Origin: a virus
Reading direction: 5' to 3' (one strand)
Virus record (IMG/VR): IMGVR_UViG_3300010413_000018
Span: 1-64,000 of that record
DNA length: 64,000 bases
The translations under genes and the position numbers were made by a program. The notes below the pieces were generated by a model. It was not told where the DNA came from and made no database searches. It saw only the letters and a list, made by a program, of their open reading frames with translations. Position 1 is the stretch's first letter. Each line of letters starts with the position of its first letter. This document shows, piece after piece, positions 1 through 64,000 of the stretch.

Positions 1-707
1 GTCAAATCTTCGTCGACCGGACTGCTCTCACACGGAATATCAATGATACCGCCCTTGCGCCGTACCCGAGCGATCGCCTTTTGAGCTTTAGCGACTTCGT
101 CGGCTGCTTCGGTCAGCGTGATGTCGTGCTGTACGCCAATGTACTTTTCGGGTTCACCGGCTAACGACCGTTCCATCGTTTGTGCTAACTTTGCTGCTTC
201 TACCGCCTGACGCGTAGTCGTCGCAATCTCCCGAAACAACCGCGTCGCCTCCCGTGGGTTCTTCGGTTCGTGAATAGCCAACTCTTCTTCGACCCGTCCG
301 GCTAGCTTTACCGCGCCCTTTAATATTTGTTGGACCGACGCCATCAACGCGATCGCGGTGTGCCGCGCGCCGCGTACCATTTTCACTTCTTCCATCCGTT
401 GTTGTATTGCGTCGTCCTCCGCCCGTACTCGCGTCATCTGATCTCGGCCGGCCTGTTGCTTTGCGAGGTTCTGTATTTCCGCTTCGCGGAGCGTAGCCAG
501 CCGTGCACGTGCGGCTTGCTGCTCCTCGAATATCACGTCTTTTAACGGCCGAAACCCACGGTCCGGCCACCCGCGCTCCCAAGCCTTCTTCGTCGTGACC
601 CGGTTGATCCCGGAGCGCGCGGCACACCTTGTGAAATTTCCAGGCGTGTCCCGGAAGCCTTCAAGCATCGCATTGTACTTTTTTTCATCGATCTGATATC
701 CGCCCAT
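1..707 (-). CDS. Partial HTH + coiled-coil protein, terminase small subunit-like (runs off window edge)
   Basis: Hand translation from ATG at 707: MGGYQIDEKKYNAMLEGFRDTPGNFTRCAARSGINRVTTKKAWERGW..., open to position 1. N-terminal HTH-like segment followed by long helical region. Not in ORF track because there is no stop inside the window. Confidence 0.55.
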   Translation of the reverse strand, partial: MGGYQIDEKKYNAMLEGFRDTPGNFTRCAARSGINRVTTKKAWERGWPDRGFRPLKDVIFEEQQAARARLATLREAEIQNLAKQQAGRDQMTRVRAEDDAIQQRMEEVKMVRGARHTAIALMASVQQILKGAVKLAGRVEEELAIHEPKNPREATRLFREIATTTRQAVEAAKLAQTMERSLAGEPEKYIGVQHDITLTEAADEVAKAQKAIARVRRKGGIIDIPCESSPVDEDL

Positions 708-826
708 GACCTTAAAGTTAGCGCTATCGGTGCCACCACGTCAAATTAAAAGCTTAAGTAATCACTCAGCGATCTAATTGTTCATTATTGCTACCTCACG
801 CACCGTTTACGGTTTGATTAGTGCGC

Positions 827-1350
827 AATGAACGTTATGAACGTTGGGTGAACGTAATGAAAGCGCAATGAACGTAATGAAAGCGCAATGAACGTAATGA
901 AAGCTCAATGAGCGCTACCAACGGCTGGTGAACGGTATGAACGTTGGGTGAGCGTTACCATTGGACAATGAACGTAATGAACGTTGGGTGAGCGCTATGA
1001 TAATGGGGAACGCTCATAACCATGGTTACTGTGGTAATTACTTAAGCAAGGGCGGTTTTTCGCGGTTTTTTCTTACCCGTCAGGAACATCACCAACAGTA
1101 CCATCATCACCAACAGTGTAGGCGCGCCGCGTCTATTGCCGGGAATGGTTATTGGGGTTTTGAATCACAGGATTACTGCTCACGCTGTAATGAGCACTCC
1201 CAACGGTGCCCCAACGTTACCATTGGACAATGAACGTTATGAACGGTGCCCCAACGTTACCATTGGACAATGAACAATACCAACGTTGGGTGAACGGCAT
1301 GAACGGGGCATGAACGTTACCAACGGCTGATGAACGTCAGGATAATGGTG
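827..1350. repeat. Non-coding degenerate tandem repeats of 9-11 nt units (AACGTAATG, AACGTTACC, AACGTTGGGTG, AAAGCGCAATG), ~20-nt period
   Basis: Directly visible, e.g. (aacgtaatga aagcgcaatg)x2 at 851-890. Confidence 0.85.
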
Positions 1351-1458
1351 AGCGTTGGTAACTATGGTTATTGGTTCATATGGTTCACTACTGCATGCAC
1401 TATATTGAATTACTTAGGTAAGGGCGGTTTTTCGCGGTTTTTTCTTACCCGTCAGGAA
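1048..1458 (+). repeat. 39-bp direct repeat at 1048-1086 and 1420-1458
   Basis: Two identical copies beginning AAGGGCGGTTTTTCGCGG and ending CTTACCCGTCAGGAA. Confidence 0.9.
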
Positions 1459-1546
1459 ATATTCCCTACGGTAGGTTAACCATACGGGGTGGGGCGCCGT
1501 GCTCACGTTTTATCATGCCGGGGAAAGGTTGGCGCGCTGGGGAATA

Positions 1547-1572
1547 ACAGATTTACTGCTAACTCTGTAAAT
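1547..1572 (+). repeat. 26-bp direct repeat, left boundary of the RAMP/array cassette
   Basis: ACAGATTTACTGCTAACTCTGTAAAT, identical to 3395-3420; variant at 3605-3630. Confidence 0.9.
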
Positions 1573-1578
1573 AATAAG

Positions 1579-2183
1579 CTAAGCTAAGCTGAGCTGAGCT
1601 ACGCTCTACTTCACTACACTAGACTATGCCTGCTCCGCTCTGCTCTGCTCTGCTCAGCTAGGCTAAGCTCAGCTAGGCTAAGCTCAGCTCATCTTCACTC
1701 CGCCTGCTCGGCTCTACTGCGCTATACTACGCTACACTTTGCTGAACTCCGCCTGCTCGGCTCTACTGCGCTCAGCTTCGCTCCACTTAGCTATACTATG
1801 CCTGCTTCACTTTGCTTTACTGGGCTTTGCCTGCACTCTGCTCCACTTTGCCTGCTCTACTTAGCTAAACTATGCTAGGCTACGCTCAACTTTGCTAGAC
1901 TTCGCCTGCTCTACTTAGCTGCACTCGGCTCCACTTAGCTTAACTTAGCCTGCTCTGCTGCACTATGCTTTGCTTCACTAAACTTAGCTCCACTTCGCCT
2001 GCTCTGCTTTACTTGGCTCCGCTCAGCTCCACTGTGCTTTGCTCCACTATGCTTTACTTCACTATGCCTGCTCTGCTTTACTATGCTACACTCGGCTTTG
2101 CTGCACTCTACTACGCTACGCCTGCTCTACTTCGCTCGGCTGCACTATGCTCCACTTTGCTATACTGAGCCTGCTCTGCTTTG
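1579..2183 (-). ncRNA. Putative guide-RNA array: 11 units of 8-14 (AGY-NN) pentamers separated by CAGG
   Basis: + strand parses as (CT-NN-R)n with CCTG separators at 1629,1703,1752,1801,1851,1905,1949,1998,2067,2121,2170; abuts the stop codon of the RAMP-like gene. Repeat structure is certain, RNA function is inferred. Confidence 0.7.
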
Positions 2184-2816
2184 TTAGTCGCCCAGTTTGA
2201 AATGCCCCATCCCAATACCGCAGGATGTCTTCGAATCCGCTCGTCCCGCGCCAATACCGACCTGCATGCCTACTCGGCTCAATAGGTTGGCAATATCCTG
2301 TTGAGAGAATTGATCGGCGTCAAAACGGACCGTTATGCTCGCTTCCCAACCTTCCGGTAGCAGTCCGCGCGCTAGCACATTGGGCGATCCATCGGCGTTA
2401 CGCGTCATTGACACGTTTTTTTGAAATTCGCCTTTAGTAATGCGGATCAACGGCGTGTGCTCCTCGTTGTCGTAGCCGTCAGCCTCGGTAAAAATAGACA
2501 GCTTGGCGAGGGTCATCTTGAAACCACAAAGTTTACAAGCGCTGACCATTGCGTTACGAAACATATTGGCCGGTAAACCAGCCCAACCATCTGTTGACCA
2601 ATGCACTGAACGCGGCCAGGTCGCGTCGAAGTCAGTGCCTTCCCTACTACGGCGTACATTACGCTTTGAACCCTCAGCGTACGCCGCAATAAATCCGTCG
2701 CGGTTCTGGAACTTATTGGATAAGTACGGGCTGGTGCCAATTAGGGTAAACTTGGCGTATTGAAAGTTGGGCGCAGTGATCTGCACCGTTGCAGTTTTTT
2801 TAGTTTTTGCTACCAT
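2184..2816 (-). CDS. Stand-alone Cas7/RAMP-superfamily-like RNA-binding protein
   Basis: N-terminal strand + GTSP, GLPANMFRNAM (cf. IPGSSLKGALR of Csm3/Cas7-group RAMPs), W-x-A-x-I-x-V-x-FD strand, C-terminal glycine-rich loop VGIGAGR...GIGMGHF. Confidence 0.75.
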   Translation of the reverse strand: MVAKTKKTATVQITAPNFQYAKFTLIGTSPYLSNKFQNRDGFIAAYAEGSKRNVRRSREGTDFDATWPRSVHWSTDGWAGLPANMFRNAMVSACKLCGFKMTLAKLSIFTEADGYDNEEHTPLIRITKGEFQKNVSMTRNADGSPNVLARGLLPEGWEASITVRFDADQFSQQDIANLLSRVGMQVGIGAGRADSKTSCGIGMGHFKLGD

Positions 2817-3336
2817 TGGTGGTTCCTTTGCTGGTGTTTACTAAACTCGGCGCTAAGTTCTTTATCGCCGACCAAACTTTATTGATGCTCGGATCGTTAA
2901 TGTATTGATATTTATCCGCGATCGCTTGCAGTTGTTGCTTGGCCTTTAAATAAATGCCGTGCTTTTCTTCTTCGGTTAGCATCGTCCAAGGTTTGTAATC
3001 TCCGCATTTGCTAAACGGCTTTTGAGCGTTACTCGGCACTCCGTGGAGCACGCCAACCGAAATGACTTTCTTTTTTGGAGTGATCACTGTCACTTTGACG
3101 GATTGAATCAAATAACTAGCGCGCTTAAGTCGATATTTATGCGCGGCTGCTTCATCATCCCATTCAAATTCGTCGTGTAGTGCGTGATTCGGGTCTTCCG
3201 CTTCCTGTAGCACTAACGCTGGGGTTAGCTTGCTGTGCTTTTTTCTGATCGCAGCAAAAGCACGTCCAACGTTGTTGGCGTCAGTGCGTAAAACGTATCC
3301 ATCGCGTTTTTCATAAACTATTTTGCTTGCAGCCAT
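2800..3336 (-). CDS. Phage hypothetical protein (LHxxFEWDDxxAAxxYRL motif), partner of the RAMP gene
   Basis: RBS AAGGAAGG before ATG at 3336; overlaps the RAMP start by 17 bp. Confidence 0.7.
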   Translation of the reverse strand: MAASKIVYEKRDGYVLRTDANNVGRAFAAIRKKHSKLTPALVLQEAEDPNHALHDEFEWDDEAAAHKYRLKRASYLIQSVKVTVITPKKKVISVGVLHGVPSNAQKPFSKCGDYKPWTMLTEEEKHGIYLKAKQQLQAIADKYQYINDPSINKVWSAIKNLAPSLVNTSKGTTNGSKN

Positions 3337-3390
3337 GGTATTTTCCTTCCTTTTAAGTGAATGCACTAATTAATTATTTTTGACACATTT

Positions 3391-3420
3391 ATTTACAGAT
3401 TTACTGCTAACTCTGTAAAT
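3391..3420. repeat. Palindromic copy of the 26-bp repeat, right boundary of the cassette
   Basis: ATTTACAGA-N12-TCTGTAAAT, 9-bp inverted arms. Confidence 0.85.
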
Positions 3421-3437
3421 GAGCGTATTACCCACGT

Positions 3438-3930
3438 CACCAACGTAATGAACGCGTTATGAACGCTACCAACGCGTTATGAACGTTACCAACGGTGGGT
3501 GAACGTTACCAACGCGTGATGAACGTAATGAACGTTGGGTGAACGCTACCAACGGTGGGTGAACGCTACCAACGGTGGGTGAACGTAATGATAGCTGGTG
3601 AACGACAGATTTACTGCTAACTTCGTAAATAAAAAGTATCAAAAATAGTAAAAGCGCGATGAATTAATGAACAATCGGATAAAAGCACCAGCATTTAAAA
3701 ATAAGTGACTCCGCTTTTAGCCGTTACCAACGTGACCATTGGACAATGAGCACTACCAACGGCGCCCCAACGTTACCAAAGCGCAATGAACGTTACCAAA
3801 GCGCAATGAACGTTACCATCGTGGTACCAACGGTATGATAATGCGGCGAATGGCTGTTACGCGGCTTTTTCTCTGCCGGGAAGATTACCAACACTCCCCC
3901 AACGTAATGAACGGCGCCCCAACGTTACCA
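3438..3930. repeat. Second block of AACG-based 9/11-nt degenerate repeats
   Basis: e.g. (gaacgctacc aacggtgggt)x2 at 3541-3580; same units as 827-1350. Confidence 0.85.
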
Positions 3931-3990
3931 TTTACAGGATTACTGCTCACGCTGTAGTGCTATCCTAACGGGTTGGTTACGGCGCGAGCG

Positions 3991-4242
3991 TTACCCTTCG
4001 CCTTCTTCTTCGTACATGTCATTGGCGTCAGCTAAACGTTGTTCGTCTGTTTTTACGCTTAGACCGAATTGTTTTCTTAATTTAGTCGGTATTGTAACCA
4101 GTTTAGCCGGATTGTTTGTGTGCACCAACCTGTATGCAATTCCAAGTTCCTCCGGTATCGGTTCGCCGTAGCAAAGGCGGCAGAACTTTTCTCTGCGACC
4201 GCTACAGCGCGGGCAAACTACTTTTTCAGTATTACTGCTCAC
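3991..4242 (-). CDS. Small Zn-finger paralog family member
   Basis: CPRC..CRLCYGEPIPEELGIAYRL. Confidence 0.8.
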   Translation of the reverse strand: MSSNTEKVVCPRCSGRREKFCRLCYGEPIPEELGIAYRLVHTNNPAKLVTIPTKLRKQFGLSVKTDEQRLADANDMYEEEGEG

Positions 4243-4474
4243 GCTGTAAGATCTTTCTTAATTTCAATACGTGCTGAATACGCACGTACCCATCGGTCAT
4301 CATTAGTATGTAAGCCGCAGCGATCTCTTCAATGACTTGGCCGGTATTATCACACAACGCGCAAATGTCAGCGTTATAGGTCGTGTCAGCGCCAACACAA
4401 TGGAACCCTCTATTTTGCTCGCGCACCGGAGTGCAACGCGGGCAGGGAGTCAGTTTGGCGTCGTCTTGGCTCAT
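4232..4474 (-). CDS. Small Zn-finger paralog
   Basis: CPRC..CALC..EEIAAAYIL. Confidence 0.8.
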   Translation of the reverse strand: MSQDDAKLTPCPRCTPVREQNRGFHCVGADTTYNADICALCDNTGQVIEEIAAAYILMMTDGYVRIQHVLKLRKILQREQ

Positions 4475-4695
4475 TTCGCATGCCCCCAACGTTCCTCGTA
4501 AACATTTGGTAAGTCAAAAGCGCGCCGCAGCTCATCACACTGTTCTGAACTCGGCACTTTGCATTCTTCGAAGCCTTCACGCAACAATAAATAAGCAGTG
4601 CGCAGATCAGCAGGGATCTCGCGATCGTAGCACAAACGACACGCGTACATATATCCACCACAGCGCGGGCATTGTACTGCTTTCCTGGTCTTCAT
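4471..4695 (-). CDS. Small Zn-finger paralog
   Basis: CPRC..CRLC..IPADLRTAYLL. Confidence 0.8.
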   Translation of the reverse strand: MKTRKAVQCPRCGGYMYACRLCYDREIPADLRTAYLLLREGFEECKVPSSEQCDELRRAFDLPNVYEERWGHAK

Positions 4696-4904
4696 GGCGC
4701 TATCCCTGCTTTGTCTAGCTTTTCAATAATGCGATCGTACTCTGCCCACATAAAAGGCCCGTCATCGTCAGGTAGCAGAAGCTCGTACGCGGCCAAACGC
4801 TCTTTTGATACCCACCCTTTACCTTTACACATACCACAACCGCACCAACCGGCTCGCTCGCACTGAGGACAGCGCACTTTTCCTTTTCTTGGGTTACTGC
4901 TCAT
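4692..4904 (-). CDS. Small Zn-finger paralog
   Basis: CPQC..CGMC..VSKERLAAYEL. Confidence 0.8.
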   Translation of the reverse strand: MSSNPRKGKVRCPQCERAGWCGCGMCKGKGWVSKERLAAYELLLPDDDGPFMWAEYDRIIEKLDKAGIAP

Positions 4905-5187
4905 TTTGTAACTCCGCGAGTAACTGTAAAACCGTGCTCTCTAATGGACGCCAAACATACTTACCTAAATCAGGTATGATCAAACGGACCGCAACCGCAT
5001 AATGAGTCGGCACTACACCGCAGCCAGTGCAAAACACACATACAATATCGTGGTCATCATGAAGTATCTGTTTCTTTGTGTTCACCCAGAGACGAGGTTC
5101 CTTGCTTGACGGTAGGCTTTTACCGCGCGTTAGTTTTCCGTACCCGTAACAAATGGGGCACATTTCTCTTTTAGTGTTAATGCTCAT
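4894..5187 (-). CDS. Small Zn-finger paralog
   Basis: CPIC..CVFC..VPTHYAVAVRL. Confidence 0.8.
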   Translation of the reverse strand: MSINTKREMCPICYGYGKLTRGKSLPSSKEPRLWVNTKKQILHDDHDIVCVFCTGCGVVPTHYAVAVRLIIPDLGKYVWRPLESTVLQLLAELQNEQ

Positions 5188-5384
5188 TCTGTATCCATTT
5201 GTCGGGTTAGTTTAGCAATTTCATAAAACTGCAGAAATCCGTCTTCATCTGCCAGTAGCGCGTACGCGGTAGCCAACGATCTCGGCACGCGCCAATTAGC
5301 TAAACACAATGGGCATAACACGCTCCGGCCGGTATGCGCGCACCTAGGACAATCTACCAAATCATTGTTATCCTGACCGTTCAT
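5184..5384 (-). CDS. Small Zn-finger paralog
   Basis: CPRC..CPLC..VPRSLATAYAL. Confidence 0.8.
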   Translation of the reverse strand: MNGQDNNDLVDCPRCAHTGRSVLCPLCLANWRVPRSLATAYALLADEDGFLQFYEIAKLTRQMDTE

Positions 5385-5391
5385 AGCGCGT

Positions 5392-5619
5392 TCACTCGTT
5401 TTCCATTGCTATTAAATTCTCTCGCAACGCTTTGGCTTCCGAGGTAAGGCTCATCACTATTTCTTTTCCAGTGTCTGAGTCAATTGTTAACGGAAATCTC
5501 ATATAATATGCGGCAGTCCACGATTCAGGTACGCCGCGCTGACCTTGACAAAATGAGCAAAGCGCACGGCAGCCACAACGTGGGCATGCAACCCAACGTT
5601 CATACCTGCTCATTCCCAA
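5392..5619 (-). CDS. Small Zn-finger paralog
   Basis: CPRC..CSFC..VPESWTAAYYM. Confidence 0.8.
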   Translation of the reverse strand: MGMSRYERWVACPRCGCRALCSFCQGQRGVPESWTAAYYMRFPLTIDSDTGKEIVMSLTSEAKALRENLIAMENE

Positions 5620-5849
5620 TCCTTATTTACTGGTAAGTCAAAGTTCCGCCGTAACTGCTCACATTTTGCTTCTGAAAGCCCAAAATACTTATTACCACTA
5701 GACATCAATATGTACGCTACTCTCAGCTCAATTGGAATCCTTTTTCCGTAGCACAATGGACACTTCGATAAAACACCATCGCACCAAGGACACACTTCTT
5801 CCTGCGGTATCATTGGGCTAAATAATTCTTCGTTTACTTCGTCTGCCAT
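5610..5849 (-). CDS. Small Zn-finger paralog
   Basis: CPWC..CPLC..IPIELRVAYIL. Confidence 0.8.
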   Translation of the reverse strand: MADEVNEELFSPMIPQEEVCPWCDGVLSKCPLCYGKRIPIELRVAYILMSSGNKYFGLSEAKCEQLRRNFDLPVNKDWE

Positions 5850-6079
5850 CGTTCAATATCCATTAATAATGCTGCGGTTTCTGGTGGCGATGGGTGCACT
5901 GGGTAGCCGCGTTCAGTGCTTAGTAAAAAACTGTACGCGGTAGCTAAGTCTTCAGGCACTTTGTGCTTACCGCGACATAGCGTGCAACTCCCAGCGTAAA
6001 TACGATCTCCGTCGTACGGCCAATTCAACGCGCAACAACGCGGGCAGTTTACCATTGGTTGCGTCTTCCTTTTCTTCAT
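5834..6079 (-). CDS. Small Zn-finger paralog
   Basis: CPRC..CTLC..VPEDLATAYSF. Confidence 0.8.
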   Translation of the reverse strand: MKKRKTQPMVNCPRCCALNWPYDGDRIYAGSCTLCRGKHKVPEDLATAYSFLLSTERGYPVHPSPPETAALLMDIERWQTK

Positions 6080-6318
6080 GGTGCTATCCCGACGTTCTTG
6101 AGCTTGGTCAGTATTTCTATCCACTGGTCAACGCTTAAAATCGGTCCTCCTCCGGCCCAAAACTGTACGCCTTCCGGTAGTAGCATCGTAAATGCCACGT
6201 GCCGTTCAGGCGTCAAATAGCCTGTGCCACGACATAAACCGCAGTACTTGTACTTAAATGTCCCTCCTCTACCAGTAAGGCAGGCCGGACACTGTATTAA
6301 TTCTCCTTTAGATTTCAT
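6076..6318 (-). CDS. Small Zn-finger paralog
   Basis: CPAC..CGLC..LTPERHVAFTM. Confidence 0.8.
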   Translation of the reverse strand: MKSKGELIQCPACLTGRGGTFKYKYCGLCRGTGYLTPERHVAFTMLLPEGVQFWAGGGPILSVDQWIEILTKLKNVGIAP

Positions 6319-6530
6319 TCGCCGATCACTTCCTTACGTAGCTTCTCCAACCGTTCTGCCATCGCCCAAACGTCGTACTCCTGTAAAGCTCGTTCAACAT
6401 CATCCTTAACCAACCAAAAAGCCGCGTTTAATGCTGGAGATACGTAACCGCGCCCTAAACACAGTTGACACGTGCCGATTGAAACGTACTGACAAAACTG
6501 CGCTGGGCACACTATCCGGCTCTTCCTCAC
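6315..6530 (-). CDS. Small Zn-finger paralog
   Basis: CPAQFC..CQLC..VSPALNAAFWL. Confidence 0.8.
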   Translation of the reverse strand: MRKSRIVCPAQFCQYVSIGTCQLCLGRGYVSPALNAAFWLVKDDVERALQEYDVWAMAERLEKLRKEVIGE

Positions 6531-6808
6531 GTCTTCCTACCCTTCCTCAGTGCTACCAAGTCTTCATAATGCGCGAAGTAATCGTCGTCTTCTTCTTTTT
6601 GTGTTAACAGCACGTACGCGATTTTATCTTCTGGAGTCACCTTTTTAGTACCACAACAAAGTGGACAAGTAACGAATTTAAAATCCCAGCGTGGATTGGC
6701 TTTCCTAATTACTGTTTCTTCAGGAACGATTCCATAATATTCGTACGGTGCACAATATACCATGCCTTCATTAGAACAAAGCGGACATTTAACTTTTTTA
6801 GTACCCAT
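6527..6808 (-). CDS. Small Zn-finger paralog
   Basis: CPLC..CPLC..VTPEDKIAYVL. Confidence 0.8.
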   Translation of the reverse strand: MGTKKVKCPLCSNEGMVYCAPYEYYGIVPEETVIRKANPRWDFKFVTCPLCCGTKKVTPEDKIAYVLLTQKEEDDDYFAHYEDLVALRKGRKT

Positions 6809-7085
6809 ACTTATCCCATAAGTGATCAACTTCAACATTGAACTCAAGCGCTTGATAGGTATGCAGACAGTCTGTTTCCAAGTCAGGATGCTTTAGATAC
6901 AGAGCCGCGCTCACCGGTTCAGGCAGTTTGCCCGTACCTTTACAAATTGGGCAAGGCTTTTGATTATAATGAACGCCAGGAACATCAGGTGGCACTACAA
7001 AGCCTGACTGAATCCAACATAAGCGATCCACCCATTTTACTCCTTCACATACGGGGCAAAGAATCCGTTTTACGCGCTTACTCAA
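6798..7085 (-). CDS. Small Zn-finger paralog (start uncertain)
   Basis: CPVC..CPIC..LPEPVSAALYL. Confidence 0.75.
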   Translation of the reverse strand: MSKRVKRILCPVCEGVKWVDRLCWIQSGFVVPPDVPGVHYNQKPCPICKGTGKLPEPVSAALYLKHPDLETDCLHTYQALEFNVEVDHLWDKYGY

Positions 7086-7383
7086 AATACCTCTTTCTTT
7101 GTTTTTTAGACAAACTAATCCCGTCTGGACTTTGCATCTTAAAGTAGCACCCATGATCAAAAAACTGATGAAACGGCATCTTTAGCCCATCGACTTGCGT
7201 TCTTATAGTCCATATTTCAGATACACTAACGCGCTCTACACTCAAACTGTCGCTAACAAGTAATAAGTACGCGGAAGCTAGTGCAGCCGATACTTTACGC
7301 TGCTGGCTACAAAGGAAGCACGTTCCTTTATGCTGCACATCTTTACAGCGCGGGCACGGTACCTTTTCATGATTTTTTATCAT
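7078..7383 (-). CDS. Small Zn-finger paralog
   Basis: CPRC..CFLC..VSAALASAYLL. Confidence 0.8.
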   Translation of the reverse strand: MIKNHEKVPCPRCKDVQHKGTCFLCSQQRKVSAALASAYLLLVSDSLSVERVSVSEIWTIRTQVDGLKMPFHQFFDHGCYFKMQSPDGISLSKKQRKRYFE

Positions 7384-7585
7384 ATAATAAATCTATTTTC
7401 ATTTGGCTAACATCATCGATAGCCGGTGGAACGTCGGGCGTGTTCGCACACAATAGCGCGTAACCGATCATTATTATTTCCGGTATTGGCTTTCCGTGGC
7501 ACAGCCCACAGCCTTTCCACGCTGGAGTTTCTGGGCTTAAAATATGACACCCACAACGCGGGCATGTTAACGACGGATCGCTCAT
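7367..7585 (-). CDS. Small Zn-finger paralog
   Basis: CPRC..CGLC..IPEIIMIGYAL. Confidence 0.8.
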   Translation of the reverse strand: MSDPSLTCPRCGCHILSPETPAWKGCGLCHGKPIPEIIMIGYALLCANTPDVPPAIDDVSQMKIDLLYDKKS

Positions 7586-7770
7586 GAAGCCATCAGCTGA
7601 CGGTTAAACTCCACCGTTATTGGACCGCTGAACACTTCCCCACCGTCAGCATCGGTGCACACCATGTAGTCTTCCTCCGACACTGGGGCGATCTTCAGCT
7701 TTTCACCGTCAAACTCAATACGTACAAGGCGTCCGTCTTTTAGTTCGAGCGTTATTTTCGTCTCTTTCAT
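7582..7770 (-). CDS. Hypothetical protein
   Basis: ORF with AGGAG RBS, coupled to next gene. Confidence 0.65.
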   Translation of the reverse strand: MKETKITLELKDGRLVRIEFDGEKLKIAPVSEEDYMVCTDADGGEVFSGPITVEFNRQLMAS

Positions 7771-7829
7771 TTGGTACTCCTATGTAAAATTGCTACTATT
7801 TAGTTAATGCTCGGACGTTGGAGATTTGA

Positions 7830-8003
7830 ATGAAAAAAGTGATTTTCCTTTTGTTGGTCGCGGTTTCTTTACTAGGTAGCTGCTTGCTAATTGACTCAGA
7901 TATTGACGTCGACAGCGACATCACCATCAATAACGATCTTCCACCCAATAAACTAAATGTTGCTTTTGACGACGACGCTGGAGTAGATCCCGATCTGTTT
8001 TAG
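7830..8003 (+). CDS. Small acidic lipoprotein (57 aa)
   Basis: Hand translation MKKVIFLLLVAVSLLGSC-LLIDSDIDVDSD...; lipobox LGSC, GGAG RBS at 7820; below ORF-track cutoff. Confidence 0.65.
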   Translation: MKKVIFLLLVAVSLLGSCLLIDSDIDVDSDITINNDLPPNKLNVAFDDDAGVDPDLF

Positions 8004-8250
8004 TGTAACCAGGCAACGGAATTCCCATTTCTTCCATAAACGCTTGCAAGTCCGGGCCAGTAGGTGCGCTCGCCCCAAGCTTTAGTGCAAACGCGGTCAC
8101 TACTGTTTGATCCAACTTTTTAGATCCACGGCACAACGGACACATATCACCTTTAAAAATACTTTTAGGGAATATGCGATAGTGGCCATCCGCTGTTGCC
8201 ATCAGTACAACTTCCCCTTTCCCACCACATAATGGACATTTTTCCATCAT
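7927..8250 (-). CDS. Small Zn-finger paralog
   Basis: CPLC..CPLC..LDQTVVTAFAL. Confidence 0.8.
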   Translation of the reverse strand: MMEKCPLCGGKGEVVLMATADGHYRIFPKSIFKGDMCPLCRGSKKLDQTVVTAFALKLGASAPTGPDLQAFMEEMGIPLPGYTKTDRDLLQRRRQKQHLVYWVEDRY

Positions 8251-8396
8251 TTCTTTTTAGCTCCAAAGCGCTTAGCGATTCGTGTGAATTCGGTGTAATT
8301 CGGCAGCTTATCAACCGTGTCTACCAATATCAGGTAAGCGGCATGCAGAGCAGGCGTTACTTTTGATTTACCATTACAAATTGGACATGGCACCAA
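8247..8396 (-). CDS. Truncated Zn-finger paralog (single CxxC)
   Basis: Hand translation LVPCPICNGKSKVTPALHAAYLILVD... Confidence 0.55.
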   Translation of the reverse strand: MVPCPICNGKSKVTPALHAAYLILVDTVDKLPNYTEFTRIAKRFGAKKK

Positions 8397-8400
8397 CTCA

Positions 8401-8586
8401 TTATTTAAACATACTGACAAGTTCTCTAACCTGAGTTCCCGGTATTAAAGTTTTACGCTCATCTTCTAATAAAATGTACGCTGTACGCAATTCTTCAGAA
8501 ATCGGCTTACCTTTACATAATGCACACAACGCGTCTCTTCTCGGTGCGTAGCAGCCACAGCGCGGGCACGGTTTTTCATTCGCCAT
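8401..8586 (-). CDS. Small Zn-finger paralog
   Basis: CPRC..CALC..ISEELRTAYIL. Confidence 0.8.
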   Translation of the reverse strand: MANEKPCPRCGCYAPRRDALCALCKGKPISEELRTAYILLEDERKTLIPGTQVRELVSMFK

Positions 8587-8890
8587 TATACTCGTCTTCT
8601 CCTACGTCAATGCGTAGTTGCTGTAAGTTAAAAAACAAGTCTGAGTACCTACGCCACCTTAGATCTCTATCAATCTGATCGACGACCAACAAATAAGCCG
8701 CGTTGAGTTCTTTGGATATCGCTTTGCCGTGGCATAACAAGCAACCCACCTCAATCTTACCGCATGTAGGGCACCCGCCGTACTTTAATAATTGCAGTTG
8801 CGGCTTAATAGGCAAACCGTGACAAAACGGGCACTCATTGATCAATACTTTATAAATAGTTTTACAATATGGACATCGAATAACGCGCAT
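8576..8890 (-). CDS. Double Zn-finger paralog
   Basis: CPYC..CPFC..CPTC..CLLC..ISKELNAAYLL. Confidence 0.8.
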   Translation of the reverse strand: MRVIRCPYCKTIYKVLINECPFCHGLPIKPQLQLLKYGGCPTCGKIEVGCLLCHGKAISKELNAAYLLVVDQIDRDLRWRRYSDLFFNLQQLRIDVGEDEYNGE

Positions 8891-9207
8891 TATTGAGTTG
8901 ATAAGTTTCTATTTCCTAGTTGTGCCAGCTCAAAGCGCTCTTTCCACTCTTCAAGCGAAATGAACGTTTCGCCATGAGTATCGTCCCATACGATCCACCC
9001 ACCGGCCATGTCTGACAGCCACTTCAAGGCTTCTAAGTCGCGCTCAGAAATCTGTCCTTGTCCGTAGTGAAACGGTGCCTCACGCAACATGGCGTACCAC
9101 AACGTGTACTCTAATCCCATCATCCATCCGGCGCAGTAGCACCGTTCGGAGATCTCACTCATGTACTTTGCTAATACAAACGCTTGAATGCTAAGTATAG
9201 GATGCAT
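8890..9207 (-). CDS. Hypothetical protein
   Basis: ORF with AAGGA RBS; YMSEISERCYCAGW segment. Confidence 0.7.
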   Translation of the reverse strand: MHPILSIQAFVLAKYMSEISERCYCAGWMMGLEYTLWYAMLREAPFHYGQGQISERDLEALKWLSDMAGGWIVWDDTHGETFISLEEWKERFELAQLGNRNLSTQ

Positions 9208-9244
9208 GGTATTTCCTTTCTTATTAAGTTAATGCCGTTCCAAA

Positions 9245-9469
9245 TTATTTTTGTACCTTATCTTGCGCTTTCAGCATTAAAATTAGGTCACGCGTCTCAA
9301 TGCCAGTCGGATGCGTATTCCCGTGCATAATCAAAAGGTACGCAGTTACGTAATACTCAGGAACCGGCACTCCACCGCACAATTGACACCAGGACGTGCC
9401 ATCAGCGCGTCTAATACCGCGCCCACGGCAACGCGGGCAGTTATAAGGCTCTAGTGTCGGTGTGCCCAT
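9245..9469 (-). CDS. Small Zn-finger paralog
   Basis: CPRC..CQLC..VPEYYVTAYLL. Confidence 0.8.
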   Translation of the reverse strand: MGTPTLEPYNCPRCRGRGIRRADGTSWCQLCGGVPVPEYYVTAYLLIMHGNTHPTGIETRDLILMLKAQDKVQK

Positions 9470-9656
9470 AGCGCTTTCTTAACTCTTCAATATGCTTAAC
9501 TTCGTTACACTCTAAGGCGCGCCCCCAGTAATCCGGGAATCCGTATAAACGATAAGCAGCAGCCAATTCAGTTGGAACGTAGCGCACTCCTGCGCACAGA
9601 TAACACGATCCTAAATACGTTCGACCGCAGTTACATCTAGGGCACCTTACATCCAT
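9441..9656 (-). CDS. Small Zn-finger paralog
   Basis: CPRC..CYLC..VPTELAAAYRL. Confidence 0.8.
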   Translation of the reverse strand: MDVRCPRCNCGRTYLGSCYLCAGVRYVPTELAAAYRLYGFPDYWGRALECNEVKHIEELRKRYGHTDTRAL

Positions 9657-9702
9657 ATTAGGTGAATGGGCGACTGTAAAAGTTTTTGTAAACTTACGGC
9701 GC

Positions 9703-9909
9703 CTACCCAGTCGCGACGAGCTTCAGCGGCTCTTCCTGCTCTTCCGGGATGGGTTCCTTCTCCGGATCCGGATCAAAGTCATCGTCAAAGTTATCATCAT
9801 CCGAATCAAATTCCGCACAAATAGAGGCGCCGTCCGGTAAATGCACGGTTAAAACAGTCGGATGCAACGTACGAAAAAGCTTTATCAGTTCACGTAGTTC
9901 TTTCCGCAT
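9703..9909 (-). CDS. Small acidic hypothetical protein
   Basis: D/E-rich C-terminal half. Confidence 0.55.
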   Translation of the reverse strand: MRKELRELIKLFRTLHPTVLTVHLPDGASICAEFDSDDDNFDDDFDPDPEKEPIPEEQEEPLKLVATG

Positions 9910-9991
9910 ACAAGTATTGTGCCAGCTCGTATATTAATGATCAAGTTACTGGTTATTTTGATGTAAGTTACTGTAAGCATAATTATTTTAT

Positions 9992-10044
9992 TTGCAACGT
10001 TACTTTTTATTTGCAAACGTAACAAAATGAAGTATGCTTTAAAT
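9992..10044 (+). promoter_or_regulatory. Repeated early promoter module (TTGCAACGTTACTTTTTATTTGCA...TATGCT)
   Basis: Copy 1 of a 24-bp motif seen at least 9 times upstream of genes. Confidence 0.8.
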
Positions 10045-10368
10045 ATGGACAGCAACAAAGGAAATAAGATGGGAAACAGCGAAAAAACAACAATCAACAC
10101 CGTTTACTACACCGCTTACGCGTTTGCATCAACCCTAATCGCCGCCGTCGACGACAGAGACGCTGACTGGGATCTGGTTGACCAGACCGCAAAAGACACC
10201 GTAGCCGCGTGTGAAGAAGTTGTTCCTAGCCCAGCCCTTAGCCGCGCGCTCGACTACGCGGAAGCGATCGTGAACCGCGAAGCCAAAGCCACCTACGAAG
10301 CCATCAAAAACGTAGCCGGCCTTGACGACGCGCTTATGAGCGAGCTGTCCACCCTACTCTGCAACTAA
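10045..10368 (+). CDS. Hypothetical early protein
   Basis: ORF directly after promoter module. Confidence 0.7.
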   Translation: MDSNKGNKMGNSEKTTINTVYYTAYAFASTLIAAVDDRDADWDLVDQTAKDTVAACEEVVPSPALSRALDYAEAIVNREAKATYEAIKNVAGLDDALMSELSTLLCN

Positions 10369-10381
10369 TAAAGGCTCAAAC

Positions 10382-10750
10382 ATGGACGAAAACACCAGAA
10401 ACAAAGTCGCGAAACTGCCTGTGTGGGCGCGCAACCTAATAAACCAGCTTGAAGTGGAAGTCGCTTGCTACCAGCACGAGATCGAAACCTTGAAGCAAGT
10501 AAAAACGTCGCGGATCTACTACGGTTTTGAAGCATCACAGCGTGGCATGATGCCGATCCCCGACGACGGTCCAGTCACCTTCATGATGGGTCAGCTAAAG
10601 CCAGAAAACGAGTTTTCGCGAATACGTATCAGCTACGATCGCGACGCGCTTGAACCGGACAAATGGCTGACTGTAAGCAGTGACCTCGGCGCCCTTCTGG
10701 TAAAGCCGTGGGCCAGCAACATGATCAAGATCAAGATCGAAGATCGGTAA
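10382..10750 (+). CDS. Hypothetical phage protein
   Basis: ORF, KLPVWARNLINQLE N-terminus. Confidence 0.7.
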   Translation: MDENTRNKVAKLPVWARNLINQLEVEVACYQHEIETLKQVKTSRIYYGFEASQRGMMPIPDDGPVTFMMGQLKPENEFSRIRISYDRDALEPDKWLTVSSDLGALLVKPWASNMIKIKIEDR

Positions 10751-11014
10751 ATGCCAAAGCAAGAAATGGTGATGTGCCCGCGATGCTACTTTTTTTGCGT
10801 GGCACCACCACGCCAAGGGGAAGAGTGTCATACTCAATGCGCGCTATGCGGTAATAAAAAGCAAGTTCCAGAAGATCTTGCTACCGCATACGCGCTAGTT
10901 GAAGACCACCTTCACGGCCACCCTACCACCAACGAAACGATCCGGCTAAAAAACGATTACTGGGGATGTGAATGGCGCCTAGAAATTGAACAGTCTAAAA
11001 ATCATCCCAAATAG
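10751..11014 (+). CDS. Small Zn-finger paralog
   Basis: CPRC..CALC..VPEDLATAYAL. Confidence 0.8.
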   Translation: MPKQEMVMCPRCYFFCVAPPRQGEECHTQCALCGNKKQVPEDLATAYALVEDHLHGHPTTNETIRLKNDYWGCEWRLEIEQSKNHPK

Positions 11015-11297
11015 ACTTATTTTTAACTAATCGGTACCACTTCGGTAAATCACGCGATAACCGTGCGGTTTCTTTATTGTTTTTCTCTCCGCTGTAAGTT
11101 TGGCGAACTTTCCGAGCTACGTCTTCATTCTTAAAACCTGACTTATCGTCACTGTCGTATAATAACCGATACGCGGTACTCATTTCTTCCGTAACCGATC
11201 GCGCTCCTTCGCATAACCGGCAGCCGTTAGGTCGGCGCCATGGGCTACCATGACACATCGGGCACGCTACGTTTTCTTTCTTACGCTTGGGCATCAT
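10995..11297 (-). CDS. Small Zn-finger paralog
   Basis: CPMC..CRLC..VTEEMSTAYRL. Confidence 0.8.
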   Translation of the reverse strand: MMPKRKKENVACPMCHGSPWRRPNGCRLCEGARSVTEEMSTAYRLLYDSDDKSGFKNEDVARKVRQTYSGEKNNKETARLSRDLPKWYRLVKNKSIWDDF

Positions 11298-11514
11298 AAT
11301 CCTTTCTCAAGCTTAGTGCAGTTTCTCGCGAAACTGATTCTCCAACGTTCGAAATAAGCGCGTAAGCGGTTGCTAGATCTGAATTGACACTATTTGTCCC
11401 GTAGCATAAAACGCAGTCAGTAAACCCAAAATATCCGCCGTCAACGTCTACGCCACCACAGCGCGGACATTCCACCTTACTTAGATCGCCGTCGATTTTT
11501 CTGTCGCTGGGCAC
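11281..11514 (-). CDS. Small Zn-finger paralog
   Basis: CPRC..CVLC..VNSDLATAYAL. Confidence 0.8.
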   Translation of the reverse strand: MPSDRKIDGDLSKVECPRCGGVDVDGGYFGFTDCVLCYGTNSVNSDLATAYALISNVGESVSRETALSLRKDYDAQA

Positions 11515-11716
11515 TAAAGTCCTTTTTCAACTGATAAATCTCGTTTGAAGATGGCGCCGTACCGTCTTCATGCTTCAAAAGTAAATACGCGGTTTCCAAG
11601 TTTTTTGAAACGTAGCCGCGCGTCCCACACAAAAAACACACGCACGTCTCGTTCCACGCGTTTTTCATACCGGCCGTACCGCCACAATGCGGGCAGTCTT
11701 TATGCTTCTTAGTCAT
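11477..11716 (-). CDS. Small Zn-finger paralog
   Basis: CPHC..CFLC..VSKNLETAYLL. Confidence 0.8.
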   Translation of the reverse strand: MTKKHKDCPHCGGTAGMKNAWNETCVCFLCGTRGYVSKNLETAYLLLKHEDGTAPSSNEIYQLKKDFSAQRQKNRRRSK

Positions 11717-11903
11717 AGCCTAAGTCTACCCTTACTTTTATTGTTTCTTCGATCGTTAACCAGCCACCGGTTGAAGCGTCAACTGTAAGCTTGTAAGCGG
11801 CAGCCAAATCTTCGGACACACGCCGCGTATTGGCGCACAACGAACACGGAACGCCGATCCCGTCGCAGCGCGGACACACTTCACTGTGGTCGTTGTTTAT
11901 CAT
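11709..11903 (-). CDS. Small Zn-finger paralog
   Basis: CPRC..CSLC..VSEDLAAAYKL. Confidence 0.8.
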   Translation of the reverse strand: MINNDHSEVCPRCDGIGVPCSLCANTRRVSEDLAAAYKLTVDASTGGWLTIEETIKVRVDLGYD

Positions 11904-12159
11904 ACCCAAACAACCTGCGTAGCTCGCGCACTTCCCGCGCTTCCGGATGGGCCTCATCCTCTCCGATCAATAAAATATACGCTGTCTTCAGCTTTTCAGA
12001 GATCGGCTTACCCTCACACAGTGAACATTTACGGTACTGCCAGCCTTTTGGCCGCCACCCTTTCTCCGGACAGCGCGGGCACCCGTTTCTAATCCTTCCT
12101 TTGTTAACGCGTGGGGGGCGCCGTACGCGCCCCAAACCCCAGCCTCTAAGTCTTCGCAT
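11881..12159 (-). CDS. Small Zn-finger paralog
   Basis: CPRC..CSLC..ISEKLKTAYIL. Confidence 0.8.
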   Translation of the reverse strand: MRRLRGWGLGRVRRPPRVNKGRIRNGCPRCPEKGWRPKGWQYRKCSLCEGKPISEKLKTAYILLIGEDEAHPEAREVRELRRLFGYDKQRPQ

Positions 12160-12162
12160 GAT

Positions 12163-12495
12163 TTACCCGATCATCAACTCCGCGTAGTCCTCCAGCTCGC
12201 TAAGAACCTCCAAATAACCGGAAGAATGTCCTTCTTCCCACGCACGGTCAGCGGCTTTACGGCCGTTCTTGTGGTTTTCCAACCCACACGCGCGAATCGC
12301 TTCACATATGAACAACTCTTCAAGTCGCCTACTTTCCGCGCGGTACGCTCTATTCTTCTCCAAATACGCGTCACGAATATCTTTACGTTTCGCAGATTGC
12401 CGATCTGGCGCTTCCGGAAATGAAAGCTTGTTTTCAAACTCGCCGGCTTGAATACGCTCTTCTAACGCCTCTATTTTAACTCTATCTAGTGCCAT
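12163..12495 (-). CDS. Hypothetical protein (AWEEGHSSGY motif)
   Basis: AAGGAG RBS; downstream of a promoter module. Confidence 0.7.
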   Translation of the reverse strand: MALDRVKIEALEERIQAGEFENKLSFPEAPDRQSAKRKDIRDAYLEKNRAYRAESRRLEELFICEAIRACGLENHKNGRKAADRAWEEGHSSGYLEVLSELEDYAELMIG

Positions 12496-12557
12496 TGTTT
12501 TCTCCTTATTGTTTGCAGTTACCACAAAATAAATCGGCTTTTCGCCTCACAGGTTTT

Positions 12558-12604
12558 AGTATAACTCATTTTGTTATGGTTGCAAATAAAAAGTAACGTT
12601 GCAA
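12558..12604 (-). promoter_or_regulatory. Early promoter module copy
   Basis: TGCAAATAAAAAGTAACGTTGCAA at 12581-12604; TATACT -10 on minus strand. Confidence 0.8.
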
Positions 12605-12607
12605 ACT

Positions 12608-13132
12608 TTATTCTTCTGCGTACACCCTTTTCCAACTTTCAATAAACGCCACGATCGCCTTGGCGCCTTCCGGGTTCATTGATATTACAGTATACTCAAA
12701 CGTAGGTGTAAAGTTGGATAGGTGCAGCCACCGTAAAAACTCCATCACCGTGCTGTTCTCGCCTAAGTCGTGATCAAGGTACATATGATCCGGTAAGCCG
12801 TACCTCTGCACGTGAAACTTAGCTAATTCCACACAGTTAGCCCAAATCACTAGCGCGTCCCTCGGTATGTCATGGTCTCGATCCTTTCCGGGATTGCGCA
12901 CGTCATCCAACCACAAAATGTAGCGGATCGGTTGATCCAATAAAACACTTTTTAATTCACGTGCTGACTGCCCGTCTAACCCGTAACAATTATCTGCCTT
13001 CTCTAGAGCGTACGCTGCAGCTAAAAACTCCGGCACTTCACCGGTATCCTCGCAAAAAAAGCATCGCCGTTGACTAAAAAGTGCCTTCGCCATGTAACAG
13101 TGTGGACATTTAGCATACCCTGGTTTCATCAC
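12608..13132 (-). CDS. Zn-finger paralog fused to a cyclic-phosphate-processing receiver-like domain
   Basis: CPHC..CFFC..AAAYAL followed by ILWLDDVRNP...YLDHDLG...SMNPEGA. Confidence 0.7.
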   Translation of the reverse strand: MMKPGYAKCPHCYMAKALFSQRRCFFCEDTGEVPEFLAAAYALEKADNCYGLDGQSARELKSVLLDQPIRYILWLDDVRNPGKDRDHDIPRDALVIWANCVELAKFHVQRYGLPDHMYLDHDLGENSTVMEFLRWLHLSNFTPTFEYTVISMNPEGAKAIVAFIESWKRVYAEE

Positions 13133-13332
13133 TTTTCTCCGTACTGAGTGCGTAAATTATCAATAAGCTCAATTATTTGTAAACTCGTGCGCGCTGTATC
13201 AATCATCAAAATGTAAGCCGCGCGCGTACAAGGTTGTACTTTATGCTTACCTTTACATAGCAAGCAATTTTTGAACTTAATCAGCTCACAACGCGGGCAG
13301 TCTACTAGCTGTGTTTTCTTCTTCCAGTGCAT
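13129..13332 (-). CDS. Small Zn-finger paralog
   Basis: CPRC..CLLC..VQPCTRAAYIL. Confidence 0.8.
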   Translation of the reverse strand: MHWKKKTQLVDCPRCELIKFKNCLLCKGKHKVQPCTRAAYILMIDTARTSLQIIELIDNLRTQYGEK

Positions 13333-13376
13333 TAATGGTTAATACCCGCGCCACAACTTTTTGTAAATATTTTTGT

Positions 13377-13429
13377 TTGCAACGTTACTTTTTATTTGCA
13401 CTAACCCTAAAATGAAGTATGCTTTAAGT
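13377..13429 (+). promoter_or_regulatory. Early promoter module copy
   Basis: Exact 24-bp motif + AAAATGAAGTATGCTTTAA. Confidence 0.8.
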
Positions 13430-13645
13430 ATGGACAAACGCTACAGAAAAATCAGTCAAAAAGAACGACAGGCAATGATTGACGACAGAAAAGTACAACT
13501 TCGCTCATTATGCAACGAAGTAGGATCTTGTGCTAACGAAGAACGCAGAATTTTACAAGCGGACATCAAGCGGTTAGAAAACCGCAGCCGTAAAGTTGTT
13601 TTTGACACATACGAAAGAACTGTCTGTTACGCCAGTTCAAAGTAA
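13430..13645 (+). CDS. Hypothetical early protein
   Basis: ATG directly after promoter. Confidence 0.65.
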   Translation: MDKRYRKISQKERQAMIDDRKVQLRSLCNEVGSCANEERRILQADIKRLENRSRKVVFDTYERTVCYASSK

Positions 13646-13670
13646 AACCCTAACCCTTTCGGAGGTTTTC

Positions 13671-13943
13671 ATGAAAGTTTCTCTTACCGCGATCGCTACC
13701 CTAACCGCTTCCCCTAACAACACCGAGCTACGCGGCCAACGCGCTAGCCGCACGGTTGTTTTCGGCGAATTTTCGCGCTATTGCTTGTTCGCCGTGCATG
13801 TGCGCGAAGGTAACCGCGTTATGTGGATGGTCGAAGACGCCGAGACCGTAGATCCGGAAACCGGCCTATCGGAAGTTATTCGCCAGGCTTGGACTCCGCT
13901 TGAGGCAGTAAAAGGCCTGGAAGCTGAATTCGCAACGACGTAG
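13671..13943 (+). CDS. Hypothetical protein
   Basis: GGAGG RBS before ATG at 13671. Confidence 0.7.
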   Translation: MKVSLTAIATLTASPNNTELRGQRASRTVVFGEFSRYCLFAVHVREGNRVMWMVEDAETVDPETGLSEVIRQAWTPLEAVKGLEAEFATT

Positions 13944-13965
13944 TTTGCACGTTTCCCAAAAGTTT

Positions 13966-13993
13966 AGGCGGCTCCTGGCCGCCTTTATTTTTT
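13966..13993 (+). terminator. Rho-independent terminator
   Basis: AGGCGGC-TCCTG-GCCGCCT stem followed by T-rich tract. Confidence 0.75.
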
Positions 13994-14008
13994 AATAAAA
14001 AAAGTTGT

Positions 14009-14061
14009 TTGCAACGTTACTTTTTATTTGCATATCCCACAAAATGAAGTATGCTTTAAAT
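14009..14061 (+). promoter_or_regulatory. Early promoter module copy
   Basis: Exact 24-bp motif + AAAATGAAGTATGCTTTAAAT. Confidence 0.8.
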
Positions 14062-14343
14062 ATGGACAAAAACACAAATAAAACCTACACCGTAGAAGTT
14101 TTTCGAAGCACTAACCGCATCAGCATCGTAACCGGTACGGTAGCGGAGCTGACCCGTCATTTTATGTACACGCTGCAAGCTGGAGCTTCCTACCAGCACG
14201 AGCGCGGCAACAAAAAGATCAACCTAGCGCCGAAGAACATAACCGCGCTTTTGGCAAACCTGAATAAAGCCAGCGCTAACGTTTCTTGCAACGGTAGCCG
14301 AAACAAAACCTACGCACTTTCCCAGTTTGACGAGCAAAATTAG
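14062..14343 (+). CDS. Hypothetical early protein
   Basis: ORF after promoter. Confidence 0.7.
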   Translation: MDKNTNKTYTVEVFRSTNRISIVTGTVAELTRHFMYTLQAGASYQHERGNKKINLAPKNITALLANLNKASANVSCNGSRNKTYALSQFDEQN

Positions 14344-14352
14344 AGGCAACCA

Positions 14353-14628
14353 ATGAACAGCACACAAAAACATACAGTTCAAACGATAAACGACCTCCTA
14401 GTTCAAAACGGTGTTGACGCGCTAATTAAAGTAACGACCGGTAAGTGGCGCGCTTCTTGCACCAACTCCGCTGCTAAAAAGCAAACATACCTTAGCGGCC
14501 AGTGGGTGGCGTCTCACCGACGATCGCGCGGTACCGTTGAAGCGCTCCGGAACGCAGTAGTAGCGTCCGGCTTTTCAGTAGTTGATACTTGGGCCGACGA
14601 TTACAATGTCGGTGTCGTTTTTAATTAG
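14353..14628 (+). CDS. Hypothetical protein
   Basis: GAGG RBS. Confidence 0.65.
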   Translation: MNSTQKHTVQTINDLLVQNGVDALIKVTTGKWRASCTNSAAKKQTYLSGQWVASHRRSRGTVEALRNAVVASGFSVVDTWADDYNVGVVFN

Positions 14629-14637
14629 ATATTTTAT

Positions 14638-14691
14638 TTGCAACGTTACTTTTTATTTGCACGTACCACAAAAGCGTGGTATACTTAAAGC
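14638..14691 (+). promoter_or_regulatory. Early promoter module copy
   Basis: Exact 24-bp motif, extended -10 TGGTATACT. Confidence 0.8.
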
Positions 14692-15228
14692 ATGGACAAT
14701 AACACTGCAACAAGGGGTAAAATAATGTTACGAAAAGAAAGAAATCAAGAGTGCGCGCGAAATTGGCTTCAAACCAGCAAAAATACACTAATGAATCTTC
14801 TGGAAGGTGAAATGCGATCCGCACTATCAGCCGAAGCGATCGACCATATTGGGCGCGCCGTTCTCGAAATAAGCGACGCTCAGCGCGCGGTACGTAAAGC
14901 CAGCCAACCCGTAAAAAAAGAAAAAGCGCCGGAAGCGATCAAGTTCACCGACGTGATGAGCGTGTACTCCGGTAAAGCCGGGCACTGTTGCTGTGGTTGT
15001 TCCGGAAAGCACACTTACCGCTCCGAAACGCGGGAGCAAGCCGGTAAAAATCGTGGCTACGCCATAGGTGACGACGAGGTCAACGACAGCTCTGTAAAGC
15101 GTATTTTGAGCACCATGAATCAACTAATCGCCAGTAACAAACCGTGCGAAATTGATATGCCGTCCGACTGGGGGCACATAGCTATAACGTTCGGCTCGCG
15201 GCTTTACGTCGCCTACCTAAGAAAGTAA
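14692..15228 (+). CDS. Hypothetical protein with Cys cluster (HCCCGCSG)
   Basis: ORF after promoter. Confidence 0.7.
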   Translation: MDNNTATRGKIMLRKERNQECARNWLQTSKNTLMNLLEGEMRSALSAEAIDHIGRAVLEISDAQRAVRKASQPVKKEKAPEAIKFTDVMSVYSGKAGHCCCGCSGKHTYRSETREQAGKNRGYAIGDDEVNDSSVKRILSTMNQLIASNKPCEIDMPSDWGHIAITFGSRLYVAYLRK

Positions 15229-15237
15229 CCTAACCTG

Positions 15238-15603
15238 ATGAACTCAGCTAAGAAACGCCTTGTAGAATATTTAATCCAGGCCGGATCCGTTTACGTCCAT
15301 CTGCTCACCCGAGCGGATGGCGTTTACGTTCCAGAGCACCTTAAAGCGACTCCCACTACCGCGTTACAGATCGGCTACAACTTTCCCGTGCCGATCCCGG
15401 ATCTAAAAATCGACGATACCGGTATAACCGCCACATTGTCGTTCAGTCGTACGCCGTACCTGTGCTTTGTACCGTGGGACGCAGTCTTCGCGATCACTAA
15501 CGAGGCCGGCCAAGGCGCACAATGGCCTATCGACGGCGAGCTGCTGCTTGAGCCGGAAGATAAACCCGAGGAACGGCGCCCCAAGCTTAGGTTGGTAAAA
15601 TGA
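15238..15603 (+). CDS. sspB: SspB-like ClpXP adaptor
   Basis: GVYVPEHL, IPDLKIDDTGITATLSFS, FVPWDAVFAI, C-terminal RPKLRLVK ClpX-binding-type tail. Confidence 0.85.
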   Translation: MNSAKKRLVEYLIQAGSVYVHLLTRADGVYVPEHLKATPTTALQIGYNFPVPIPDLKIDDTGITATLSFSRTPYLCFVPWDAVFAITNEAGQGAQWPIDGELLLEPEDKPEERRPKLRLVK

Positions 15604-15809
15604 GTCAAGAAACAAAACAAACAATGGCGTGCCCGCGCTGTACTGGCGTGGGTGCGTTTATACCTTGGCATAGTTGTGCACTTTGTCACAACCGTAAAGC
15701 AGTTCCAGTAGAGGTAGGTACCGCGTACAATTTGTTGCGCGACGACGGCGAACCCCACCTATCACAAGTTCGAACTGATTGGCTTTTAAGGCAATTTAAA
15801 AATGAGTGA
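15600..15809 (+). CDS. Small Zn-finger paralog
   Basis: CPRC..CALC..VPVEVGTAYNL. Confidence 0.8.
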   Translation: MSQETKQTMACPRCTGVGAFIPWHSCALCHNRKAVPVEVGTAYNLLRDDGEPHLSQVRTDWLLRQFKNE

Positions 15810-16038
15810 AAAACTTGTTACCTGCCCGCGCTGTCAGTCTGCTTGGTGGCCAATGGATAAAGATCTGTTATTTCCCGGTTATTGTGCGCTCTGTCAAGGC
15901 GCGCGTACCGTTAGTGCCGCGCTATCAAGCGCCTACCAACTATTTCTCGACGAACGGTTTAAATACGATCAACACCCCGATGCAATTCTTACTCGGACGA
16001 TCGTCAAGACAGTAGACAATGACAGCAACGCGCGCTAA
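15802..16038 (+). CDS. Small Zn-finger paralog
   Basis: CPRC..CALC..VSAALSSAYQL. Confidence 0.8.
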   Translation: MSEKLVTCPRCQSAWWPMDKDLLFPGYCALCQGARTVSAALSSAYQLFLDERFKYDQHPDAILTRTIVKTVDNDSNAR

Positions 16039-16393
16039 ACGCCAAGAGCGCGATCGTCAAGCAATGGCTGCGGCGCCGTTAACAAAAGAACTCCATGATT
16101 TAATGCGACGCATGTACCGCTACTCAAAGCACCAGCCGGTAATAAAAAGCCGTAGCTCTTCGCTAAGCTATCAGTGTAACTTCCTCTGGACAGGTATGTA
16201 CTGGGTCGGAACTGGCGTTTACAAGCAACGTATTACCGCCATCAGGGATTTACGTCGGTGCGCCACCAAGCTACTTGAAGCGCAAGTTTGGAGCACCAGC
16301 ACGTACACACGGCTTATTGATCGCTTAGAAGCGATTGAAGTTGGCCTTGCCTTAATCAGTAGCCCAGCTTTAAAGAATATCTGCGATCGTTAG
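16019..16393 (+). CDS. Hypothetical protein
   Basis: Coupled ORF; C-terminal RLEAIEVGLALI. Confidence 0.6.
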   Translation: MTATRAKRQERDRQAMAAAPLTKELHDLMRRMYRYSKHQPVIKSRSSSLSYQCNFLWTGMYWVGTGVYKQRITAIRDLRRCATKLLEAQVWSTSTYTRLIDRLEAIEVGLALISSPALKNICDR

Positions 16394-16633
16394 ATCAACG
16401 GTCAAGCTTAATACCGACGTCTCATTCAACGGGTACGTCTGTGTATCAGCTCCAAACACTAACTGAAACGCTGCAACACGCTCTTCAGTAACTTCTTTTT
16501 TACCTTTACAAAAAGTACAAATGTCACCGCGCGCGTTTTCCGGCCTCTGGCTCGCAATGTAACGTATTGGCCAGCCAAACTTGTAAACTCGGCCGTCGCC
16601 GCGACAAACCGGACACCTAAGCCGCTTACTCAT
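16370..16633 (-). CDS. Small Zn-finger paralog
   Basis: CPVC..CTFC..VTEERVAAFQL. Confidence 0.8.
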   Translation of the reverse strand: MSKRLRCPVCRGDGRVYKFGWPIRYIASQRPENARGDICTFCKGKKEVTEERVAAFQLVFGADTQTYPLNETSVLSLTVDLTIADIL

Positions 16634-16838
16634 CCCGATCCTCAAGTTCATAGCGCACTTGTCTTGCGTCTAAAATAGACGGTAAATAGCCGTCTTCAGT
16701 GCCCATAAAAGCGTACGCTGTCGCTAGCGCTTTATAGATGCGCTTTGCATCGTCGCACAACGCGCACGGTTCCCCGCAGCTGGTTTCGATAAGAAACGGC
16801 TTATAGCTACCGCCTTTACAGCGCGGACAATCAACCAC
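16626..16838 (-). CDS. Small Zn-finger paralog
   Basis: CPRC..CALC..IYKALATAYAF. Confidence 0.8.
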   Translation of the reverse strand: MVDCPRCKGGSYKPFLIETSCGEPCALCDDAKRIYKALATAYAFMGTEDGYLPSILDARQVRYELEDRDE

Positions 16839-17097
16839 GATGACTACTCTCTAAATCAGCGATCAACTGACTAACGAACTTGATTGTGCGCACAACTGGA
16901 TTCAAAAGTGCTATCGCGGTGTAGGCCTCTTCAGTTACCCGTTGTGCTCCCTGACAAAGTGGACACGGGATGGGCTCAGCGCCTCCTAAGTTATAGCGCA
17001 CCAATTGATCATTCCACGCCCAATAAATTCCATCAACGCAAACCACCGTCCCCACTCCTTGGCAAACCGGGCATCTATACGTTTTAACGGCCGTCAC
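16831..17097 (-). CDS. Small Zn-finger paralog
   Basis: CPVC..CPLC..VTEEAYTAIAL. Confidence 0.8.
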   Translation of the reverse strand: MTAVKTYRCPVCQGVGTVVCVDGIYWAWNDQLVRYNLGGAEPIPCPLCQGAQRVTEEAYTAIALLNPVVRTIKFVSQLIADLESSHRG

Positions 17098-17372
17098 TGC
17101 GCCCTCCGATACGTTTTTCGTAGCTCGTCAATGTCTTCGAAAAAGTCAACCTTATTATTTAATGTTAAAGAAAACGCAATGGACAGCTCTTCGTCCACGT
17201 CACACGCGCCGTAACAAAGTGGGCATCTGCGCACTGCTGTAAATCCGTAGCGCTTCCATTTTTTACGATCTTTAAAAGTCACATTATGATACGGCGCTAG
17301 TGTCAAACGACTCACTCTAATTTCGCCAGCTCCTCCACATACCGGACACGTGACTTTTTTACTGCGTGGCAT
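17094..17372 (-). CDS. Small Zn-finger paralog
   Basis: CPVC..CPLC..VDEELSIAFSL. Confidence 0.8.
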   Translation of the reverse strand: MPRSKKVTCPVCGGAGEIRVSRLTLAPYHNVTFKDRKKWKRYGFTAVRRCPLCYGACDVDEELSIAFSLTLNNKVDFFEDIDELRKTYRRAQ

Positions 17373-17601
17373 ATGACTTCCTAAATTCTCTTAGTTCTTC
17401 GATTGTGGGATACCTATTAGTTTCCTTAAAAAGAGCATACGCGGTAAGCATCTCACGATCCGGTATTGCGCCTTTACCTTCGCATAATGGACAAGGGTAG
17501 CTATCCCACACTAAACGTTCTTCACCTTCACGTATGTACGCCACTGTCTTAAGCCCATGACAATGTGGACAATTCAATGGGCGCCCTCTACGCTTCGCCA
17601 T
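17359..17601 (-). CDS. Small Zn-finger paralog
   Basis: CPHC..CPLC..IPDREMLTAYAL. Confidence 0.8.
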   Translation of the reverse strand: MAKRRGRPLNCPHCHGLKTVAYIREGEERLVWDSYPCPLCEGKGAIPDREMLTAYALFKETNRYPTIEELREFRKSYATQ

Positions 17602-17827
17602 AACCCATCTCCACGCGTAGCTGTTTAATATCAGCAGAGTTTAAGTAGGTATTCTGGCGCTTTAAAATGAATGCAGTTGCCAATAGCCTAATGACCTTCT
17701 GCTTGCCTAAACAAAGCGCACAAGGATCTGGCGTATACTTCCATTCTCCCGATTTCTTGTCGTAGCCAGCGTACACTCCGTAATATCCAGTGCCTTTACA
17801 GGCTGGACACTTTACCTTTTTAGACAC
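17588..17827 (-). CDS. Small Zn-finger paralog
   Basis: CPAC..CALC..VIRLLATAFIL. Confidence 0.8.
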   Translation of the reverse strand: MSKKVKCPACKGTGYYGVYAGYDKKSGEWKYTPDPCALCLGKQKVIRLLATAFILKRQNTYLNSADIKQLRVEMGYGEA

Positions 17828-18218
17828 TAATACGATCTCCTTCTGCTAGTAAGCGGAGTGCGCCTTCTACCGCGTCCAATTGATCCCAAAACTCTTCTAC
17901 TCCGTTATGCTCCCACTGACTACATTTGATAGGCTGTACTTTTTTAAATACAATATCTGCATACGCACGAAGTAAGCGTAAACGAGAAAGTGCTTGAGAG
18001 CGAGATATAATCGCTGCAGTCGTCTTGAAGTAAAACCGTTCAAACGTAGCGCCGTACTGCGCTTCAAAATCTGCATGCCCCCGACATAAAAACCCTAGTT
18101 CAATGATGATCGTTTCAAGGCTATACACTTGGTTAAAATAATATGTATCAGGTACGGTTTGAGCACGCACCTTTAAAAAGTTTTCAACCTGCTCTGTAGA
18201 TAACCGCATCATCGGCAT
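17820..18218 (-). CDS. Hypothetical protein
   Basis: Coupled ORF; C-terminal QLDAVEGALRLL. Confidence 0.65.
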   Translation of the reverse strand: MPMMRLSTEQVENFLKVRAQTVPDTYYFNQVYSLETIIIELGFLCRGHADFEAQYGATFERFYFKTTAAIISRSQALSRLRLLRAYADIVFKKVQPIKCSQWEHNGVEEFWDQLDAVEGALRLLAEGDRISV

Positions 18219-18625
18219 TGTACGTCACTCCGTAACTGACGCAGCTCTTCATCTTCTGGAACTTCATCGTCATCCCAATCAGCGGTCACTAGCGCGTACG
18301 CGGCGTACAACTCATTTGAAATTAAACCTGCTCCTTCGCACAATCGGCAATTATTCCATATTATGTTTCGTTGTGCAGGTTCATTGACTGGTGTTTGATC
18401 ATAAATAAGCGTATAATCGCCGCCTCTCCCATCGCAAGCCGGACATCTATTTCTTTCTTCTTTTGTTGGCCTGATTTTCCTGCTTTGCATAAGCGATCGC
18501 TGCATCTCCGTCAAAGGTACTGAATGCACCATCCGGGCTAGTCCACACGAACGCATAGCTGTATTGTCCTTTACGCCGTTGTCGTCGTGTCCAGCCTGCT
18601 CGAAATAAGTATCCGACGTCTTCAC
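18209..18625 (-). CDS. Zn-finger paralog with N-terminal extension
   Basis: CPAC..CRLC..ISNELYAAYAL. Confidence 0.75.
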   Translation of the reverse strand: MKTSDTYFEQAGHDDNGVKDNTAMRSCGLARMVHSVPLTEMQRSLMQSRKIRPTKEERNRCPACDGRGGDYTLIYDQTPVNEPAQRNIIWNNCRLCEGAGLISNELYAAYALVTADWDDDEVPEDEELRQLRSDVQCR

Positions 18626-18628
18626 TTC

Positions 18629-18886
18629 TCACAACTGCTCTTTGTTAATACGTAAAAGGTATTTAACCGCACAACGCTTACACGTATTGTGCTTTAAATG
18701 AAAGTCAACTATAGGAACATCCAAGTCCCAACCCATCCTTTCTTTTACATGTCCGCACAAGCTTTCCGTAGTAATTCCTCCTCCGAGCTTGCGTCCTTCC
18801 TTAGTCAACTCACGAATATGCCAAAGCGCGTGCGGACCCGCGCAGTTCGATTCACAAAACGAATACTCCGTTTTCTTCTTACCCAT
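18629..18886 (-). CDS. Hypothetical Zn-binding protein
   Basis: WHIR..SLCG..CKRC. Confidence 0.65.
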   Translation of the reverse strand: MGKKKTEYSFCESNCAGPHALWHIRELTKEGRKLGGGITTESLCGHVKERMGWDLDVPIVDFHLKHNTCKRCAVKYLLRINKEQL

Positions 18887-19193
18887 GGTGCCTCTTTTGT
18901 AAGCGTTTAGGCAACATCGCGTAGGCTTCGTCTATTAGCTCTTGAACGGTACCTGGAACCTCCGTTCCATTTACCACCAACTTATTAGCTAGCACGATCG
19001 CTTCGCCGTCAGAATCCTCTTTACACACTTCAAACGACACCGTCCGGTTATCGCTTAGTACCTCAGCCTCAAAGTTATAGCCGGCCGACTCTAACGCAGA
19101 AGCTTTCGCCAACGTGGTGTCATCCACTGTAAGCTTGATAGATCGGCGCTTTCCTCCCGGCCTAACAAATTGTGTAAACTCAACGCTTGCCAT
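18879..19193 (-). CDS. Hypothetical protein
   Basis: GGAGG RBS before MASVEF. Confidence 0.7.
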   Translation of the reverse strand: MASVEFTQFVRPGGKRRSIKLTVDDTTLAKASALESAGYNFEAEVLSDNRTVSFEVCKEDSDGEAIVLANKLVVNGTEVPGTVQELIDEAYAMLPKRLQKRHHG

Positions 19194-19258
19194 TTTACCT
19201 CCAGTTAAGATTGCCCTCCCCGCAGGAGTATAAACGGGGAGGACGGTTGGACAACACA

Positions 19259-19786
19259 CTAAGGATTACGTTGTAAAAACCTTACAATATTTTGCAGTTC
19301 ATTTCGAACCGCATGCAGTTTAGATAAGCGATCGTGATACTCGTTGTTAACTCCACCGTTCGTACCATCAAGGTGCGCGCTACGCTTATACATTTCAACC
19401 ACTTCAACGGCGTTTTCAACGGCCGTTAGCTGGTCCTGGTACATGCTAAGAAGTTCAACTTTTGGTACGCCGTCGACACAATCCCACTCCGAACAGAACT
19501 CTATTAATTCCTTAATTTGATTAGCGATCAACTTGAGAGACGCTTCCTGATCTCCTTCAATCAAAAATCCGACCTCTTCATTGCCGTACAAGAACTCCGC
19601 CAGTATGGCGCCTTCGGAGTCTACTTGCACCTCAAAAAACAAGCTGATGTCGTATCCGTCTACCTTCGGCCAGGCCACTACGTTGTGCCCGCGATCACGT
19701 AGTACGTTAATAAGCGCTTGGGTAAGATCGTCGATGCGCGCTTGATCTTGCTTAGCCTCCGTCATGCTCATCTCCTGTCGGTCCAA
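19259..19786 (-). CDS. Hypothetical protein
   Basis: ORF track. Confidence 0.65.
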   Translation of the reverse strand: MDRQEMSMTEAKQDQARIDDLTQALINVLRDRGHNVVAWPKVDGYDISLFFEVQVDSEGAILAEFLYGNEEVGFLIEGDQEASLKLIANQIKELIEFCSEWDCVDGVPKVELLSMYQDQLTAVENAVEVVEMYKRSAHLDGTNGGVNNEYHDRLSKLHAVRNELQNIVRFLQRNP

Positions 19787-19958
19787 TTAGTTCAAGCATA
19801 AACCGTACTGCGTACAGTAGCACCAGTACAAAAATTCCGAATGCAATAGAAAACTGAAAGTTATCTTCACCAGTTTTAATGAGCTGTATTGTGTCCGCAA
19901 AAAAATTCAGCGCGTATGATACTAGCAATAAGCTCAGTATGCTAACCAATGCCAACAT
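19752..19958 (-). CDS. Small membrane protein (2 TM)
   Basis: Two hydrophobic stretches. Confidence 0.6.
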   Translation of the reverse strand: MLALVSILSLLLVSYALNFFADTIQLIKTGEDNFQFSIAFGIFVLVLLYAVRFMLELIGPTGDEHDGG

Positions 19959-20300
19959 CTAGCAGGCTCCCTTTAGCGCGTGGGCGCAGTATTCGTCGCG
20001 TAGCGTTTGTTCGAGGTTAAGGTCAGCGTCGCGAAGGTAAAGCTCAAAAGCTACGCCGTCTTTGGTCCCGGTCATCGACTCGGCGATCTGTAAAACGTTG
20101 CTGAGCGCGTTTCCGGGAAGGATCTCGCTCGCCGCCTCTAGCGCTTGTCGGCAAAGCTCGTAAATGTCTTCGCCAAAAGTGATTATAAAACCGGTCTGTT
20201 TCATCGTGTCAAGCGCTTTCGCTAGGTCGATTCCAACGCGGTAAATGTCGTTTATTGTAGCGGTTGTCATTGTTGTTTCTCCTTGTTGTGTTGTCGTCAT
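19959..20300 (-). CDS. Hypothetical early protein
   Basis: After promoter module; weak resemblance to 10045..10368 (CxxxLPxxALS helix pattern). Confidence 0.65.
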   Translation of the reverse strand: MTTTQQGETTMTTATINDIYRVGIDLAKALDTMKQTGFIITFGEDIYELCRQALEAASEILPGNALSNVLQIAESMTGTKDGVAFELYLRDADLNLEQTLRDEYCAHALKGAC

Positions 20301-20353
20301 ATTTAAAGCATACTTCATTTTGTTACGTTTGCAAATAAAAAGTAACGTTGCAA
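20301..20353 (-). promoter_or_regulatory. Early promoter module copy (53 bp identical to 9992-10044)
   Basis: Reverse complement of the 9992 copy. Confidence 0.8.
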
Positions 20354-20375
20354 ATTATTTATTTTTGGCTACCCC

Positions 20376-20960
20376 TTACCACGCTTCATTGTCGCCTTCC
20401 AGTAGCTGGAGAATTGAGATTAAATACGGAAAATCTTCTTCGCAACGACGTAAAAACGCGTGTATTGGCCCTTCTTCCGAAGCGCGCTCGCTCAACACTT
20501 TCACACACTTCAGTAACCTTTGAAGATCGCGCGCGCCGTTATTAATGACGTCATGATGAATGTACGCCAAGGTTTTATGCTTAAACAACCACTGATACAG
20601 CCTAAACCAATGAACAAAGTACGGCCGATCAGCAAGGTCAACCGGATAGGTATCAGCGGCTGGGTCTGGATAGCGTTCAAGATCAACCGTAAACATTCCA
20701 AGCTGTAATGAGCTAATTCCGTACGCTCTCGCTGAAAACTCAGGATGCTCGTACGGATTTACATGTGGTCGCAACCACTCAGAATACTTGGTTTTTTTCC
20801 ACGCATCCATGGCTTCTTCATGCCACCAAAATATACGCTTAACGACATCGTATCCTAGCGCTTTACTCACTGGGCACCAGCGCATTATTTGGTGTTCGCG
20901 CTTACGCATCTGGCGCCGTAGTTTGCGCCGTTTTCTTTTATACCGTTTGTTTCCCATCAT
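20376..20960 (-). CDS. Hypothetical protein with basic N-terminus
   Basis: ORF track. Confidence 0.6.
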   Translation of the reverse strand: MMGNKRYKRKRRKLRRQMRKREHQIMRWCPVSKALGYDVVKRIFWWHEEAMDAWKKTKYSEWLRPHVNPYEHPEFSARAYGISSLQLGMFTVDLERYPDPAADTYPVDLADRPYFVHWFRLYQWLFKHKTLAYIHHDVINNGARDLQRLLKCVKVLSERASEEGPIHAFLRRCEEDFPYLISILQLLEGDNEAW

Positions 20961-21048
20961 TAAATATTACCGGCCATTAAGACCGGTAATACCCTTTCAG
21001 CATGTTTTCTACTATGTCCAATTGATCTCGCCGGTTACCTCCAGTCTG

Positions 21049-21315
21049 TTAGTTGTCTATACCTTGCAGCGACGTGCTGCGAAAAATTAGCGTTTTTTGA
21101 CAGTGTTTGCGTTTCGGTTGTCCAACCCAACGACTCCACGCGTAGCGATCGCTCATCTTTACAAAGCACAAGCCGGATACGGCCGGTAAATCGACAACCC
21201 AAACAGCTTGATTGTCACGCATCACCGCGCGTAGTATTCTTACCTCACCGTTAGCGATCCGCTTGTCCAATGAACTGAGTAACTTTTGGTCAGTGATAAG
21301 CATTACAACCTCCAT
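21049..21315 (-). CDS. Hypothetical protein
   Basis: ORF with GGAGG before second Met. Confidence 0.55.
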   Translation of the reverse strand: MEVVMLITDQKLLSSLDKRIANGEVRILRAVMRDNQAVWVVDLPAVSGLCFVKMSDRYAWSRWVGQPKRKHCQKTLIFRSTSLQGIDN

Positions 21316-21446
21316 TAATTACTAAATACGGCTCGCTGCGGTTATGATTAATACCCTTACACTTGGTAATTGCACGATTGTCAAAAATTTTGTAAAACCA
21401 ATAGCGCTGGGCATAATAGCAAATTGAACACTATCAACTTTTACAG

Positions 21447-22292
21447 GTGACAATGTCTGAATACATTTTTAATCCAAAAACAAATGGTTCGCAAGTTCTC
21501 GGTTGCGTACCGCTGCACGGTCCTTGTCCGTTCGCGTGCGCGGACTGCTTTGCCCAATACAAGGACAAACGAGGGCGCTCTTACCTCGGGGAAAACTGGG
21601 AGCACACACCTAACATGCCTAGCTTGGAACAGGCTGAGAAGAAGATTATACGCGTTAACGACATTGGTGACTCGTCGGATCGTGTCAACCAAGTAGTCGC
21701 CGCCGTCCAATGCTACAAGCACCGCTTTTATAACACCTCGTTCACCGGCCGACTACAGCACTTCGACGCGCCGTTTATGCTGTCGGTAAATCCCGGTGAC
21801 CTTACCGACCAATCGTATCAGCAGATTCTTAGCCGGTTTCACAGCAATGCACTCGCGGTACGCGTTCGCGTCAATATGTGGAACGTCCACGTCGTGCAAG
21901 AAGTGATCAATCACTACACTGCGGTAGGAATACCGGTCATCATGACGTTCATGGCCTATCATGAAACGCCGATCCCACGCGAATACGAGCAATACTACAA
22001 AGATCGCCAACGGACCATCAATAACTACTACTGCATCACGCAAGAAGGTTGGGACAAGGTACTGGCTCAACTGCAGTTAAATGAACTCACTTTGACGTGC
22101 GGACGCGACGCTACCACCCACGCCTGCACCGCGTGCCGTAACTGCGAAAAGCTTTACGTCCTACACATGCTTCGACGTGACCATAATATTAAACCGGACG
22201 ACGCCGCTGAACTCTTCGACCTACTGAAGTCCGAACAGCAAGACGAGGTTTACGCCAAATGGTTAAATCCATCGAAGAACCTGTATACATAA
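21447..22292 (+). CDS. Radical SAM-like Fe-S protein
   Basis: N-terminal CxxxCxxCF (CPFACADCF), IRVNDIGD, C-terminal Cys cluster C..CTACRNC. Confidence 0.6.
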   Translation: MTMSEYIFNPKTNGSQVLGCVPLHGPCPFACADCFAQYKDKRGRSYLGENWEHTPNMPSLEQAEKKIIRVNDIGDSSDRVNQVVAAVQCYKHRFYNTSFTGRLQHFDAPFMLSVNPGDLTDQSYQQILSRFHSNALAVRVRVNMWNVHVVQEVINHYTAVGIPVIMTFMAYHETPIPREYEQYYKDRQRTINNYYCITQEGWDKVLAQLQLNELTLTCGRDATTHACTACRNCEKLYVLHMLRRDHNIKPDDAAELFDLLKSEQQDEVYAKWLNPSKNLYT

Positions 22293-22840
22293 TCCCGCGA
22301 ATCAAAAATAAAAAAGATTCGTATCGTATCTGGGAGCAAGGCGGTTTCGGTAATCGCCTGCAAGCTTGGTTCTCTCTAGAAGAACTGCGCGAAGCTTCAT
22401 ACTCGGGCCAAGTAGGGATCCGCTACAGCGATGTGCGTGGAGGCGGTTCCTTATTTGTGCCGTTTCTAGATCAAGACACTCTTACCGCGAAAGTTGAAGA
22501 GCTGGAAGAAAAGGGATATCGGCGCGCCGACATGGTGTTCAGCGAGATGGCTCCTGATTACGCGCTGACCATTAACGGTGAGGTTAATGACTTCTGGGAT
22601 TTATGGTATTCACACGTAAAAAAACCTATGCGGATCGCCTTGAAAGAGTGGAGTCGCCACGAATCCGGTGTCCGCGCACGAATGATTATTCGGCAGTTCA
22701 TGAACGATGCTAGCTATGCTGATTTGTGCGCACTAATGGATCTCTATCCTGCCCACACAATTGAGTTTAGCTGCTATCCTTTCCACTTGGGTAATATCCC
22801 TGGTCGAAATTCAGTTATCTGGGAAGTGCGTAAATACTAA
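22259..22840 (+). CDS. Hypothetical protein
   Basis: ORF track, coupled. Confidence 0.65.
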   Translation: MVKSIEEPVYIIPRIKNKKDSYRIWEQGGFGNRLQAWFSLEELREASYSGQVGIRYSDVRGGGSLFVPFLDQDTLTAKVEELEEKGYRRADMVFSEMAPDYALTINGEVNDFWDLWYSHVKKPMRIALKEWSRHESGVRARMIIRQFMNDASYADLCALMDLYPAHTIEFSCYPFHLGNIPGRNSVIWEVRKY

Positions 22841-23172
22841 TGCCGGATCAAGAAAAAACCCCTAAAATGATCCTGCTAGACACCAGCAATCTGGAAGAGA
22901 TTGAAGGTGCCCTAGCACTACTCAATACCGAAGACGGCATCACCGCGTATCGGTACGCGCTCCTAACCTTTCCTCTACCAGAAAATCAATACGACTTTGA
23001 GCTAGCGTATAGAGGCGCTGACTTCGCGTTTGCTTGGGATGAAATACGTAATCAAATTCGTGATGAGCTAAAATACAACCCCAACATCAGCGAAGAATAC
23101 TCTAAAGCGCTACGTTGGGTGCAAAAAATTATGTACGATCTCGTAACTGAAAAGAACCTTCCAACATTTTGA
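22840..23172 (+). CDS. Hypothetical protein
   Basis: Coupled ORF. Confidence 0.65.
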   Translation: MPDQEKTPKMILLDTSNLEEIEGALALLNTEDGITAYRYALLTFPLPENQYDFELAYRGADFAFAWDEIRNQIRDELKYNPNISEEYSKALRWVQKIMYDLVTEKNLPTF

Positions 23173-23534
23173 CAGGTAACATGAAGTTCACCATCGACAC
23201 CACCAAACTAGCCAACCAAGTGAAGCTATGCCGGCGAAACTTACGCTCTGATCGCGTCAAGGTTTGCGCCCAATGCCCATTTGAAGACATCATTGTTCAC
23301 CGGTATCCTGAGCTTCAAAAACTGTTCGTAGCAAAACGGCGTAGTGTTGCCAGAAAAACGCATGTGTCTGCTGCAGGCACTTTAGTTGTGGAGACAACAC
23401 AAGTGCATAATTGCTGGAACTGCGGGCACACTAAAAACGCTTGCTTTAACAAGCAGTTTCCTCCAAAAAAAAGCTCAGAAGGGCGCGACTGTCACCTTTG
23501 GATACCAGTAGGCGCGGATGACGGCCAGCTTTAA
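23169..23534 (+). CDS. Cys-rich hypothetical protein
   Basis: CAQC, CWNC. Confidence 0.6.
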   Translation: MTGNMKFTIDTTKLANQVKLCRRNLRSDRVKVCAQCPFEDIIVHRYPELQKLFVAKRRSVARKTHVSAAGTLVVETTQVHNCWNCGHTKNACFNKQFPPKKSSEGRDCHLWIPVGADDGQL

Positions 23535-23772
23535 TCAGCGATCGCAGTGCGAGCAGTGCTTCAACGAAAACTGTGGCGATCGCGGTAAGCGCAACATTCA
23601 CTGGGACGGTAAGCGCAACTACTGCAGTCGGTTCAAGACGGACCCTAATAAGGCCGACACGCTGCCTCCGCCACCTCAAGGTAAAAGCTTAGAGGAGTGG
23701 CAGCGCGACCTTGCGAAGGCTATGAAGGGCATGCGTGTCTTTTTAAAACAAAACGCGCGCTCGACAGACTAA
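23518..23772 (+). CDS. Cys-rich hypothetical protein
   Basis: CEQC..C..C. Confidence 0.6.
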   Translation: MTASFNQRSQCEQCFNENCGDRGKRNIHWDGKRNYCSRFKTDPNKADTLPPPPQGKSLEEWQRDLAKAMKGMRVFLKQNARSTD

Positions 23773-23980
23773 GCGGTATTGGGCTATCAATAAAAGCGTG
23801 TGGGGGCAACTGCCACTCTTATTGACTACCGCGCCGTATCAGAGCGCGCTGGCCACCGTTCCACTGTAAGTGCGCCTGCTACACCGGAAACCAGCAACCG
23901 GTATCGTAACAGGGGAAGGACGCGCACGAACAGCTGGCTTGTGGTTATGTTAAGCGTAGCCGAGAAGCGCGCTCGCGGTC
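23773..23980. ncRNA. Candidate structured RNA/DNA (two long nested stem-loops) between convergent genes
   Basis: Pairings GCGGTA/TACCGC, TCAATAA/TTATTGA; GAGCGCGCT/AGCGCGCTC, GTGCG/CGCAC, CCTG/CAGG, ACCGG/CCGGT. Confidence 0.4.
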
Positions 23981-23994
23981 AACTGATTTCCATT

Positions 23995-24021
23995 AAAGAA
24001 AAAAGCCGGCCGTAGCCGGCT
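23995..24021 (-). terminator. Rho-independent terminator
   Basis: AGCCGGC-CGTA-GCCGGCT stem with A-tract on + side. Confidence 0.7.
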
Positions 24022-24040
24022 CTATTCTCTGAAGTTTATT

Positions 24041-24319
24041 TTAAAGTTCGGTTGCGCACCCCATCGGAATTCCATGAACAAGCGGATTGTACCGCCTATC
24101 TATTTTACCTTCAGCTTCAAGGTAACGGTATTCAGTTGCCGCGTCTTCAACCGACAGCGCGTGCGTCGCGTAATGCCATACTGCGGCGCCAGTCGGTATA
24201 CGGCCGGCCGGCAGTACGCATACAAGCGGATCTTTCCAACCACAACGTTCCAGGTCAAATACCAACCAAACTGAAAAGCGCTTCATTCCGGACCAAGTTC
24301 TTCGCTTTCTGATCTTCAT
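24041..24319 (-). CDS. Hypothetical protein
   Basis: GGAG RBS. Confidence 0.6.
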   Translation of the reverse strand: MKIRKRRTWSGMKRFSVWLVFDLERCGWKDPLVCVLPAGRIPTGAAVWHYATHALSVEDAATEYRYLEAEGKIDRRYNPLVHGIPMGCATEL

Positions 24320-24322
24320 AGC

Positions 24323-24532
24323 TTACTCCCAGCCTTTAATGTTCGCGTTGTAATGTAAACCGGATCTTATAGCCGCGCGGAACGCTTCAGCCGGATTCGT
24401 AAACGTAGTTGCGCCGTTTACAGTTTCGCGGTTACTGCTACCTGGCTTTACAAAGATCCAGTTAGCCGTGCCAAAACAATCGGCTGTTTCTCGTACCAGT
24501 GTGATCATTGAATTCTCCTTGTTGTTGTCCAT
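24323..24532 (-). CDS. Hypothetical early protein
   Basis: After promoter module. Confidence 0.65.
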   Translation of the reverse strand: MDNNKENSMITLVRETADCFGTANWIFVKPGSSNRETVNGATTFTNPAEAFRAAIRSGLHYNANIKGWE

Positions 24533-24585
24533 ACTTAAAGGATAACAAAAAATTGAATGAATGCAAATAAAAAGTAACGTTGCAA
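24533..24585 (-). promoter_or_regulatory. Early promoter module copy
   Basis: Motif at 24562-24585. Confidence 0.8.
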
Positions 24586-24622
24586 ATAAAAATGTAAGTT
24601 TTTACCTACAAACTAGGTATTC

Positions 24623-24994
24623 TTACCCGTCTATCATCGTCTCAGCTATTGCGTGTTCTTTAATCCACGCAACCACCGCATCATGCGTTTCGTCGCCGGC
24701 ACCGCGCTCTCGCTCAACCCATTTTAAGGTCTGTACCTCTTTCACAATACTTTGATCCTCGGCTTTCACCAAGCACCCGCGCACCGTAATAAGACACGCG
24801 TCGTACGCGAACAGCCACTCCATCCCGTATTCTCGATGCTGTTGTGGATCGTAACCTAACCGGCTACCCATTTCTTCGACAATGTCGGCCTTTACACGTG
24901 TGACCCACACTGGCTCGCGGCGACTCTGGCTGTAACTCTGGCTCTGACTCTTGCTGCTGTTCCCACTCATTGTAAACCCGCATTCCGTTTTCAT
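24623..24994 (-). CDS. Hypothetical protein
   Basis: ORF track. Confidence 0.55.
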   Translation of the reverse strand: MKTECGFTMSGNSSKSQSQSYSQSRREPVWVTRVKADIVEEMGSRLGYDPQQHREYGMEWLFAYDACLITVRGCLVKAEDQSIVKEVQTLKWVERERGAGDETHDAVVAWIKEHAIAETMIDG

Positions 24995-25181
24995 CGTGGC
25001 TGACCATGAATTTAATTAGTTTTTTGATTACATTTTCATATCGCGCTAACCGACGCTGCTGGCGCGCTACTTTGGATCGCAACTCAACCAGCTCAATGGC
25101 GTCAGCATTACGAGTCCTGATACCGGCCTGGTCTAAATCAAACCGTAGTGCTTTTTCTTCCAATGACAGCTCGTTAGCCAT
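24864..25181 (-). CDS. Hypothetical protein
   Basis: AAGGA RBS; overlaps next ORF. Confidence 0.55.
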   Translation of the reverse strand: MANELSLEEKALRFDLDQAGIRTRNADAIELVELRSKVARQQRRLARYENVIKKLIKFMVSHDENGMRVYNEWEQQQESEPELQPESPRASVGHTCKGRHCRRNG

Positions 25182-25578
25182 TAATCCTTCTCACTTCCTG
25201 TTTGATACCGGTTTCAACCTCATCAGCGATCTTGTCGCATTTCTCTCCACCTTCTTCACGAAGTAGCTTTACGGCGTGCGCTAACACTGAAAGTAGTCGA
25301 TCTTTGGATAAACCGGTAAGGTCAAGACGCTTAGCAGACGCCACTAAACGTGCCTTCCACCATTGATCGACAAGCTCTGGAGTTTCTTCATGGATCCGTT
25401 GTTGCGCCCAGCGCTCACGCGGATATTTCCAACCGTCCAGAGTCCACTTCGAACCATCGTCCAGCTCTATGAACCGTTTTAAAACGCGCTTAACGATACG
25501 GCGCCGTAAAATCGGCGAACTGAAATGCCCAACAATAGTCATGACCCGTTGCCCTTCATACCAAACTTGATCGCTCAT
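25174..25578 (-). CDS. Hypothetical phage protein
   Basis: AAGGAG RBS, after promoter. Confidence 0.7.
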   Translation of the reverse strand: MSDQVWYEGQRVMTIVGHFSSPILRRRIVKRVLKRFIELDDGSKWTLDGWKYPRERWAQQRIHEETPELVDQWWKARLVASAKRLDLTGLSKDRLLSVLAHAVKLLREEGGEKCDKIADEVETGIKQEVRRING

Positions 25579-25604
25579 TTATTGCTCCTTAGGTAGTTGT
25601 CCTT

Positions 25605-25657
25605 ACCCTAAGGATACAATAAAAAAGTATGAATGCAAATAAAAAGTACAGTTGCAA
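25605..25657 (-). promoter_or_regulatory. Early promoter module variant
   Basis: TGCAAATAAAAAGTACAGTTGCAA at 25634-25657. Confidence 0.75.
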
Positions 25658-25658
25658 A

Positions 25659-26087
25659 CTAATATTTCCACCTGTACAGCGATACCGCTGTACGAAAAGC
25701 ATCCGTAGCGGCTTTTAAATCAATGGCCTGCCCGAGTAAATCGTGCGTGAACCGCATCCTGTATGCAATATCTCCCATGAGTACAGTATCTAGGTTAGCG
25801 CGCTGCTCCATCAGTTGTGCGTCTTCATACCCGATTACGGCTAACTGCTGAAATTTGCTTGCTACATAGATAAATAGCCCATGGTCAAAACCGCTAATCG
25901 CCGCTTTGTAAAGCGCGACTGTCGCATCCGCTGTATCAAAAAACAAAGTTGTGCAATAGCTTTGCTCGATCGCTGACCAATCTACGTTTTTATACGCTAA
26001 GCAAATACCCCAAGCGCGCTCTCTTGCCAGGTCATACGGCCCAACAAGAGCACTCTTCGCAGCTCCAAGTTCTTCAAACTTCATCAT
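25659..26087 (-). CDS. Hypothetical protein
   Basis: ORF track. Confidence 0.65.
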   Translation of the reverse strand: MMKFEELGAAKSALVGPYDLARERAWGICLAYKNVDWSAIEQSYCTTLFFDTADATVALYKAAISGFDHGLFIYVASKFQQLAVIGYEDAQLMEQRANLDTVLMGDIAYRMRFTHDLLGQAIDLKAATDAFRTAVSLYRWKY

Positions 26088-26947
26088 TAATTTGCGTTGC
26101 GCCCCTTTATTTCACTGTGGGTCATAACGCGTGCATTCGGCAAATTCTTCATCAAGTCTTCAGTGACACCGAACTGTGCGATCGGCCGGCTTAGATCCGC
26201 TCGCTTTACGTACGAACCTGCTAACCGGCTTACATACTTGTGCTCGTCTGTTTCTAAGATCCCAGACATCGAACTTAAAAAACAAAACAAGTTCATTTTC
26301 TGTTTGTCGCCTACTGTTTCATGATAAACAAATCCCTTCGGACTATCGTAAAGCTTAAAAAGCTTACTGTGAAACAAAATATGGCTTAATTGCACTGACG
26401 AAACTGTCCCAAAAGCGTTAAGCGCCGTCGCCATTATGCGAGCGATCGCGTTTACATCTTTCGGCGGAAAGCTTTTTTTAGCCGGATCCCATCCAGGGTA
26501 AAAACGACTTTTAGTTATGTCGGTAGTTCCGAATCCCAAGCACTGCCCGGTATTGGCCAACTTTTCGTCTCCATACACCATATCCTTCCAGGTTAGGTCG
26601 GCCGTCGCCATAAAACCAGTTGCTTTTTGTTTTCCATCTGGCAACTGCTCGGTTCCAACGGTAATAGGCACCCCACTAGTTAAGTACTTATCGTAAGGCT
26701 CACACAGCATGTTAAGCATGTTGAACGGCGAACACATGCGAACCCCATTCGCGTAAATCCCGTAGTTACCCACCAACTCCCCAAAATCCCCGTCTACTTT
26801 AAACGGTTTAAAAGCCCAGTCAGTAAGATTTACCGGATCTAACTGAATTAATTCGTTCATCAGCGATGACGCTAATCGAGCGACGTACACTGGATCCACG
26901 TCTTGCCACAGCTTACGTATGAATTCTTCTAAGTTATTAATCTGCAT
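26087..26947 (-). CDS. Hypothetical protein
   Basis: 286-aa ORF with RBS. Confidence 0.75.
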   Translation of the reverse strand: MQINNLEEFIRKLWQDVDPVYVARLASSLMNELIQLDPVNLTDWAFKPFKVDGDFGELVGNYGIYANGVRMCSPFNMLNMLCEPYDKYLTSGVPITVGTEQLPDGKQKATGFMATADLTWKDMVYGDEKLANTGQCLGFGTTDITKSRFYPGWDPAKKSFPPKDVNAIARIMATALNAFGTVSSVQLSHILFHSKLFKLYDSPKGFVYHETVGDKQKMNLFCFLSSMSGILETDEHKYVSRLAGSYVKRADLSRPIAQFGVTEDLMKNLPNARVMTHSEIKGRNAN

Positions 26948-26958
26948 GGTTTTCCTTT

Positions 26959-27372
26959 CTAATTTGGTAAAGCTTCCTTCAAATATACCGTTAACGCTAT
27001 TAAGTCAGCTTCTTTTTTAATTTTTTGTGCGCACTGTGCCAATTCATCAAGAATAGTGAAACCTTTTTCCTTCAGCATTTTAAAACTTATTTCTGCCATA
27101 ATTGCCAGCATTAAGCTGTGCCCAGCAACGTCTTGGCACACCGTTACAACTTCTTCTGGCGAACCAACTCCTTGGTGAATTCCTGTTATTGTCACTGACT
27201 GCAAGCTAGCGTATACGCTTTCAACACGCCAAAACGCCACTAACGGATCTTTACTACCGCGCGCCGCTTCCGCTACTTTCGATAGCTTCTGATAAAATAC
27301 TGACAGCTCTTGAGTTAATGGTGCTATGCGCTCTAGCGCACCTTGAATAGCTTCATTCGATGGATTTGTCAT
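26959..27372 (-). CDS. Hypothetical helical protein
   Basis: ORF track. Confidence 0.65.
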   Translation of the reverse strand: MTNPSNEAIQGALERIAPLTQELSVFYQKLSKVAEAARGSKDPLVAFWRVESVYASLQSVTITGIHQGVGSPEEVVTVCQDVAGHSLMLAIMAEISFKMLKEKGFTILDELAQCAQKIKKEADLIALTVYLKEALPN

Positions 27373-27457
27373 TACTTATTTAATACCCACCTTCAAAAAA
27401 TTTGTAATATTTTTACGCAATTATGTTAAAATTTTCCTAATCGCCCAATTACTCAAT

Positions 27458-27757
27458 ATGCCTACTTCTCATCCACAAGTACCTTGCCCGGCCTGCGATG
27501 GCACAGGAACAGTCCTTACAGACCAGAAAAACCCACTACGGCCATACGATCGCCCACGCGTCGCCTGTAAACTTTGTGGTGGTTGCAAAGTAGTGCTCGT
27601 CGAAGTAGACAGCGCTTGGAAACTCTTACACGAATCACTCGACTACAGTGCTTGCCTATGGCGTATTTGGCAAACAATGCCATTATACCTACATCCTAAA
27701 GCACGCCTCCTAATAGAAGCCGACCAGTTTTGTGCTTGGGGATCCAAAAACCACTAA
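27458..27757 (+). CDS. Small Zn-finger paralog
   Basis: CPAC..CKLC..VLVEVDSAWKL. Confidence 0.75.
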   Translation: MPTSHPQVPCPACDGTGTVLTDQKNPLRPYDRPRVACKLCGGCKVVLVEVDSAWKLLHESLDYSACLWRIWQTMPLYLHPKARLLIEADQFCAWGSKNH

Positions 27758-28200
27758 GCGCTACCACTACTATGAACGACAATATCTACTACGGACTCAA
27801 CTTTAACGACCCTGGAATAGGCCTTGAATCCTGCATATATCGCGACTCTACCATCTTTGAACATTTACGAAAAACCGTCAGCCTAACGGATGTCACATAC
27901 CGCTTATACACCGATCCGCCTACTTTACACCCAACTCACTTTAAAAAGCAGTACGGCAGTCTAATTGAAAAACTCAATCTACAGATCATGCACCTTACTC
28001 AACTACGAAAAAAGATTGGGACTCAAGAAATTATCCCAGTCAAAACGATTAAAAAAATACTATATCGTTTAAAATGCGTCGTGGCGGTCTTTAAAGAAGA
28101 CCTCAACCCGCTACGAAGCATTGCGGAAAACGTCCAAACAATCAAAGACGATATTCAATTTATTGAAGACGCACTCGCACTGCTTACCACCGAGGTTTAG
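27730..28200 (+). CDS. Hypothetical protein
   Basis: C-terminal IQFIEDALALL. Confidence 0.6.
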   Translation: MCLGIQKPLSATTTMNDNIYYGLNFNDPGIGLESCIYRDSTIFEHLRKTVSLTDVTYRLYTDPPTLHPTHFKKQYGSLIEKLNLQIMHLTQLRKKIGTQEIIPVKTIKKILYRLKCVVAVFKEDLNPLRSIAENVQTIKDDIQFIEDALALLTTEV

Positions 28201-28520
28201 CCGCGCGATCCTACGCGTCGCGATCCACGCTCTGTTTTTAGCAGTTTCTTCATCATGAATACGGAACCTTCAGATGTCGCAATCGCGTACACCGCAATCA
28301 TTGGAATCAACTTCGTAATATCGTTCGCTTGAAACGCGCCCCAGATGTGTTTCCACACCAATAAGTGACATATAAGCCACACTGTATTTGAGCAATAAGC
28401 TGCCCAACGATGGTACGCAGGATCTCCAGAGTTACGGGATCGTGAAACCCACGTAAACGCCATGTTCTGTAAAAACGCTACTACGGCCAGCACCGCTAGC
28501 CATCCAATCTGTTCCAACAT
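28197..28520 (-). CDS. Membrane protein (3 TM)
   Basis: Hydrophobic segments. Confidence 0.7.
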   Translation of the reverse strand: MLEQIGWLAVLAVVAFLQNMAFTWVSRSRNSGDPAYHRWAAYCSNTVWLICHLLVWKHIWGAFQANDITKLIPMIAVYAIATSEGSVFMMKKLLKTERGSRRVGSRG

Positions 28521-28542
28521 ATCATGCCCTTTTATTAGCTGT

Positions 28543-28881
28543 TCAAATTGCCTCTATAAACCGCACGCGTTGCCGTGGAGATCGAAAGGTCTGATAGTAA
28601 AACTGACTAACTGCAGCACTAGTTTTACGTGAGCATTGCCCACATTTTCCTGTTGGTGAAGGGCGCGCGCACTGCGGACACCTAACAGCATGATAAGCCG
28701 GTAAAGAAAATACTTCGTACGGACGGTTTAACGCTTTACGGTATTCCGTAATCATGCCAGCTACAGTGAAGTACCGTGTCTCGCACGTGTACCCGTCCGA
28801 TCGCGCTACGCGCACACAATACCGTCCACCGGCCGGTTCCGCACTTTCAGGATAAATATGAAGAAACACTGCAAACTGCAC
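28543..28881 (-). CDS. Hypothetical Zn-binding protein
   Basis: CPQC..CGQC. Confidence 0.55.
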   Translation of the reverse strand: MQFAVFLHIYPESAEPAGGRYCVRVARSDGYTCETRYFTVAGMITEYRKALNRPYEVFSLPAYHAVRCPQCARPSPTGKCGQCSRKTSAAVSQFYYQTFRSPRQRVRFIEAI

Positions 28882-28889
28882 GCCTATTC

Positions 28890-29414
28890 CTACTTTCCGG
28901 TGGAACCGAATCCACCTGTACCGCGATCTGAGCTTGTAAAGTCTTTAACTTTAATCACTGCACCATGTGAAACTGGAACAATCAACAACTGCGCGATCCG
29001 ATCATTCTTTTTGATTAGTCGATATGTGTCACTCTGCACCGGTTCGCTATCCGGATCCATCGGCACCGACATCAAGCATACGATGATTTCTCCGCGATAC
29101 CCGCTATCCACGACTCCTGGTTGGTTCGCCACGATTAAACCTTGCTTACACGCTAATCCCGAACGTGAGCACACCAAACCGACGTACCCAAACGGAATCT
29201 CAATGGCGATGCCAGTGCCGAACGCTATTCTCCGGAAGTCTTCCTTGAAACTCACTTTACCGGTCGCCGCGAACATGCGCTTCATTAAATTTAGGTCATC
29301 TCCTATGACGCGATTAGCGTGAAGGTCAAATCCCGCATCGCCGGTAAACTGCGGCTCTGGCACAACGGCATCATCTACCAAACACTTATACTTTAATGGC
29401 GGATACACTGTCAT
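28890..29414 (-). CDS. dut: Trimeric dUTPase
   Basis: AGFDL, RSGLA, GVVDSGYRGEI, RIAQL, RGTGGFGSTG. Confidence 0.95.
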   Translation of the reverse strand: MTVYPPLKYKCLVDDAVVPEPQFTGDAGFDLHANRVIGDDLNLMKRMFAATGKVSFKEDFRRIAFGTGIAIEIPFGYVGLVCSRSGLACKQGLIVANQPGVVDSGYRGEIIVCLMSVPMDPDSEPVQSDTYRLIKKNDRIAQLLIVPVSHGAVIKVKDFTSSDRGTGGFGSTGK

Positions 29415-29415
29415 A

Positions 29416-29610
29416 TTAAATCTCCAGCACCGCGTCAGCGTCCAGATCAAACTCAGCCGGTAAAGTTTTTGTGATGCACAGCACTTTATAACCATTCTTA
29501 CGCTGAATCGCTATAAACTCTTCCGAGTATGGACGCGGTTGAACAAAAAAGCGCGGCTCACCTGGTTTAACCAGTACCCACATTTCAAGTTTCATCGGTA
29601 CTTTCGCCAT
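29416..29610 (-). CDS. Hypothetical protein
   Basis: GGAGG RBS. Confidence 0.6.
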   Translation of the reverse strand: MAKVPMKLEMWVLVKPGEPRFFVQPRPYSEEFIAIQRKNGYKVLCITKTLPAEFDLDADAVLEI

Positions 29611-29617
29611 ATTCCTC

Positions 29618-30232
29618 CTAACCTATTAGTTTTGAGAACTCTCCAAATTGCTCGAACGCTTCCATAAATAGTTTAATACGCGTACCGTAATAAATTAGTG
29701 CGAGCGGCGTCGGATACATCTGTTCGTAGCCTGCAAACGCGATCGGATTCAATAAGTTCAAGCACGTCGCGCGCTTGGCGTGATAGCGATACCACTTCCG
29801 ATTCGTCCTTACAGGAACCAAAAACAAGTGCTCGCGGTTGTTTATACCTTTACTGAGCCACATGTTCAAGTTATTGAACGGCGGATTACAGAACGTACGA
29901 TCTGGCCAATCAATAGACAAACCAGCCCCAACTCCTATCGAATACTTCGGGGAAGAAATAAATACCCAGTTTTCAATAAAGGTGTTGTATTTACCAATCA
30001 CATGATGCTCGGCCGGTATCAGTGAATTTGCATTGCTACAAGGGTCAAGCTCAACACCTTCAGGCCATAAAACCAAAAGCGCGTCAGCCATAGCTTGTGG
30101 CGTATTAATATCCTGAGGCCGATCCTGGCCGCCTACCCGTGCGCCAAAAAACGATCTCATTGCACGTAACGAATAGTCACGCCCGACCGGTAAATGAATT
30201 TTACTTTCTTTAGTACGCTTTGTTCGCGCCAT
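29618..30232 (-). CDS. Phage DNA N6-adenine methyltransferase
   Basis: TPQ, LDPC, NPPF, VPVRT motifs. Confidence 0.85.
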   Translation of the reverse strand: MARTKRTKESKIHLPVGRDYSLRAMRSFFGARVGGQDRPQDINTPQAMADALLVLWPEGVELDPCSNANSLIPAEHHVIGKYNTFIENWVFISSPKYSIGVGAGLSIDWPDRTFCNPPFNNLNMWLSKGINNREHLFLVPVRTNRKWYRYHAKRATCLNLLNPIAFAGYEQMYPTPLALIYYGTRIKLFMEAFEQFGEFSKLIG

Positions 30233-30307
30233 TTAGTATTCCTTCCAGTTAGTAGCCCAATACTCGAAAGGATATATCAAATAGACTACGCCGACAATTT
30301 TTTAGGC

Positions 30308-30589
30308 TCAGTTTTTGTCAAACTTACCATCAAGGCAGTCGGAGTTCATGCACGAATATCCTAGGATATCCTCACCGTCTTCACGTCCAGGAGCTTCAGC
30401 TGTTAGTCGAAGCCAACCCGCGTGCTTTACACGTATAGCTTCAAGCCTAGCGCCGCACTTTTCACAGTAAAGCTCTTCGGGTTCCGGAGGCGTGCGTGGA
30501 ATAAACGGCTTAGGTCGCTCAGTAATCGGCTCGTGACAACGTACTACTTCAAGTTGAACGGTTTTGGCTTCTGATCGTGCGGTTCTCAT
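30308..30589 (-). CDS. Zn-ribbon hypothetical protein
   Basis: CEKC..CMNSDC. Confidence 0.6.
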   Translation of the reverse strand: MRTARSEAKTVQLEVVRCHEPITERPKPFIPRTPPEPEELYCEKCGARLEAIRVKHAGWLRLTAEAPGREDGEDILGYSCMNSDCLDGKFDKN

Positions 30590-30642
30590 GCTTTAATTTT
30601 AGTTTATTACAGAACGAATGCAAATAAAAAGTAAGATTGCAA
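30590..30642 (-). promoter_or_regulatory. Early promoter module variant
   Basis: TGCAAATAAAAAGTAAGATTGCAA at 30619-30642. Confidence 0.7.
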
Positions 30643-30681
30643 AAAATTATAGTAAGTGCTTGAAGTTACAGCACTTACCAA

Positions 30682-31410
30682 CTATTCTGCAATACTACTT
30701 TGTAAATCATCTAGCGTTTTGGTAAGCGAATCTCCGCTAGGCGCGCGCTCTTTTACAGTCACGATGTCTCGGGTTTTCTCACGCAATGTTGCTAACCCGA
30801 ACTCAAAGCCAACGTTCGCAAAAGTTATAGCGACAGGGAGCGGTAGCAAAACTGCCGGAATGCGCAAGTCCTTTCCGACTAGTTTATTTACGCGGGTAAG
30901 CGCTTCAAAGTAATGCTCCGGATTGATAAAGCGACCACTTTCAGCGTTGTTCTCACAAAGTTTGGCATCATCCAACGCCAAGCGTACACGACACGCGATC
31001 GGCCGACACTGATACACTGTGCAATGACCGTCCACGTTTAATAACCCGCAGTTTACCTGCTTCGCAAACCACGCGTCCGGACCGTCTTCCCCGTACAAAT
31101 CCGGCTCTTTGCTGATCATCGCGACATGGCCGGCTATTGTATTTTTTGATTTCTGATAAATACCCCATCGCATGCCGTCGCGAGTAAGGTACGCCATAAT
31201 AAACAACGCTTCCGGAATGCTCACCATAACCAACTGCTTACAGCAAGCTGAGCACCCTTTCTTGCATGAAAAGCTTAACTTTTGACTGTCCGCCAATTTC
31301 ACGATCGCTTCATCAACCACAGTCATCAGCTTACTGTATGGCGCTACCGCGTCCATTATACGCCCAACGCCAGGCGCCATTATTCTTTTTTGTGTTGGTC
31401 TAAATCTCAT
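30682..31410 (-). CDS. YkgJ-family cysteine cluster protein
   Basis: CKKGCSACC...CGLL..GHCTVYQCRPIACR. Confidence 0.85.
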   Translation of the reverse strand: MRFRPTQKRIMAPGVGRIMDAVAPYSKLMTVVDEAIVKLADSQKLSFSCKKGCSACCKQLVMVSIPEALFIMAYLTRDGMRWGIYQKSKNTIAGHVAMISKEPDLYGEDGPDAWFAKQVNCGLLNVDGHCTVYQCRPIACRVRLALDDAKLCENNAESGRFINPEHYFEALTRVNKLVGKDLRIPAVLLPLPVAITFANVGFEFGLATLREKTRDIVTVKERAPSGDSLTKTLDDLQSSIAE

Positions 31411-31955
31411 TTTAACCCCGCTAAAACTTCTACATCGTGTGATTTAAATACAGAATACTTCGGTGATGTTTGAATCATTGTGTTGATCGCTTTACAAACT
31501 AGTATGCGCGCTTGAAGCAACTCTTCCTGGTCTTTTATTTTCCACTTTTGGGATATGCGCTCCACCAAGTACCCATGTAGGTGCAACAGATTATTATACG
31601 GTCCTATGTATCCAGTGTCGTCTTCGTTCTTAATGAACAAGTCGCCATTGTTACGCCAGTCTGCATCGCGCAGTAACTCTACACAAAACTCTAGCTTTAA
31701 TTGTGCTATTGTCTCCGTGCTCAACTCAGCATCCCCGGTTTTGCTGTGACACTTACAATCTCCACCACACGAATGCTGTGCCTTATTGGTGTCAAGCCAA
31801 TGAAACGTCACACTCATTCCGCCAATATTGTCGCCGGTTACAGTGACGTTGATATCCTTGGCTTCTGGCAATCCTGAAATTTTTTCTTTTAGCCCTGGAT
31901 AAATTAAATTTAGCACTTCCATCAGCCCAAGATGGACTGCGCGTTCCTGTCGCAT
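31407..31955 (-). CDS. Hypothetical protein
   Basis: GGAGG RBS. Confidence 0.65.
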   Translation of the reverse strand: MRQERAVHLGLMEVLNLIYPGLKEKISGLPEAKDINVTVTGDNIGGMSVTFHWLDTNKAQHSCGGDCKCHSKTGDAELSTETIAQLKLEFCVELLRDADWRNNGDLFIKNEDDTGYIGPYNNLLHLHGYLVERISQKWKIKDQEELLQARILVCKAINTMIQTSPKYSVFKSHDVEVLAGLK

Positions 31956-31967
31956 ATTTGCCCTCCA

Positions 31968-32498
31968 CTAGTTTGCAAACGAAATACCCGAAAGCGGATC
32001 TCCTTTTGGTGCTGCTATTCCTGATTGCTGTAAGCTGGTGTTTGCCCGTTGTGCTAACCGCTTAAGCGCTAATGCTTTAACTTCTGGTTTTATTTGACTA
32101 CTGCCGGCCGACTCAGCCGGTATTGACGCGGGTGCCCGGCTGGCTAATGGCACTGGCGTAATGTGATCTTTGTTAAAGCGAATGTCCATCTCCGTGCGAA
32201 TCGCAACGACTGCTTCGCGTAAGTATCTCACGTTTTCTTCGTTCTGCGAAAAACGCGTCTTAGTGGCTTGCAGGGATTCTTTAACGATCCCTTTAAGTTC
32301 GTTAATCTCTTGCGCTTGCGCTTCAACTGCTGCTGTTAACTTAAGGATTTCTTTGTCCCTTTTTGACATCAAAACGTCACACCCTAACGGTGCCAGCGCG
32401 CCACAAATAGTAAGAAGCGCGGCTATAGCTGCTAAGATTGCCGCGCGTTTCTGCCACTTCTTTGTTGTTTCTGGAGATACCGACGAAGATCGGGCCAT
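31968..32498 (-). CDS. Membrane-anchored coiled-coil protein
   Basis: N-terminal hydrophobic helix then coiled coil. Confidence 0.65.
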   Translation of the reverse strand: MARSSSVSPETTKKWQKRAAILAAIAALLTICGALAPLGCDVLMSKRDKEILKLTAAVEAQAQEINELKGIVKESLQATKTRFSQNEENVRYLREAVVAIRTEMDIRFNKDHITPVPLASRAPASIPAESAGSSQIKPEVKALALKRLAQRANTSLQQSGIAAPKGDPLSGISFAN

Positions 32499-32505
32499 TG
32501 CACCC

Positions 32506-32910
32506 TCACAGTAAAGTTGGTTGGTGAAAAGGCGTTGAACTCATTTTCTCTAAGAATTCTCGACACTTTTTACCGTAGTGATTCACAATTGTTCCTGGAA
32601 GATTATAACGCGTTTTAGTTATTTCTTTAGCTTCAACGCATCCAATATACAATAGCACATCTTGAGTTTTATTGGGATCATCCGCGAAGTGCGGATATAA
32701 ATACGACGGCTCGTTCCCTAACGTATGCACCGGATGTGGGTCTAAGTATTTCACATGATGTGTGACCACTGTAACCGTTTGCGGCATGTTTTCCAACCTT
32801 ACTTGCCACGCACGCTTCATCTCCATCAACTCTGTCATCTGCCACATTACAAATAAAAACGTACATATAGCAGCCAAAGTTATTGTCGTGAATCGCATGT
32901 TAACCTCCAT
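32506..32910 (-). CDS. Membrane-anchored hypothetical protein
   Basis: N-terminal TM. Confidence 0.6.
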   Translation of the reverse strand: MEVNMRFTTITLAAICTFLFVMWQMTELMEMKRAWQVRLENMPQTVTVVTHHVKYLDPHPVHTLGNEPSYLYPHFADDPNKTQDVLLYIGCVEAKEITKTRYNLPGTIVNHYGKKCREFLEKMSSTPFHQPTLL

Positions 32911-32977
32911 ATTCTAATTATGCGTAATTGGCAATTTTTTTGTAATCCTGCTACTTTAATCTCAAGAAGGAGCCCTT

Positions 32978-33850
32978 ATGGCATACCCAACTGGCATCGG
33001 CCTTTATCTACGCGGATTAACTCAAAAGAAACACGGCAGTCCGGCCGTCGCCGCTAAAATGGCGAAAGACCACGGTGTCTCGTTTGTTTGCCTAATGTCC
33101 GCCTGGCAAGACGTTAAAAAAGATACCGGTAAACCCTACATGCTGCACTCCAATGGTCGTGACGCCACCGTTATTGCGCAATACGCAGAAGCCTTCTCCA
33201 ATACTGATATAGAGGTATTAATTTGGGGATTTCCACGAGCTGGTGGGGAAGACGAATACATTGATCGACTTGGACACGTTACCGAAGTGTGTGATGGCAC
33301 CATCGGCGGATGGCTACACGATCCAGAAGTTTACTACAAGTGGAAACTAAAAAGCCAAAAGCCAGATATTACAATGCGCGGCCAGGAAGAATTCTCAAAA
33401 GACGCTAAACCTATTTCGACCAAAGCCTTATGGATCAAAGAGTGCGCACAAAAGCTAGTGCGACTTAGTTACCAAAATGATTGCTGCGGCGAAAAATTAG
33501 GATTCACCAGCTACGGTATGGCGCCGTACCACAAAATGTACCCTTGGGAAGTATTTGGTGGACACGGATTCGGTAGCCCTCAGCTTTACTCCGTAAGCCC
33601 AAAAGAAGTCGACTTAGGCATACGCGCTTGGCGTCAATACGGCTGGCAGCACATCATTCCTTCCGTCCCTTTGTTCGGAAAAAACAGCGAAGCCAAACTC
33701 CACGCGCACCTAAGCAACTTTGTCGACGGAGAAGAAAACATCACCGGTTTTCTCTTTTGGTCGTGGCAGCAAGCGTCTCCGCTTGAATGGAAAGTGATCA
33801 AGCGGTGGTCCGAATGGTTGCGGCGAGGTGCGTGTTCGCTACCTCTTTGA
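32978..33850 (+). CDS. Putative TIM-barrel glycoside hydrolase-like protein (possible lysin)
   Basis: AKDHGVSFV, IWGF, HDPE, PQLY, FLFWSWQ beta/alpha pattern. Confidence 0.45.
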   Translation: MAYPTGIGLYLRGLTQKKHGSPAVAAKMAKDHGVSFVCLMSAWQDVKKDTGKPYMLHSNGRDATVIAQYAEAFSNTDIEVLIWGFPRAGGEDEYIDRLGHVTEVCDGTIGGWLHDPEVYYKWKLKSQKPDITMRGQEEFSKDAKPISTKALWIKECAQKLVRLSYQNDCCGEKLGFTSYGMAPYHKMYPWEVFGGHGFGSPQLYSVSPKEVDLGIRAWRQYGWQHIIPSVPLFGKNSEAKLHAHLSNFVDGEENITGFLFWSWQQASPLEWKVIKRWSEWLRRGACSLPL

Positions 33851-34273
33851 TCCAGTTGGACTCGGTAAGCCGTATGGAAAGTCTAACGAGTGGCTCAAAT
33901 CGTTAATATGAATGTTTAAATCGCTCGCAGTAAAGTACTTGCAGATCAAGTTGCGCACTGTACGTGTTTCAAACGTACGACAAGAATACACGTCAAGTAC
34001 GCAGTAATGGTGCTCCGGCCACGAATGTAAGGCAGCGTGGGACGTTGACAGCACAACTACACCAGTAACCCCACCTTCATCCTCTTCGCACTCCATCCCC
34101 AGTTTTTCAACCTGAATGGGCACCGAATAACAAATCGGAGAAGCAAGCGCGCGCATTCCGATCTTCTCAACCAGATCGGCTAAAAATAAATGCACTTTTT
34201 TTGGAGAGCCTAGTGCTTCGCGCGAGCCAATAAACTTGACTTTAATGTGTTTACCTTTACGCGGGTCCATCAA
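33839..34273 (-). CDS. speD: S-adenosylmethionine decarboxylase proenzyme
   Basis: GGVTGVVVLSTSHAALHSWPEHHYCVLDVYSC. Confidence 0.85.
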   Translation of the reverse strand: MMDPRKGKHIKVKFIGSREALGSPKKVHLFLADLVEKIGMRALASPICYSVPIQVEKLGMECEEDEGGVTGVVVLSTSHAALHSWPEHHYCVLDVYSCRTFETRTVRNLICKYFTASDLNIHINDLSHSLDFPYGLPSPTGSKR

Positions 34274-34292
34274 AACTACCTCCTAAGTAGTG

Positions 34293-34727
34293 TCAATTGT
34301 ACTCTTCGTCGTTAAATCCATCTCTATCGATGAATTCTTTTCCTAAAAGCCTAAATATACAAGACACAATTGATTTGGCTTTGCGAATCGGTGGATAACC
34401 ATACACTGGACCGCTAGGTTCAAAGCTAACTTGTGAAAAAAAGTTAATAAACGTTTTCAACGGTACGCCGTACTGAATCCCTAACGAAACCGCAATTGCC
34501 AAGCAATTAAAAAGACCACGAATAATAGATCCTTCTTTTTGAATATCAATAAAAATCTCACACAAAGATCCATCGTCGTATCGTCCGACTCCCAAATAAA
34601 ACTCATGCCCGGTCATTATTAATTTGAAAGTCTCGGATCTCCTCTTGTTCGGTGGCTTACGTGGATGGTGGTGTGATCCACAACTACACTCGTCGCATTG
34701 TTGATAATCGGTATCGTTTTCCAGCAT
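34293..34727 (-). CDS. Stand-alone class II RNR C-terminal (TSCPD-like) domain
   Basis: DGSLCEIFI..KEGS..AIAVSLGIQYGVPL..FEPSG..SIV. Confidence 0.8.
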   Translation of the reverse strand: MLENDTDYQQCDECSCGSHHHPRKPPNKRRSETFKLIMTGHEFYLGVGRYDDGSLCEIFIDIQKEGSIIRGLFNCLAIAVSLGIQYGVPLKTFINFFSQVSFEPSGPVYGYPPIRKAKSIVSCIFRLLGKEFIDRDGFNDEEYN

Positions 34728-34728
34728 C

Positions 34729-34980
34729 CTACACCGCCGAGTCCTTAAACCATACGTACCACACACGCAGTACATATCCAGCCAATACTACTGATTGTAA
34801 TACTAAAAATAAATTATGCGTTAAAACCGCTGACCAAATCCAAAATAACTGGGCCACAAGCATCACTGCTTGCCCTGAAGCTTGTTTGCGTTCAATCCCA
34901 TACATCGCGCGTAAAACCAGTACGAATGCTATAAAGCTTACTATTTCTTTCCCGTATTGTTCAAGCATGGCACCTCTCAC
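34729..34980 (-). CDS. Small membrane protein
   Basis: Hydrophobic. Confidence 0.6.
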   Translation of the reverse strand: MRGAMLEQYGKEIVSFIAFVLVLRAMYGIERKQASGQAVMLVAQLFWIWSAVLTHNLFLVLQSVVLAGYVLRVWYVWFKDSAV

Positions 34981-36710
34981 AAAACCTTGATAGTACCGTT
35001 ATTAACTTCTAAGTGCAACGCCACGTCAAGATAATCTTGAACATAGCGCGAATGCGAAATTACAACTATTGGACGTTCTTTCGCCATTTCCGACAATGCT
35101 TCAGATACTGCGGCGACGCCCGACGCGTCAAGGCTGTCAAACACCTCGTCAAAAAACAGCGTTCCTTGATCAATGCCTTGCGCAGCATTCGCAACCGTCG
35201 CCATCGCCATCGTTAAAGATACATCCACACGACGCCGCTCACCACCGCTAGCTGCCTTATAGCCGTATCCCCCACCAAAGCCATGCACGATCAACGACAG
35301 CTTATCGGACACTGCTCCCGATCCCTTTTCAGAATACGGCTTTAGCTCAAGAGACGCGTTAGGTGGATCATCGGTAATCTTAGCTAGCCAATAACTAGCC
35401 AACGACTCAATACCGCTCAACGCGTGGCCTAACACCTGAGTGCGCACTCCGCGCAAACCTAGTACACCCTCCACTGCTTTTAGAAACTTAACGCGATCCG
35501 CACAATCGCGTACAGCCTTTATTTTCCCTTTTATAGTAGCGTGTAACGTGACGCGCGCGCTTTCAAGGCTGGCAACTTTAGCTTCTTCATCACGCACTCT
35601 TTGCTCCGCACGCGCAACCCGATCGTCGTGCTGCTTTTGCTTAGCCGCGCGCACGCGCTCATTAGCAACGCGGAGCTTTCCGTCAGCGTTGTTTACTTGT
35701 TGGCGTAGTTCCCTAATTTGGGTAGTCTTAGCGGCTCGACTTTTTTCTAACGCAGAGTTTTCGGTAGTGGCTAGCGCTTTTACTTGCTTCACACGATCCA
35801 CCAATGCTTGCAAACTAACAATAATGGATTCGCGCATTTCTTTCGGAATGTCTTGATGGCACGTTGGACACTTCCCTTTTGTCAGCCCAACAGTCTCATT
35901 TTGCTTGATCTCCAACTTGGTCTCCGCTTTTGTTACTGATGCTTCCAACTCACGCATTCGCGATGCCATGGTTTGCAAGCTATCTTCTTCCGCACTTAGT
36001 GCTTCACGTAAGTGTGCTACCGCGTTTTCCAAGTCTGTAATCTCTTCCGGTGTAGGCGGTTTATCCTCTTCTTCGTCGTCTAATCCTTGCTCCAGCGTTT
36101 CTCTGGCTAAACGGAGGGTTTCTTCCGCACGCGCCTTTTGATCCTTCAACCCAGAGTAGCGTATCTTCTCTTGAGTAAGCTCGCGCTCTTCCCGCTCCAA
36201 ATCACGCTCTGCAAGGCGAAGATCTTCCCGACATAGCTTTAGCCCTCCGTCGAAGCATTCAAGCCCTAAGAAGGCCTCTATGAGCCGTTTACGCTCGCCG
36301 TCGGTCGCAAGCGTAAAGTGAGACGCGTCGTGTGAAGAAAACACATGTGTGCGTTTCCATAAGTCCCACGACATTATGGCGCTTTCCAACGCTTCTTTTG
36401 CCTTGGTTTGGGTGTTAAACCTCTTTCCCCGTACCGAGTTTAAATCCAACGATACTTTTCCGCCTTTTGTGGACTTTCGTGTTACTTCTACGTCACCGGC
36501 TGAAACCGTTACAAAACCGGCTACGTCTTTTTGCCAAGGCGTGGCTCCACGCAGTGTCTTCCCCCAGATACCAGTAGACACTGCCTCAATAATTGTTGAC
36601 TTTCCAGCACCGTTTTTTCCAGTGATCAACACTATTCCCGATGCTGGAAGTTCAACATTCACCTGTGCATACTTAGCGAAATTCTTTGCTTCAATGGTTT
36701 TTACCAGCAT
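34977..36710 (-). CDS. sbcC: SbcC/Rad50-like ATPase
   Basis: Walker A GKNGAGKS, Zn hook CPTC, SGGE, FFDE, ISH. Confidence 0.95.
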   Translation of the reverse strand: MLVKTIEAKNFAKYAQVNVELPASGIVLITGKNGAGKSTIIEAVSTGIWGKTLRGATPWQKDVAGFVTVSAGDVEVTRKSTKGGKVSLDLNSVRGKRFNTQTKAKEALESAIMSWDLWKRTHVFSSHDASHFTLATDGERKRLIEAFLGLECFDGGLKLCREDLRLAERDLEREERELTQEKIRYSGLKDQKARAEETLRLARETLEQGLDDEEEDKPPTPEEITDLENAVAHLREALSAEEDSLQTMASRMRELEASVTKAETKLEIKQNETVGLTKGKCPTCHQDIPKEMRESIIVSLQALVDRVKQVKALATTENSALEKSRAAKTTQIRELRQQVNNADGKLRVANERVRAAKQKQHDDRVARAEQRVRDEEAKVASLESARVTLHATIKGKIKAVRDCADRVKFLKAVEGVLGLRGVRTQVLGHALSGIESLASYWLAKITDDPPNASLELKPYSEKGSGAVSDKLSLIVHGFGGGYGYKAASGGERRRVDVSLTMAMATVANAAQGIDQGTLFFDEVFDSLDASGVAAVSEALSEMAKERPIVVISHSRYVQDYLDVALHLEVNNGTIKVL

Positions 36711-36714
36711 CCGC

Positions 36715-37527
36715 CTACTCTTTCGTTAATACTTGATGCAATTCCTCAATCGTCATGAACGGAACAAAAAAGCGAAAGTCCTTCCGCTGAATGCCTGGCG
36801 TCGGCATCGTATACGGCGGTACACGATTTAAGTACTGCGGATACGCTTCCATACCACGCGCGAACTTACCTTTGGAATTCAGCGCATCCTGCCACGGTTT
36901 CCATAACGGAGATGCCCGCCCTGCTTTCGCCGGCCGTACCAACCAGTCACCGTCTACCGCTCCGATCGTTGATCCTTTTCCCTCAAACGTACGCACCCAA
37001 GGGTTTCTAGTTGTATGACCAGCGGTAGTGTGAGCATACACCTTCACCCACGGCCGACCGGCTTTACAAAACTCATCACGTACCTGATCGGCGAATCCTC
37101 CTTCACCTCCGGGACCGAGTTTTGTTTGATTTGCTTTTGGGGAGCCGGGAACGTCGCCGGTTAGGCAACAGTAAAGGATTATGTGAAGGGGATGTTCGGC
37201 GTCTTTTCCGTTGGCAGTGATAGAAAGAAGGAGATGTGCGAGATTGCCAGCATCTTCGCAACGGACCCCGCATTGTATGCCCTTTGACCATCCATGCATA
37301 AAGAATGCGACGTCATTAAACATCATGGCGTCGTCGTTTAATTCTTTGAAAGCTGTGTATAAATCGGCTCGTCGACCCGGCATACTTTTCGATACATCAA
37401 TGCGAATTGTTTCGTGGTTGCCGGGGATCACTTTTGCGAAGCGGTCGGCTTCTGGACTAAACGCACCGGTATAGTCCTTCTTCCCGTTAGTGTTACGGTC
37501 GCCTGTAATAATCAAAGTATCGCCCAT
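36715..37527 (-). CDS. Hypothetical protein, possible clan-CD (His-Gly/Cys) peptidase fold
   Basis: AFFMHG ... IILYCCLTG. Confidence 0.45.
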   Translation of the reverse strand: MGDTLIITGDRNTNGKKDYTGAFSPEADRFAKVIPGNHETIRIDVSKSMPGRRADLYTAFKELNDDAMMFNDVAFFMHGWSKGIQCGVRCEDAGNLAHLLLSITANGKDAEHPLHIILYCCLTGDVPGSPKANQTKLGPGGEGGFADQVRDEFCKAGRPWVKVYAHTTAGHTTRNPWVRTFEGKGSTIGAVDGDWLVRPAKAGRASPLWKPWQDALNSKGKFARGMEAYPQYLNRVPPYTMPTPGIQRKDFRFFVPFMTIEELHQVLTKE

Positions 37528-37528
37528 T

Positions 37529-37753
37529 TTATAACCCTTTCTGCTCGAACTTTAGTAGTGTGTTTAAAACCGTTTCGTAGTCCTCTTGCACAACGATATC
37601 ATCGTTGATCTCTTTGACGTACAGACGCGTTGCGCTTTCATCTTCTTCGTATGAACTCAACGCGGCTATTTCCCTCGGCCGTACAAAAAGCACTTTATTA
37701 CCGCGCCGTAGAGTAAACTTAATAAACTCGCCTTGCTGTTTTTCTTTTGCCAT
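37529..37753 (-). CDS. Hypothetical protein
   Basis: AAGGAG RBS. Confidence 0.65.
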   Translation of the reverse strand: MAKEKQQGEFIKFTLRRGNKVLFVRPREIAALSSYEEDESATRLYVKEINDDIVVQEDYETVLNTLLKFEQKGL

Positions 37754-37762
37754 CGTCGCTCC

Positions 37763-38398
37763 TTACGAATAGATTGAAATATCGTCGAATAATACCGGCA
37801 CCCGCGCCTGCACCTCATCACAAAGAGGTACCATGAGTTGACGCATTTGCGGATGCGCGCGTGGACTAGTACGTTGAAAGAAAATGTGCCCCCATTGGCG
37901 AAGATTCGCAGTCGCGACGATCTCAGTCTTAAGACCGGTCGGTAGAACAGAACGCGCTTCTTCCGGTTTAGCTCCGTCGTCTAGCAGTTTAAAGTACTGT
38001 TCTTCGGCTTGCTCGCAGCTCTTTTTCCATTCCTGATAAACCCGTTCGCCCTTCGCAAAAAACAACGGCTCAATGACGGTTATCTCTCCACCAAACTTCC
38101 CCTTGGCGTAGTTACAATAGCGTGTGCTTTCTTGAGAATACGATACCAACCTATGGCGAACCAACTCATGCGTGAATCCCCTTTCACACACGAACTTAAC
38201 CGTCATAGTGGAATGCTCAATAACGCTCAGATGTGCCGGCCGATGCGACAGTAAGCGCTTAATAAATTCCAATGCAGACGTGTCGGTGATTTTGTCTTCC
38301 GACTTATAACACGTACGTCCGGCCAGTTCGATAAGCTTCAACACTTCAAGCCCATCGTCCAGTTTTAAGATCTCGTAGCTTGGCTCAAGTATTCTCAT
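37763..38398 (-). CDS. thyX: FAD-dependent thymidylate synthase
   Basis: HELVRHR..SYSQESTRY, EEARSVLP, AHPQMR. Confidence 0.95.
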   Translation of the reverse strand: MRILEPSYEILKLDDGLEVLKLIELAGRTCYKSEDKITDTSALEFIKRLLSHRPAHLSVIEHSTMTVKFVCERGFTHELVRHRLVSYSQESTRYCNYAKGKFGGEITVIEPLFFAKGERVYQEWKKSCEQAEEQYFKLLDDGAKPEEARSVLPTGLKTEIVATANLRQWGHIFFQRTSPRAHPQMRQLMVPLCDEVQARVPVLFDDISIYS

Positions 38399-39510
38399 TT
38401 TCCTACCTTTCCTTTGGTTAGATATTCCTTTGCTTTGTGGTAAATCTGTTTACGATCCAGCCCCTCTTCCACTTCCATCTTATCGATGAACGCGGCGAGC
38501 GCTGCTTCCAAAGTGTTTTGTTCGCGCGCTGCGGTCGCGGCGTTGCACGCCGATTTCTCCGCTGTTTTCTTGTCCGGCACCACTTCAACTTCGGACACGT
38601 GCTTATCATCCAAAAGTTCTTTTCGGTACCCTTGCGCTTCAGTCATACGATCGGATTCCGCAGTAATCTGCAGATATACCGGACCGAGGTATTCCTTCGC
38701 TTTTTCAATAAGTTCATCATCGTCGATGCTCGCCTGTACAAAACGCGGTCCACTGATTTGATGGAGCTTTACCGATCGCTCATCAGGGTCAAACACGGCC
38801 AGTTTTCCGTACCCAGTTAAACCTGGATTGTCATAACCGGTCGGTACCAACGCACCAATCTGAATGATCTCACAGTTGTTATGCTGCCAGCGCTCGTGAA
38901 AGTGAAAGTTTCCGGCAACCACAAAGTCAAGCTTCAGCTTCTCAACCAAGCGCTTTAGCGTGTCCAACTTTATGGAATCCGGCGCGTCCCGTAAAAACTT
39001 CGGTGTACCACTGTGAGTTATTCCAGCATGAAACGCCAAAGCTCGCGCTCGCGACGAATCAACCGATGATGAAAACAGATCGCTAGCGGCTTTCGCTACT
39101 AACTTCTCCGATGACCCTGGCTGGAACGGAACACACGCTAACTCAACGTTAGAAAGCCGCATCAGCTTCGGCTCGTCAATGACATGCGCAACAGGTGCCA
39201 ACGGTCCAAGCGCATGGTCGCCTTTTTCGTTCGTAACAATCTCATGGTCGCCCAACACAAGCACAATGTCCAATCCAGCCTGCTTAATGGTAGTTTGCAG
39301 TAACGCTATAATCTGTGGTTCCATCCGCACGTAGTCTAAAAAGTCGCCGGCTACTAGCAGTACTCCACACTTCTCACGTTTTGCTACCGCGATCGCTTCA
39401 TCAAACGCGGCTAGGATCAAACAGCACCGCGTGTTCATTCCAGCGTCTACTTTACCGCCATGCCGCTTATGATTCCCCACATGAATGTCACTTACACACG
39501 CTATACGCAT
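38395..39510 (-). CDS. sbcD: SbcD/Mre11-like nuclease
   Basis: SDIH, AGDFLD, GDHE, GNFH. Confidence 0.9.
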   Translation of the reverse strand: MRIACVSDIHVGNHKRHGGKVDAGMNTRCCLILAAFDEAIAVAKREKCGVLLVAGDFLDYVRMEPQIIALLQTTIKQAGLDIVLVLGDHEIVTNEKGDHALGPLAPVAHVIDEPKLMRLSNVELACVPFQPGSSEKLVAKAASDLFSSSVDSSRARALAFHAGITHSGTPKFLRDAPDSIKLDTLKRLVEKLKLDFVVAGNFHFHERWQHNNCEIIQIGALVPTGYDNPGLTGYGKLAVFDPDERSVKLHQISGPRFVQASIDDDELIEKAKEYLGPVYLQITAESDRMTEAQGYRKELLDDKHVSEVEVVPDKKTAEKSACNAATAAREQNTLEAALAAFIDKMEVEEGLDRKQIYHKAKEYLTKGKVGK

Positions 39511-39530
39511 TGGCTTTAACCTCCATTTAA

Positions 39531-39827
39531 TCACCAAAATCCGCCCTGGTTTTCGTTCTCATCCGACGGTATGGCGTCAGACCGTAAAATCGCAGACTGT
39601 TGATCATACCCAACGCGCTTTGCGCACGTGTCCATATCAGTAGCAAACGCAAGGCGCCCTTCCGTGTAACCCGTCTTGTACTCCTCCGCTAAATCCGGAC
39701 GAGTCTTATGCTCAATAAACGACGTGTTCATCACTTTGTCGCCAGCTCCGTCACGCCACCCGCGCCGATACGCGTGGAATAACTCACTCGGAAGCTTCTG
39801 TTGTTTCTGTTTCATCGAGTAAGGCAT
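39531..39827 (-). CDS. Hypothetical protein (YxxGWxDG motif)
   Basis: ORF track. Confidence 0.55.
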   Translation of the reverse strand: MPYSMKQKQQKLPSELFHAYRRGWRDGAGDKVMNTSFIEHKTRPDLAEEYKTGYTEGRLAFATDMDTCAKRVGYDQQSAILRSDAIPSDENENQGGFW

Positions 39828-40818
39828 TTGCTACCTCCACATTTTCAGGTACATCCCAACCAAGCGCCGCAACACTTTCTTTGTACGCTTTGGTGCTCAT
39901 TTTTGTATCCTTCGCAATAACTCCACGATCTTTCGCATGGGAAAGTGTCGTCCACGCGTTATTCCAACCGGAAGCGTAGTCCAAACGCACCAACGCTTTA
40001 CGATACGGCGGACTAAATCGACTCTTCACTACCAAGAAAGTGATTACCTTCGCTATGTGATCGTTGGTTTTGTTATCCTTTACGGCTTTACCGCCGAGTA
40101 GCTGCAAGCGTAACGATGCGTGAAACTTCACCGCTTTACCGCCAGGTGTGGTGTCTTTGTTTCCAAATACTACACCCACCTTTTCACGTAGTTGATTAAT
40201 ACACACCATGCAAACTTTTGATCGCTTAATGCGCGGACCAATAATGCGCATGGCTCGTGATAGCGCTGCAGCCTTTTTGGCCGCGTGTTCCTTGGTGTCA
40301 AATCCTTCCTCAAACTCCGCTTTCGTAGACGCTGCCGCTATTGAATCCCAAACTATTACGGACGGCCCAACGTCTTTTTCAGCTTCTAGCGTACGTAAAA
40401 ATACGTCAACACCTTCCAACAGTTCTTCAATATGATCTGGTTGAGCGAGAAGTAAATCGTTAGTGTTCACACCAAACAACTGCGCGCGCTCTGGATCAAA
40501 CGACTGCTCCGAATCCCACAACGCGGCTAATCCTCCAGCGCGCTGAGCTGCGGCTAGAAAAGAATAACCCAGAGAGGTCTTCCCCCCACCTTCTTCTGAA
40601 AACAACTCTACTATGCGACCGGCCGGTAAACCACCAATACTGAACAGAAAGTTATCGATCACTTCTACACCAGTCGGAATAACGTGCTCAACAGACTGTA
40701 TTTGTAGGCCTTCCCGTAGTAGTGTCACCGAGCCTTTTCCCAACGCTTTATTAATCGCGTCGAAAACCGCTTTTACGTGGTCCGCTTTTTTTGTGCTAGC
40801 TGCTGCTTTCTTCGCCAT
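39784..40818 (-). CDS. recA: RecA/UvsX recombinase
   Basis: GGLPAGRIVE, GGGKT, WDSIAA, INQLREKVGV, TPGGKAVKF. Confidence 0.95.
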   Translation of the reverse strand: MAKKAAASTKKADHVKAVFDAINKALGKGSVTLLREGLQIQSVEHVIPTGVEVIDNFLFSIGGLPAGRIVELFSEEGGGKTSLGYSFLAAAQRAGGLAALWDSEQSFDPERAQLFGVNTNDLLLAQPDHIEELLEGVDVFLRTLEAEKDVGPSVIVWDSIAAASTKAEFEEGFDTKEHAAKKAAALSRAMRIIGPRIKRSKVCMVCINQLREKVGVVFGNKDTTPGGKAVKFHASLRLQLLGGKAVKDNKTNDHIAKVITFLVVKSRFSPPYRKALVRLDYASGWNNAWTTLSHAKDRGVIAKDTKMSTKAYKESVAALGWDVPENVEVANALLDETETTEASE

Positions 40819-41116
40819 CTTCTTCCTCAGCTTCAGTAATATCGCACTCAGCGGCTAAAAGCCTAATGTTATGTTTTAGGTACGCGGACACTTTTTTAAA
40901 ACCTTCATCTTCCATGTCACTAGTAAATCCGCGAAACTTAGTACGCGCTGGATACGCACGTGTGATAACACCGTTTTCGTCTTCTTCATATTCTATTACC
41001 CAACCAAACAAATGAAGAATTCTATTTGCAAACCAGATTAACCCAGTTTCTTGAAATTCTTTCCACGACTTTTCTTTGATCCACTCAATCTTATTGGCCA
41101 TCTTCATTCCCTTCAA
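40796..41116 (-). CDS. Hypothetical phage protein
   Basis: ORF track. Confidence 0.65.
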   Translation of the reverse strand: MKGMKMANKIEWIKEKSWKEFQETGLIWFANRILHLFGWVIEYEEDENGVITRAYPARTKFRGFTSDMEDEGFKKVSAYLKHNIRLLAAECDITEAEEEDGEESSS

Positions 41117-41423
41117 TTAACCGCGCCGTATACTCACGCACCGTCTCAGCCTGCACGTTATAAAGATTCCAACGCGCCCCTTCCTCGTCGCGCAAGCGAA
41201 CCATAATCTCGTACTCTTCGTTCTGGTGGTCGCCTTCTTGCTCGATAAGTTCAGCGTAGTTTTCCGCAGCGTCTTCTTCGTCAATACCGCGCACTACGCG
41301 TGCGTCTTCTTCAGTTTCATCGTTGCGTTCGTAACAATCCCACTGTGGCTTACACTTATGGTTGCTTGTGCTACCATCCGCGATCTCAAAACAGTACTCT
41401 CCGCATACAGGACACTGCTTCAT
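41091..41423 (-). CDS. Hypothetical Zn-binding acidic protein
   Basis: CPVC..HKC; GGAGG RBS. Confidence 0.65.
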   Translation of the reverse strand: MKQCPVCGEYCFEIADGSTSNHKCKPQWDCYERNDETEEDARVVRGIDEEDAAENYAELIEQEGDHQNEEYEIMVRLRDEEGARWNLYNVQAETVREYTARLIEGNEDGQ

Positions 41424-41484
41424 CGTACCCTCCATTAGTAAAGCGCAAGGGTGGCCTCCCACCCTCACACTTTTAACCTGCTAT

Positions 41485-42339
41485 CTAAACGTCGTCTTCG
41501 TCTTCAAACTCATCGTCATCGACAATTTCGTAATCCGCGTCAAACGCTTCATCCTGTGCCATGCGTTGAGGGCGCGCTCGGGACGCGCTCTTTCCGCTTT
41601 GTTGCCCGGAAGTACGCCGTTGTTGGGTTCCGGACGTCAGTTGCTTGCGAGCTGGAGGATCTTCGCCGCGTAAGCGTGCCATGATCTCTTCTTCAGTCGG
41701 AACCAACGCAAACCGGTTAAGGTCGTGCATTCCGACGCGCCAAGCTTCCATCTCATCCGGATCCTCCGTAAGAGGTCGCGACTTACGCGCCATGTTCACC
41801 GAGTACTTGGTGTCGAACTGACCGGTGCCTTCTCGATCAATAACGACGTCGAAGCCATCAGTCGGATGTGTGTAGTCTCCACCCACGTCTTCATCACGCC
41901 GTAGCTTAACCAATGCTTCGTGGATCGTCTTTCCGAAAGCCAGCACTTTAGGACCAGCGTCTTCGTCTTTTCGATCAATAGCATTCGCGAACACGCGCCT
42001 CTTGGCTTGCAATGATCGTGCTTGTTCGGCGTCAGCCGGATTACCGGTTTTGCGAAGTTGATCTGACATTTGACAAGCCGGACAACGCTTTTTTGCCATA
42101 AGGCGCGGACAAGTAAATGACCACTTTTTACCATCCGGCAGTTCGATGTAATGCTGATAAACGATCTGAAACGGAGAGGTCCGGCCGGCAGCTGGCGGCA
42201 TAATTCGAACGACGTTCTTACCGGGTTCCAGCTTTAAATAATCAGTGCCGGATCCTTCTTTTGCTAGAGCTTCTTGCTCTTCGGTTGCAGCGTCTTCAGT
42301 GTATGTACCCCATTTTTGTAGATTAGTTCCTTTTCCCAT
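41485..42339 (-). CDS. Phage single-stranded DNA-binding protein (gp32-like)
   Basis: VRIMP, H..C..CPAC Zn site, acidic C-terminal tail, position by recA/pol. Confidence 0.85.
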   Translation of the reverse strand: MGKGTNLQKWGTYTEDAATEEQEALAKEGSGTDYLKLEPGKNVVRIMPPAAGRTSPFQIVYQHYIELPDGKKWSFTCPRLMAKKRCPACQMSDQLRKTGNPADAEQARSLQAKRRVFANAIDRKDEDAGPKVLAFGKTIHEALVKLRRDEDVGGDYTHPTDGFDVVIDREGTGQFDTKYSVNMARKSRPLTEDPDEMEAWRVGMHDLNRFALVPTEEEIMARLRGEDPPARKQLTSGTQQRRTSGQQSGKSASRARPQRMAQDEAFDADYEIVDDDEFEDEDDV

Positions 42340-42445
42340 TTGATATGCTCCTATTTTTTATTTTTGCTATAATGCCTAAACGGCTATTCGCATATGTTGA
42401 TATTTGGTCTAACTAACCGTACGCAAACGTACGGGTTGGTTTTAT

Positions 42446-42982
42446 TTAACTTCTGCGAAGGTACGCGCATCCATCACAAATCACGCACTCACAATTTTTT
42501 GGTCCTGCGCAGCTATAGCCTTCGTACTCTCCGCCAAGCGCGCGACAATCTTCACCGTACCACTGCACAGTCACTCCGCATTCGTTAAACATTTGCAGCG
42601 CGATACGAAAATGTTGCCCCCAATCCGGATCTTTAAAGTCAGGCCTACGCGCTACCACTTTTTTGATTCCAGCTTGAATAATGGCTTTAGCACAATCAGA
42701 ACACGGAAACCACGGCACGTATATTGTGCATCCTACCAACGACTTAGCCGCATTCCAAATTGCGTTTTGTTCTGCATGACACGTAAAAAAATACTTGTTT
42801 TCCGGTGTGTACTTTTCCGGATCCTCATCGTCACAACCACGTGGACATCCATTATATCCGTGCCCCAGTACAGTGTGGCGATCATCCACGATTACTGCTC
42901 CGACTTTCCTTCCCGGATACTTACTCCAGTTTGCAAAGTATTCGGCCAGCTCCATGAATCTCTTTTCCCAGTTAGTCTTCAT
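42446..42982 (-). CDS. dCMP deaminase
   Basis: GYNG, HAEQNAI, PCSDC. Confidence 0.92.
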   Translation of the reverse strand: MKTNWEKRFMELAEYFANWSKYPGRKVGAVIVDDRHTVLGHGYNGCPRGCDDEDPEKYTPENKYFFTCHAEQNAIWNAAKSLVGCTIYVPWFPCSDCAKAIIQAGIKKVVARRPDFKDPDWGQHFRIALQMFNECGVTVQWYGEDCRALGGEYEGYSCAGPKNCECVICDGCAYLRRS

Positions 42983-43022
42983 AACCGCTATCCTATTCTA
43001 CTGGTGGTAAAAGTAAAAAAAG

Positions 43023-43544
43023 TTACCGAGTTAATTTGTTGGCTATCATTTGATCCCTAACCACCGGATCTGACATCATCTCAACGCGGAGCTTCGCCCC
43101 CAACGACTGCAGCATATCGCGCTTCGCCATTAAAGCATCACAGCGATTCCGTAGTGCCTGGCGCGCTGCTTCTGCCTCTACCAATGCAAGGTTTGCATCC
43201 TGTACGCGATCGTCAAGTTGAACCTTCGCTTCCAAGTCGCCAACCGTCATCTTGACGCCAGAAGCGTTCGCAAACTCACGTGTTTCCATTGTCACCAACG
43301 CTTTAGTTTCGTCGGCGCGCAACTTCGCCAGCAAGTATTCGCGAAGCGCAATGGAATACTTCTCGTTCCAGTACGCTATATCGGCCGGCAGACGTATGAA
43401 CTCTTCTTCCAGCGCTTCCGGTTCAATCTGTACGCACTCGTACAAATAGGTGTCGATCTCAATGTCGCGCACCACCGTCGTGTCGTTTACTTTATTGTTT
43501 GGTTGCGGAACTTCTTTTGCTTCCAGTTTTTCTTTTTTAGTCAT
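43023..43544 (-). CDS. UvsY-like recombination mediator (helical)
   Basis: Coiled-coil, KRDMLQSLG C-terminus, gene context. Confidence 0.55.
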   Translation of the reverse strand: MTKKEKLEAKEVPQPNNKVNDTTVVRDIEIDTYLYECVQIEPEALEEEFIRLPADIAYWNEKYSIALREYLLAKLRADETKALVTMETREFANASGVKMTVGDLEAKVQLDDRVQDANLALVEAEAARQALRNRCDALMAKRDMLQSLGAKLRVEMMSDPVVRDQMIANKLTR

Positions 43545-43708
43545 GTCGGCATCCTTATATGGTGATAGTATTTTTCTGTTTTTACCAAAGATATAATAAG
43601 CTCTGTTTGGATCGCGCCCACCTAAATTCAACGAATCTAAATGCTGCGGAGATAAGTACGTAGCACACCAACCAATCGCAAAATCATCAGCAGCTTGTTC
43701 CTCTTCTG

Positions 43709-46267
43709 TCACGCTAGTTTGTAATCTTCCAATGAACCCCACGCCGTACCCACCTTCAAATCGGCTACCAAAGGAACACCAGCACTCGGCCAGGACTCCA
43801 TTATCCTAACCGCGTTATAACATACTTCGTCTTTCGCGCTTTCTTCAACGTGAAACATCACGCTGTCGTGCACGGTTAATACCAACTCGGCCGGAACCGC
43901 GTCTTCTTTGAGCCACTTCACCAGTTGCACTATCGACGCTAAACAGAAATCGCTGGCAGTACCTTGCACGGGAGTATTCAACGAAGCGTTCTCCGCGCCG
44001 TTCCTACGTCGGTCATCCGGGTCCGCTATGTTTACTAACGGACGGCGCCGCGCTTCTTGGCCGTCCCACCAAGTGTGGGTGTAACCGGTCTTACGCGCAT
44101 TAATGATCTGTTGCTTGCACCAACGGTTAAACACCGTAAACTGCCCCTTAATGGCGTTAACGATGTTCTCAGCTTCCTGCACGGTGCAGCCAATTTTACC
44201 GGCCAAACCTTTCGGCGTCATCCCATAAATCACACCAAAGTTCGGAACCTTGGCCTTACTACGGTGCTCTTTTGTTACTTCGCTCGGCGGTATACCCCAA
44301 GCCACTTGCGAAATAAGTTCGGCCGTCTTTTGATGATAATCCACGCCCGATTGCCAAATTTTTAGCATCTTAGGATCTTGGCACAACATAGATGCGACGC
44401 GCAGTTCAAGCTGGGAGAAATCTGCTTCCACAAAAATGTAACCTTCACGCGCTACGAACAAATCCCGCGCCATCTTTGACTCTACATCTTTTGGCCGCGC
44501 TATGTTTTGTAAATTTGGGTTTACAGCTGATAAACGACCCGTGCGAGTACCGTCAATCTTAAATGACGGATGAATGCGCTCGTCATCGCAGATATGGCGT
44601 TGGATGCCTTTCGCGAATCCGTGTAACTTTGTCAAACGACGCCATTCTAATAAGTCATCCACTACAGGATGCTGACCTTTTAGGGCTTTCAACGATTCGC
44701 TATCAGTCGACGGACCACCGCTGTTGGTAAGCTTAGGAGGATGCAACCCAATCTTTTTAAACAGTAAAGCGCTCACACTGGCCGGACTGTTGGGTTTTAA
44801 ATCCTTGTACTGAGCAAAGCGATTTTGCACGTCATCCATCTTGGTTTCAAGATGCTTTTGGTAAAGCTTCGCATTCTCCATACTAGTAGGAATACCCCAG
44901 CACTCAATCTGCTTTATTGACTGATTTGCGTCCTTTACTATTACGTCCCAAACGCGCTTTACCGGTGCGTTCTTCTCAAGACGCTTCTCTAAAAGCTCAC
45001 AAACTCTGGCAGTAGATAACGCGTCGCGCGCACAGTAACGAACTAATATCTCCCACGGTAGTAAACCGTACGCGTACGTTTTAGAGCTTTCATCAGGGTT
45101 CTCACACGCAGCTAGAATAAGCGGATCTACTCCGTTGGGATCTAGTAAAAACGAATCTTTATCTTTAATGTACTCACGTCTAGCTTTCGCAATAACTCTG
45201 CACGCTTTAACAAGCGCTTCTTCGGCCTCGCCTTTAATTCCACCCAAACCCACCAGCTCAGCCATCACATCCAAGCTGGCATCAACATCGGCATACAATA
45301 AACGGCGCCACAACCGGCTATCCCCATGGTAGTTGGCTAACTCAGCGCCTAACCCAGAGTCCACCGCATGAGCATCATACTTCAAGTTCTGCCCAACTTT
45401 TTTTACCTGACGATCGTTCAACAGTTTAATCAACGGACCACGCGTAGGCTTACGGATCAAACCGTCACGATCCCAAACAAAAACTTCGTTGGAATACCGC
45501 GCTACTGCCGCGAGAGTAACCACCTGGAACTCTTTCTTGTACATCATCCCAGCGGTTTCTGTGTCAAACGAAAACCACAACTCTTGGCGTAATGCTTCAC
45601 ACGCGTATTCCGCGTCTTGCGCGTTCTCGACCACGTAGCAGTATTCTTCCCAAGGCGGTAGTGCTGGCATCGCGCAGTTTAACGCATAGCGTAGATCACT
45701 TTCAAACCAATTTCGAAGAAACCTATTTCGCATCGCACTGACCGGATTCATCAACTCAAATACCGGTATCGGCGTGCACGTACCATCTATGTCTTCGTTG
45801 TATAGCCAGCCGTACCCGCGCCGTACCGATTGAGCTTGAACCGATCTACCCAAAACGCTATTTATTGCTTTGTTTCCCATAGCAATAACACGCTTTGGTT
45901 GAACTTCGCGAATGGTAGCCGCTAAATGCCCACGGCACGCGGCTAGTTGCTTGTCACCTATAGCAGTGCTTCCTGGCGCGCAACGTATTCCATTATCATA
46001 AGCAACTGGCCCATCAAAGTACGAGTTTACTAATTTTCGTACGTAACGGCCGGCTGGTCCGCTAAACGGTATGCCAGCCCGATCTTCCATTACGCCAGGG
46101 TACTCACCGACGATAAGGATCCCTCCCGGATCTCCTTCTGCCATCATGCAAATGTTTCGCGCTGATTCCCCAAATTTGCATAACTGGCAAGAAGGATCCG
46201 AGTCAATAGGCGTAGCAACTTCAACAGCTGCTAACGGAGTATCTTTATATAACGGAATTTGACGCAT
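43709..46267 (-). CDS. polA: Family A DNA polymerase with N-terminal uracil-DNA glycosylase-like domain and 3'-5' exonuclease
   Basis: GEYPG, PFSGPAG; FDTET, NLKYD, YCARD; TGRLS, ADFSQLELR, KVPNFGVIYG, VHDS. Confidence 0.95.
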   Translation of the reverse strand: MRQIPLYKDTPLAAVEVATPIDSDPSCQLCKFGESARNICMMAEGDPGGILIVGEYPGVMEDRAGIPFSGPAGRYVRKLVNSYFDGPVAYDNGIRCAPGSTAIGDKQLAACRGHLAATIREVQPKRVIAMGNKAINSVLGRSVQAQSVRRGYGWLYNEDIDGTCTPIPVFELMNPVSAMRNRFLRNWFESDLRYALNCAMPALPPWEEYCYVVENAQDAEYACEALRQELWFSFDTETAGMMYKKEFQVVTLAAVARYSNEVFVWDRDGLIRKPTRGPLIKLLNDRQVKKVGQNLKYDAHAVDSGLGAELANYHGDSRLWRRLLYADVDASLDVMAELVGLGGIKGEAEEALVKACRVIAKARREYIKDKDSFLLDPNGVDPLILAACENPDESSKTYAYGLLPWEILVRYCARDALSTARVCELLEKRLEKNAPVKRVWDVIVKDANQSIKQIECWGIPTSMENAKLYQKHLETKMDDVQNRFAQYKDLKPNSPASVSALLFKKIGLHPPKLTNSGGPSTDSESLKALKGQHPVVDDLLEWRRLTKLHGFAKGIQRHICDDERIHPSFKIDGTRTGRLSAVNPNLQNIARPKDVESKMARDLFVAREGYIFVEADFSQLELRVASMLCQDPKMLKIWQSGVDYHQKTAELISQVAWGIPPSEVTKEHRSKAKVPNFGVIYGMTPKGLAGKIGCTVQEAENIVNAIKGQFTVFNRWCKQQIINARKTGYTHTWWDGQEARRRPLVNIADPDDRRRNGAENASLNTPVQGTASDFCLASIVQLVKWLKEDAVPAELVLTVHDSVMFHVEESAKDEVCYNAVRIMESWPSAGVPLVADLKVGTAWGSLEDYKLA

Positions 46268-46271
46268 GCAA

Positions 46272-47066
46272 CTAGTTAGCGATCTGCAATCCTACGGCCG
46301 TCCGACGTACACGACTTTCAAGCTGGCTTTCGTTTATGCGTGACAAAACTGGGCACACTGCTTTATACTGCACCGCTGCCGCTACCACCGCATCGATGGT
46401 TTTGTTGCCGTTGTCTTCAAGAGTAGCTACGACATCCCGCAACGACGTGCACTTCAATAGCTCAGCGATAAGTTTCTCGTCGCCTTCCAACGGCTCCCCT
46501 TCATCCTCTTCCGGAGTTTCTTCCACAGTTTTTACCGGTTCGTCGTCTTCATCTTCTACAATCGACGTATCTTCCGCCAACGGATCGGCCTCTTCTTCTT
46601 CAACTGGGGTTTCCGGCTCTTCAGGACTCCCAACGGACGCTGCTTCTTCTACCGGCTCAGCTGCTTTCTGTTCTTCTTTCTTCGGTCTACCGCGACGAGT
46701 ACGACGCTTTTTCTCTTCAGGTTTTTTATCCGGCTCAGGTTCGTCTTCCTTGGCCTCTTTTTCTGGTTCAACGTAAGTCATCGGAACGTCATCCGGCACG
46801 TCGGTTGTGGTTTCTCCAACTGGAGCATCGGTAGCCACCGGATGCGTAACAGTAGCTTTTACTGCGCCCATTCGTTGGAGCGAATCACGTATTATTCTTG
46901 ACGCTTCTTCCGTGTCATATTTAGATTCGAGCTTGGCTAGAATTTGTGTTACCTCAGCCAACGAATTAACTTGGATCACAATACAACCGTCTTCGTACGC
47001 GATCTTCCGCTCGGTACCAAGAATTTTTGCCGTCCCTGTGAACTCTGTAATTGATTCAATAGCCAT
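46272..47066 (-). CDS. Acidic low-complexity hypothetical protein
   Basis: E/D/P-rich centre; GAGG RBS. Confidence 0.7.
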   Translation of the reverse strand: MAIESITEFTGTAKILGTERKIAYEDGCIVIQVNSLAEVTQILAKLESKYDTEEASRIIRDSLQRMGAVKATVTHPVATDAPVGETTTDVPDDVPMTYVEPEKEAKEDEPEPDKKPEEKKRRTRRGRPKKEEQKAAEPVEEAASVGSPEEPETPVEEEEADPLAEDTSIVEDEDDEPVKTVEETPEEDEGEPLEGDEKLIAELLKCTSLRDVVATLEDNGNKTIDAVVAAAVQYKAVCPVLSRINESQLESRVRRTAVGLQIAN

Positions 47067-47068
47067 TG

Positions 47069-47305
47069 TTAGTCCTCTTCCTTTTCCCAAAGACCGCGCT
47101 CACACGCGATCCATTTTGTGATTATTAAGTTACCGTCTCCGCCTTCCTCGAAAACCTCACTGTCGTCGTGGATTTGGCTCTTCGGAATCCAGTGTTCAGC
47201 GCGATCCTCGTCTTCGCCCAATACGACGAGAATTGCCTTTTCCGTTTCGCGTAAACACTGAGCTTCATCTATTATGACGTTATCGCCATCATATTCATCT
47301 ATCAT
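47069..47305 (-). CDS. Small hypothetical phage protein (ETEKA..WIPKSQ)
   Basis: Motif; start uncertain. Confidence 0.65.
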   Translation of the reverse strand: MIDEYDGDNVIIDEAQCLRETEKAILVVLGEDEDRAEHWIPKSQIHDDSEVFEEGGDGNLIITKWIACERGLWEKEED

Positions 47306-47357
47306 ATCAAGTTGCCCTTTCGTAAAAGTAAATGTAGCAGGCAAGGTCAGGTTTAGC

Positions 47358-48257
47358 TTAACTTTTTTTCCCTGACAATTTATTGTCAATTTTTAATCCT
47401 GCTGCTTTCAAAACCATCGCAAAAAAAGTGCTCTCGTCGTAGTTTCCAGGGTCGGTGTCTGGTCCTAAGCGCAAAAAATTCGTGCGCTTACCAAATAGTT
47501 TTAAATGATGCGCTAAAGCGTGGCTTTCTTCCCACGCATCTCCGTCTAGCACAATCACGATCGGCCGTTCTGTTTTTCTTAAAATTTGTACATGGCTGTT
47601 AGTTGGCTTTCCTAAGCAAGCCACCGCGTTAGGCCAATGTGGTAGTGCGTCAAAAATACCCTCGACTACAATCAATGGGACGCTAGTCTTTTTGTATACT
47701 GCTTCCATGTTAAACAGGATTTCACCACGTGGCATGTGCTTCGGGTATAAGTATTTTAATTCCGGATCTTTAGCCCACGATCTACCAACCCACCCGTACG
47801 GCTGCCCATCAAACACCACCGGAACCACAATTCTATACGCCGCATACCCGCGCACAGATGCTCCAATATTAGCTGCTTCCCACACGGGCTTATCTACGCG
47901 GCGCCGCACTAATTCATCTCGCGCAGGAGCGAATATTGTGGCGGTTGAACCCGGCTCTTTCCACAACGGATAATAACCTTCCGGAAGTTCTAGATTTGGC
48001 GCTTCGGTATCTTCTGGCTCTTCTTCAACTTCAAAGTCTTCATAACCTGTGGGTGGAGTTTTTAGACGTCCGGATGCGTGGCATCTAAAACAATGATAAG
48101 CCCACTCCGTCGCCAAAATACCTAATGCACGCTTTGTATCAGGCGTGCCGACGCGCGCTTCACACAATGGGCAATCGACGCGGTGCCATCCTTTTGTAGA
48201 CGGCTTTGCATACGCAAATGCTGCGGCTACTAATTCTCTATCAGACTGTTTCGTCAT
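47358..48257 (-). CDS. DNA primase (Zn finger + TOPRIM)
   Basis: CPLC..CFRC, VEGIFD, LDGD. Confidence 0.9.
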   Translation of the reverse strand: MTKQSDRELVAAAFAYAKPSTKGWHRVDCPLCEARVGTPDTKRALGILATEWAYHCFRCHASGRLKTPPTGYEDFEVEEEPEDTEAPNLELPEGYYPLWKEPGSTATIFAPARDELVRRRVDKPVWEAANIGASVRGYAAYRIVVPVVFDGQPYGWVGRSWAKDPELKYLYPKHMPRGEILFNMEAVYKKTSVPLIVVEGIFDALPHWPNAVACLGKPTNSHVQILRKTERPIVIVLDGDAWEESHALAHHLKLFGKRTNFLRLGPDTDPGNYDESTFFAMVLKAAGLKIDNKLSGKKS

Positions 48258-50610
48258 CAGCTGCTGCAACTGGAACAATAATAGGAGCTATGCGCCCCAT
48301 ATCAAACTCGTGTGGCAATGGTCCGGCCGTCGTGTCGGCTATGCCTATCCTGTTCTTTAACATGCAAAATTCAAGCTGCGTGCCGTCTTCTTTTTTGTTT
48401 ATTGCTAACACCATATCAGCTACACGCACTTTTTCCTGACTGTCAGCCAAACTATCAATAGTGAGTTTCTTGCGCCCTTTTTCTTTGGCGCGCTGGGGTT
48501 GGCTAGCAGTCCAAACCCACATGTTTTTCTCGACTGCAAAGTGACGTAAGCCTTCGTACACCTTGCTCATTTCACGATAGCTTGAATCATCGGTTTTTCG
48601 CGCCCCCAACTTATCCGCGTAGTCCACCACCAGTAAGTCTACTGGTCGCTTTAAATCTGCTTCGATTTTTTCTACAAAATCCCGGACATCTTCCAGTGTG
48701 GTTACCTTGGGAGTGAATTCCTCAATAACGCAAGTTCCCATTTTCATTGTCGCGGCTTTGGCTTTAGCTTTATCAAGTGAATCCGTCAGTATGTTGTTGG
48801 TCGGAATATCAAAAAGGTTAGCAAACAACCGCGCTAGAATTAACGGTTTAGGGAGTTCCAACGTAATAAACACCGTCAGTAAGTCTGGATTGCGAATTGC
48901 ACACGCCGCAATGTGAGACAAGAAGATACTGTTGTGTGTAACTGTAAAATCATCCAACAAATAGCGTCCATCTCCGTCAAGAGTAAACCCAAAATAATCT
49001 TCTTTTCCACACGGCTTGATCTCGAACCGTGTGTTTTTATAATTTACCCTTTTCGTGTACTTAACGGCTTGCTTCCGCTTAATACGACACGGAATTTTCC
49101 ACACATCACCACCAATATAAACACGATAGTAAGTTCCTACTGCGCCTGTGTTACCGCAAACTTTTTGTACTGCTTTTCCGTATGCTGCTAATCCTACACT
49201 ACGCGCTAAAAACAGCACGTCATTAAATAGTTTTTCTGAAGCTGTTGAATATTCATAACTACGTTTAAACCCACGATATGATCCATCTGTGTCCAACAAT
49301 CCCGCCAATAAGCACAACCTGTCTGCAACACTCGCTACTTTGTATACATGCGGAATGAATTTTTCATGACAATTCTTACGGCGCAATTCGAAACGATCTA
49401 GAGCTTCTAAAATTGGGTTCTTCACCCCTTGAATACCAACAACACCGTATGTTTTTGCTGCACCATTATAGTTGTTTGAACGTAGTGAAACACGCAACCC
49501 ATACACTGTAACAATATCTTTCAAGTAATCTAAAATCTCTTGGTCTGCTGTTGTAATATTCAACGACCCGCTAGTAGTGCTCCCATCTCCTAAAACAACT
49601 CCAAACAGATACGGATCAATAGGAAGCTCCACCCTTCCTTGAAAAGTAGCCGCGCAACGAACCAACAATGACCGTTTCTGCTTCTTCGCCGACCACGTTA
49701 AAAACTCTTTTACACTTACGTCCACCAAAGGCTCTTTACCATTGACCGCTACCGTGAGAATATGATCCAAATTTACTCGCCACGGATCTCCTCTCTTCGG
49801 AACAATTTCTACCATTTCATCGTGGCCGGTATTGGTCTGCAATACTGTCCTAAAACCACTCTCAGGAGCTGCTAATAAATCACCTCTACAAATATCCTCA
49901 ACCTTCTTTATGGAACCATCTGCCATTAATATACCTTGCCCCTTGGCATGGCACTTACCGCCTCCCGGTCCCGCTACCACAACTCCTAACCCAGAACGCC
50001 ATAATCCACCTTCCATCAAAGTTTCAATTTCAGGCACATCAAATCCCAACCGTACTACACTTTGCAGTTGCGAGATTAAATCAAAAGCTCCGGCGCTAGA
50101 GATATCTAAGCCTTTAGTTTCTTCAGTGGCTCCTAAGCGGTCAACGCGTTGTAAAGTCTCGACTGATTGACTGATATCCTTGCGCTTACCAAAAGAATCA
50201 ATTGCTACTTCCAATGCTTCGCGCTGTTTACGGCGCTTTAGAATCGGAATGATCTCGTTGGCGATCTGTTCGAGGTTAGGCTGTTCTTCGTTGTCGTCAA
50301 ATTCATCAAAGAAATCCAGACAAGCGTTTATTTCTTCTTGAGAGACAGAACCCTCTTCCCGCATGCGATTCAACCGTTGAATCACGATAACGTCGCTGGA
50401 AGGTCCGGAACCGGTCTCGTTCGCTATTACCTGAGCGGTCTGCATCAGGCGTAAAGCAACGTCATCCTTGAGAGCGCTCGGCTCGATGTAATTTCCTATG
50501 CGATTGTAAAGTTTGGGTTTACGACAAAGCGACACCACCATGTCGCGCTCGAAGTCTGGGTCTAATCCGTAAAGTTCAACGTCTTTCTTACGCTTTACTC
50601 CCATGGGCAC
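48241..50610 (-). CDS. Replicative DnaB-like helicase with intein
   Basis: Walker A GPGGGK|S split by intein, ITLE, VVDYAD, TASQ, KNR. Confidence 0.9.
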   Translation of the reverse strand: MPMGVKRKKDVELYGLDPDFERDMVVSLCRKPKLYNRIGNYIEPSALKDDVALRLMQTAQVIANETGSGPSSDVIVIQRLNRMREEGSVSQEEINACLDFFDEFDDNEEQPNLEQIANEIIPILKRRKQREALEVAIDSFGKRKDISQSVETLQRVDRLGATEETKGLDISSAGAFDLISQLQSVVRLGFDVPEIETLMEGGLWRSGLGVVVAGPGGGKCHAKGQGILMADGSIKKVEDICRGDLLAAPESGFRTVLQTNTGHDEMVEIVPKRGDPWRVNLDHILTVAVNGKEPLVDVSVKEFLTWSAKKQKRSLLVRCAATFQGRVELPIDPYLFGVVLGDGSTTSGSLNITTADQEILDYLKDIVTVYGLRVSLRSNNYNGAAKTYGVVGIQGVKNPILEALDRFELRRKNCHEKFIPHVYKVASVADRLCLLAGLLDTDGSYRGFKRSYEYSTASEKLFNDVLFLARSVGLAAYGKAVQKVCGNTGAVGTYYRVYIGGDVWKIPCRIKRKQAVKYTKRVNYKNTRFEIKPCGKEDYFGFTLDGDGRYLLDDFTVTHNSIFLSHIAACAIRNPDLLTVFITLELPKPLILARLFANLFDIPTNNILTDSLDKAKAKAATMKMGTCVIEEFTPKVTTLEDVRDFVEKIEADLKRPVDLLVVDYADKLGARKTDDSSYREMSKVYEGLRHFAVEKNMWVWTASQPQRAKEKGRKKLTIDSLADSQEKVRVADMVLAINKKEDGTQLEFCMLKNRIGIADTTAGPLPHEFDMGRIAPIIVPVAAADDETV
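48931..49953 (-). mobile_element. Intein with LAGLIDADG homing endonuclease (341 aa)
   Basis: Starts CHAKG, ends VTHN before Ser; LFGVVLGDG and LLAGLLDTDG motifs. Confidence 0.92.
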
Positions 50611-50725
50611 GTTCCTATCCGCGTGTTAGTCATCCAAATCGTCTCTAGCAACTCCGCAAACGATGAAGAGTCCCGATACCCTCGGATTGGCGAACGAACG
50701 CCGTCAGGTCGGTGTTTTGTCCAGG

Positions 50726-51571
50726 TTAGGTCCATATCCATTCCCCTTTGAGCGCACGCTTTTTGAGTTGTGCGTGATACGCATCAATTTCTTGTTGCAC
50801 AGTCTTAAGTAAAAGTTTGTAGTTTGTTGGGAAAAACCGATCTACTACCGCGTCCACGGTCGCTTGGGTAGGATCCTCAAGCTGAGCGAGCGCATGGCGC
50901 ATGCTGTAGTGATCGTAAATTAATTTCTTGTGAAGCGGAGTGAAAATTGTTCTACCTTCTAAACCGTAGCTTTCGCGTACTGCGTTGTACCATCCACCGC
51001 GTTTTTCCAAGCGACTGTGAGAAAATACCCAGTTGAGTGGTGGTACTGCGCTTTTGGCTTTCTTCCGGCGCTTATTGCACTTCTCACCGTCGGATTGTTT
51101 TGTCAGCATAGCTTCCATTCGGCGATAACTGAAAATAATCCACGAAGCAGGTTGAACTGAAAACTCTATCATCAAATCCGCAGCGCGTAAAAGTATTTTT
51201 CTATTTTGCTTAATCGGATCGAAGTATGTCTCAGTTTTTCCCTTCTTTAGCTTTCGCGATCGGAACGGCCAATAAATTTTTCCAGTCAGGTACTCAATGG
51301 TGTTACGCCATGTCATTGCCATAAATGCAACTTTGGCGTCGTCGCTCCATGTTGGATCAACAAACGGCGGCGACGGAACGCGGCACCATCGCACCAACGG
51401 CCAAGGCGGAATGTCCTGGTACTGATTCCAAGCTTTACGCTTTGAGGCGGGTCGTGGGCCTGGACGGCCAATCATGGTGGTAGCGGTGGCACTCGTGGTG
51501 ATTAGGCCAGCACGGGTCAAGGTGGAGGTGAGTTTTTTAGAGTCTACGTTGTGTAAGTCGTTGGATGACAT
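50726..51571 (-). CDS. Hypothetical replication-region protein
   Basis: 281-aa ORF upstream of helicase. Confidence 0.65.
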   Translation of the reverse strand: MSSNDLHNVDSKKLTSTLTRAGLITTSATATTMIGRPGPRPASKRKAWNQYQDIPPWPLVRWCRVPSPPFVDPTWSDDAKVAFMAMTWRNTIEYLTGKIYWPFRSRKLKKGKTETYFDPIKQNRKILLRAADLMIEFSVQPASWIIFSYRRMEAMLTKQSDGEKCNKRRKKAKSAVPPLNWVFSHSRLEKRGGWYNAVRESYGLEGRTIFTPLHKKLIYDHYSMRHALAQLEDPTQATVDAVVDRFFPTNYKLLLKTVQQEIDAYHAQLKKRALKGEWIWT

Positions 51572-51604
51572 TGAAGTCAGCTTAAATCATTTCTCTCGTC
51601 GTAC

Positions 51605-51790
51605 AAAAAAAGACGGGCTAGCACCTACATGTAGGTGCGCAGCCGTTCTTTTTTATTTGTAAAAAAGACTGACTCGACTTAAGAATTTAAATTATATTAA
51701 TACTTAATAATTAATTCTTAAATTTCGCGTAACGCGCACGCGACATTATAGTATTAGTGAGCGCCGTATTTAAGTTTAAAACTTAACAGG
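51605..51790. other. Palindrome-rich, AT-rich intergenic region (origin/regulatory candidate)
   Basis: Perfect 18-bp palindrome GCACCTACATGTAGGTGC (51621-51638); TTAAGAATT..AATTCTTAA (51679-51721). Confidence 0.45.
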
Positions 51791-51791
51791 A

Positions 51792-52004
51792 TTACTGCGT
51801 GGCTAGTTTGTTGATACGCTTTACCTGAATTCGCTGAATTTCTAGCTTTTGAATATCTTTAAGCCTAAACAAGATATGTGTTTTGAATTTGTACGATCTT
51901 ATTGCTCCTTGGCTTACAAGTTCACTTAAATTTTTTCTTCGTATGTGCAGTATTTTTGCTGCTTCTGCGGAATTAATAAGGGTGTACTGTGTATTTATTA
52001 TCAT
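51792..52004 (-). CDS. Excisionase-like HTH protein
   Basis: SAEAAKILHI..LVSQGAI. Confidence 0.75.
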   Translation of the reverse strand: MIINTQYTLINSAEAAKILHIRRKNLSELVSQGAIRSYKFKTHILFRLKDIQKLEIQRIQVKRINKLATQ

Positions 52005-52027
52005 AGCATTACTGCTCTTTCTGTTTA

Positions 52028-53458
52028 TTAAGAGGGCTCCGGCGCATCAGTTTTAGTGACACTCAACGCTGAAATCACAGTGACGTCGTGGCCTTCGCGC
52101 TCATATGCATTCTTCCTAGCGTGTGAATGCTTAATCAACATGCGATTGCCTTCGTCAATAAAATCCCAAACTTGAAACGTGTTGCCTTTACCTTCTGCAG
52201 TTCGCATTCCCCGGCCAATACGCTGTAAGGTGGCGATCACACTTTTACCTGCTGCCGCGACGATCACAGATTTGAGTTCTGGTATGTCGGCGCCTTCTTG
52301 TAGTACCACTGAACAAATCAACACATCTATGTCTGCGCGCACTAAACGTTCAATCGCGGCTATTCGACTGGGAGTCATGGTAGTGCCCCATACAAATTCC
52401 GCGTTTAAACCGGCCTGTTGAAACCGTTGCAGTAGGGCTTTACCGTGCTTTATTTCTTTTACAAAAACGAGCGCTGGCTTGGCAGCTACTTGCGCAACTT
52501 GGGTAATGATTTGATTGCGCTTAGTGTTGCGCACGATGCCTTCACCGTACGCTCCTTGAAATGTAGGCGCGCGGCTTACGGCTGGAGCTTTTACCATTTT
52601 GATATCAGGCTTGGCTAGCAACCCACGCTCAATCAGTACTTCAGGTCTAAGCCTATAGATAACTGGTCCGAGTGTTCCAATTGCGAGTAAACTTCTACGG
52701 TCATCGCGCGCTAACGGTGTTCCTGAGATTCCAATGCGATAGTACGCGTTTGGTATTTGGCGAGTAACTTCGTAAAACGTGTCAGCAGCGACAGTGTGGC
52801 TCTCATCAATAATTACACCTTGAATGCCTTGAAGAAACTTTCTTGCGCGTATTGTTTTTGGATTGGTAGAGTTTTTTGGTTCGTCTTTAAGCGCTCCATG
52901 TAGTGTTTGAAAAGTGGCTGCTGTAAACCGTTCTTCTTCCCAACGGCCGTCTCCGATTCGGCCCACTACCGCTCCAGTACGCTTTACGTAACGATCGGCT
53001 GCTTGGTGCATTAGGTTTTCACGATGCACAAGAAAAAGCCAGCGACATGGAAAAGCAACCGCTAGGCCTACTGCTATTTCTGTTTTTCCCGCTCCAGTCG
53101 GAAGCCACAGAATACCGCGAGTACGTTTAGCTGCTGCGCGGACAGCAATAAACTGATAGTCACGAAGCCAATTTAAATCAGCGCTAGTGTCGCGAGTAAT
53201 AGGTTTGATACGTAGGTCTATAACATTTACGTCGAAGCCTTGGTCTTTCGCGGCTTTATAAACCATTTGAGTGAATCCGCCAGGAAATGTCTTAGAAAAT
53301 AAACTGTAAAGATGGCGCCGCGTATCACCGCTTTTGGTGAATTTTTTGTTCCAAAAGCGCGCTTTAGCGTCGTCAAAAGACAGGTATTCGTAGAGCCAAG
53401 CAGTTTCATCTTCGTTGGCAACTACTTTTGTTAAAAGATTAGAAAGTGTTAGTTGCAT
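52028..53458 (-). CDS. Superfamily 2 helicase (UvsW-like)
   Basis: PTGAGKT, DESH, SGT, QRIGRGMR. Confidence 0.92.
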   Translation of the reverse strand: MQLTLSNLLTKVVANEDETAWLYEYLSFDDAKARFWNKKFTKSGDTRRHLYSLFSKTFPGGFTQMVYKAAKDQGFDVNVIDLRIKPITRDTSADLNWLRDYQFIAVRAAAKRTRGILWLPTGAGKTEIAVGLAVAFPCRWLFLVHRENLMHQAADRYVKRTGAVVGRIGDGRWEEERFTAATFQTLHGALKDEPKNSTNPKTIRARKFLQGIQGVIIDESHTVAADTFYEVTRQIPNAYYRIGISGTPLARDDRRSLLAIGTLGPVIYRLRPEVLIERGLLAKPDIKMVKAPAVSRAPTFQGAYGEGIVRNTKRNQIITQVAQVAAKPALVFVKEIKHGKALLQRFQQAGLNAEFVWGTTMTPSRIAAIERLVRADIDVLICSVVLQEGADIPELKSVIVAAAGKSVIATLQRIGRGMRTAEGKGNTFQVWDFIDEGNRMLIKHSHARKNAYEREGHDVTVISALSVTKTDAPEPS

Positions 53459-53460
53459 TT

Positions 53461-53868
53461 TTAGCGGTTGCTGCCGTACATTATGCGCTGATATAGCTTC
53501 GGTATTGCTTGATATTGTTGTGCAAGTGATTGGGTGTCAATGTAGCGTTTAAGCTGCATCTTTTCTTTCACTAAAATGGACTTGACTACCTTTTCTCCGA
53601 TTAAACGGTGGATGAATTTTTCGTCACGTTTAGTTCTTTTTGCTGCTTCGCTAACCGAAATGTAGCCGATTGGAATTTTGGTTGGTGCGTTGAGTTTGTC
53701 TACTAGTGATTTTTTTATAAGCCGTTGGTTGGCGACTTCGATAGAGGTTATTTTTCCATTTTTAACCCAACGCCAAACGGTTGAAAAAGCAACATCAAGG
53801 ACGATGGCTGCTTCGGAGATGGTGTAGTAGTTCGCGGTAGCGGGTAGCTCTAGTTTCTTTTTTGGCAT
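53461..53868 (-). CDS. Tandem HTH DNA-binding protein
   Basis: YTISEAA..TVWRWVKNG and ISVSEAA repeats. Confidence 0.8.
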   Translation of the reverse strand: MPKKKLELPATANYYTISEAAIVLDVAFSTVWRWVKNGKITSIEVANQRLIKKSLVDKLNAPTKIPIGYISVSEAAKRTKRDEKFIHRLIGEKVVKSILVKEKMQLKRYIDTQSLAQQYQAIPKLYQRIMYGSNR

Positions 53869-53887
53869 GTTTTCACCTTTACCTGTA

Positions 53888-54355
53888 TTATGCAGGATTC
53901 TTTTTTTGTGTCAACTTTTCACTTACCATAGAAAGTAAAAGTTGGCGCGCGCCTGGCCACCCCGTCAGTCTATGCGCACCTATAAATGCGGTTTGATCCG
54001 TTTCATTTGCGGCTAAATGCTGGAGAAACATTAGGCGCAGTTCGCGTGTAGTGCGAGGATATGATTTCGCTCGCGTTTTTGTAAGAACAATATCTGCCCA
54101 ATTTGGAATCCACAATCCATAGATCGCGGTTTGCTCGTAAATGCGCCCTCCGGATAGGCTTACCATTTCGCGTTTAGTAGGTACGTTTCCTTCTCTAATA
54201 AGCCGTTTCCAGCTACCATCAAGTATGCACCAGCCCTCTTGGATCATGCGATCATAAATCACTTGAAACTTACAGAAGTCTGAGTTTTGGTGTGCTTCTA
54301 TGTTCTTGGAAAAACAGCGTTTTCCGCATTTCGGACATCGCCAATACCTGCTCAT
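53888..54355 (-). CDS. C2HC Zn-finger protein (paralog of 58022..58606)
   Basis: CPKCG..H..C. Confidence 0.7.
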   Translation of the reverse strand: MSRYWRCPKCGKRCFSKNIEAHQNSDFCKFQVIYDRMIQEGWCILDGSWKRLIREGNVPTKREMVSLSGGRIYEQTAIYGLWIPNWADIVLTKTRAKSYPRTTRELRLMFLQHLAANETDQTAFIGAHRLTGWPGARQLLLSMVSEKLTQKKNPA

Positions 54356-54897
54356 CTACGCTCCCACAGTTTTTGTATACGCGCGTCGTTCTTGATTGCT
54401 CGCCGCGCTAAACGAGTGGCGTGATAAACCTTGTTTATGTGACAGTGGTTTCGTTTAGCCACTTCTTCAGCCGATAGCTCGTCCAGAATGAACTGGCGTG
54501 CTAGGTGGCTGTTTGGTTGTTGTTTGAGAATGAAATTAATACGCCGCTTTATTTTTCTTTGCCAGCGTGCTTCGGCCAATTCTTTTTCTATTTCAACGTC
54601 TTCTACACCGGTTTCCGGGAGTAACTCTTCGTTTTGAAGTTTGACAATTTCGTGGAGTCCATGCCAGCTTGACGATACCGGAGCTTTGGCGCGTACAATG
54701 TGTTGGTACACAACGCGGCGCGCTACGATCCGCGCGTACGCTTTTAGGTCATTGCCGGTTAAAGCTTTCCGTCGTGTTGATGCCCAAAGAGCTAAGTACG
54801 CGGCATTGAAACAGTCTTTTTCATGGTCCGGCATTTTGAACTTCGTTGCTGCTTTGTGTGCTTCGGTTTTTAGTATTGATACAATGCTTTGTTCCAT
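54352..54897 (-). CDS. ECF-like RNA polymerase sigma factor
   Basis: Region 2-like DCFNAAYLALW..AYARIVARR; region 4 HTH LSAEEVAK..VYHATRLARRAI. Confidence 0.65.
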   Translation of the reverse strand: MEQSIVSILKTEAHKAATKFKMPDHEKDCFNAAYLALWASTRRKALTGNDLKAYARIVARRVVYQHIVRAKAPVSSSWHGLHEIVKLQNEELLPETGVEDVEIEKELAEARWQRKIKRRINFILKQQPNSHLARQFILDELSAEEVAKRNHCHINKVYHATRLARRAIKNDARIQKLWERR

Positions 54898-54906
54898 CCC
54901 TGTCTC

Positions 54907-55500
54907 CTATATAAAGTTTTGCTTAAATGCTCGCTTCACTTTTTGCCCATGATCCTTTACTTGCAGAATAATAGGCAATCTACTACGCTTTATTGATTCT
55001 GTATAACTTCCTACTTGAATTCCCAGTACTTCACTGAGTTTAAATGGATCTTTGTACTTATGCGCTTCTTTAATTATTTTCCATGGTCGCCGCGATCGTT
55101 TCTTTTTTGTTGCGATGAAAATGGGTACTAATGATTTTTGAAAGCGCCATGCGTTGTAATGAAACAACACACGAAACATGATGTTGTTGGCTACGCGCCA
55201 TTCCGCTAGTTCCATTTCAGTGAAGAAGTCTTCTAAGCGCGCGGCTATTCCATCGTGCACAGCAGTAGGTACAAAAGGAAATTCACAGCGTTCTCCCTCC
55301 TGGCTAGCTTGACGTTGGCGAACTGCAGGGTACGGGCTGTCAACATACAGTTTTGACAAGTTGCCGCGTTTTTTCCAAAAAAAGTAATGCTCTTCACGAT
55401 TAACGCGTTCATACAGTACGGCTATTGAACCCCATTTACCGGTGATAGATCGCCCGTTTACAATATTCCAGCATAGATTGGAGTTTGAATTATTTTCCAT
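54907..55500 (-). CDS. Hypothetical protein
   Basis: ORF track. Confidence 0.65.
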   Translation of the reverse strand: MENNSNSNLCWNIVNGRSITGKWGSIAVLYERVNREEHYFFWKKRGNLSKLYVDSPYPAVRQRQASQEGERCEFPFVPTAVHDGIAARLEDFFTEMELAEWRVANNIMFRVLFHYNAWRFQKSLVPIFIATKKKRSRRPWKIIKEAHKYKDPFKLSEVLGIQVGSYTESIKRSRLPIILQVKDHGQKVKRAFKQNFI

Positions 55501-56335
55501 TTTTCAACATTTTTCTTACGCCAGCATGGTTGTTCAAAGCATTCATAGCCGTTCGCACTGCTTGTAAAACGTTTTGTTGATGGATTTTTGCTTTGATGTG
55601 GCGCTTTACATTAACTATTTCTTTTTGGCACACACGGCAGTAGTTTTTCGTGATAAAAGCACCTGTATCGCGCGCTTCTTTAAACCAACCATCGCACAAA
55701 ATGAAGCGATCGGTTAGTGGCTCTGCTAGGGCTACGTAGTGAAATTTTGTCTTTTCACGGTCCATTACACCTATTGTATACGGACCTATGTTGGTGGTTT
55801 CTTGTTTGCCAGTAACAAAACACTGCGTTACGATTTGACGTTTTCTAACTAAAAACTCGTTTGCAATCCACGGCGAAACATGCCGGTTTAGGTATTCGTT
55901 GAACACAAGTGCTTTCCGTTTATCGCGCATATCTTCGTTTATTTTGGTAATTGGCCAGCTTAAAATTTCTTCAGGTTTGTTGACTTTTTTTGCATAAAAT
56001 CGTTCTTGGCGAATATCTGTGCTTCTAACAAATACAGTTTCAAACAGAGCTTTATTGAAACGATTAAAGTACTCGTGTGTGAGTATGCGTCTAATCGGGA
56101 CCGTGGGTTGCTGGGCGCCTTCTAACTGCGCGCGTATAAAGCTCACTACCGATAGGCAAGTTACAGCGCTGAGTTTATTGGCGCTATCAGCTAGCGTCTC
56201 ATTATGCTTAGTACAGTCTGATGATAAATGTCGCACTTGAAAGTTTTCATCTAACGCTATGTGTACCATGTGCTTACCGGTTTTTGATAATGCACACGGC
56301 ACTTGAAAACTGTATCTTTGGTCTATTGTACGCAT
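55490..56335 (-). CDS. Hypothetical protein with C-terminal C2H2 finger
   Basis: CRVC..HIKAKIH. Confidence 0.65.
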   Translation of the reverse strand: MRTIDQRYSFQVPCALSKTGKHMVHIALDENFQVRHLSSDCTKHNETLADSANKLSAVTCLSVVSFIRAQLEGAQQPTVPIRRILTHEYFNRFNKALFETVFVRSTDIRQERFYAKKVNKPEEILSWPITKINEDMRDKRKALVFNEYLNRHVSPWIANEFLVRKRQIVTQCFVTGKQETTNIGPYTIGVMDREKTKFHYVALAEPLTDRFILCDGWFKEARDTGAFITKNYCRVCQKEIVNVKRHIKAKIHQQNVLQAVRTAMNALNNHAGVRKMLKNGK

Positions 56336-56398
56336 GGCTATACTTTCAGTTTGAAGTGCCCCTCTACGAGCGACACTCCATACTCAACGCACAGACAG

Positions 56399-57571
56399 TT
56401 AGCTCCCTTTGATTCCGGCTGCAGTCATGACTTTGTTCATCTTCGTTAAGACTGGCCGTGCTTCTTTGTGTTTTAAGTGCCCGGCTTGAGCCATGCGCCT
56501 GGCAGGTCCAAAGACGATGTCTTGGGCGCCTTTTCCGGCTATTCCAGCTAGGATCGTCCAAAGCTTTTTGGCGCGCGCGTCACGGTTTTTTGCTCCTTCA
56601 GGAATTACTAGCGCGGTACAAGCTGAAAGAACCGCGTAAGTACGATCTAGACGTTTTGCGTTGTGCTCGAATTCTTCTTTGCCTTCGAGAATAGCGACCG
56701 GATCGGGAAGGTCATGCTCGTTCAAGAACGTGAATAGTTCTCCTATTACCGGTTCGCCTACATACGACGATAGCAGTGCGATTTCTTCGTTTTCGTCTAG
56801 TAGGTGAATGGTGCTGGTGGCCATGGCTCGGGTAACCATTTCCCATGTACGACGACTCGGCCAAGCGCCACTGGCTTTTGGATCATGTGCTGCCGGCATC
56901 TTGTGAAGCAGCTCTGGACGTCGCTTTACAAAAGCCGCGATTTTACCTTTTGCTTTTGCGAACTCTTCCGGCCATGCCGCTAAAACGCGTTTTTCTTCGT
57001 CTTCCGGTTTTAAGGTTTCGGAAACTTCGTCACCGACTTCGTTTTCGATAAGCCAGTCGATCCAGTTTTCAACGGTTCCCGCGTTGAATGGAAGATGCCC
57101 CATGCGGTTGGCCAATGGAGGCGGTAAGTCGTAACCGGCTGCCGCTTCTTCCACCGCGTTGTACGCCGCGATAGTGCGTACTCCTGGCGGAAGTGCGTGT
57201 CCACCGATCCGGCCTTCGAGGAACAGTCCCAACAATGGCGGTTGAAGGGCTGGCGGAGCAGTAGTCAGCTCATCGACGAATACAATACCGCGTTTCTGTT
57301 CCATGAAGTATTGCGCCCATTCTGGAGGCGGATACGTCAGCACGTTGTTTTCCGGAACCGGAACAACGCCAAACGCGCCTTCTCCGCGCTCACCTGGCGA
57401 CAGAATTTCACAGTGCATTCCGCACGATTTTGCGATTTGTTTTATTTGAGAGGTTTTGCTTGTTCCGGGAGACGCGACGAGTGCGAGCTGTAAACCCCAC
57501 CCACGAATGGTCGGCGTGAACAAGACTGCTTTGATGATTTTTTTCATATCCATGTTGCTATTATCCTCCAC
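56399..57571 (-). CDS. MoxR-like AAA+ ATPase
   Basis: ASPGTSKT, FVDE, PPLANR, PSRRTW. Confidence 0.9.
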   Translation of the reverse strand: MEDNSNMDMKKIIKAVLFTPTIRGWGLQLALVASPGTSKTSQIKQIAKSCGMHCEILSPGERGEGAFGVVPVPENNVLTYPPPEWAQYFMEQKRGIVFVDELTTAPPALQPPLLGLFLEGRIGGHALPPGVRTIAAYNAVEEAAAGYDLPPPLANRMGHLPFNAGTVENWIDWLIENEVGDEVSETLKPEDEEKRVLAAWPEEFAKAKGKIAAFVKRRPELLHKMPAAHDPKASGAWPSRRTWEMVTRAMATSTIHLLDENEEIALLSSYVGEPVIGELFTFLNEHDLPDPVAILEGKEEFEHNAKRLDRTYAVLSACTALVIPEGAKNRDARAKKLWTILAGIAGKGAQDIVFGPARRMAQAGHLKHKEARPVLTKMNKVMTAAGIKGS

Positions 57572-57623
57572 CCCAAACTAAGGTGTTGGGAAACCGTTGG
57601 TTGTTAGTTATTCTTTAGATTAT

Positions 57624-57666
57624 TGCATAAAAAAAGTAAGCTTGCAAATAAAAAAGGTAGTTGCAA
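57624..57666 (-). promoter_or_regulatory. Divergent promoter module with three TGCA boxes
   Basis: TGCAT..TTGCAA..TTGCAA at ~19-bp spacing. Confidence 0.55.
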
Positions 57667-57671
57667 ACAAA

Positions 57672-58025
57672 TTAACTCAATAACTTCTCTGCCGCTACAA
57701 GAATTTCAAACTCCATAATCACTGGATCTACGTCAATAATGCGGTCTTTTTCTGGAATAGACTTCGCAATAAATTTTAATAAGTTGAGTATGCGCTCTAA
57801 CAGTGTTCCCGGAAACATGCCGTCTTCGGAGAAAAAGTTTGGATTCCTCCAAAAAGGGCGCTCGCGGTCAGTATGAAGCCCGGCTTGAAAAACTGCTGCA
57901 TCAAAAATGACACGCACTTCTCCAATTGCTTGAAATGGTAATACTTGAAAATATTTGTTGACTACATATACCGCGTAGCGAAGATTCATAACTACTAATT
58001 CTTGCTGGCTGTTAAAGCGATTCAT
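57672..58025 (-). CDS. Hypothetical protein
   Basis: Coupled ORF. Confidence 0.6.
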   Translation of the reverse strand: MNRFNSQQELVVMNLRYAVYVVNKYFQVLPFQAIGEVRVIFDAAVFQAGLHTDRERPFWRNPNFFSEDGMFPGTLLERILNLLKFIAKSIPEKDRIIDVDPVIMEFEILVAAEKLLS

Positions 58026-58606
58026 TTTTTCTTGAAATATGATAGTTTTAGCATCTCTTGGATGTCAGATAAACGCAGTGCCCCTAGTATGTGTTCGCGT
58101 GCAGTTGGGTTTTTCCAGACAAAAATTAATAATTCATCGCAGAACTTAGTGGATAGTTTAGGCGGTTCACCATCAATTAATGCAAATGCAGGGTCTCTGT
58201 TAGTCACTTCGTTTAATGCTTGAATTAATGTGGCTGCCCATTCTGGAACAAAAAAGCTTGTGCAATACGGCTTTCTTGGTTGTGCATGATATAGGCCATC
58301 CCAGCCATTAACTACACATGACCATGATTGTATCAAACCGCTACGCGGTATTTTAAGCTTACGGATCGGAAACCCTTCTTCTTCGAGTAACAACGCTCCC
58401 CACCTACTACCTATTGGCGCCCATCCTAAGCGTTCCATTTCTTGTTGATTTTGACGAGCTGTACATGAGACGCTTCTTTGATGCTCGTCCAACGGGAAAG
58501 CATTAGATAATACCTTCCCGCATTTTGGACAAACGTGAGACATTATGCGGCTTTCGGCTGGATTTTTACTTCGCCGTCCTCGTCGATCTCGATCATGGTG
58601 CCCCAA
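58022..58606 (-). CDS. C2HC Zn-finger protein (paralog of 53888..54355; start probably later)
   Basis: CPKCG..H..C, GW, W, VPEWA, GALRL. Confidence 0.7.
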   Translation of the reverse strand: MGHHDRDRRGRRSKNPAESRIMSHVCPKCGKVLSNAFPLDEHQRSVSCTARQNQQEMERLGWAPIGSRWGALLLEEEGFPIRKLKIPRSGLIQSWSCVVNGWDGLYHAQPRKPYCTSFFVPEWAATLIQALNEVTNRDPAFALIDGEPPKLSTKFCDELLIFVWKNPTAREHILGALRLSDIQEMLKLSYFKKK

Positions 58607-60054
58607 TCTATTTGGCCGTTCCAGTCACCATTTTTGGCCGGCCAAGGGATACGGCGCCCACTACCCACCAATACCCAAATCACATGAATGTCTGGAGGTG
58701 GGTTTTCGGGAGCTGGTCCACAACCGTCGGTGATAAAAACCAGAACTTGTGGCTTTTCGTGTTTGGGTAAGCGCTCGATCGCCTCAAAGCCAGGGCAGAA
58801 ATCAGTTCCGCCACCACCTTTGAGTAGCTCGGTAAGTTCACGCACATGCTGTACTTTTTTGAAACTTTGGACCTCGGCGTCTAACGCCGCGAAAGTAACT
58901 TCGGCGCTCGCAGCCTGCAGCACTCCGTTGCTCTCTTCAACTGCCAGTTTCAGCTCTTCTTTTCCCATTGACCCACTTGTGTCAACTAGGATGGCTACGC
59001 GCGGCACGGGAGTAAAATAGCTCGGCATTATGGCGCATCCGCGTCCATATCCTAATCCACCTTGGCGGCGACTTGGCTTATGGTAGGCCAGGTCAACGGC
59101 TCCGGCTTTACGGGCAATGTACATGCGGCACGCGCGGCGTAGCTTAGTGCGCCAGTCAACCTTGGGCGGTGATAGTTCGGTTTCAGCCCAACGCATCCAA
59201 TCTCCAGGTACGTTTCCTCGCCCTTTTTGCGCTTCTTGGTTGATCGCTTCAGCGGTTTGCTTCCGGATCATTGTGGTTTCAACCGGTGAACGACCGCCAC
59301 CAGCTTCTTTACGCGCTTTGTCTTCCTGAGCCGCTGGAAGGCCTCCGGATGCGGATCCACACCAGCCGGCTCCTACTTGCGGCGCGCTTGGAGTTTTACC
59401 GTTACCTTGGCCTTTTCCTTTTCCTTTTCCTTTATTTTTTCCTTGGCCTTTGCCTTGACCCTGTCCTTGGCTTTCTTGTTCTCCTTCGCTGTCTCCATCG
59501 CCTTGGCCTTGGCCTTGGCCTTGGCCTTGGCCTTGGCCTTGCTCTGCCATTTTTTGAAGCGCTTCGCGTATTTGCTGTTCCATCGCGTCGCGTTGAGGAT
59601 CCCATTCTTTCCGCAGTAGTTGATAGTATTCTTCAGCGGTTAAACCGTCGTCAAACTTGAAGTTTTTCGGAAGCGCTATGCCTTCCGGTAACGACCAACA
59701 CGCTTCGACTAAATCGTCATTGATCTCGCAATCAGCGGCTACATTCCACACTGCTTTTTCGTAAACGTCTTCATTGGGATGTGGTTTGATGCCCATCGCT
59801 TGAGATCGTTCAAAGTGCGCGCGTAAAATGTGCGATACTTCGTGCACTAAGCATCCCGCTATTTCTGCTACTGAATGCTCAACAACAAAGTCCGGATCCA
59901 CTACCATGATTCCGTCATGTGATACACCCATGGTACCGTAGCCTTTTGCTTCTATCGGGATTAACGAAAAAAGAGCGACGCGAAACCACGCCCACTTTTT
60001 GATCGCCATCAACCGCGCTGCCGCTAGTTTTTCATTCCAAGTTAGGTCTTCCAC
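58543..60054 (-). CDS. Metallopeptidase-like (HExxH) + vWA domain protein
   Basis: HEVSH, DTSGS MIDAS, GGGTDF, TDG; (GQ)n/(GK)n linker. Confidence 0.9.
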   Translation of the reverse strand: MEDLTWNEKLAAARLMAIKKWAWFRVALFSLIPIEAKGYGTMGVSHDGIMVVDPDFVVEHSVAEIAGCLVHEVSHILRAHFERSQAMGIKPHPNEDVYEKAVWNVAADCEINDDLVEACWSLPEGIALPKNFKFDDGLTAEEYYQLLRKEWDPQRDAMEQQIREALQKMAEQGQGQGQGQGQGQGDGDSEGEQESQGQGQGKGQGKNKGKGKGKGQGNGKTPSAPQVGAGWCGSASGGLPAAQEDKARKEAGGGRSPVETTMIRKQTAEAINQEAQKGRGNVPGDWMRWAETELSPPKVDWRTKLRRACRMYIARKAGAVDLAYHKPSRRQGGLGYGRGCAIMPSYFTPVPRVAILVDTSGSMGKEELKLAVEESNGVLQAASAEVTFAALDAEVQSFKKVQHVRELTELLKGGGGTDFCPGFEAIERLPKHEKPQVLVFITDGCGPAPENPPPDIHVIWVLVGSGRRIPWPAKNGDWNGQIDWGTMIEIDEDGEVKIQPKAA

Positions 60055-60072
60055 TTATTGCTCTCCTTATTG

Positions 60073-60972
60073 CTAGTTATTGTCGTCCGGTTCGCACATT
60101 AGTATGGCACCGGTAATTTCTGTGTCTAAGTCGTCAATGTGCCGTTGAAGTTCAGGCAATTGACGTGAAAATAGTGATTCGTAGTGTGCTACTTTTGATC
60201 GCACTTCTTGCGCGCGCCGTTGTCGTGTTTGCAGTGCCCGCAATCCTAGCGCATTGTCGCCTTCGCGGTTAATTTCTTCTTCAATGGCCGCGACTGCAAC
60301 TTCTGCTTCTGCTTTGATCGCGGCTAATACGGCGTCAACGGCGTCTTCTTCTTCAACGGCCGGTATACGGAATATTTTAATTCCAGCGCACGCTTCGTGA
60401 ATAGCTTCGCAGTAACGATGCCAGGTATCAACTTGATCGCGCGGTATAAAGTAAATTCCACCGGATTCGCGTAGACTGACTGCTTTGCATGTGCCAGCGA
60501 GGCGTCCCCAAAGCCAGCGACCTCCAAATACGCGGGAAGCCATGGTATTACGATATTTTTCAAACTGTTCACGTATTTGTTCTGCTTGTGGATGATCTTT
60601 CGGCGCTACTTGAACCACCGGTTGAATCGTTTTATTGCCTTGCTGGTCGGTTATTTCTTGGCGGCGAATGCGTGCTTTTAGCATGTTGCTGGTGTTATAC
60701 GTTAATTCTTCGTCAGTGGCTTCTTCATGCACGAGCGCGAAACCGCTTTTACCGGCGAGCTTGCGTAACAACACGCGATAGCCGCTTTTCATTTCTTCTA
60801 AAACGCGTTGAAGGGCGAATTCTTCCGTTGGTGGAGACGGTAATAGGTCTTCAGGTAACCCGTGGTTTAGCCAGGTTTCGTGAAGTTTTTGTAAGTCGAC
60901 GTCACCGCTTAGCCGACAATAAGTTATTTCTCCGGCAGTTTCTAAACCGCTGATGGCAATTATATCTGTCAT
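60073..60972 (-). CDS. DUF3150-like protein associated with MoxR/vWA modules
   Basis: GGIYFIP motif, coiled-coil C-terminus, gene context. Confidence 0.6.
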   Translation of the reverse strand: MTDIIAISGLETAGEITYCRLSGDVDLQKLHETWLNHGLPEDLLPSPPTEEFALQRVLEEMKSGYRVLLRKLAGKSGFALVHEEATDEELTYNTSNMLKARIRRQEITDQQGNKTIQPVVQVAPKDHPQAEQIREQFEKYRNTMASRVFGGRWLWGRLAGTCKAVSLRESGGIYFIPRDQVDTWHRYCEAIHEACAGIKIFRIPAVEEEDAVDAVLAAIKAEAEVAVAAIEEEINREGDNALGLRALQTRQRRAQEVRSKVAHYESLFSRQLPELQRHIDDLDTEITGAILMCEPDDNN

Positions 60973-61117
60973 GTTTGCAATCCTTCTGTTTTTTTGCGTC
61001 TTACCCTATATTATGCAACTTTACTTATTTTTTGCAATCCTTTTTACTGCTCTTGGCGCTTTTTGGTAAGATTGCGTATAATTTGCCAATTTGATTAATT
61101 AATAGTAAAAGGCACTT

Positions 61118-61324
61118 ATGAGCCAAAATAATAAATTCACGCACGAAGAAATGCGTAAAGCCGCTGAATTACAAGATCGTCTGATGGATATGGCTATGCG
61201 CGGTACTGATGATCCGGCTGGAGCAATATTGGCGTTGTCGCAGGCAGCGTCTACCCTTTGCCTGCGTCATAAAATATCGCACACAGATATACTACAGCGC
61301 GTACAAAATACTACCCGAAATTAA
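61118..61324 (+). CDS. Hypothetical protein
   Basis: ORF track. Confidence 0.55.
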   Translation: MSQNNKFTHEEMRKAAELQDRLMDMAMRGTDDPAGAILALSQAASTLCLRHKISHTDILQRVQNTTRN

Positions 61325-61328
61325 ATTA

Positions 61329-61760
61329 ATGGCTAAACGCGAGAAAGACCCAAAAAACGTCCGTAAAGGCCGGCTAAGCCGTCGGAAGGGCAAAGTGTGG
61401 GAACGGGAAGTTGCGCGCTCTCTGCGCCCGATTTTCGGCGATAGCGTTCATCGTGGTCATCAAGACGCCAGAGGCGGATCCGGCGCCGGGGAAGGGTCTG
61501 ATATTGAGGGTACACCTTTTTACATGGAATGTCGGCATGAAGCTACGTACGATTGGCGTCGACACTTTCGCGAAACTCAAGCAAAACGCGCAGAACGCGG
61601 CGACGATCGACCGATGGTTTTGGTAGCGAAGGACGGTAAGAAACCTCCAGGTTGGAAACCTGGCACTCCCGGAACTCCTCCGATCGCCATTATGCTGTGG
61701 GAAGATCTTTTAAAACTTTTGGAGATTGTGCATGATCGAAAAGATAGTAATAGCGGTTGA
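61329..61760 (+). CDS. Holliday junction resolvase-like PD-(D/E)XK nuclease
   Basis: SRRKGKVWEREVA, SD, ECR. Confidence 0.8.
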   Translation: MAKREKDPKNVRKGRLSRRKGKVWEREVARSLRPIFGDSVHRGHQDARGGSGAGEGSDIEGTPFYMECRHEATYDWRRHFRETQAKRAERGDDRPMVLVAKDGKKPPGWKPGTPGTPPIAIMLWEDLLKLLEIVHDRKDSNSG

Positions 61761-62322
61761 TTTTGACGGAGTGTTAAATACGTATACGTCGGGGTGGGAA
61801 GGTTCTTCAGCTATCATTTCTGACAGCCCTAATGAAGGTGCTATAGAGTGGCTGCAAGCTGTCTTGTCTCACGGTGGCTTTGAAGTGTTCATCCATTCGT
61901 GTCGTTGTCGACAAGAAGAAGGGATCGCGGCGATGTATGCATGGCTACTTCGATATGGGTTGTCGCGTAAACTTGCGGATGAAATTGTGTTTACCAAGCT
62001 AAAGCCTAACGCTGAAATCTTTCTCGATGATCATGCTATGCAGTTTGTCGGGCGTTGGCCTACGTTTGAAGAGATCACGTCGTTTAAACCTTGGTATAAG
62101 CGCGGCGTTAAAGACATTCCACTCCAAAAAGCGGTGTATGAAGACGCAGCCAGTGAAGAAGAAGCGGAGCTTATTCAAAAGAGTGAGCATAAGTGCTTCT
62201 TATGCATGCACGGAGCAGTTTGTGAAGTGGCTAACGCGGCACTGCGCACTGAAATGTACGTAACCGTTTCCCGATGTTTGAGCTTTACCGAGATTCCGGT
62301 TCAGTTGGTTGGAGAACTTTAG
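61726..62322 (+). CDS. HAD-superfamily phosphatase
   Basis: DFDGV, KP, FLDD. Confidence 0.85.
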   Translation: MCMIEKIVIAVDFDGVLNTYTSGWEGSSAIISDSPNEGAIEWLQAVLSHGGFEVFIHSCRCRQEEGIAAMYAWLLRYGLSRKLADEIVFTKLKPNAEIFLDDHAMQFVGRWPTFEEITSFKPWYKRGVKDIPLQKAVYEDAASEEEAELIQKSEHKCFLCMHGAVCEVANAALRTEMYVTVSRCLSFTEIPVQLVGEL

Positions 62323-62602
62323 CGCGCTCGCGGTCAATAATACTTTTGGCCATAACCAATCGCGTTATTGCGTTGTGCAAGTGATCTTCCCCGTCTGGTT
62401 TTTTATATCCGTGGTATTGCCCCATACCGTACGCGATGTGCCCAATCGCTTTTAGTATGTGGTCATTGACGTCGTCTTTGGCCCATGTGTAGGGTGCGTG
62501 TTTGCTGATGCGATCGTCACTTAACAGGATGGCTACGAGTGCTCTTTTTGCTGTAGCGGTTAGTTCATCGAGTTCTTTTTCAAATTCTTCGTAGGCTGGC
62601 AT
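62285..62602 (-). CDS. Possible dATP/dGTP diphosphohydrolase-like domain protein
   Basis: KHAPYTW..HILKAIGH..DGEDHLHNA. Confidence 0.45.
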   Translation of the reverse strand: MPAYEEFEKELDELTATAKRALVAILLSDDRISKHAPYTWAKDDVNDHILKAIGHIAYGMGQYHGYKKPDGEDHLHNAITRLVMAKSIIDRERAKVLQPTEPESR

Positions 62603-63105
62603 TATCCTTTAATCCGTTCCCGCCGTTCAAGCCACGACTCGCCTAAGTTACGCAATACTATTACATCGGTTTGAGCGTAAGCAGCACGTTCGTGTTCGGC
62701 GTCTCTGTACATGTGTTTAACGCCGTATCTTAACATAGCGGTTACGTAATGTAAAAGAATCCACAGCATGCCTGAGCACCAGATTAGAATCCAGAGCCAC
62801 ACGTTCCACGTTAGCAGTCCTGTTATACTTCCAACGACAAAAGCTTTGGTATTTTCGTCAACCATTTGTCGCACATGAACGTGCTCGTGAGCTTTGGGAT
62901 GGTGGTTAGGTGCATAAATTACTGCGCGGCCAAACGTGGTGGAATAACCCCAATGACGAAAAAACCATTGGCGCCAAGTAGCTGCTAAAACGTAGTTCTC
63001 TTCCCAGCGTAAGTTAGTGGAAAATTGAAAGATCCAAGCCAAGCATGCTAATAGCCACGAGGCCAATGTCATCGGTAGTGAGGTTATAAATAGAATCCAA
63101 CGCAT
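62602..63105 (-). CDS. Membrane protein with HExxH motif
   Basis: HEHVH..EHERAAY plus TM segments. Confidence 0.65.
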   Translation of the reverse strand: MRWILFITSLPMTLASWLLACLAWIFQFSTNLRWEENYVLAATWRQWFFRHWGYSTTFGRAVIYAPNHHPKAHEHVHVRQMVDENTKAFVVGSITGLLTWNVWLWILIWCSGMLWILLHYVTAMLRYGVKHMYRDAEHERAAYAQTDVIVLRNLGESWLERRERIKG

Positions 63106-63542
63106 TACTTACTCCCTCCAATTAGTGCTGCTGTTACTCCGCCTGCTACCACTCCAATAAGTAACCATAAGATCGGCTTACCGGCAAACCAGCCATCAAG
63201 CGCCTCTTCTGATTCTCGCTGTACGCGCACCGCTTCTTCTAACGTGGACTTTGCTACTTTGGTTTCTTTTTCACTGATTTCAAGCGCTTCTTTAGTCAAC
63301 GTTAAGCGTTCCATGCGGATTGTCAGCTGTTCGTTCAGAAGAGTTATTTGCTTTTTTACAACAATTAATTCTTCTGAATCTTGCTGGGCTTTTTTTGCAA
63401 TATCAAGCGGTAGCCATACTCCTTCTTTACCGTCATGTGTTAGGGCTACCGCTTGAGCACACACTGGTGCCGCAATATTGCTGAGCCAAATGACTAGTAA
63501 AAAACTAGCGATATAACTGATTAAACCTGGCTGCGATTTCAT
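63105..63542 (-). CDS. Signal peptide + coiled-coil + C-terminal TM protein (spanin-like)
   Basis: Hydrophobic ends, coiled core. Confidence 0.55.
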   Translation of the reverse strand: MKSQPGLISYIASFLLVIWLSNIAAPVCAQAVALTHDGKEGVWLPLDIAKKAQQDSEELIVVKKQITLLNEQLTIRMERLTLTKEALEISEKETKVAKSTLEEAVRVQRESEEALDGWFAGKPILWLLIGVVAGGVTAALIGGSK

Positions 63543-63840
63543 CGGCCGACCTCGTTTCGACTTCTTCCCGTACTTTAATCGCTTCTTTTTGCGTTTTAGT
63601 GATTTCTTTAGCGATCTGTTTGTCTTTTTCTTCGGCGTGCTTTTCTTTTTCTTGAATTACTTTTCGCTTGGTTTCAAGTTTCGCAATCTTACCGATGGCG
63701 TGCTCGACTTTTACCGCATCTTTTAGCTTACCGACTTTGCGTTCGTAAGCGCCCCACGCTAGCCAACCGACAACCATTGCGCTTAGTGCTCCCAGCAATA
63801 CTTGCCAGTGCTCAGTGATCCATTTCCACGCTTTTTTCAT
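63505..63840 (-). CDS. N-terminal TM + coiled-coil protein (i-spanin-like)
   Basis: Type II membrane topology. Confidence 0.55.
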   Translation of the reverse strand: MKKAWKWITEHWQVLLGALSAMVVGWLAWGAYERKVGKLKDAVKVEHAIGKIAKLETKRKVIQEKEKHAEEKDKQIAKEITKTQKEAIKVREEVETRSADEIAARFNQLYR

Positions 63841-63845
63841 GGCGG

Positions 63846-64000
63846 TTACTTCTTCGCTGGAGGTTCAGATTGATTAAACTCCAGCTCTATACCGCGCCGT
63901 TTGGCTATGCCTTTGATAATGGCAAATGCCCACGTTGAAATGATACCGGCTAACAGAAAATACAAGCACTTCGCGCTAGACGTATCGACGCCAGGCGAGG
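63846..64000 (-). CDS. Partial membrane protein (holin-like), 3' end only
   Basis: ...KCLYFLLAGIISTWAFAIIKGIAKRRGIELEFNQSEPPAKK*. Confidence 0.4.
   Translation of the reverse strand, partial: SPGVDTSSAKCLYFLLAGIISTWAFAIIKGIAKRRGIELEFNQSEPPAKK

Follow-up and report, generated by a model that had tools for sequence, protein, structure and literature searches.

Small overlapping genes of one family at both ends of the genome

The window analyzed, the first 64,000 nucleotides of the 140,728-bp IMG/VR phage record IMGVR_UViG_3300010413_000018, contains between positions 3991 and 27757 a total of 39 family ORFs, comprising 38 whole genes and one half copy (Table 1). They were detected with a profile HMM that was seeded from ORFs picked by a regular expression and rebuilt once, and the window members score E values of 1e-11 to 2e-20. 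Nineteen further family genes lie at 122.4 to 140.6 kb, at the other end of the same record, which brings the whole record to 58 genes and 59 domains, all with E<=1e-11. The family is cleanly separated from chance, because, of the 1,354 six-frame ORFs in the genome, the best non-member reaches only E=0.026. An independent six-frame search of the genome returned 59 matches, and besides the 58 genes there is a C-terminal fragment where the contig ends, as well as a remnant left by a deletion. A first-pass annotation of the window had listed about 39 copies, including the half copy; the HMM reproduces this count within the window, and the number is too low for the genome. About one-ninth of the DNA of this 141-kb uncultured phage is taken up by family genes. 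No model in Pfam, PHROG, or NCBIfam passes its own threshold on the family domain. The family, which is confined to viruses, is undescribed, and its ORFs are real genes.

Of the window members, 35 are minus-strand genes and 4 are plus-strand genes (starting at 10751, 15600, 15802, and 27458). Fifteen members follow one another from 7585 to 3991, a run that the first-pass annotation had also recognized, with stop/start overlaps that are mostly -4 to -29 nt. The arrays sit behind a promoter element that occurs 14 times, and the sequence AACGTTAC occurs 16 times against 3.6 expected, both in the promoter elements and in 20-nt periodic arrays beside the gene run. In the arms of the genome where the small genes lie, the tightly packed, overlapping genes would belong to operons, each opening with a copy of a repeated sigma-70-like promoter, and the resemblance of this promoter, together with the genome position, suggests expression early in infection.

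Table 1. Family genes in the window, with HMM scores and individual features
Position	Strand	Length (aa)	HMM E value	Remarks
3991..4242	-	83	1.3e-14	Last gene of 15-gene run
4232..4489	-	85	1.8e-16	
4471..4695	-	74	2e-14	
4692..4904	-	70	4.3e-15	
4894..5187	-	97	7.8e-14	Long loop; protein P0004 from another sample 93% identical
5184..5384	-	66	2.6e-15	
5392..5619	-	75	3.5e-12	
5610..5849	-	79	1e-14	
5834..6124	-	96 (longest ORF)	2.9e-18	
6076..6318	-	80	2e-12	Clear orthologue L010_5665-6015, 47% identity over 72 aa, tail included
6315..6530	-	71	1.1e-11	First knuckle is a CPxxxC variant
6527..6847	-	106	8.1e-19	Long loop
6798..7160	-	120 (longest ORF)	1e-14	95 aa in sister strain
7078..7383	-	101	2.2e-15	Long C-terminal tail; best match L012_3245-3553, 62 bits
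7367..7585	-	72	8.5e-14	First gene of 15-gene run
7927..8250	-	107	3e-12	
8247..8420	-	57	8.6e-12	Half copy without first CxxC; second knuckle and helices only (profile positions 25-76)
8401..8586	-	61	6.9e-14	
8576..8890	-	104	3.1e-13	Four CxxC motifs
9245..9469	-	74	7.7e-14	
9441..9656	-	71	7.3e-15	
10751..11014	+	87	1.1e-17	Third in plus-strand operon behind promoter element at 9991
10995..11297	-	100	2e-20	AF2 model 1, pLDDT 78.9
11281..11514	-	77	6.9e-17	
11477..11716	-	79	5e-20	AF2 model 2, pLDDT 90.5
11709..11957	-	82 (longest ORF)	4.5e-15	Orthologue-like match L010_5260-5502, 55 bits
11881..12159	-	92	4.6e-18	Very basic N-terminus, pI 10.7
12608..13132	-		1.6e-13	Family domain (residues 2-64) fused to cRec receiver-like domain (residues 72-165)
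13129..13332	-	67	2.2e-16	
15600..15809	+	69	1.1e-17	Start overlaps stop of SspB-like gene
15802..16038	+	78	2.2e-15	
16370..16651	-	93	1.2e-16	Long loop; orthologue-like P0138, 63 bits
16626..16838	-	70	5e-16	
16831..17097	-	88	2.5e-16	Long loop
17094..17372	-	92	3.5e-18	Long loop
17359..17601	-	80	9e-17	
17588..17827	-	79	1.4e-17	
18209..18625	-	138	2e-18	N-terminal extension of ~50 aa; domain at residues 52-137
27458..27757	+	99	6e-15	Outlying member, AWKL replacing AYxL; profile positions 1-60

Conserved core, predicted fold, and related zinc proteins

The four cysteines are invariant in the alignment, and the other conserved columns are P12 (56/57), L33 (50/58), G36 (42/58), V/I40 (54/58), A47 (55/58), Y/F48 (53/58), L50 (52/58), and L68 (39/50). 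The shared signal is thus more than a generic CxxC pattern, and the column statistics match the CPxC...CxLCxG...AYxL motif reported in the first pass. Apart from the cysteines, nothing is as well conserved as the helix motif, distant relatives included. Length and sequence both vary in the inter-knuckle loop and in the C-terminal part, and DNA repeats among the copies are limited to short patches, in line with the variability and DNA divergence described earlier. AF2 modeled the 79-aa member at 11477..11716 (pTM 0.69) with strands at residues 5-7 and 35-37 and helices at 38-47 and 57-77, and the 100-aa member at 10995..11297 has the same layout. The product would be a mini-domain of ~60 residues with one putative zinc center made from two DnaJ-type knuckles (V-x-CPxCxGxG ... 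CxLCxG-x3-V) and, at the zinc hairpin's tip, a loop that varies in length, followed by two helices, ELAxAYxLL and then ...L-R-x-x-F/L. By its sequence, the putative zinc part is a single, diverged DnaJ-type CXXCXGXG center, and the member at 8576..8890 may have two nested zinc centers like the central domain of DnaJ. The two helices after the zinc center are family specific.

The conserved positions other than Cys, Gly, and Pro look like the core of the predicted fold and not a free docking surface, because all of them are hydrophobic and lie on the strand and the two helices, where the AF2 pLDDT is >90. They would form a small core, and variation would be free in the loop, the turn between the helices, the tail, and most of the surface. 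Of the earlier interpretation, the constant scaffold with a variable loop and tail is upheld by the column statistics, the two AF2 models, and the change rates given below, whereas the proposal that AYxL is a docking helix is weakened. A related possibility is that the constant helices dock on a common protease or chaperone and that the variable loop brings different substrates, for example, host proteins delivered to ClpXP together with a phage SspB-like adaptor. DnaJ-type zinc domains take part in chaperone substrate handling, the helix motif is well conserved even in distant relatives, and an SspB-family gene is present at 15238-15603 (PF04386, 34.5 bits versus a cut-off of 27; PDB entry 2nys, E 1e-4), with its stop overlapping the start of two family genes. 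Its basic C-terminal tail resembles the ClpX-binding tail of E. coli SspB. However, this gene adjoins only 2 of the 58 family genes, at E<=0.01 neither the ClpX zinc-finger family nor the J domain is matched by any member, and the placement of the helix residues in the folded core would leave little that is both conserved and exposed for a common partner to bind. Such an adaptor role is quite unlikely.

In the PDB, the family profile finds the UvrA zinc module at E 6e-6, the DnaJ Cys-rich domain (1exk) at 2.8e-5, and Anti-TRAP at 2e-3, and among single members, 14 of 58 match PF00684 and 8 of 58 match PF15777 at E<=0.01. The family profile also picks up long multi-repeat proteins, which are true members of PF00684. 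With both AF2 models, Foldseek returned Anti-TRAP as the first group and BSD2 as the second, although the resemblance is weak (Foldseek E 0.2-1.8, VIA Z below 5). DnaJ (PF00684, DnaJ_CXXCXGXG) shares the CxxCxGxG knuckle motif and the hairpin-shaped zinc center, and the member at 8576..8890 carries four motifs as DnaJ does. Nearly all phage members, however, have only two motifs (one zinc center), the best PF00684 score of any member is 20.5 bits against a cut-off of 32.7, the phage proteins have neither the J domain nor the DnaJ C-terminal domain, and DnaJ itself lacks the two conserved post-finger helices. The first-pass annotation had treated a match to a well-characterized family as evidence against its view; the knuckles are indeed of the DnaJ type, but no curated threshold is reached and the helices belong to this family. 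BSD2 and other plant DnaJ-like zinc-finger proteins (6ekb, 6ekc, and 8ilm) are likewise stand-alone DnaJ-type mini-proteins, and BSD2 works by binding a client protein, the Rubisco large subunit. The match is weak (Foldseek E 1.6-3.5), and BSD2 differs in being eukaryotic and single copy, with two zinc centers and none of the phage family's helices. HMO-2011-type marine phages also carry a partial DnaJ central domain as an insert in their DNA polymerase (PMC9038755), which similarly represents phage use of a single two-CXXCXGXG unit outside DnaJ, but within one enzyme and not as a free-standing multicopy gene family.

Anti-TRAP (RtpA; PF15777; 2bx9, 3ld0, and 2zp9) is similarly tiny, with one DnaJ-like four-Cys zinc center followed by a helix, and its mode of action is simply to bind a second protein and block it (2zp9, entry title). 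The match is not significant (Foldseek E 0.2-0.7; best Pfam score 17.2 bits versus 32), and Anti-TRAP, which is single copy, regulates tryptophan genes in Bacillus, whereas the phage family has dozens of copies, which are longer and have a second helix and family-specific residues. Since Anti-TRAP forms trimers and dodecamers, the shared architecture of a zinc knuckle and then a helix could point to homo- or hetero-oligomeric particles with a structural or sequestering role; the overlapping genes would be cotranscribed, so that product amounts would be roughly equal. The extreme divergence in surface and length over 58 copies fits a shared packing interface poorly, and whole genes are lost between near-identical strains with no visible compensation, which makes oligomeric particles a very unlikely explanation.

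Age, turnover, and selection of the repertoire

The copies have diverged to about 30-45% identity (about 20-35% versus the reference). By sequence comparison, the repertoire is old, because there are no close paralogues or recent duplicates among the 58 members, 25 of the 58 have their best match in external fragments and not in their own paralogues, own and external copies interleave in the tree (29 label changes), and array neighbors are not closest kin (38 changes versus 39.0 in shuffles). In paralogue-specific regions, putative orthologues are 30% identical versus 26% for random paralogue pairs, a modest difference. On other metagenomic phage fragments, there are 9-26 members per 10-20 kb. 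Several of these array-bearing fragments also have non-family genes in common with this genome (44-63% identity), and arrays are retained even where the phage polymerases have only 56-65% identity. In a sister strain that is ~98% identical, four whole family genes differ; one indel, an extra family gene of the sister strain at the 3' end of the member at 6315..6530, falls exactly on an ATGA stop/start junction flanked by AATGAA. This turnover resembles that of accessory genes. Diversification took place long ago in an uncultured phage lineage, with single genes gained and lost between near-identical strains.

Selection acts on the family genes. For 11 orthologues compared between sister strains, the overall dN/dS is 0.44, and amino acid changes affect 7 of 406 scaffold residues versus 33 of 670 non-scaffold residues (p=0.007), a threefold-lower rate in the scaffold that agrees with the division into scaffold and loop proposed earlier. 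The scaffold dN/dS is about 0.2, and the ratio is <1 in scaffold and variable parts alike (71 substitutions, a small sample); there is therefore no sign of an ongoing residue-level arms race. The junction-exact indel and the other whole-gene indels, together with the half copy, the remnant, and a truncated copy, might suggest dispensable, self-propagating cassettes that spread by recombination at gene junctions. We consider this extremely improbable, given 58 intact frames, purifying selection, the retention of arrays across distantly related polymerases, and the lack of recent duplicates, which means that nothing is actively spreading.

Possible functions of the family

Charge is very heterogeneous, with pI values of 4.3 to 10.7; 33 of 58 members have a pI of >8, and 15 are acidic (pI <6.5). 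The N-terminal half, consisting of the leader and the zinc half, is basic on average (+3.4), which would suit nucleoid-binding proteins or regulators that recognize specific DNA or RNA sequences, with each member tuned to its own site, and the repeated DNA elements containing AACGTTAC would need a binding factor. A role of this kind has been proposed for the ~35-copy zinc ribbon of Bacillus phage G (498 kb), an expansion called "unprecedented," for which "specific TFs or structural DNA-binding proteins" were suggested (Iyer et al. 2021, PMC7824862). In each case, a small zinc-binding protein has expanded greatly within one genome, but the present phage has 58 copies in 141 kb, 3.5 times less DNA than phage G, and its arrays are common to a whole metagenomic lineage and not to one phage; the earlier statement that a family of this size has no described equal in phages is fair. 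In the phage G record (497,513 bp), no match to the family profile was found at E<=0.01. Moreover, the acidic members, the protein-binding habit of the nearest fold relatives (the DnaJ Cys-rich domain, Anti-TRAP, and BSD2), and the presence of only one basic conserved surface position, R69, in half of the members argue against nucleic acid binding, which we regard as unlikely but credible.

Our leading interpretation, a tentative one at somewhat less than even probability, is that the family is a putative repertoire of zinc-stabilized specific binders for host takeover or counter-defense. The binders would probably be made together early in infection, each recognizing a different, probably host, macromolecule, by analogy with the 53-residue Anti-TRAP, which blocks TRAP. 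The basic N-terminal halves count against this reading, as they would equally suit nucleic acid binding, and in its favor are the nearest folds, Anti-TRAP and BSD2, which are protein-binding zinc mini-proteins, albeit of weak resemblance. Also consistent with specific binders are the heterogeneous charge and the fusion of one member (12608..13132) to a cRec domain (PF20274, E 3.1e-12, 47.4 bits versus a cut-off of 27), a predicted counter-defense enzyme that processes cyclic phosphates (Iyer et al. 2021, PMC7824862, section 3.4.8).

Membership, conserved motif, and predicted fold of the family

A regular expression for the motif yielded 32 seed ORFs, from which an HMM was built, searched against 1,354 six-frame ORFs (at least 30 aa) of the whole genome, and rebuilt once. 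Fifty-eight ORFs with 59 domains match this HMM, with E values from 2e-27 to 1e-11, and the next-best ORF in the genome has an E value of 0.026. An independent six-frame search of the whole genome with the family alignment also gave 59 matches. The family of small CxxC ORFs that the first-pass annotation had described at 3991-27757 is therefore borne out, and its count of about 39 copies holds for the window (39 members) but not for the genome, which has 58 in all, with 19 located at 122.4-140.6 kb. In all-against-all BLAST, 55 members form one cluster, and none of the remaining paralogue clusters of the genome exceeds 3 members. The family accounts for 58 of about 240-250 ORFs (~23%) and, with a total of 16.2 kb, for 11.5% of the 140,728-bp virus record, the first 64 kb of which are the window; the record is classed as linear in IMG/VR and has a CheckV completeness of 100%. 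The members range from 57 to 194 aa and include several unusual architectures, among them a fusion to a receiver-like domain, cRec (see the table). Within the 15-gene run (7585 to 3991), as within the others, the genes are tightly spaced, and the overlaps between stop and start are mostly -4 to -29 nt. Joining the end of the record to its start leaves the half copy at the record end incomplete, and no repeat is common to the two ends, so the record is not a simple circle; because this copy stays incomplete, the record may miss sequence there despite the CheckV value.

In the family profile, the four cysteines are invariant, and conservation extends to V9 (31/56), P12 (56/57), G16 (33/57), G18 (25/57), L33 (50/58), G36 (42/58), V/I40 (54/58), L44 (30/58), A47 (55/58), Y/F48 (53/58), L50 (52/58), L68 (39/50), and R69 (25/50). 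The conserved noncysteine columns, such as P12, L33, V/I40, A47, Y/F48, and L50, carry the signal far beyond a generic CxxC pattern, to which the likeness might otherwise have been reduced. The loop between the knuckles spans about 5 to more than 40 residues, and the C-terminal part is variable in length and sequence. AlphaFold2 predicts a 79-aa member (pLDDT, 90.5; pTM, 0.69) with two short strands (residues 5-7 and 35-37) and two helices (residues 38-47 and 57-77), and the model of a 100-aa member has the same layout. Apart from Cys, Gly, and Pro, every conserved position is hydrophobic and maps to the predicted strand or to a predicted helix, so these residues probably make up the core of the small domain. 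A regular expression for the helix, [ED]xx[TASG][AS][YFLM]xL[hydrophobic], occurs 3 times in nonfamily ORFs versus 0.8 +/- 0.9 in shuffles, an excess too weak to be used as a sign that other proteins have the motif in common with the family.

Features of the zinc-finger family, its genome context, and related fragments (L004 to L006, sister strain; L009, related viral fragment; other L numbers, metagenomic phage fragments carrying the family, except L001)
Feature	Location	Strand	Remarks
Half copy without first knuckle	8247-8420		
Member with four CxxC motifs	8576-8890		
Member fused to cRec receiver-like domain	12608-13132		PF20274, E 3e-12
Two-domain member	genome 133777-134361		
C-terminal half of family gene reaching record end	genome 140591-140722, L001:19591-19722	-	
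TTTGCAACGTTACTTTTTATTTGCA copies, window	9991-10015, 13376-13400, 14008-14032, 14637-14661, 61012-61036	+	
TTTGCAACGTTACTTTTTATTTGCA copies, window	12581-12605, 20330-20354, 24562-24586, 25634-25658, 30619-30643, 57624-57648	-	
TTTGCAACGTTACTTTTTATTTGCA copies, rest of genome	122378, 131637, 137547		
Periodic repeat arrays	809-1360, 3400-3930		20-nt period
SspB-like gene	15238-15603	+	121 aa
Second paralogue trio	13373-13645, 14005-14343	+	
Second paralogue trio	genome 137206-137598	-	
DUF7239 gene	10382-10750	+	E 2e-17
Cys-rich protein gene	21447-22292	+	281 aa
dUTPase gene	28890-29495	-	E 5e-19
218-nt cassette (extra gene in sister strain)	L004:1280-1497 vs genome 6314/6319		exactly at ATGA stop/start junction, flanked by AATGAA
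325-nt gene, deleted in this genome	L005:295-619 vs genome 133459		remnant ATGAATAAAATAA only
439-nt deletion	L005:2337-2775 vs genome 131742/3		two family genes fused, leaving 36-aa remnant at 131728-131838
Polymerase match in relative	L009:501-3998		3,498 nt for 852-aa query
Family array L002	10.3 kb		about 11 members
Family array L010	9.7 kb		about 20 members
Family array L012	11.9 kb		about 26 members
Family array L013	20.3 kb		14 members
Family array L015	12.3 kb		9 members
Family array L016	10.8 kb		14 members

Relation to known zinc proteins and distribution in phages

No Pfam, PHROG, or NCBIfam model reached its cutoff for the zinc-finger module. A single family, absent from these collections and from 50,697 GenBank phage records, takes up ~23% of the ORFs and 11.5% of the DNA in this phage of 141 kb, whose genome looks complete. 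PF00684 (DnaJ_CXXCXGXG) gave at best 20.5 bits against a gathering cutoff of 32.7 among the 58 members scanned, with 14 of the 58 at an E value of <=0.01 (best, 1.4e-4), and no member matched a J domain or DnaJ_C. The DnaJ domain has four CXXCXGXG repeats and two zinc centers, whereas nearly all family members have two motifs and keep the glycines of the repeat only partly (G16, 33/57; G18, 25/57; G36, 42/58). Membership in a well-characterized family, a possibility raised beforehand, thus receives a divided answer: DnaJ-type knuckles are detected below threshold, but every curated cutoff is missed. Anti-TRAP (PF15777) reached 17.2 bits (cutoff, 32; 8/58 members at E <=0.01), Lar restriction alleviation (PF14354) 17 bits (cutoff, 28.6; knuckles only; 6/58 members at E <=0.01), and RtpA (NF058604 of NCBIfam) 14.6 bits (cutoff, 65). 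The phage-related hypothetical CHP02642 (TIGR02642/PF27659) gave 13.8 bits (E, 0.033) with the best window member, against a cutoff of 101.4, and this match spans model positions 180-241 of 267. When ten members were scanned against PHROG, the only match below an E value of 1e-3 was phrog_1479, which aligned with the cRec portion of the fusion protein. In a comparison with PDB sequences, the profile of the family aligned only at the knuckles, with the UvrA zinc module (6e-6), the Cys-rich region of DnaJ (1exk; 2.8e-5), and Anti-TRAP (2e-3).

Foldseek placed Anti-TRAP first for both models (E, 0.23 and 0.62; TM, 0.3-0.5) and BSD2 next (E, 0.2-1.8 overall), with nothing at an E value of <=0.001 in PDB and BFVD and nothing below 0.26 in BFVD. 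The highest VIA-align Z scores over 48,161 chains were 4.5 and 3.8, with none at >=5, which is within the tool's stated noise range, and matches in the ESM Atlas were limited to unnamed clusters, with scores of <=0.90. We read the predicted domain as a single DnaJ-type zinc center combined with two helices particular to the family; the domain as a whole has no solved relative. With Anti-TRAP heading both Foldseek lists, members might also form oligomeric assemblies in the Anti-TRAP manner, which we consider highly unlikely.

Bacillus phage G (498 kb) has a zinc-ribbon expansion of ~35 copies, which was called unprecedented (Iyer et al. 2021, PMC7824862). The profile built from the family ORFs gave no match at an E value of <=0.01 in the six frames of the whole phage G record (JN638751); both are expansions of small zinc proteins, but no sequence homology was found between them. 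The family is new, but the phenomenon is not: small zinc proteins are known to have multiplied into many paralogues within a phage genome. As an instance of this the family is extreme, since the largest example highlighted in published work has ~35 copies in 498 kb, and here there are 58 in 141 kb.

Among 50,697 GenBank phage records, neither megablast with an 8-kb piece of the array nor tblastn with one member found a match, and the DNA polymerase of this phage is at most 25-29% identical to those of known phages. A word-based homologue search returned only copies from this genome and its sister strain and one unrelated DnaJ-like protein. An exhaustive search of 1.84 billion representatives gave 1,201 matches at an E value of <=1e-3 and 62 at <=1e-10, which fall into two classes. 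The first consists of long proteins with 5-10 repeats that align only at profile positions 5-48; they genuinely belong to PF00684 and carry HNH or kinase domains. The second consists of small proteins of 60-110 aa that align over the full length, including both helices. All the external full-length members that were looked up are metagenomic. Family arrays occur on six metagenomic fragments (see the table), and most array fragments have a few nonfamily genes in common with the genome, at 44-63% identity. A search based on the polymerase found only two 7-kb viral fragments, with polymerases 56-65% identical to that of this phage. The shared nonfamily genes and related polymerases indicate that the arrays are a trait of an uncultured phage lineage and not of one genome. 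The length of one of the polymerase matches relative to its query points to an insert of ~300 aa in that relative's gene, possibly an intein.

Age, turnover, and possible roles of the paralogues

The best paralogue pairs within the genome are only about 35-56% identical, over partial lengths, and for 25 of the 58 members the best match lies in the fragmentary external set and not among the 57 paralogues. Clear orthologue pairs are few (55-64 bits), such as 6076-6318 with L010_5665-6015. In a FastTree phylogeny of 146 domains, which is weak because of its 78 columns and was used for the coarse point of label mixing alone, own and external labels change 29 times, versus 45.6 +/- 2.9 in shuffles, when a single lineage-specific burst would give 1. 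Labels of array segments change 38 times, versus 39.0 +/- 1.7 in shuffles, so array neighbors are not closest kin. The variable parts of putative orthologues are 30% identical, barely above the 26% of random paralogue pairs, and a general paralogue-specific constraint is not claimed. A diversity-generating retroelement was also dropped, since the variation is that of old paralogues and not of one hypervariable target; no reverse transcriptase was seen among the large ORFs of the window.

The sister-strain contigs are 97.7-98.5% identical in DNA and have four extra family genes, with the insertion and deletions listed in the table. Such whole-gene differences between ~98% identical strains offer a tractable case of the reshuffling of a phage accessory arsenal. 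Between 11 orthologous genes of the two strains, a small sample of 71 substitutions with values heterogeneous between genes, 27.5 synonymous and 43.5 nonsynonymous differences give a dN/dS of 0.44, with no sign of positive selection. Amino acid changes affect 7 of 406 scaffold residues versus 33 of 670 others (Fisher p = 0.007). Purifying selection acts on scaffold and nonscaffold residues and is stronger on the former; that the genes are functionless cassettes is extremely unlikely.

The constant scaffold with a variable loop and tail that the first-pass annotation had proposed is upheld by this slower change of the scaffold, and the function attached to it is carried forward tentatively. The reading that fits best, to which we give somewhat less than an even chance, is that the members form a set of specific binders used in host takeover or counter-defense. 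This reading draws on the small, confidently predicted, putatively zinc-stabilized scaffold with its variable loop, turn, and tail, on the retention by selection of dozens of ancient copies throughout the phage lineage, on the presence or absence of whole genes between near-identical strains, on the one fusion to a predicted counter-defense enzyme domain, and on the nearest relatives, which act by protein binding. Regulators that bind nucleic acids, as proposed for the zinc-ribbon expansion of phage G, would be an unlikely alternative, since the relatives bind proteins and the charge of the 58 members is mixed (pI 4.3-10.7; median, 8.3; 15 acidic and 33 basic). If the members are specific binders, they would supply a ready panel of reagents with which to probe or inhibit bacterial proteins. 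Binder engineering would likewise gain a compact scaffold of natural origin, the domain being smaller than most designed binders, confidently predicted, and available in many natural variants.

Genome context of the family arrays

The family lies in two arms, at 1-28 kb and 122-141 kb, which contain mostly small unannotated genes and lie on either side of the replication genes (PolA, primase-helicase, helicase, and SbcCD). A 25-nt element, TTTGCAACGTTACTTTTTATTTGCA, has 14 copies at up to 4 mismatches, mostly in these arms. After it come a 17-nt spacing and a TATxxT hexamer, with an ATG 6-7 nt further on in most copies, and the start is often ATGGACAAC ('MDN'); apparent 'MKYALNMD' N termini are promoter DNA translated as protein. 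The element looks like a sigma-70-type promoter class with leaderless first genes. Several runs of family genes follow it in matching orientation, and from this promoter-like element and the position in the arms we infer that the family genes may be early genes. Scans for generic sigma-70 promoters and for terminators showed no enrichment relative to shuffles. Arrays of a 20-nt periodic repeat lie directly beside the 15-gene run, and the 8-mer AACGTTAC is common to them and to the promoter element, occurring 16 times in the window versus 3.6 expected (9 in the repeat arrays and 7 in promoter elements), which suggests a single DNA-binding factor for both.

One gene in the left arm encodes a protein of the SspB family of ClpXP adaptors (PF04386, 34.5 bits versus a cutoff of 27), which among PDB entries matches an SspB-like protein from Agrobacterium best (2nys; E, 1e-4). 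It ends in a basic ...KLRLVK tail, which we take to resemble the ClpX-binding tail of Escherichia coli SspB, and the gene is a hint that the host is a proteobacterium; a search for tRNA genes, which might have given a further hint, found none. The stop of this gene overlaps the start of two zinc-finger genes, and this adjacency prompts the reading that the members are adaptors to one common machine, which we regard as quite improbable. More speculative still, and a long shot, the constant zinc-helix scaffold would couple dozens of target-binding loops to one common effector route; host defense or housekeeping proteins, for example, might be passed to ClpXP via the phage's own SspB-like adaptor. 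If true, this would be a modular gene-array system for targeting proteins to proteolysis or sequestration, with specificities swapped between strains.

The only other BLAST cluster above two members is a second paralogue trio, each gene of which lies directly behind a promoter element. The window also encodes a DUF7239 protein and a dUTPase. In addition, the 281-aa Cys-rich protein has a faint radical-SAM-like match (E, 0.009), and a Radical_SAM gene is present in the related array fragment L010.
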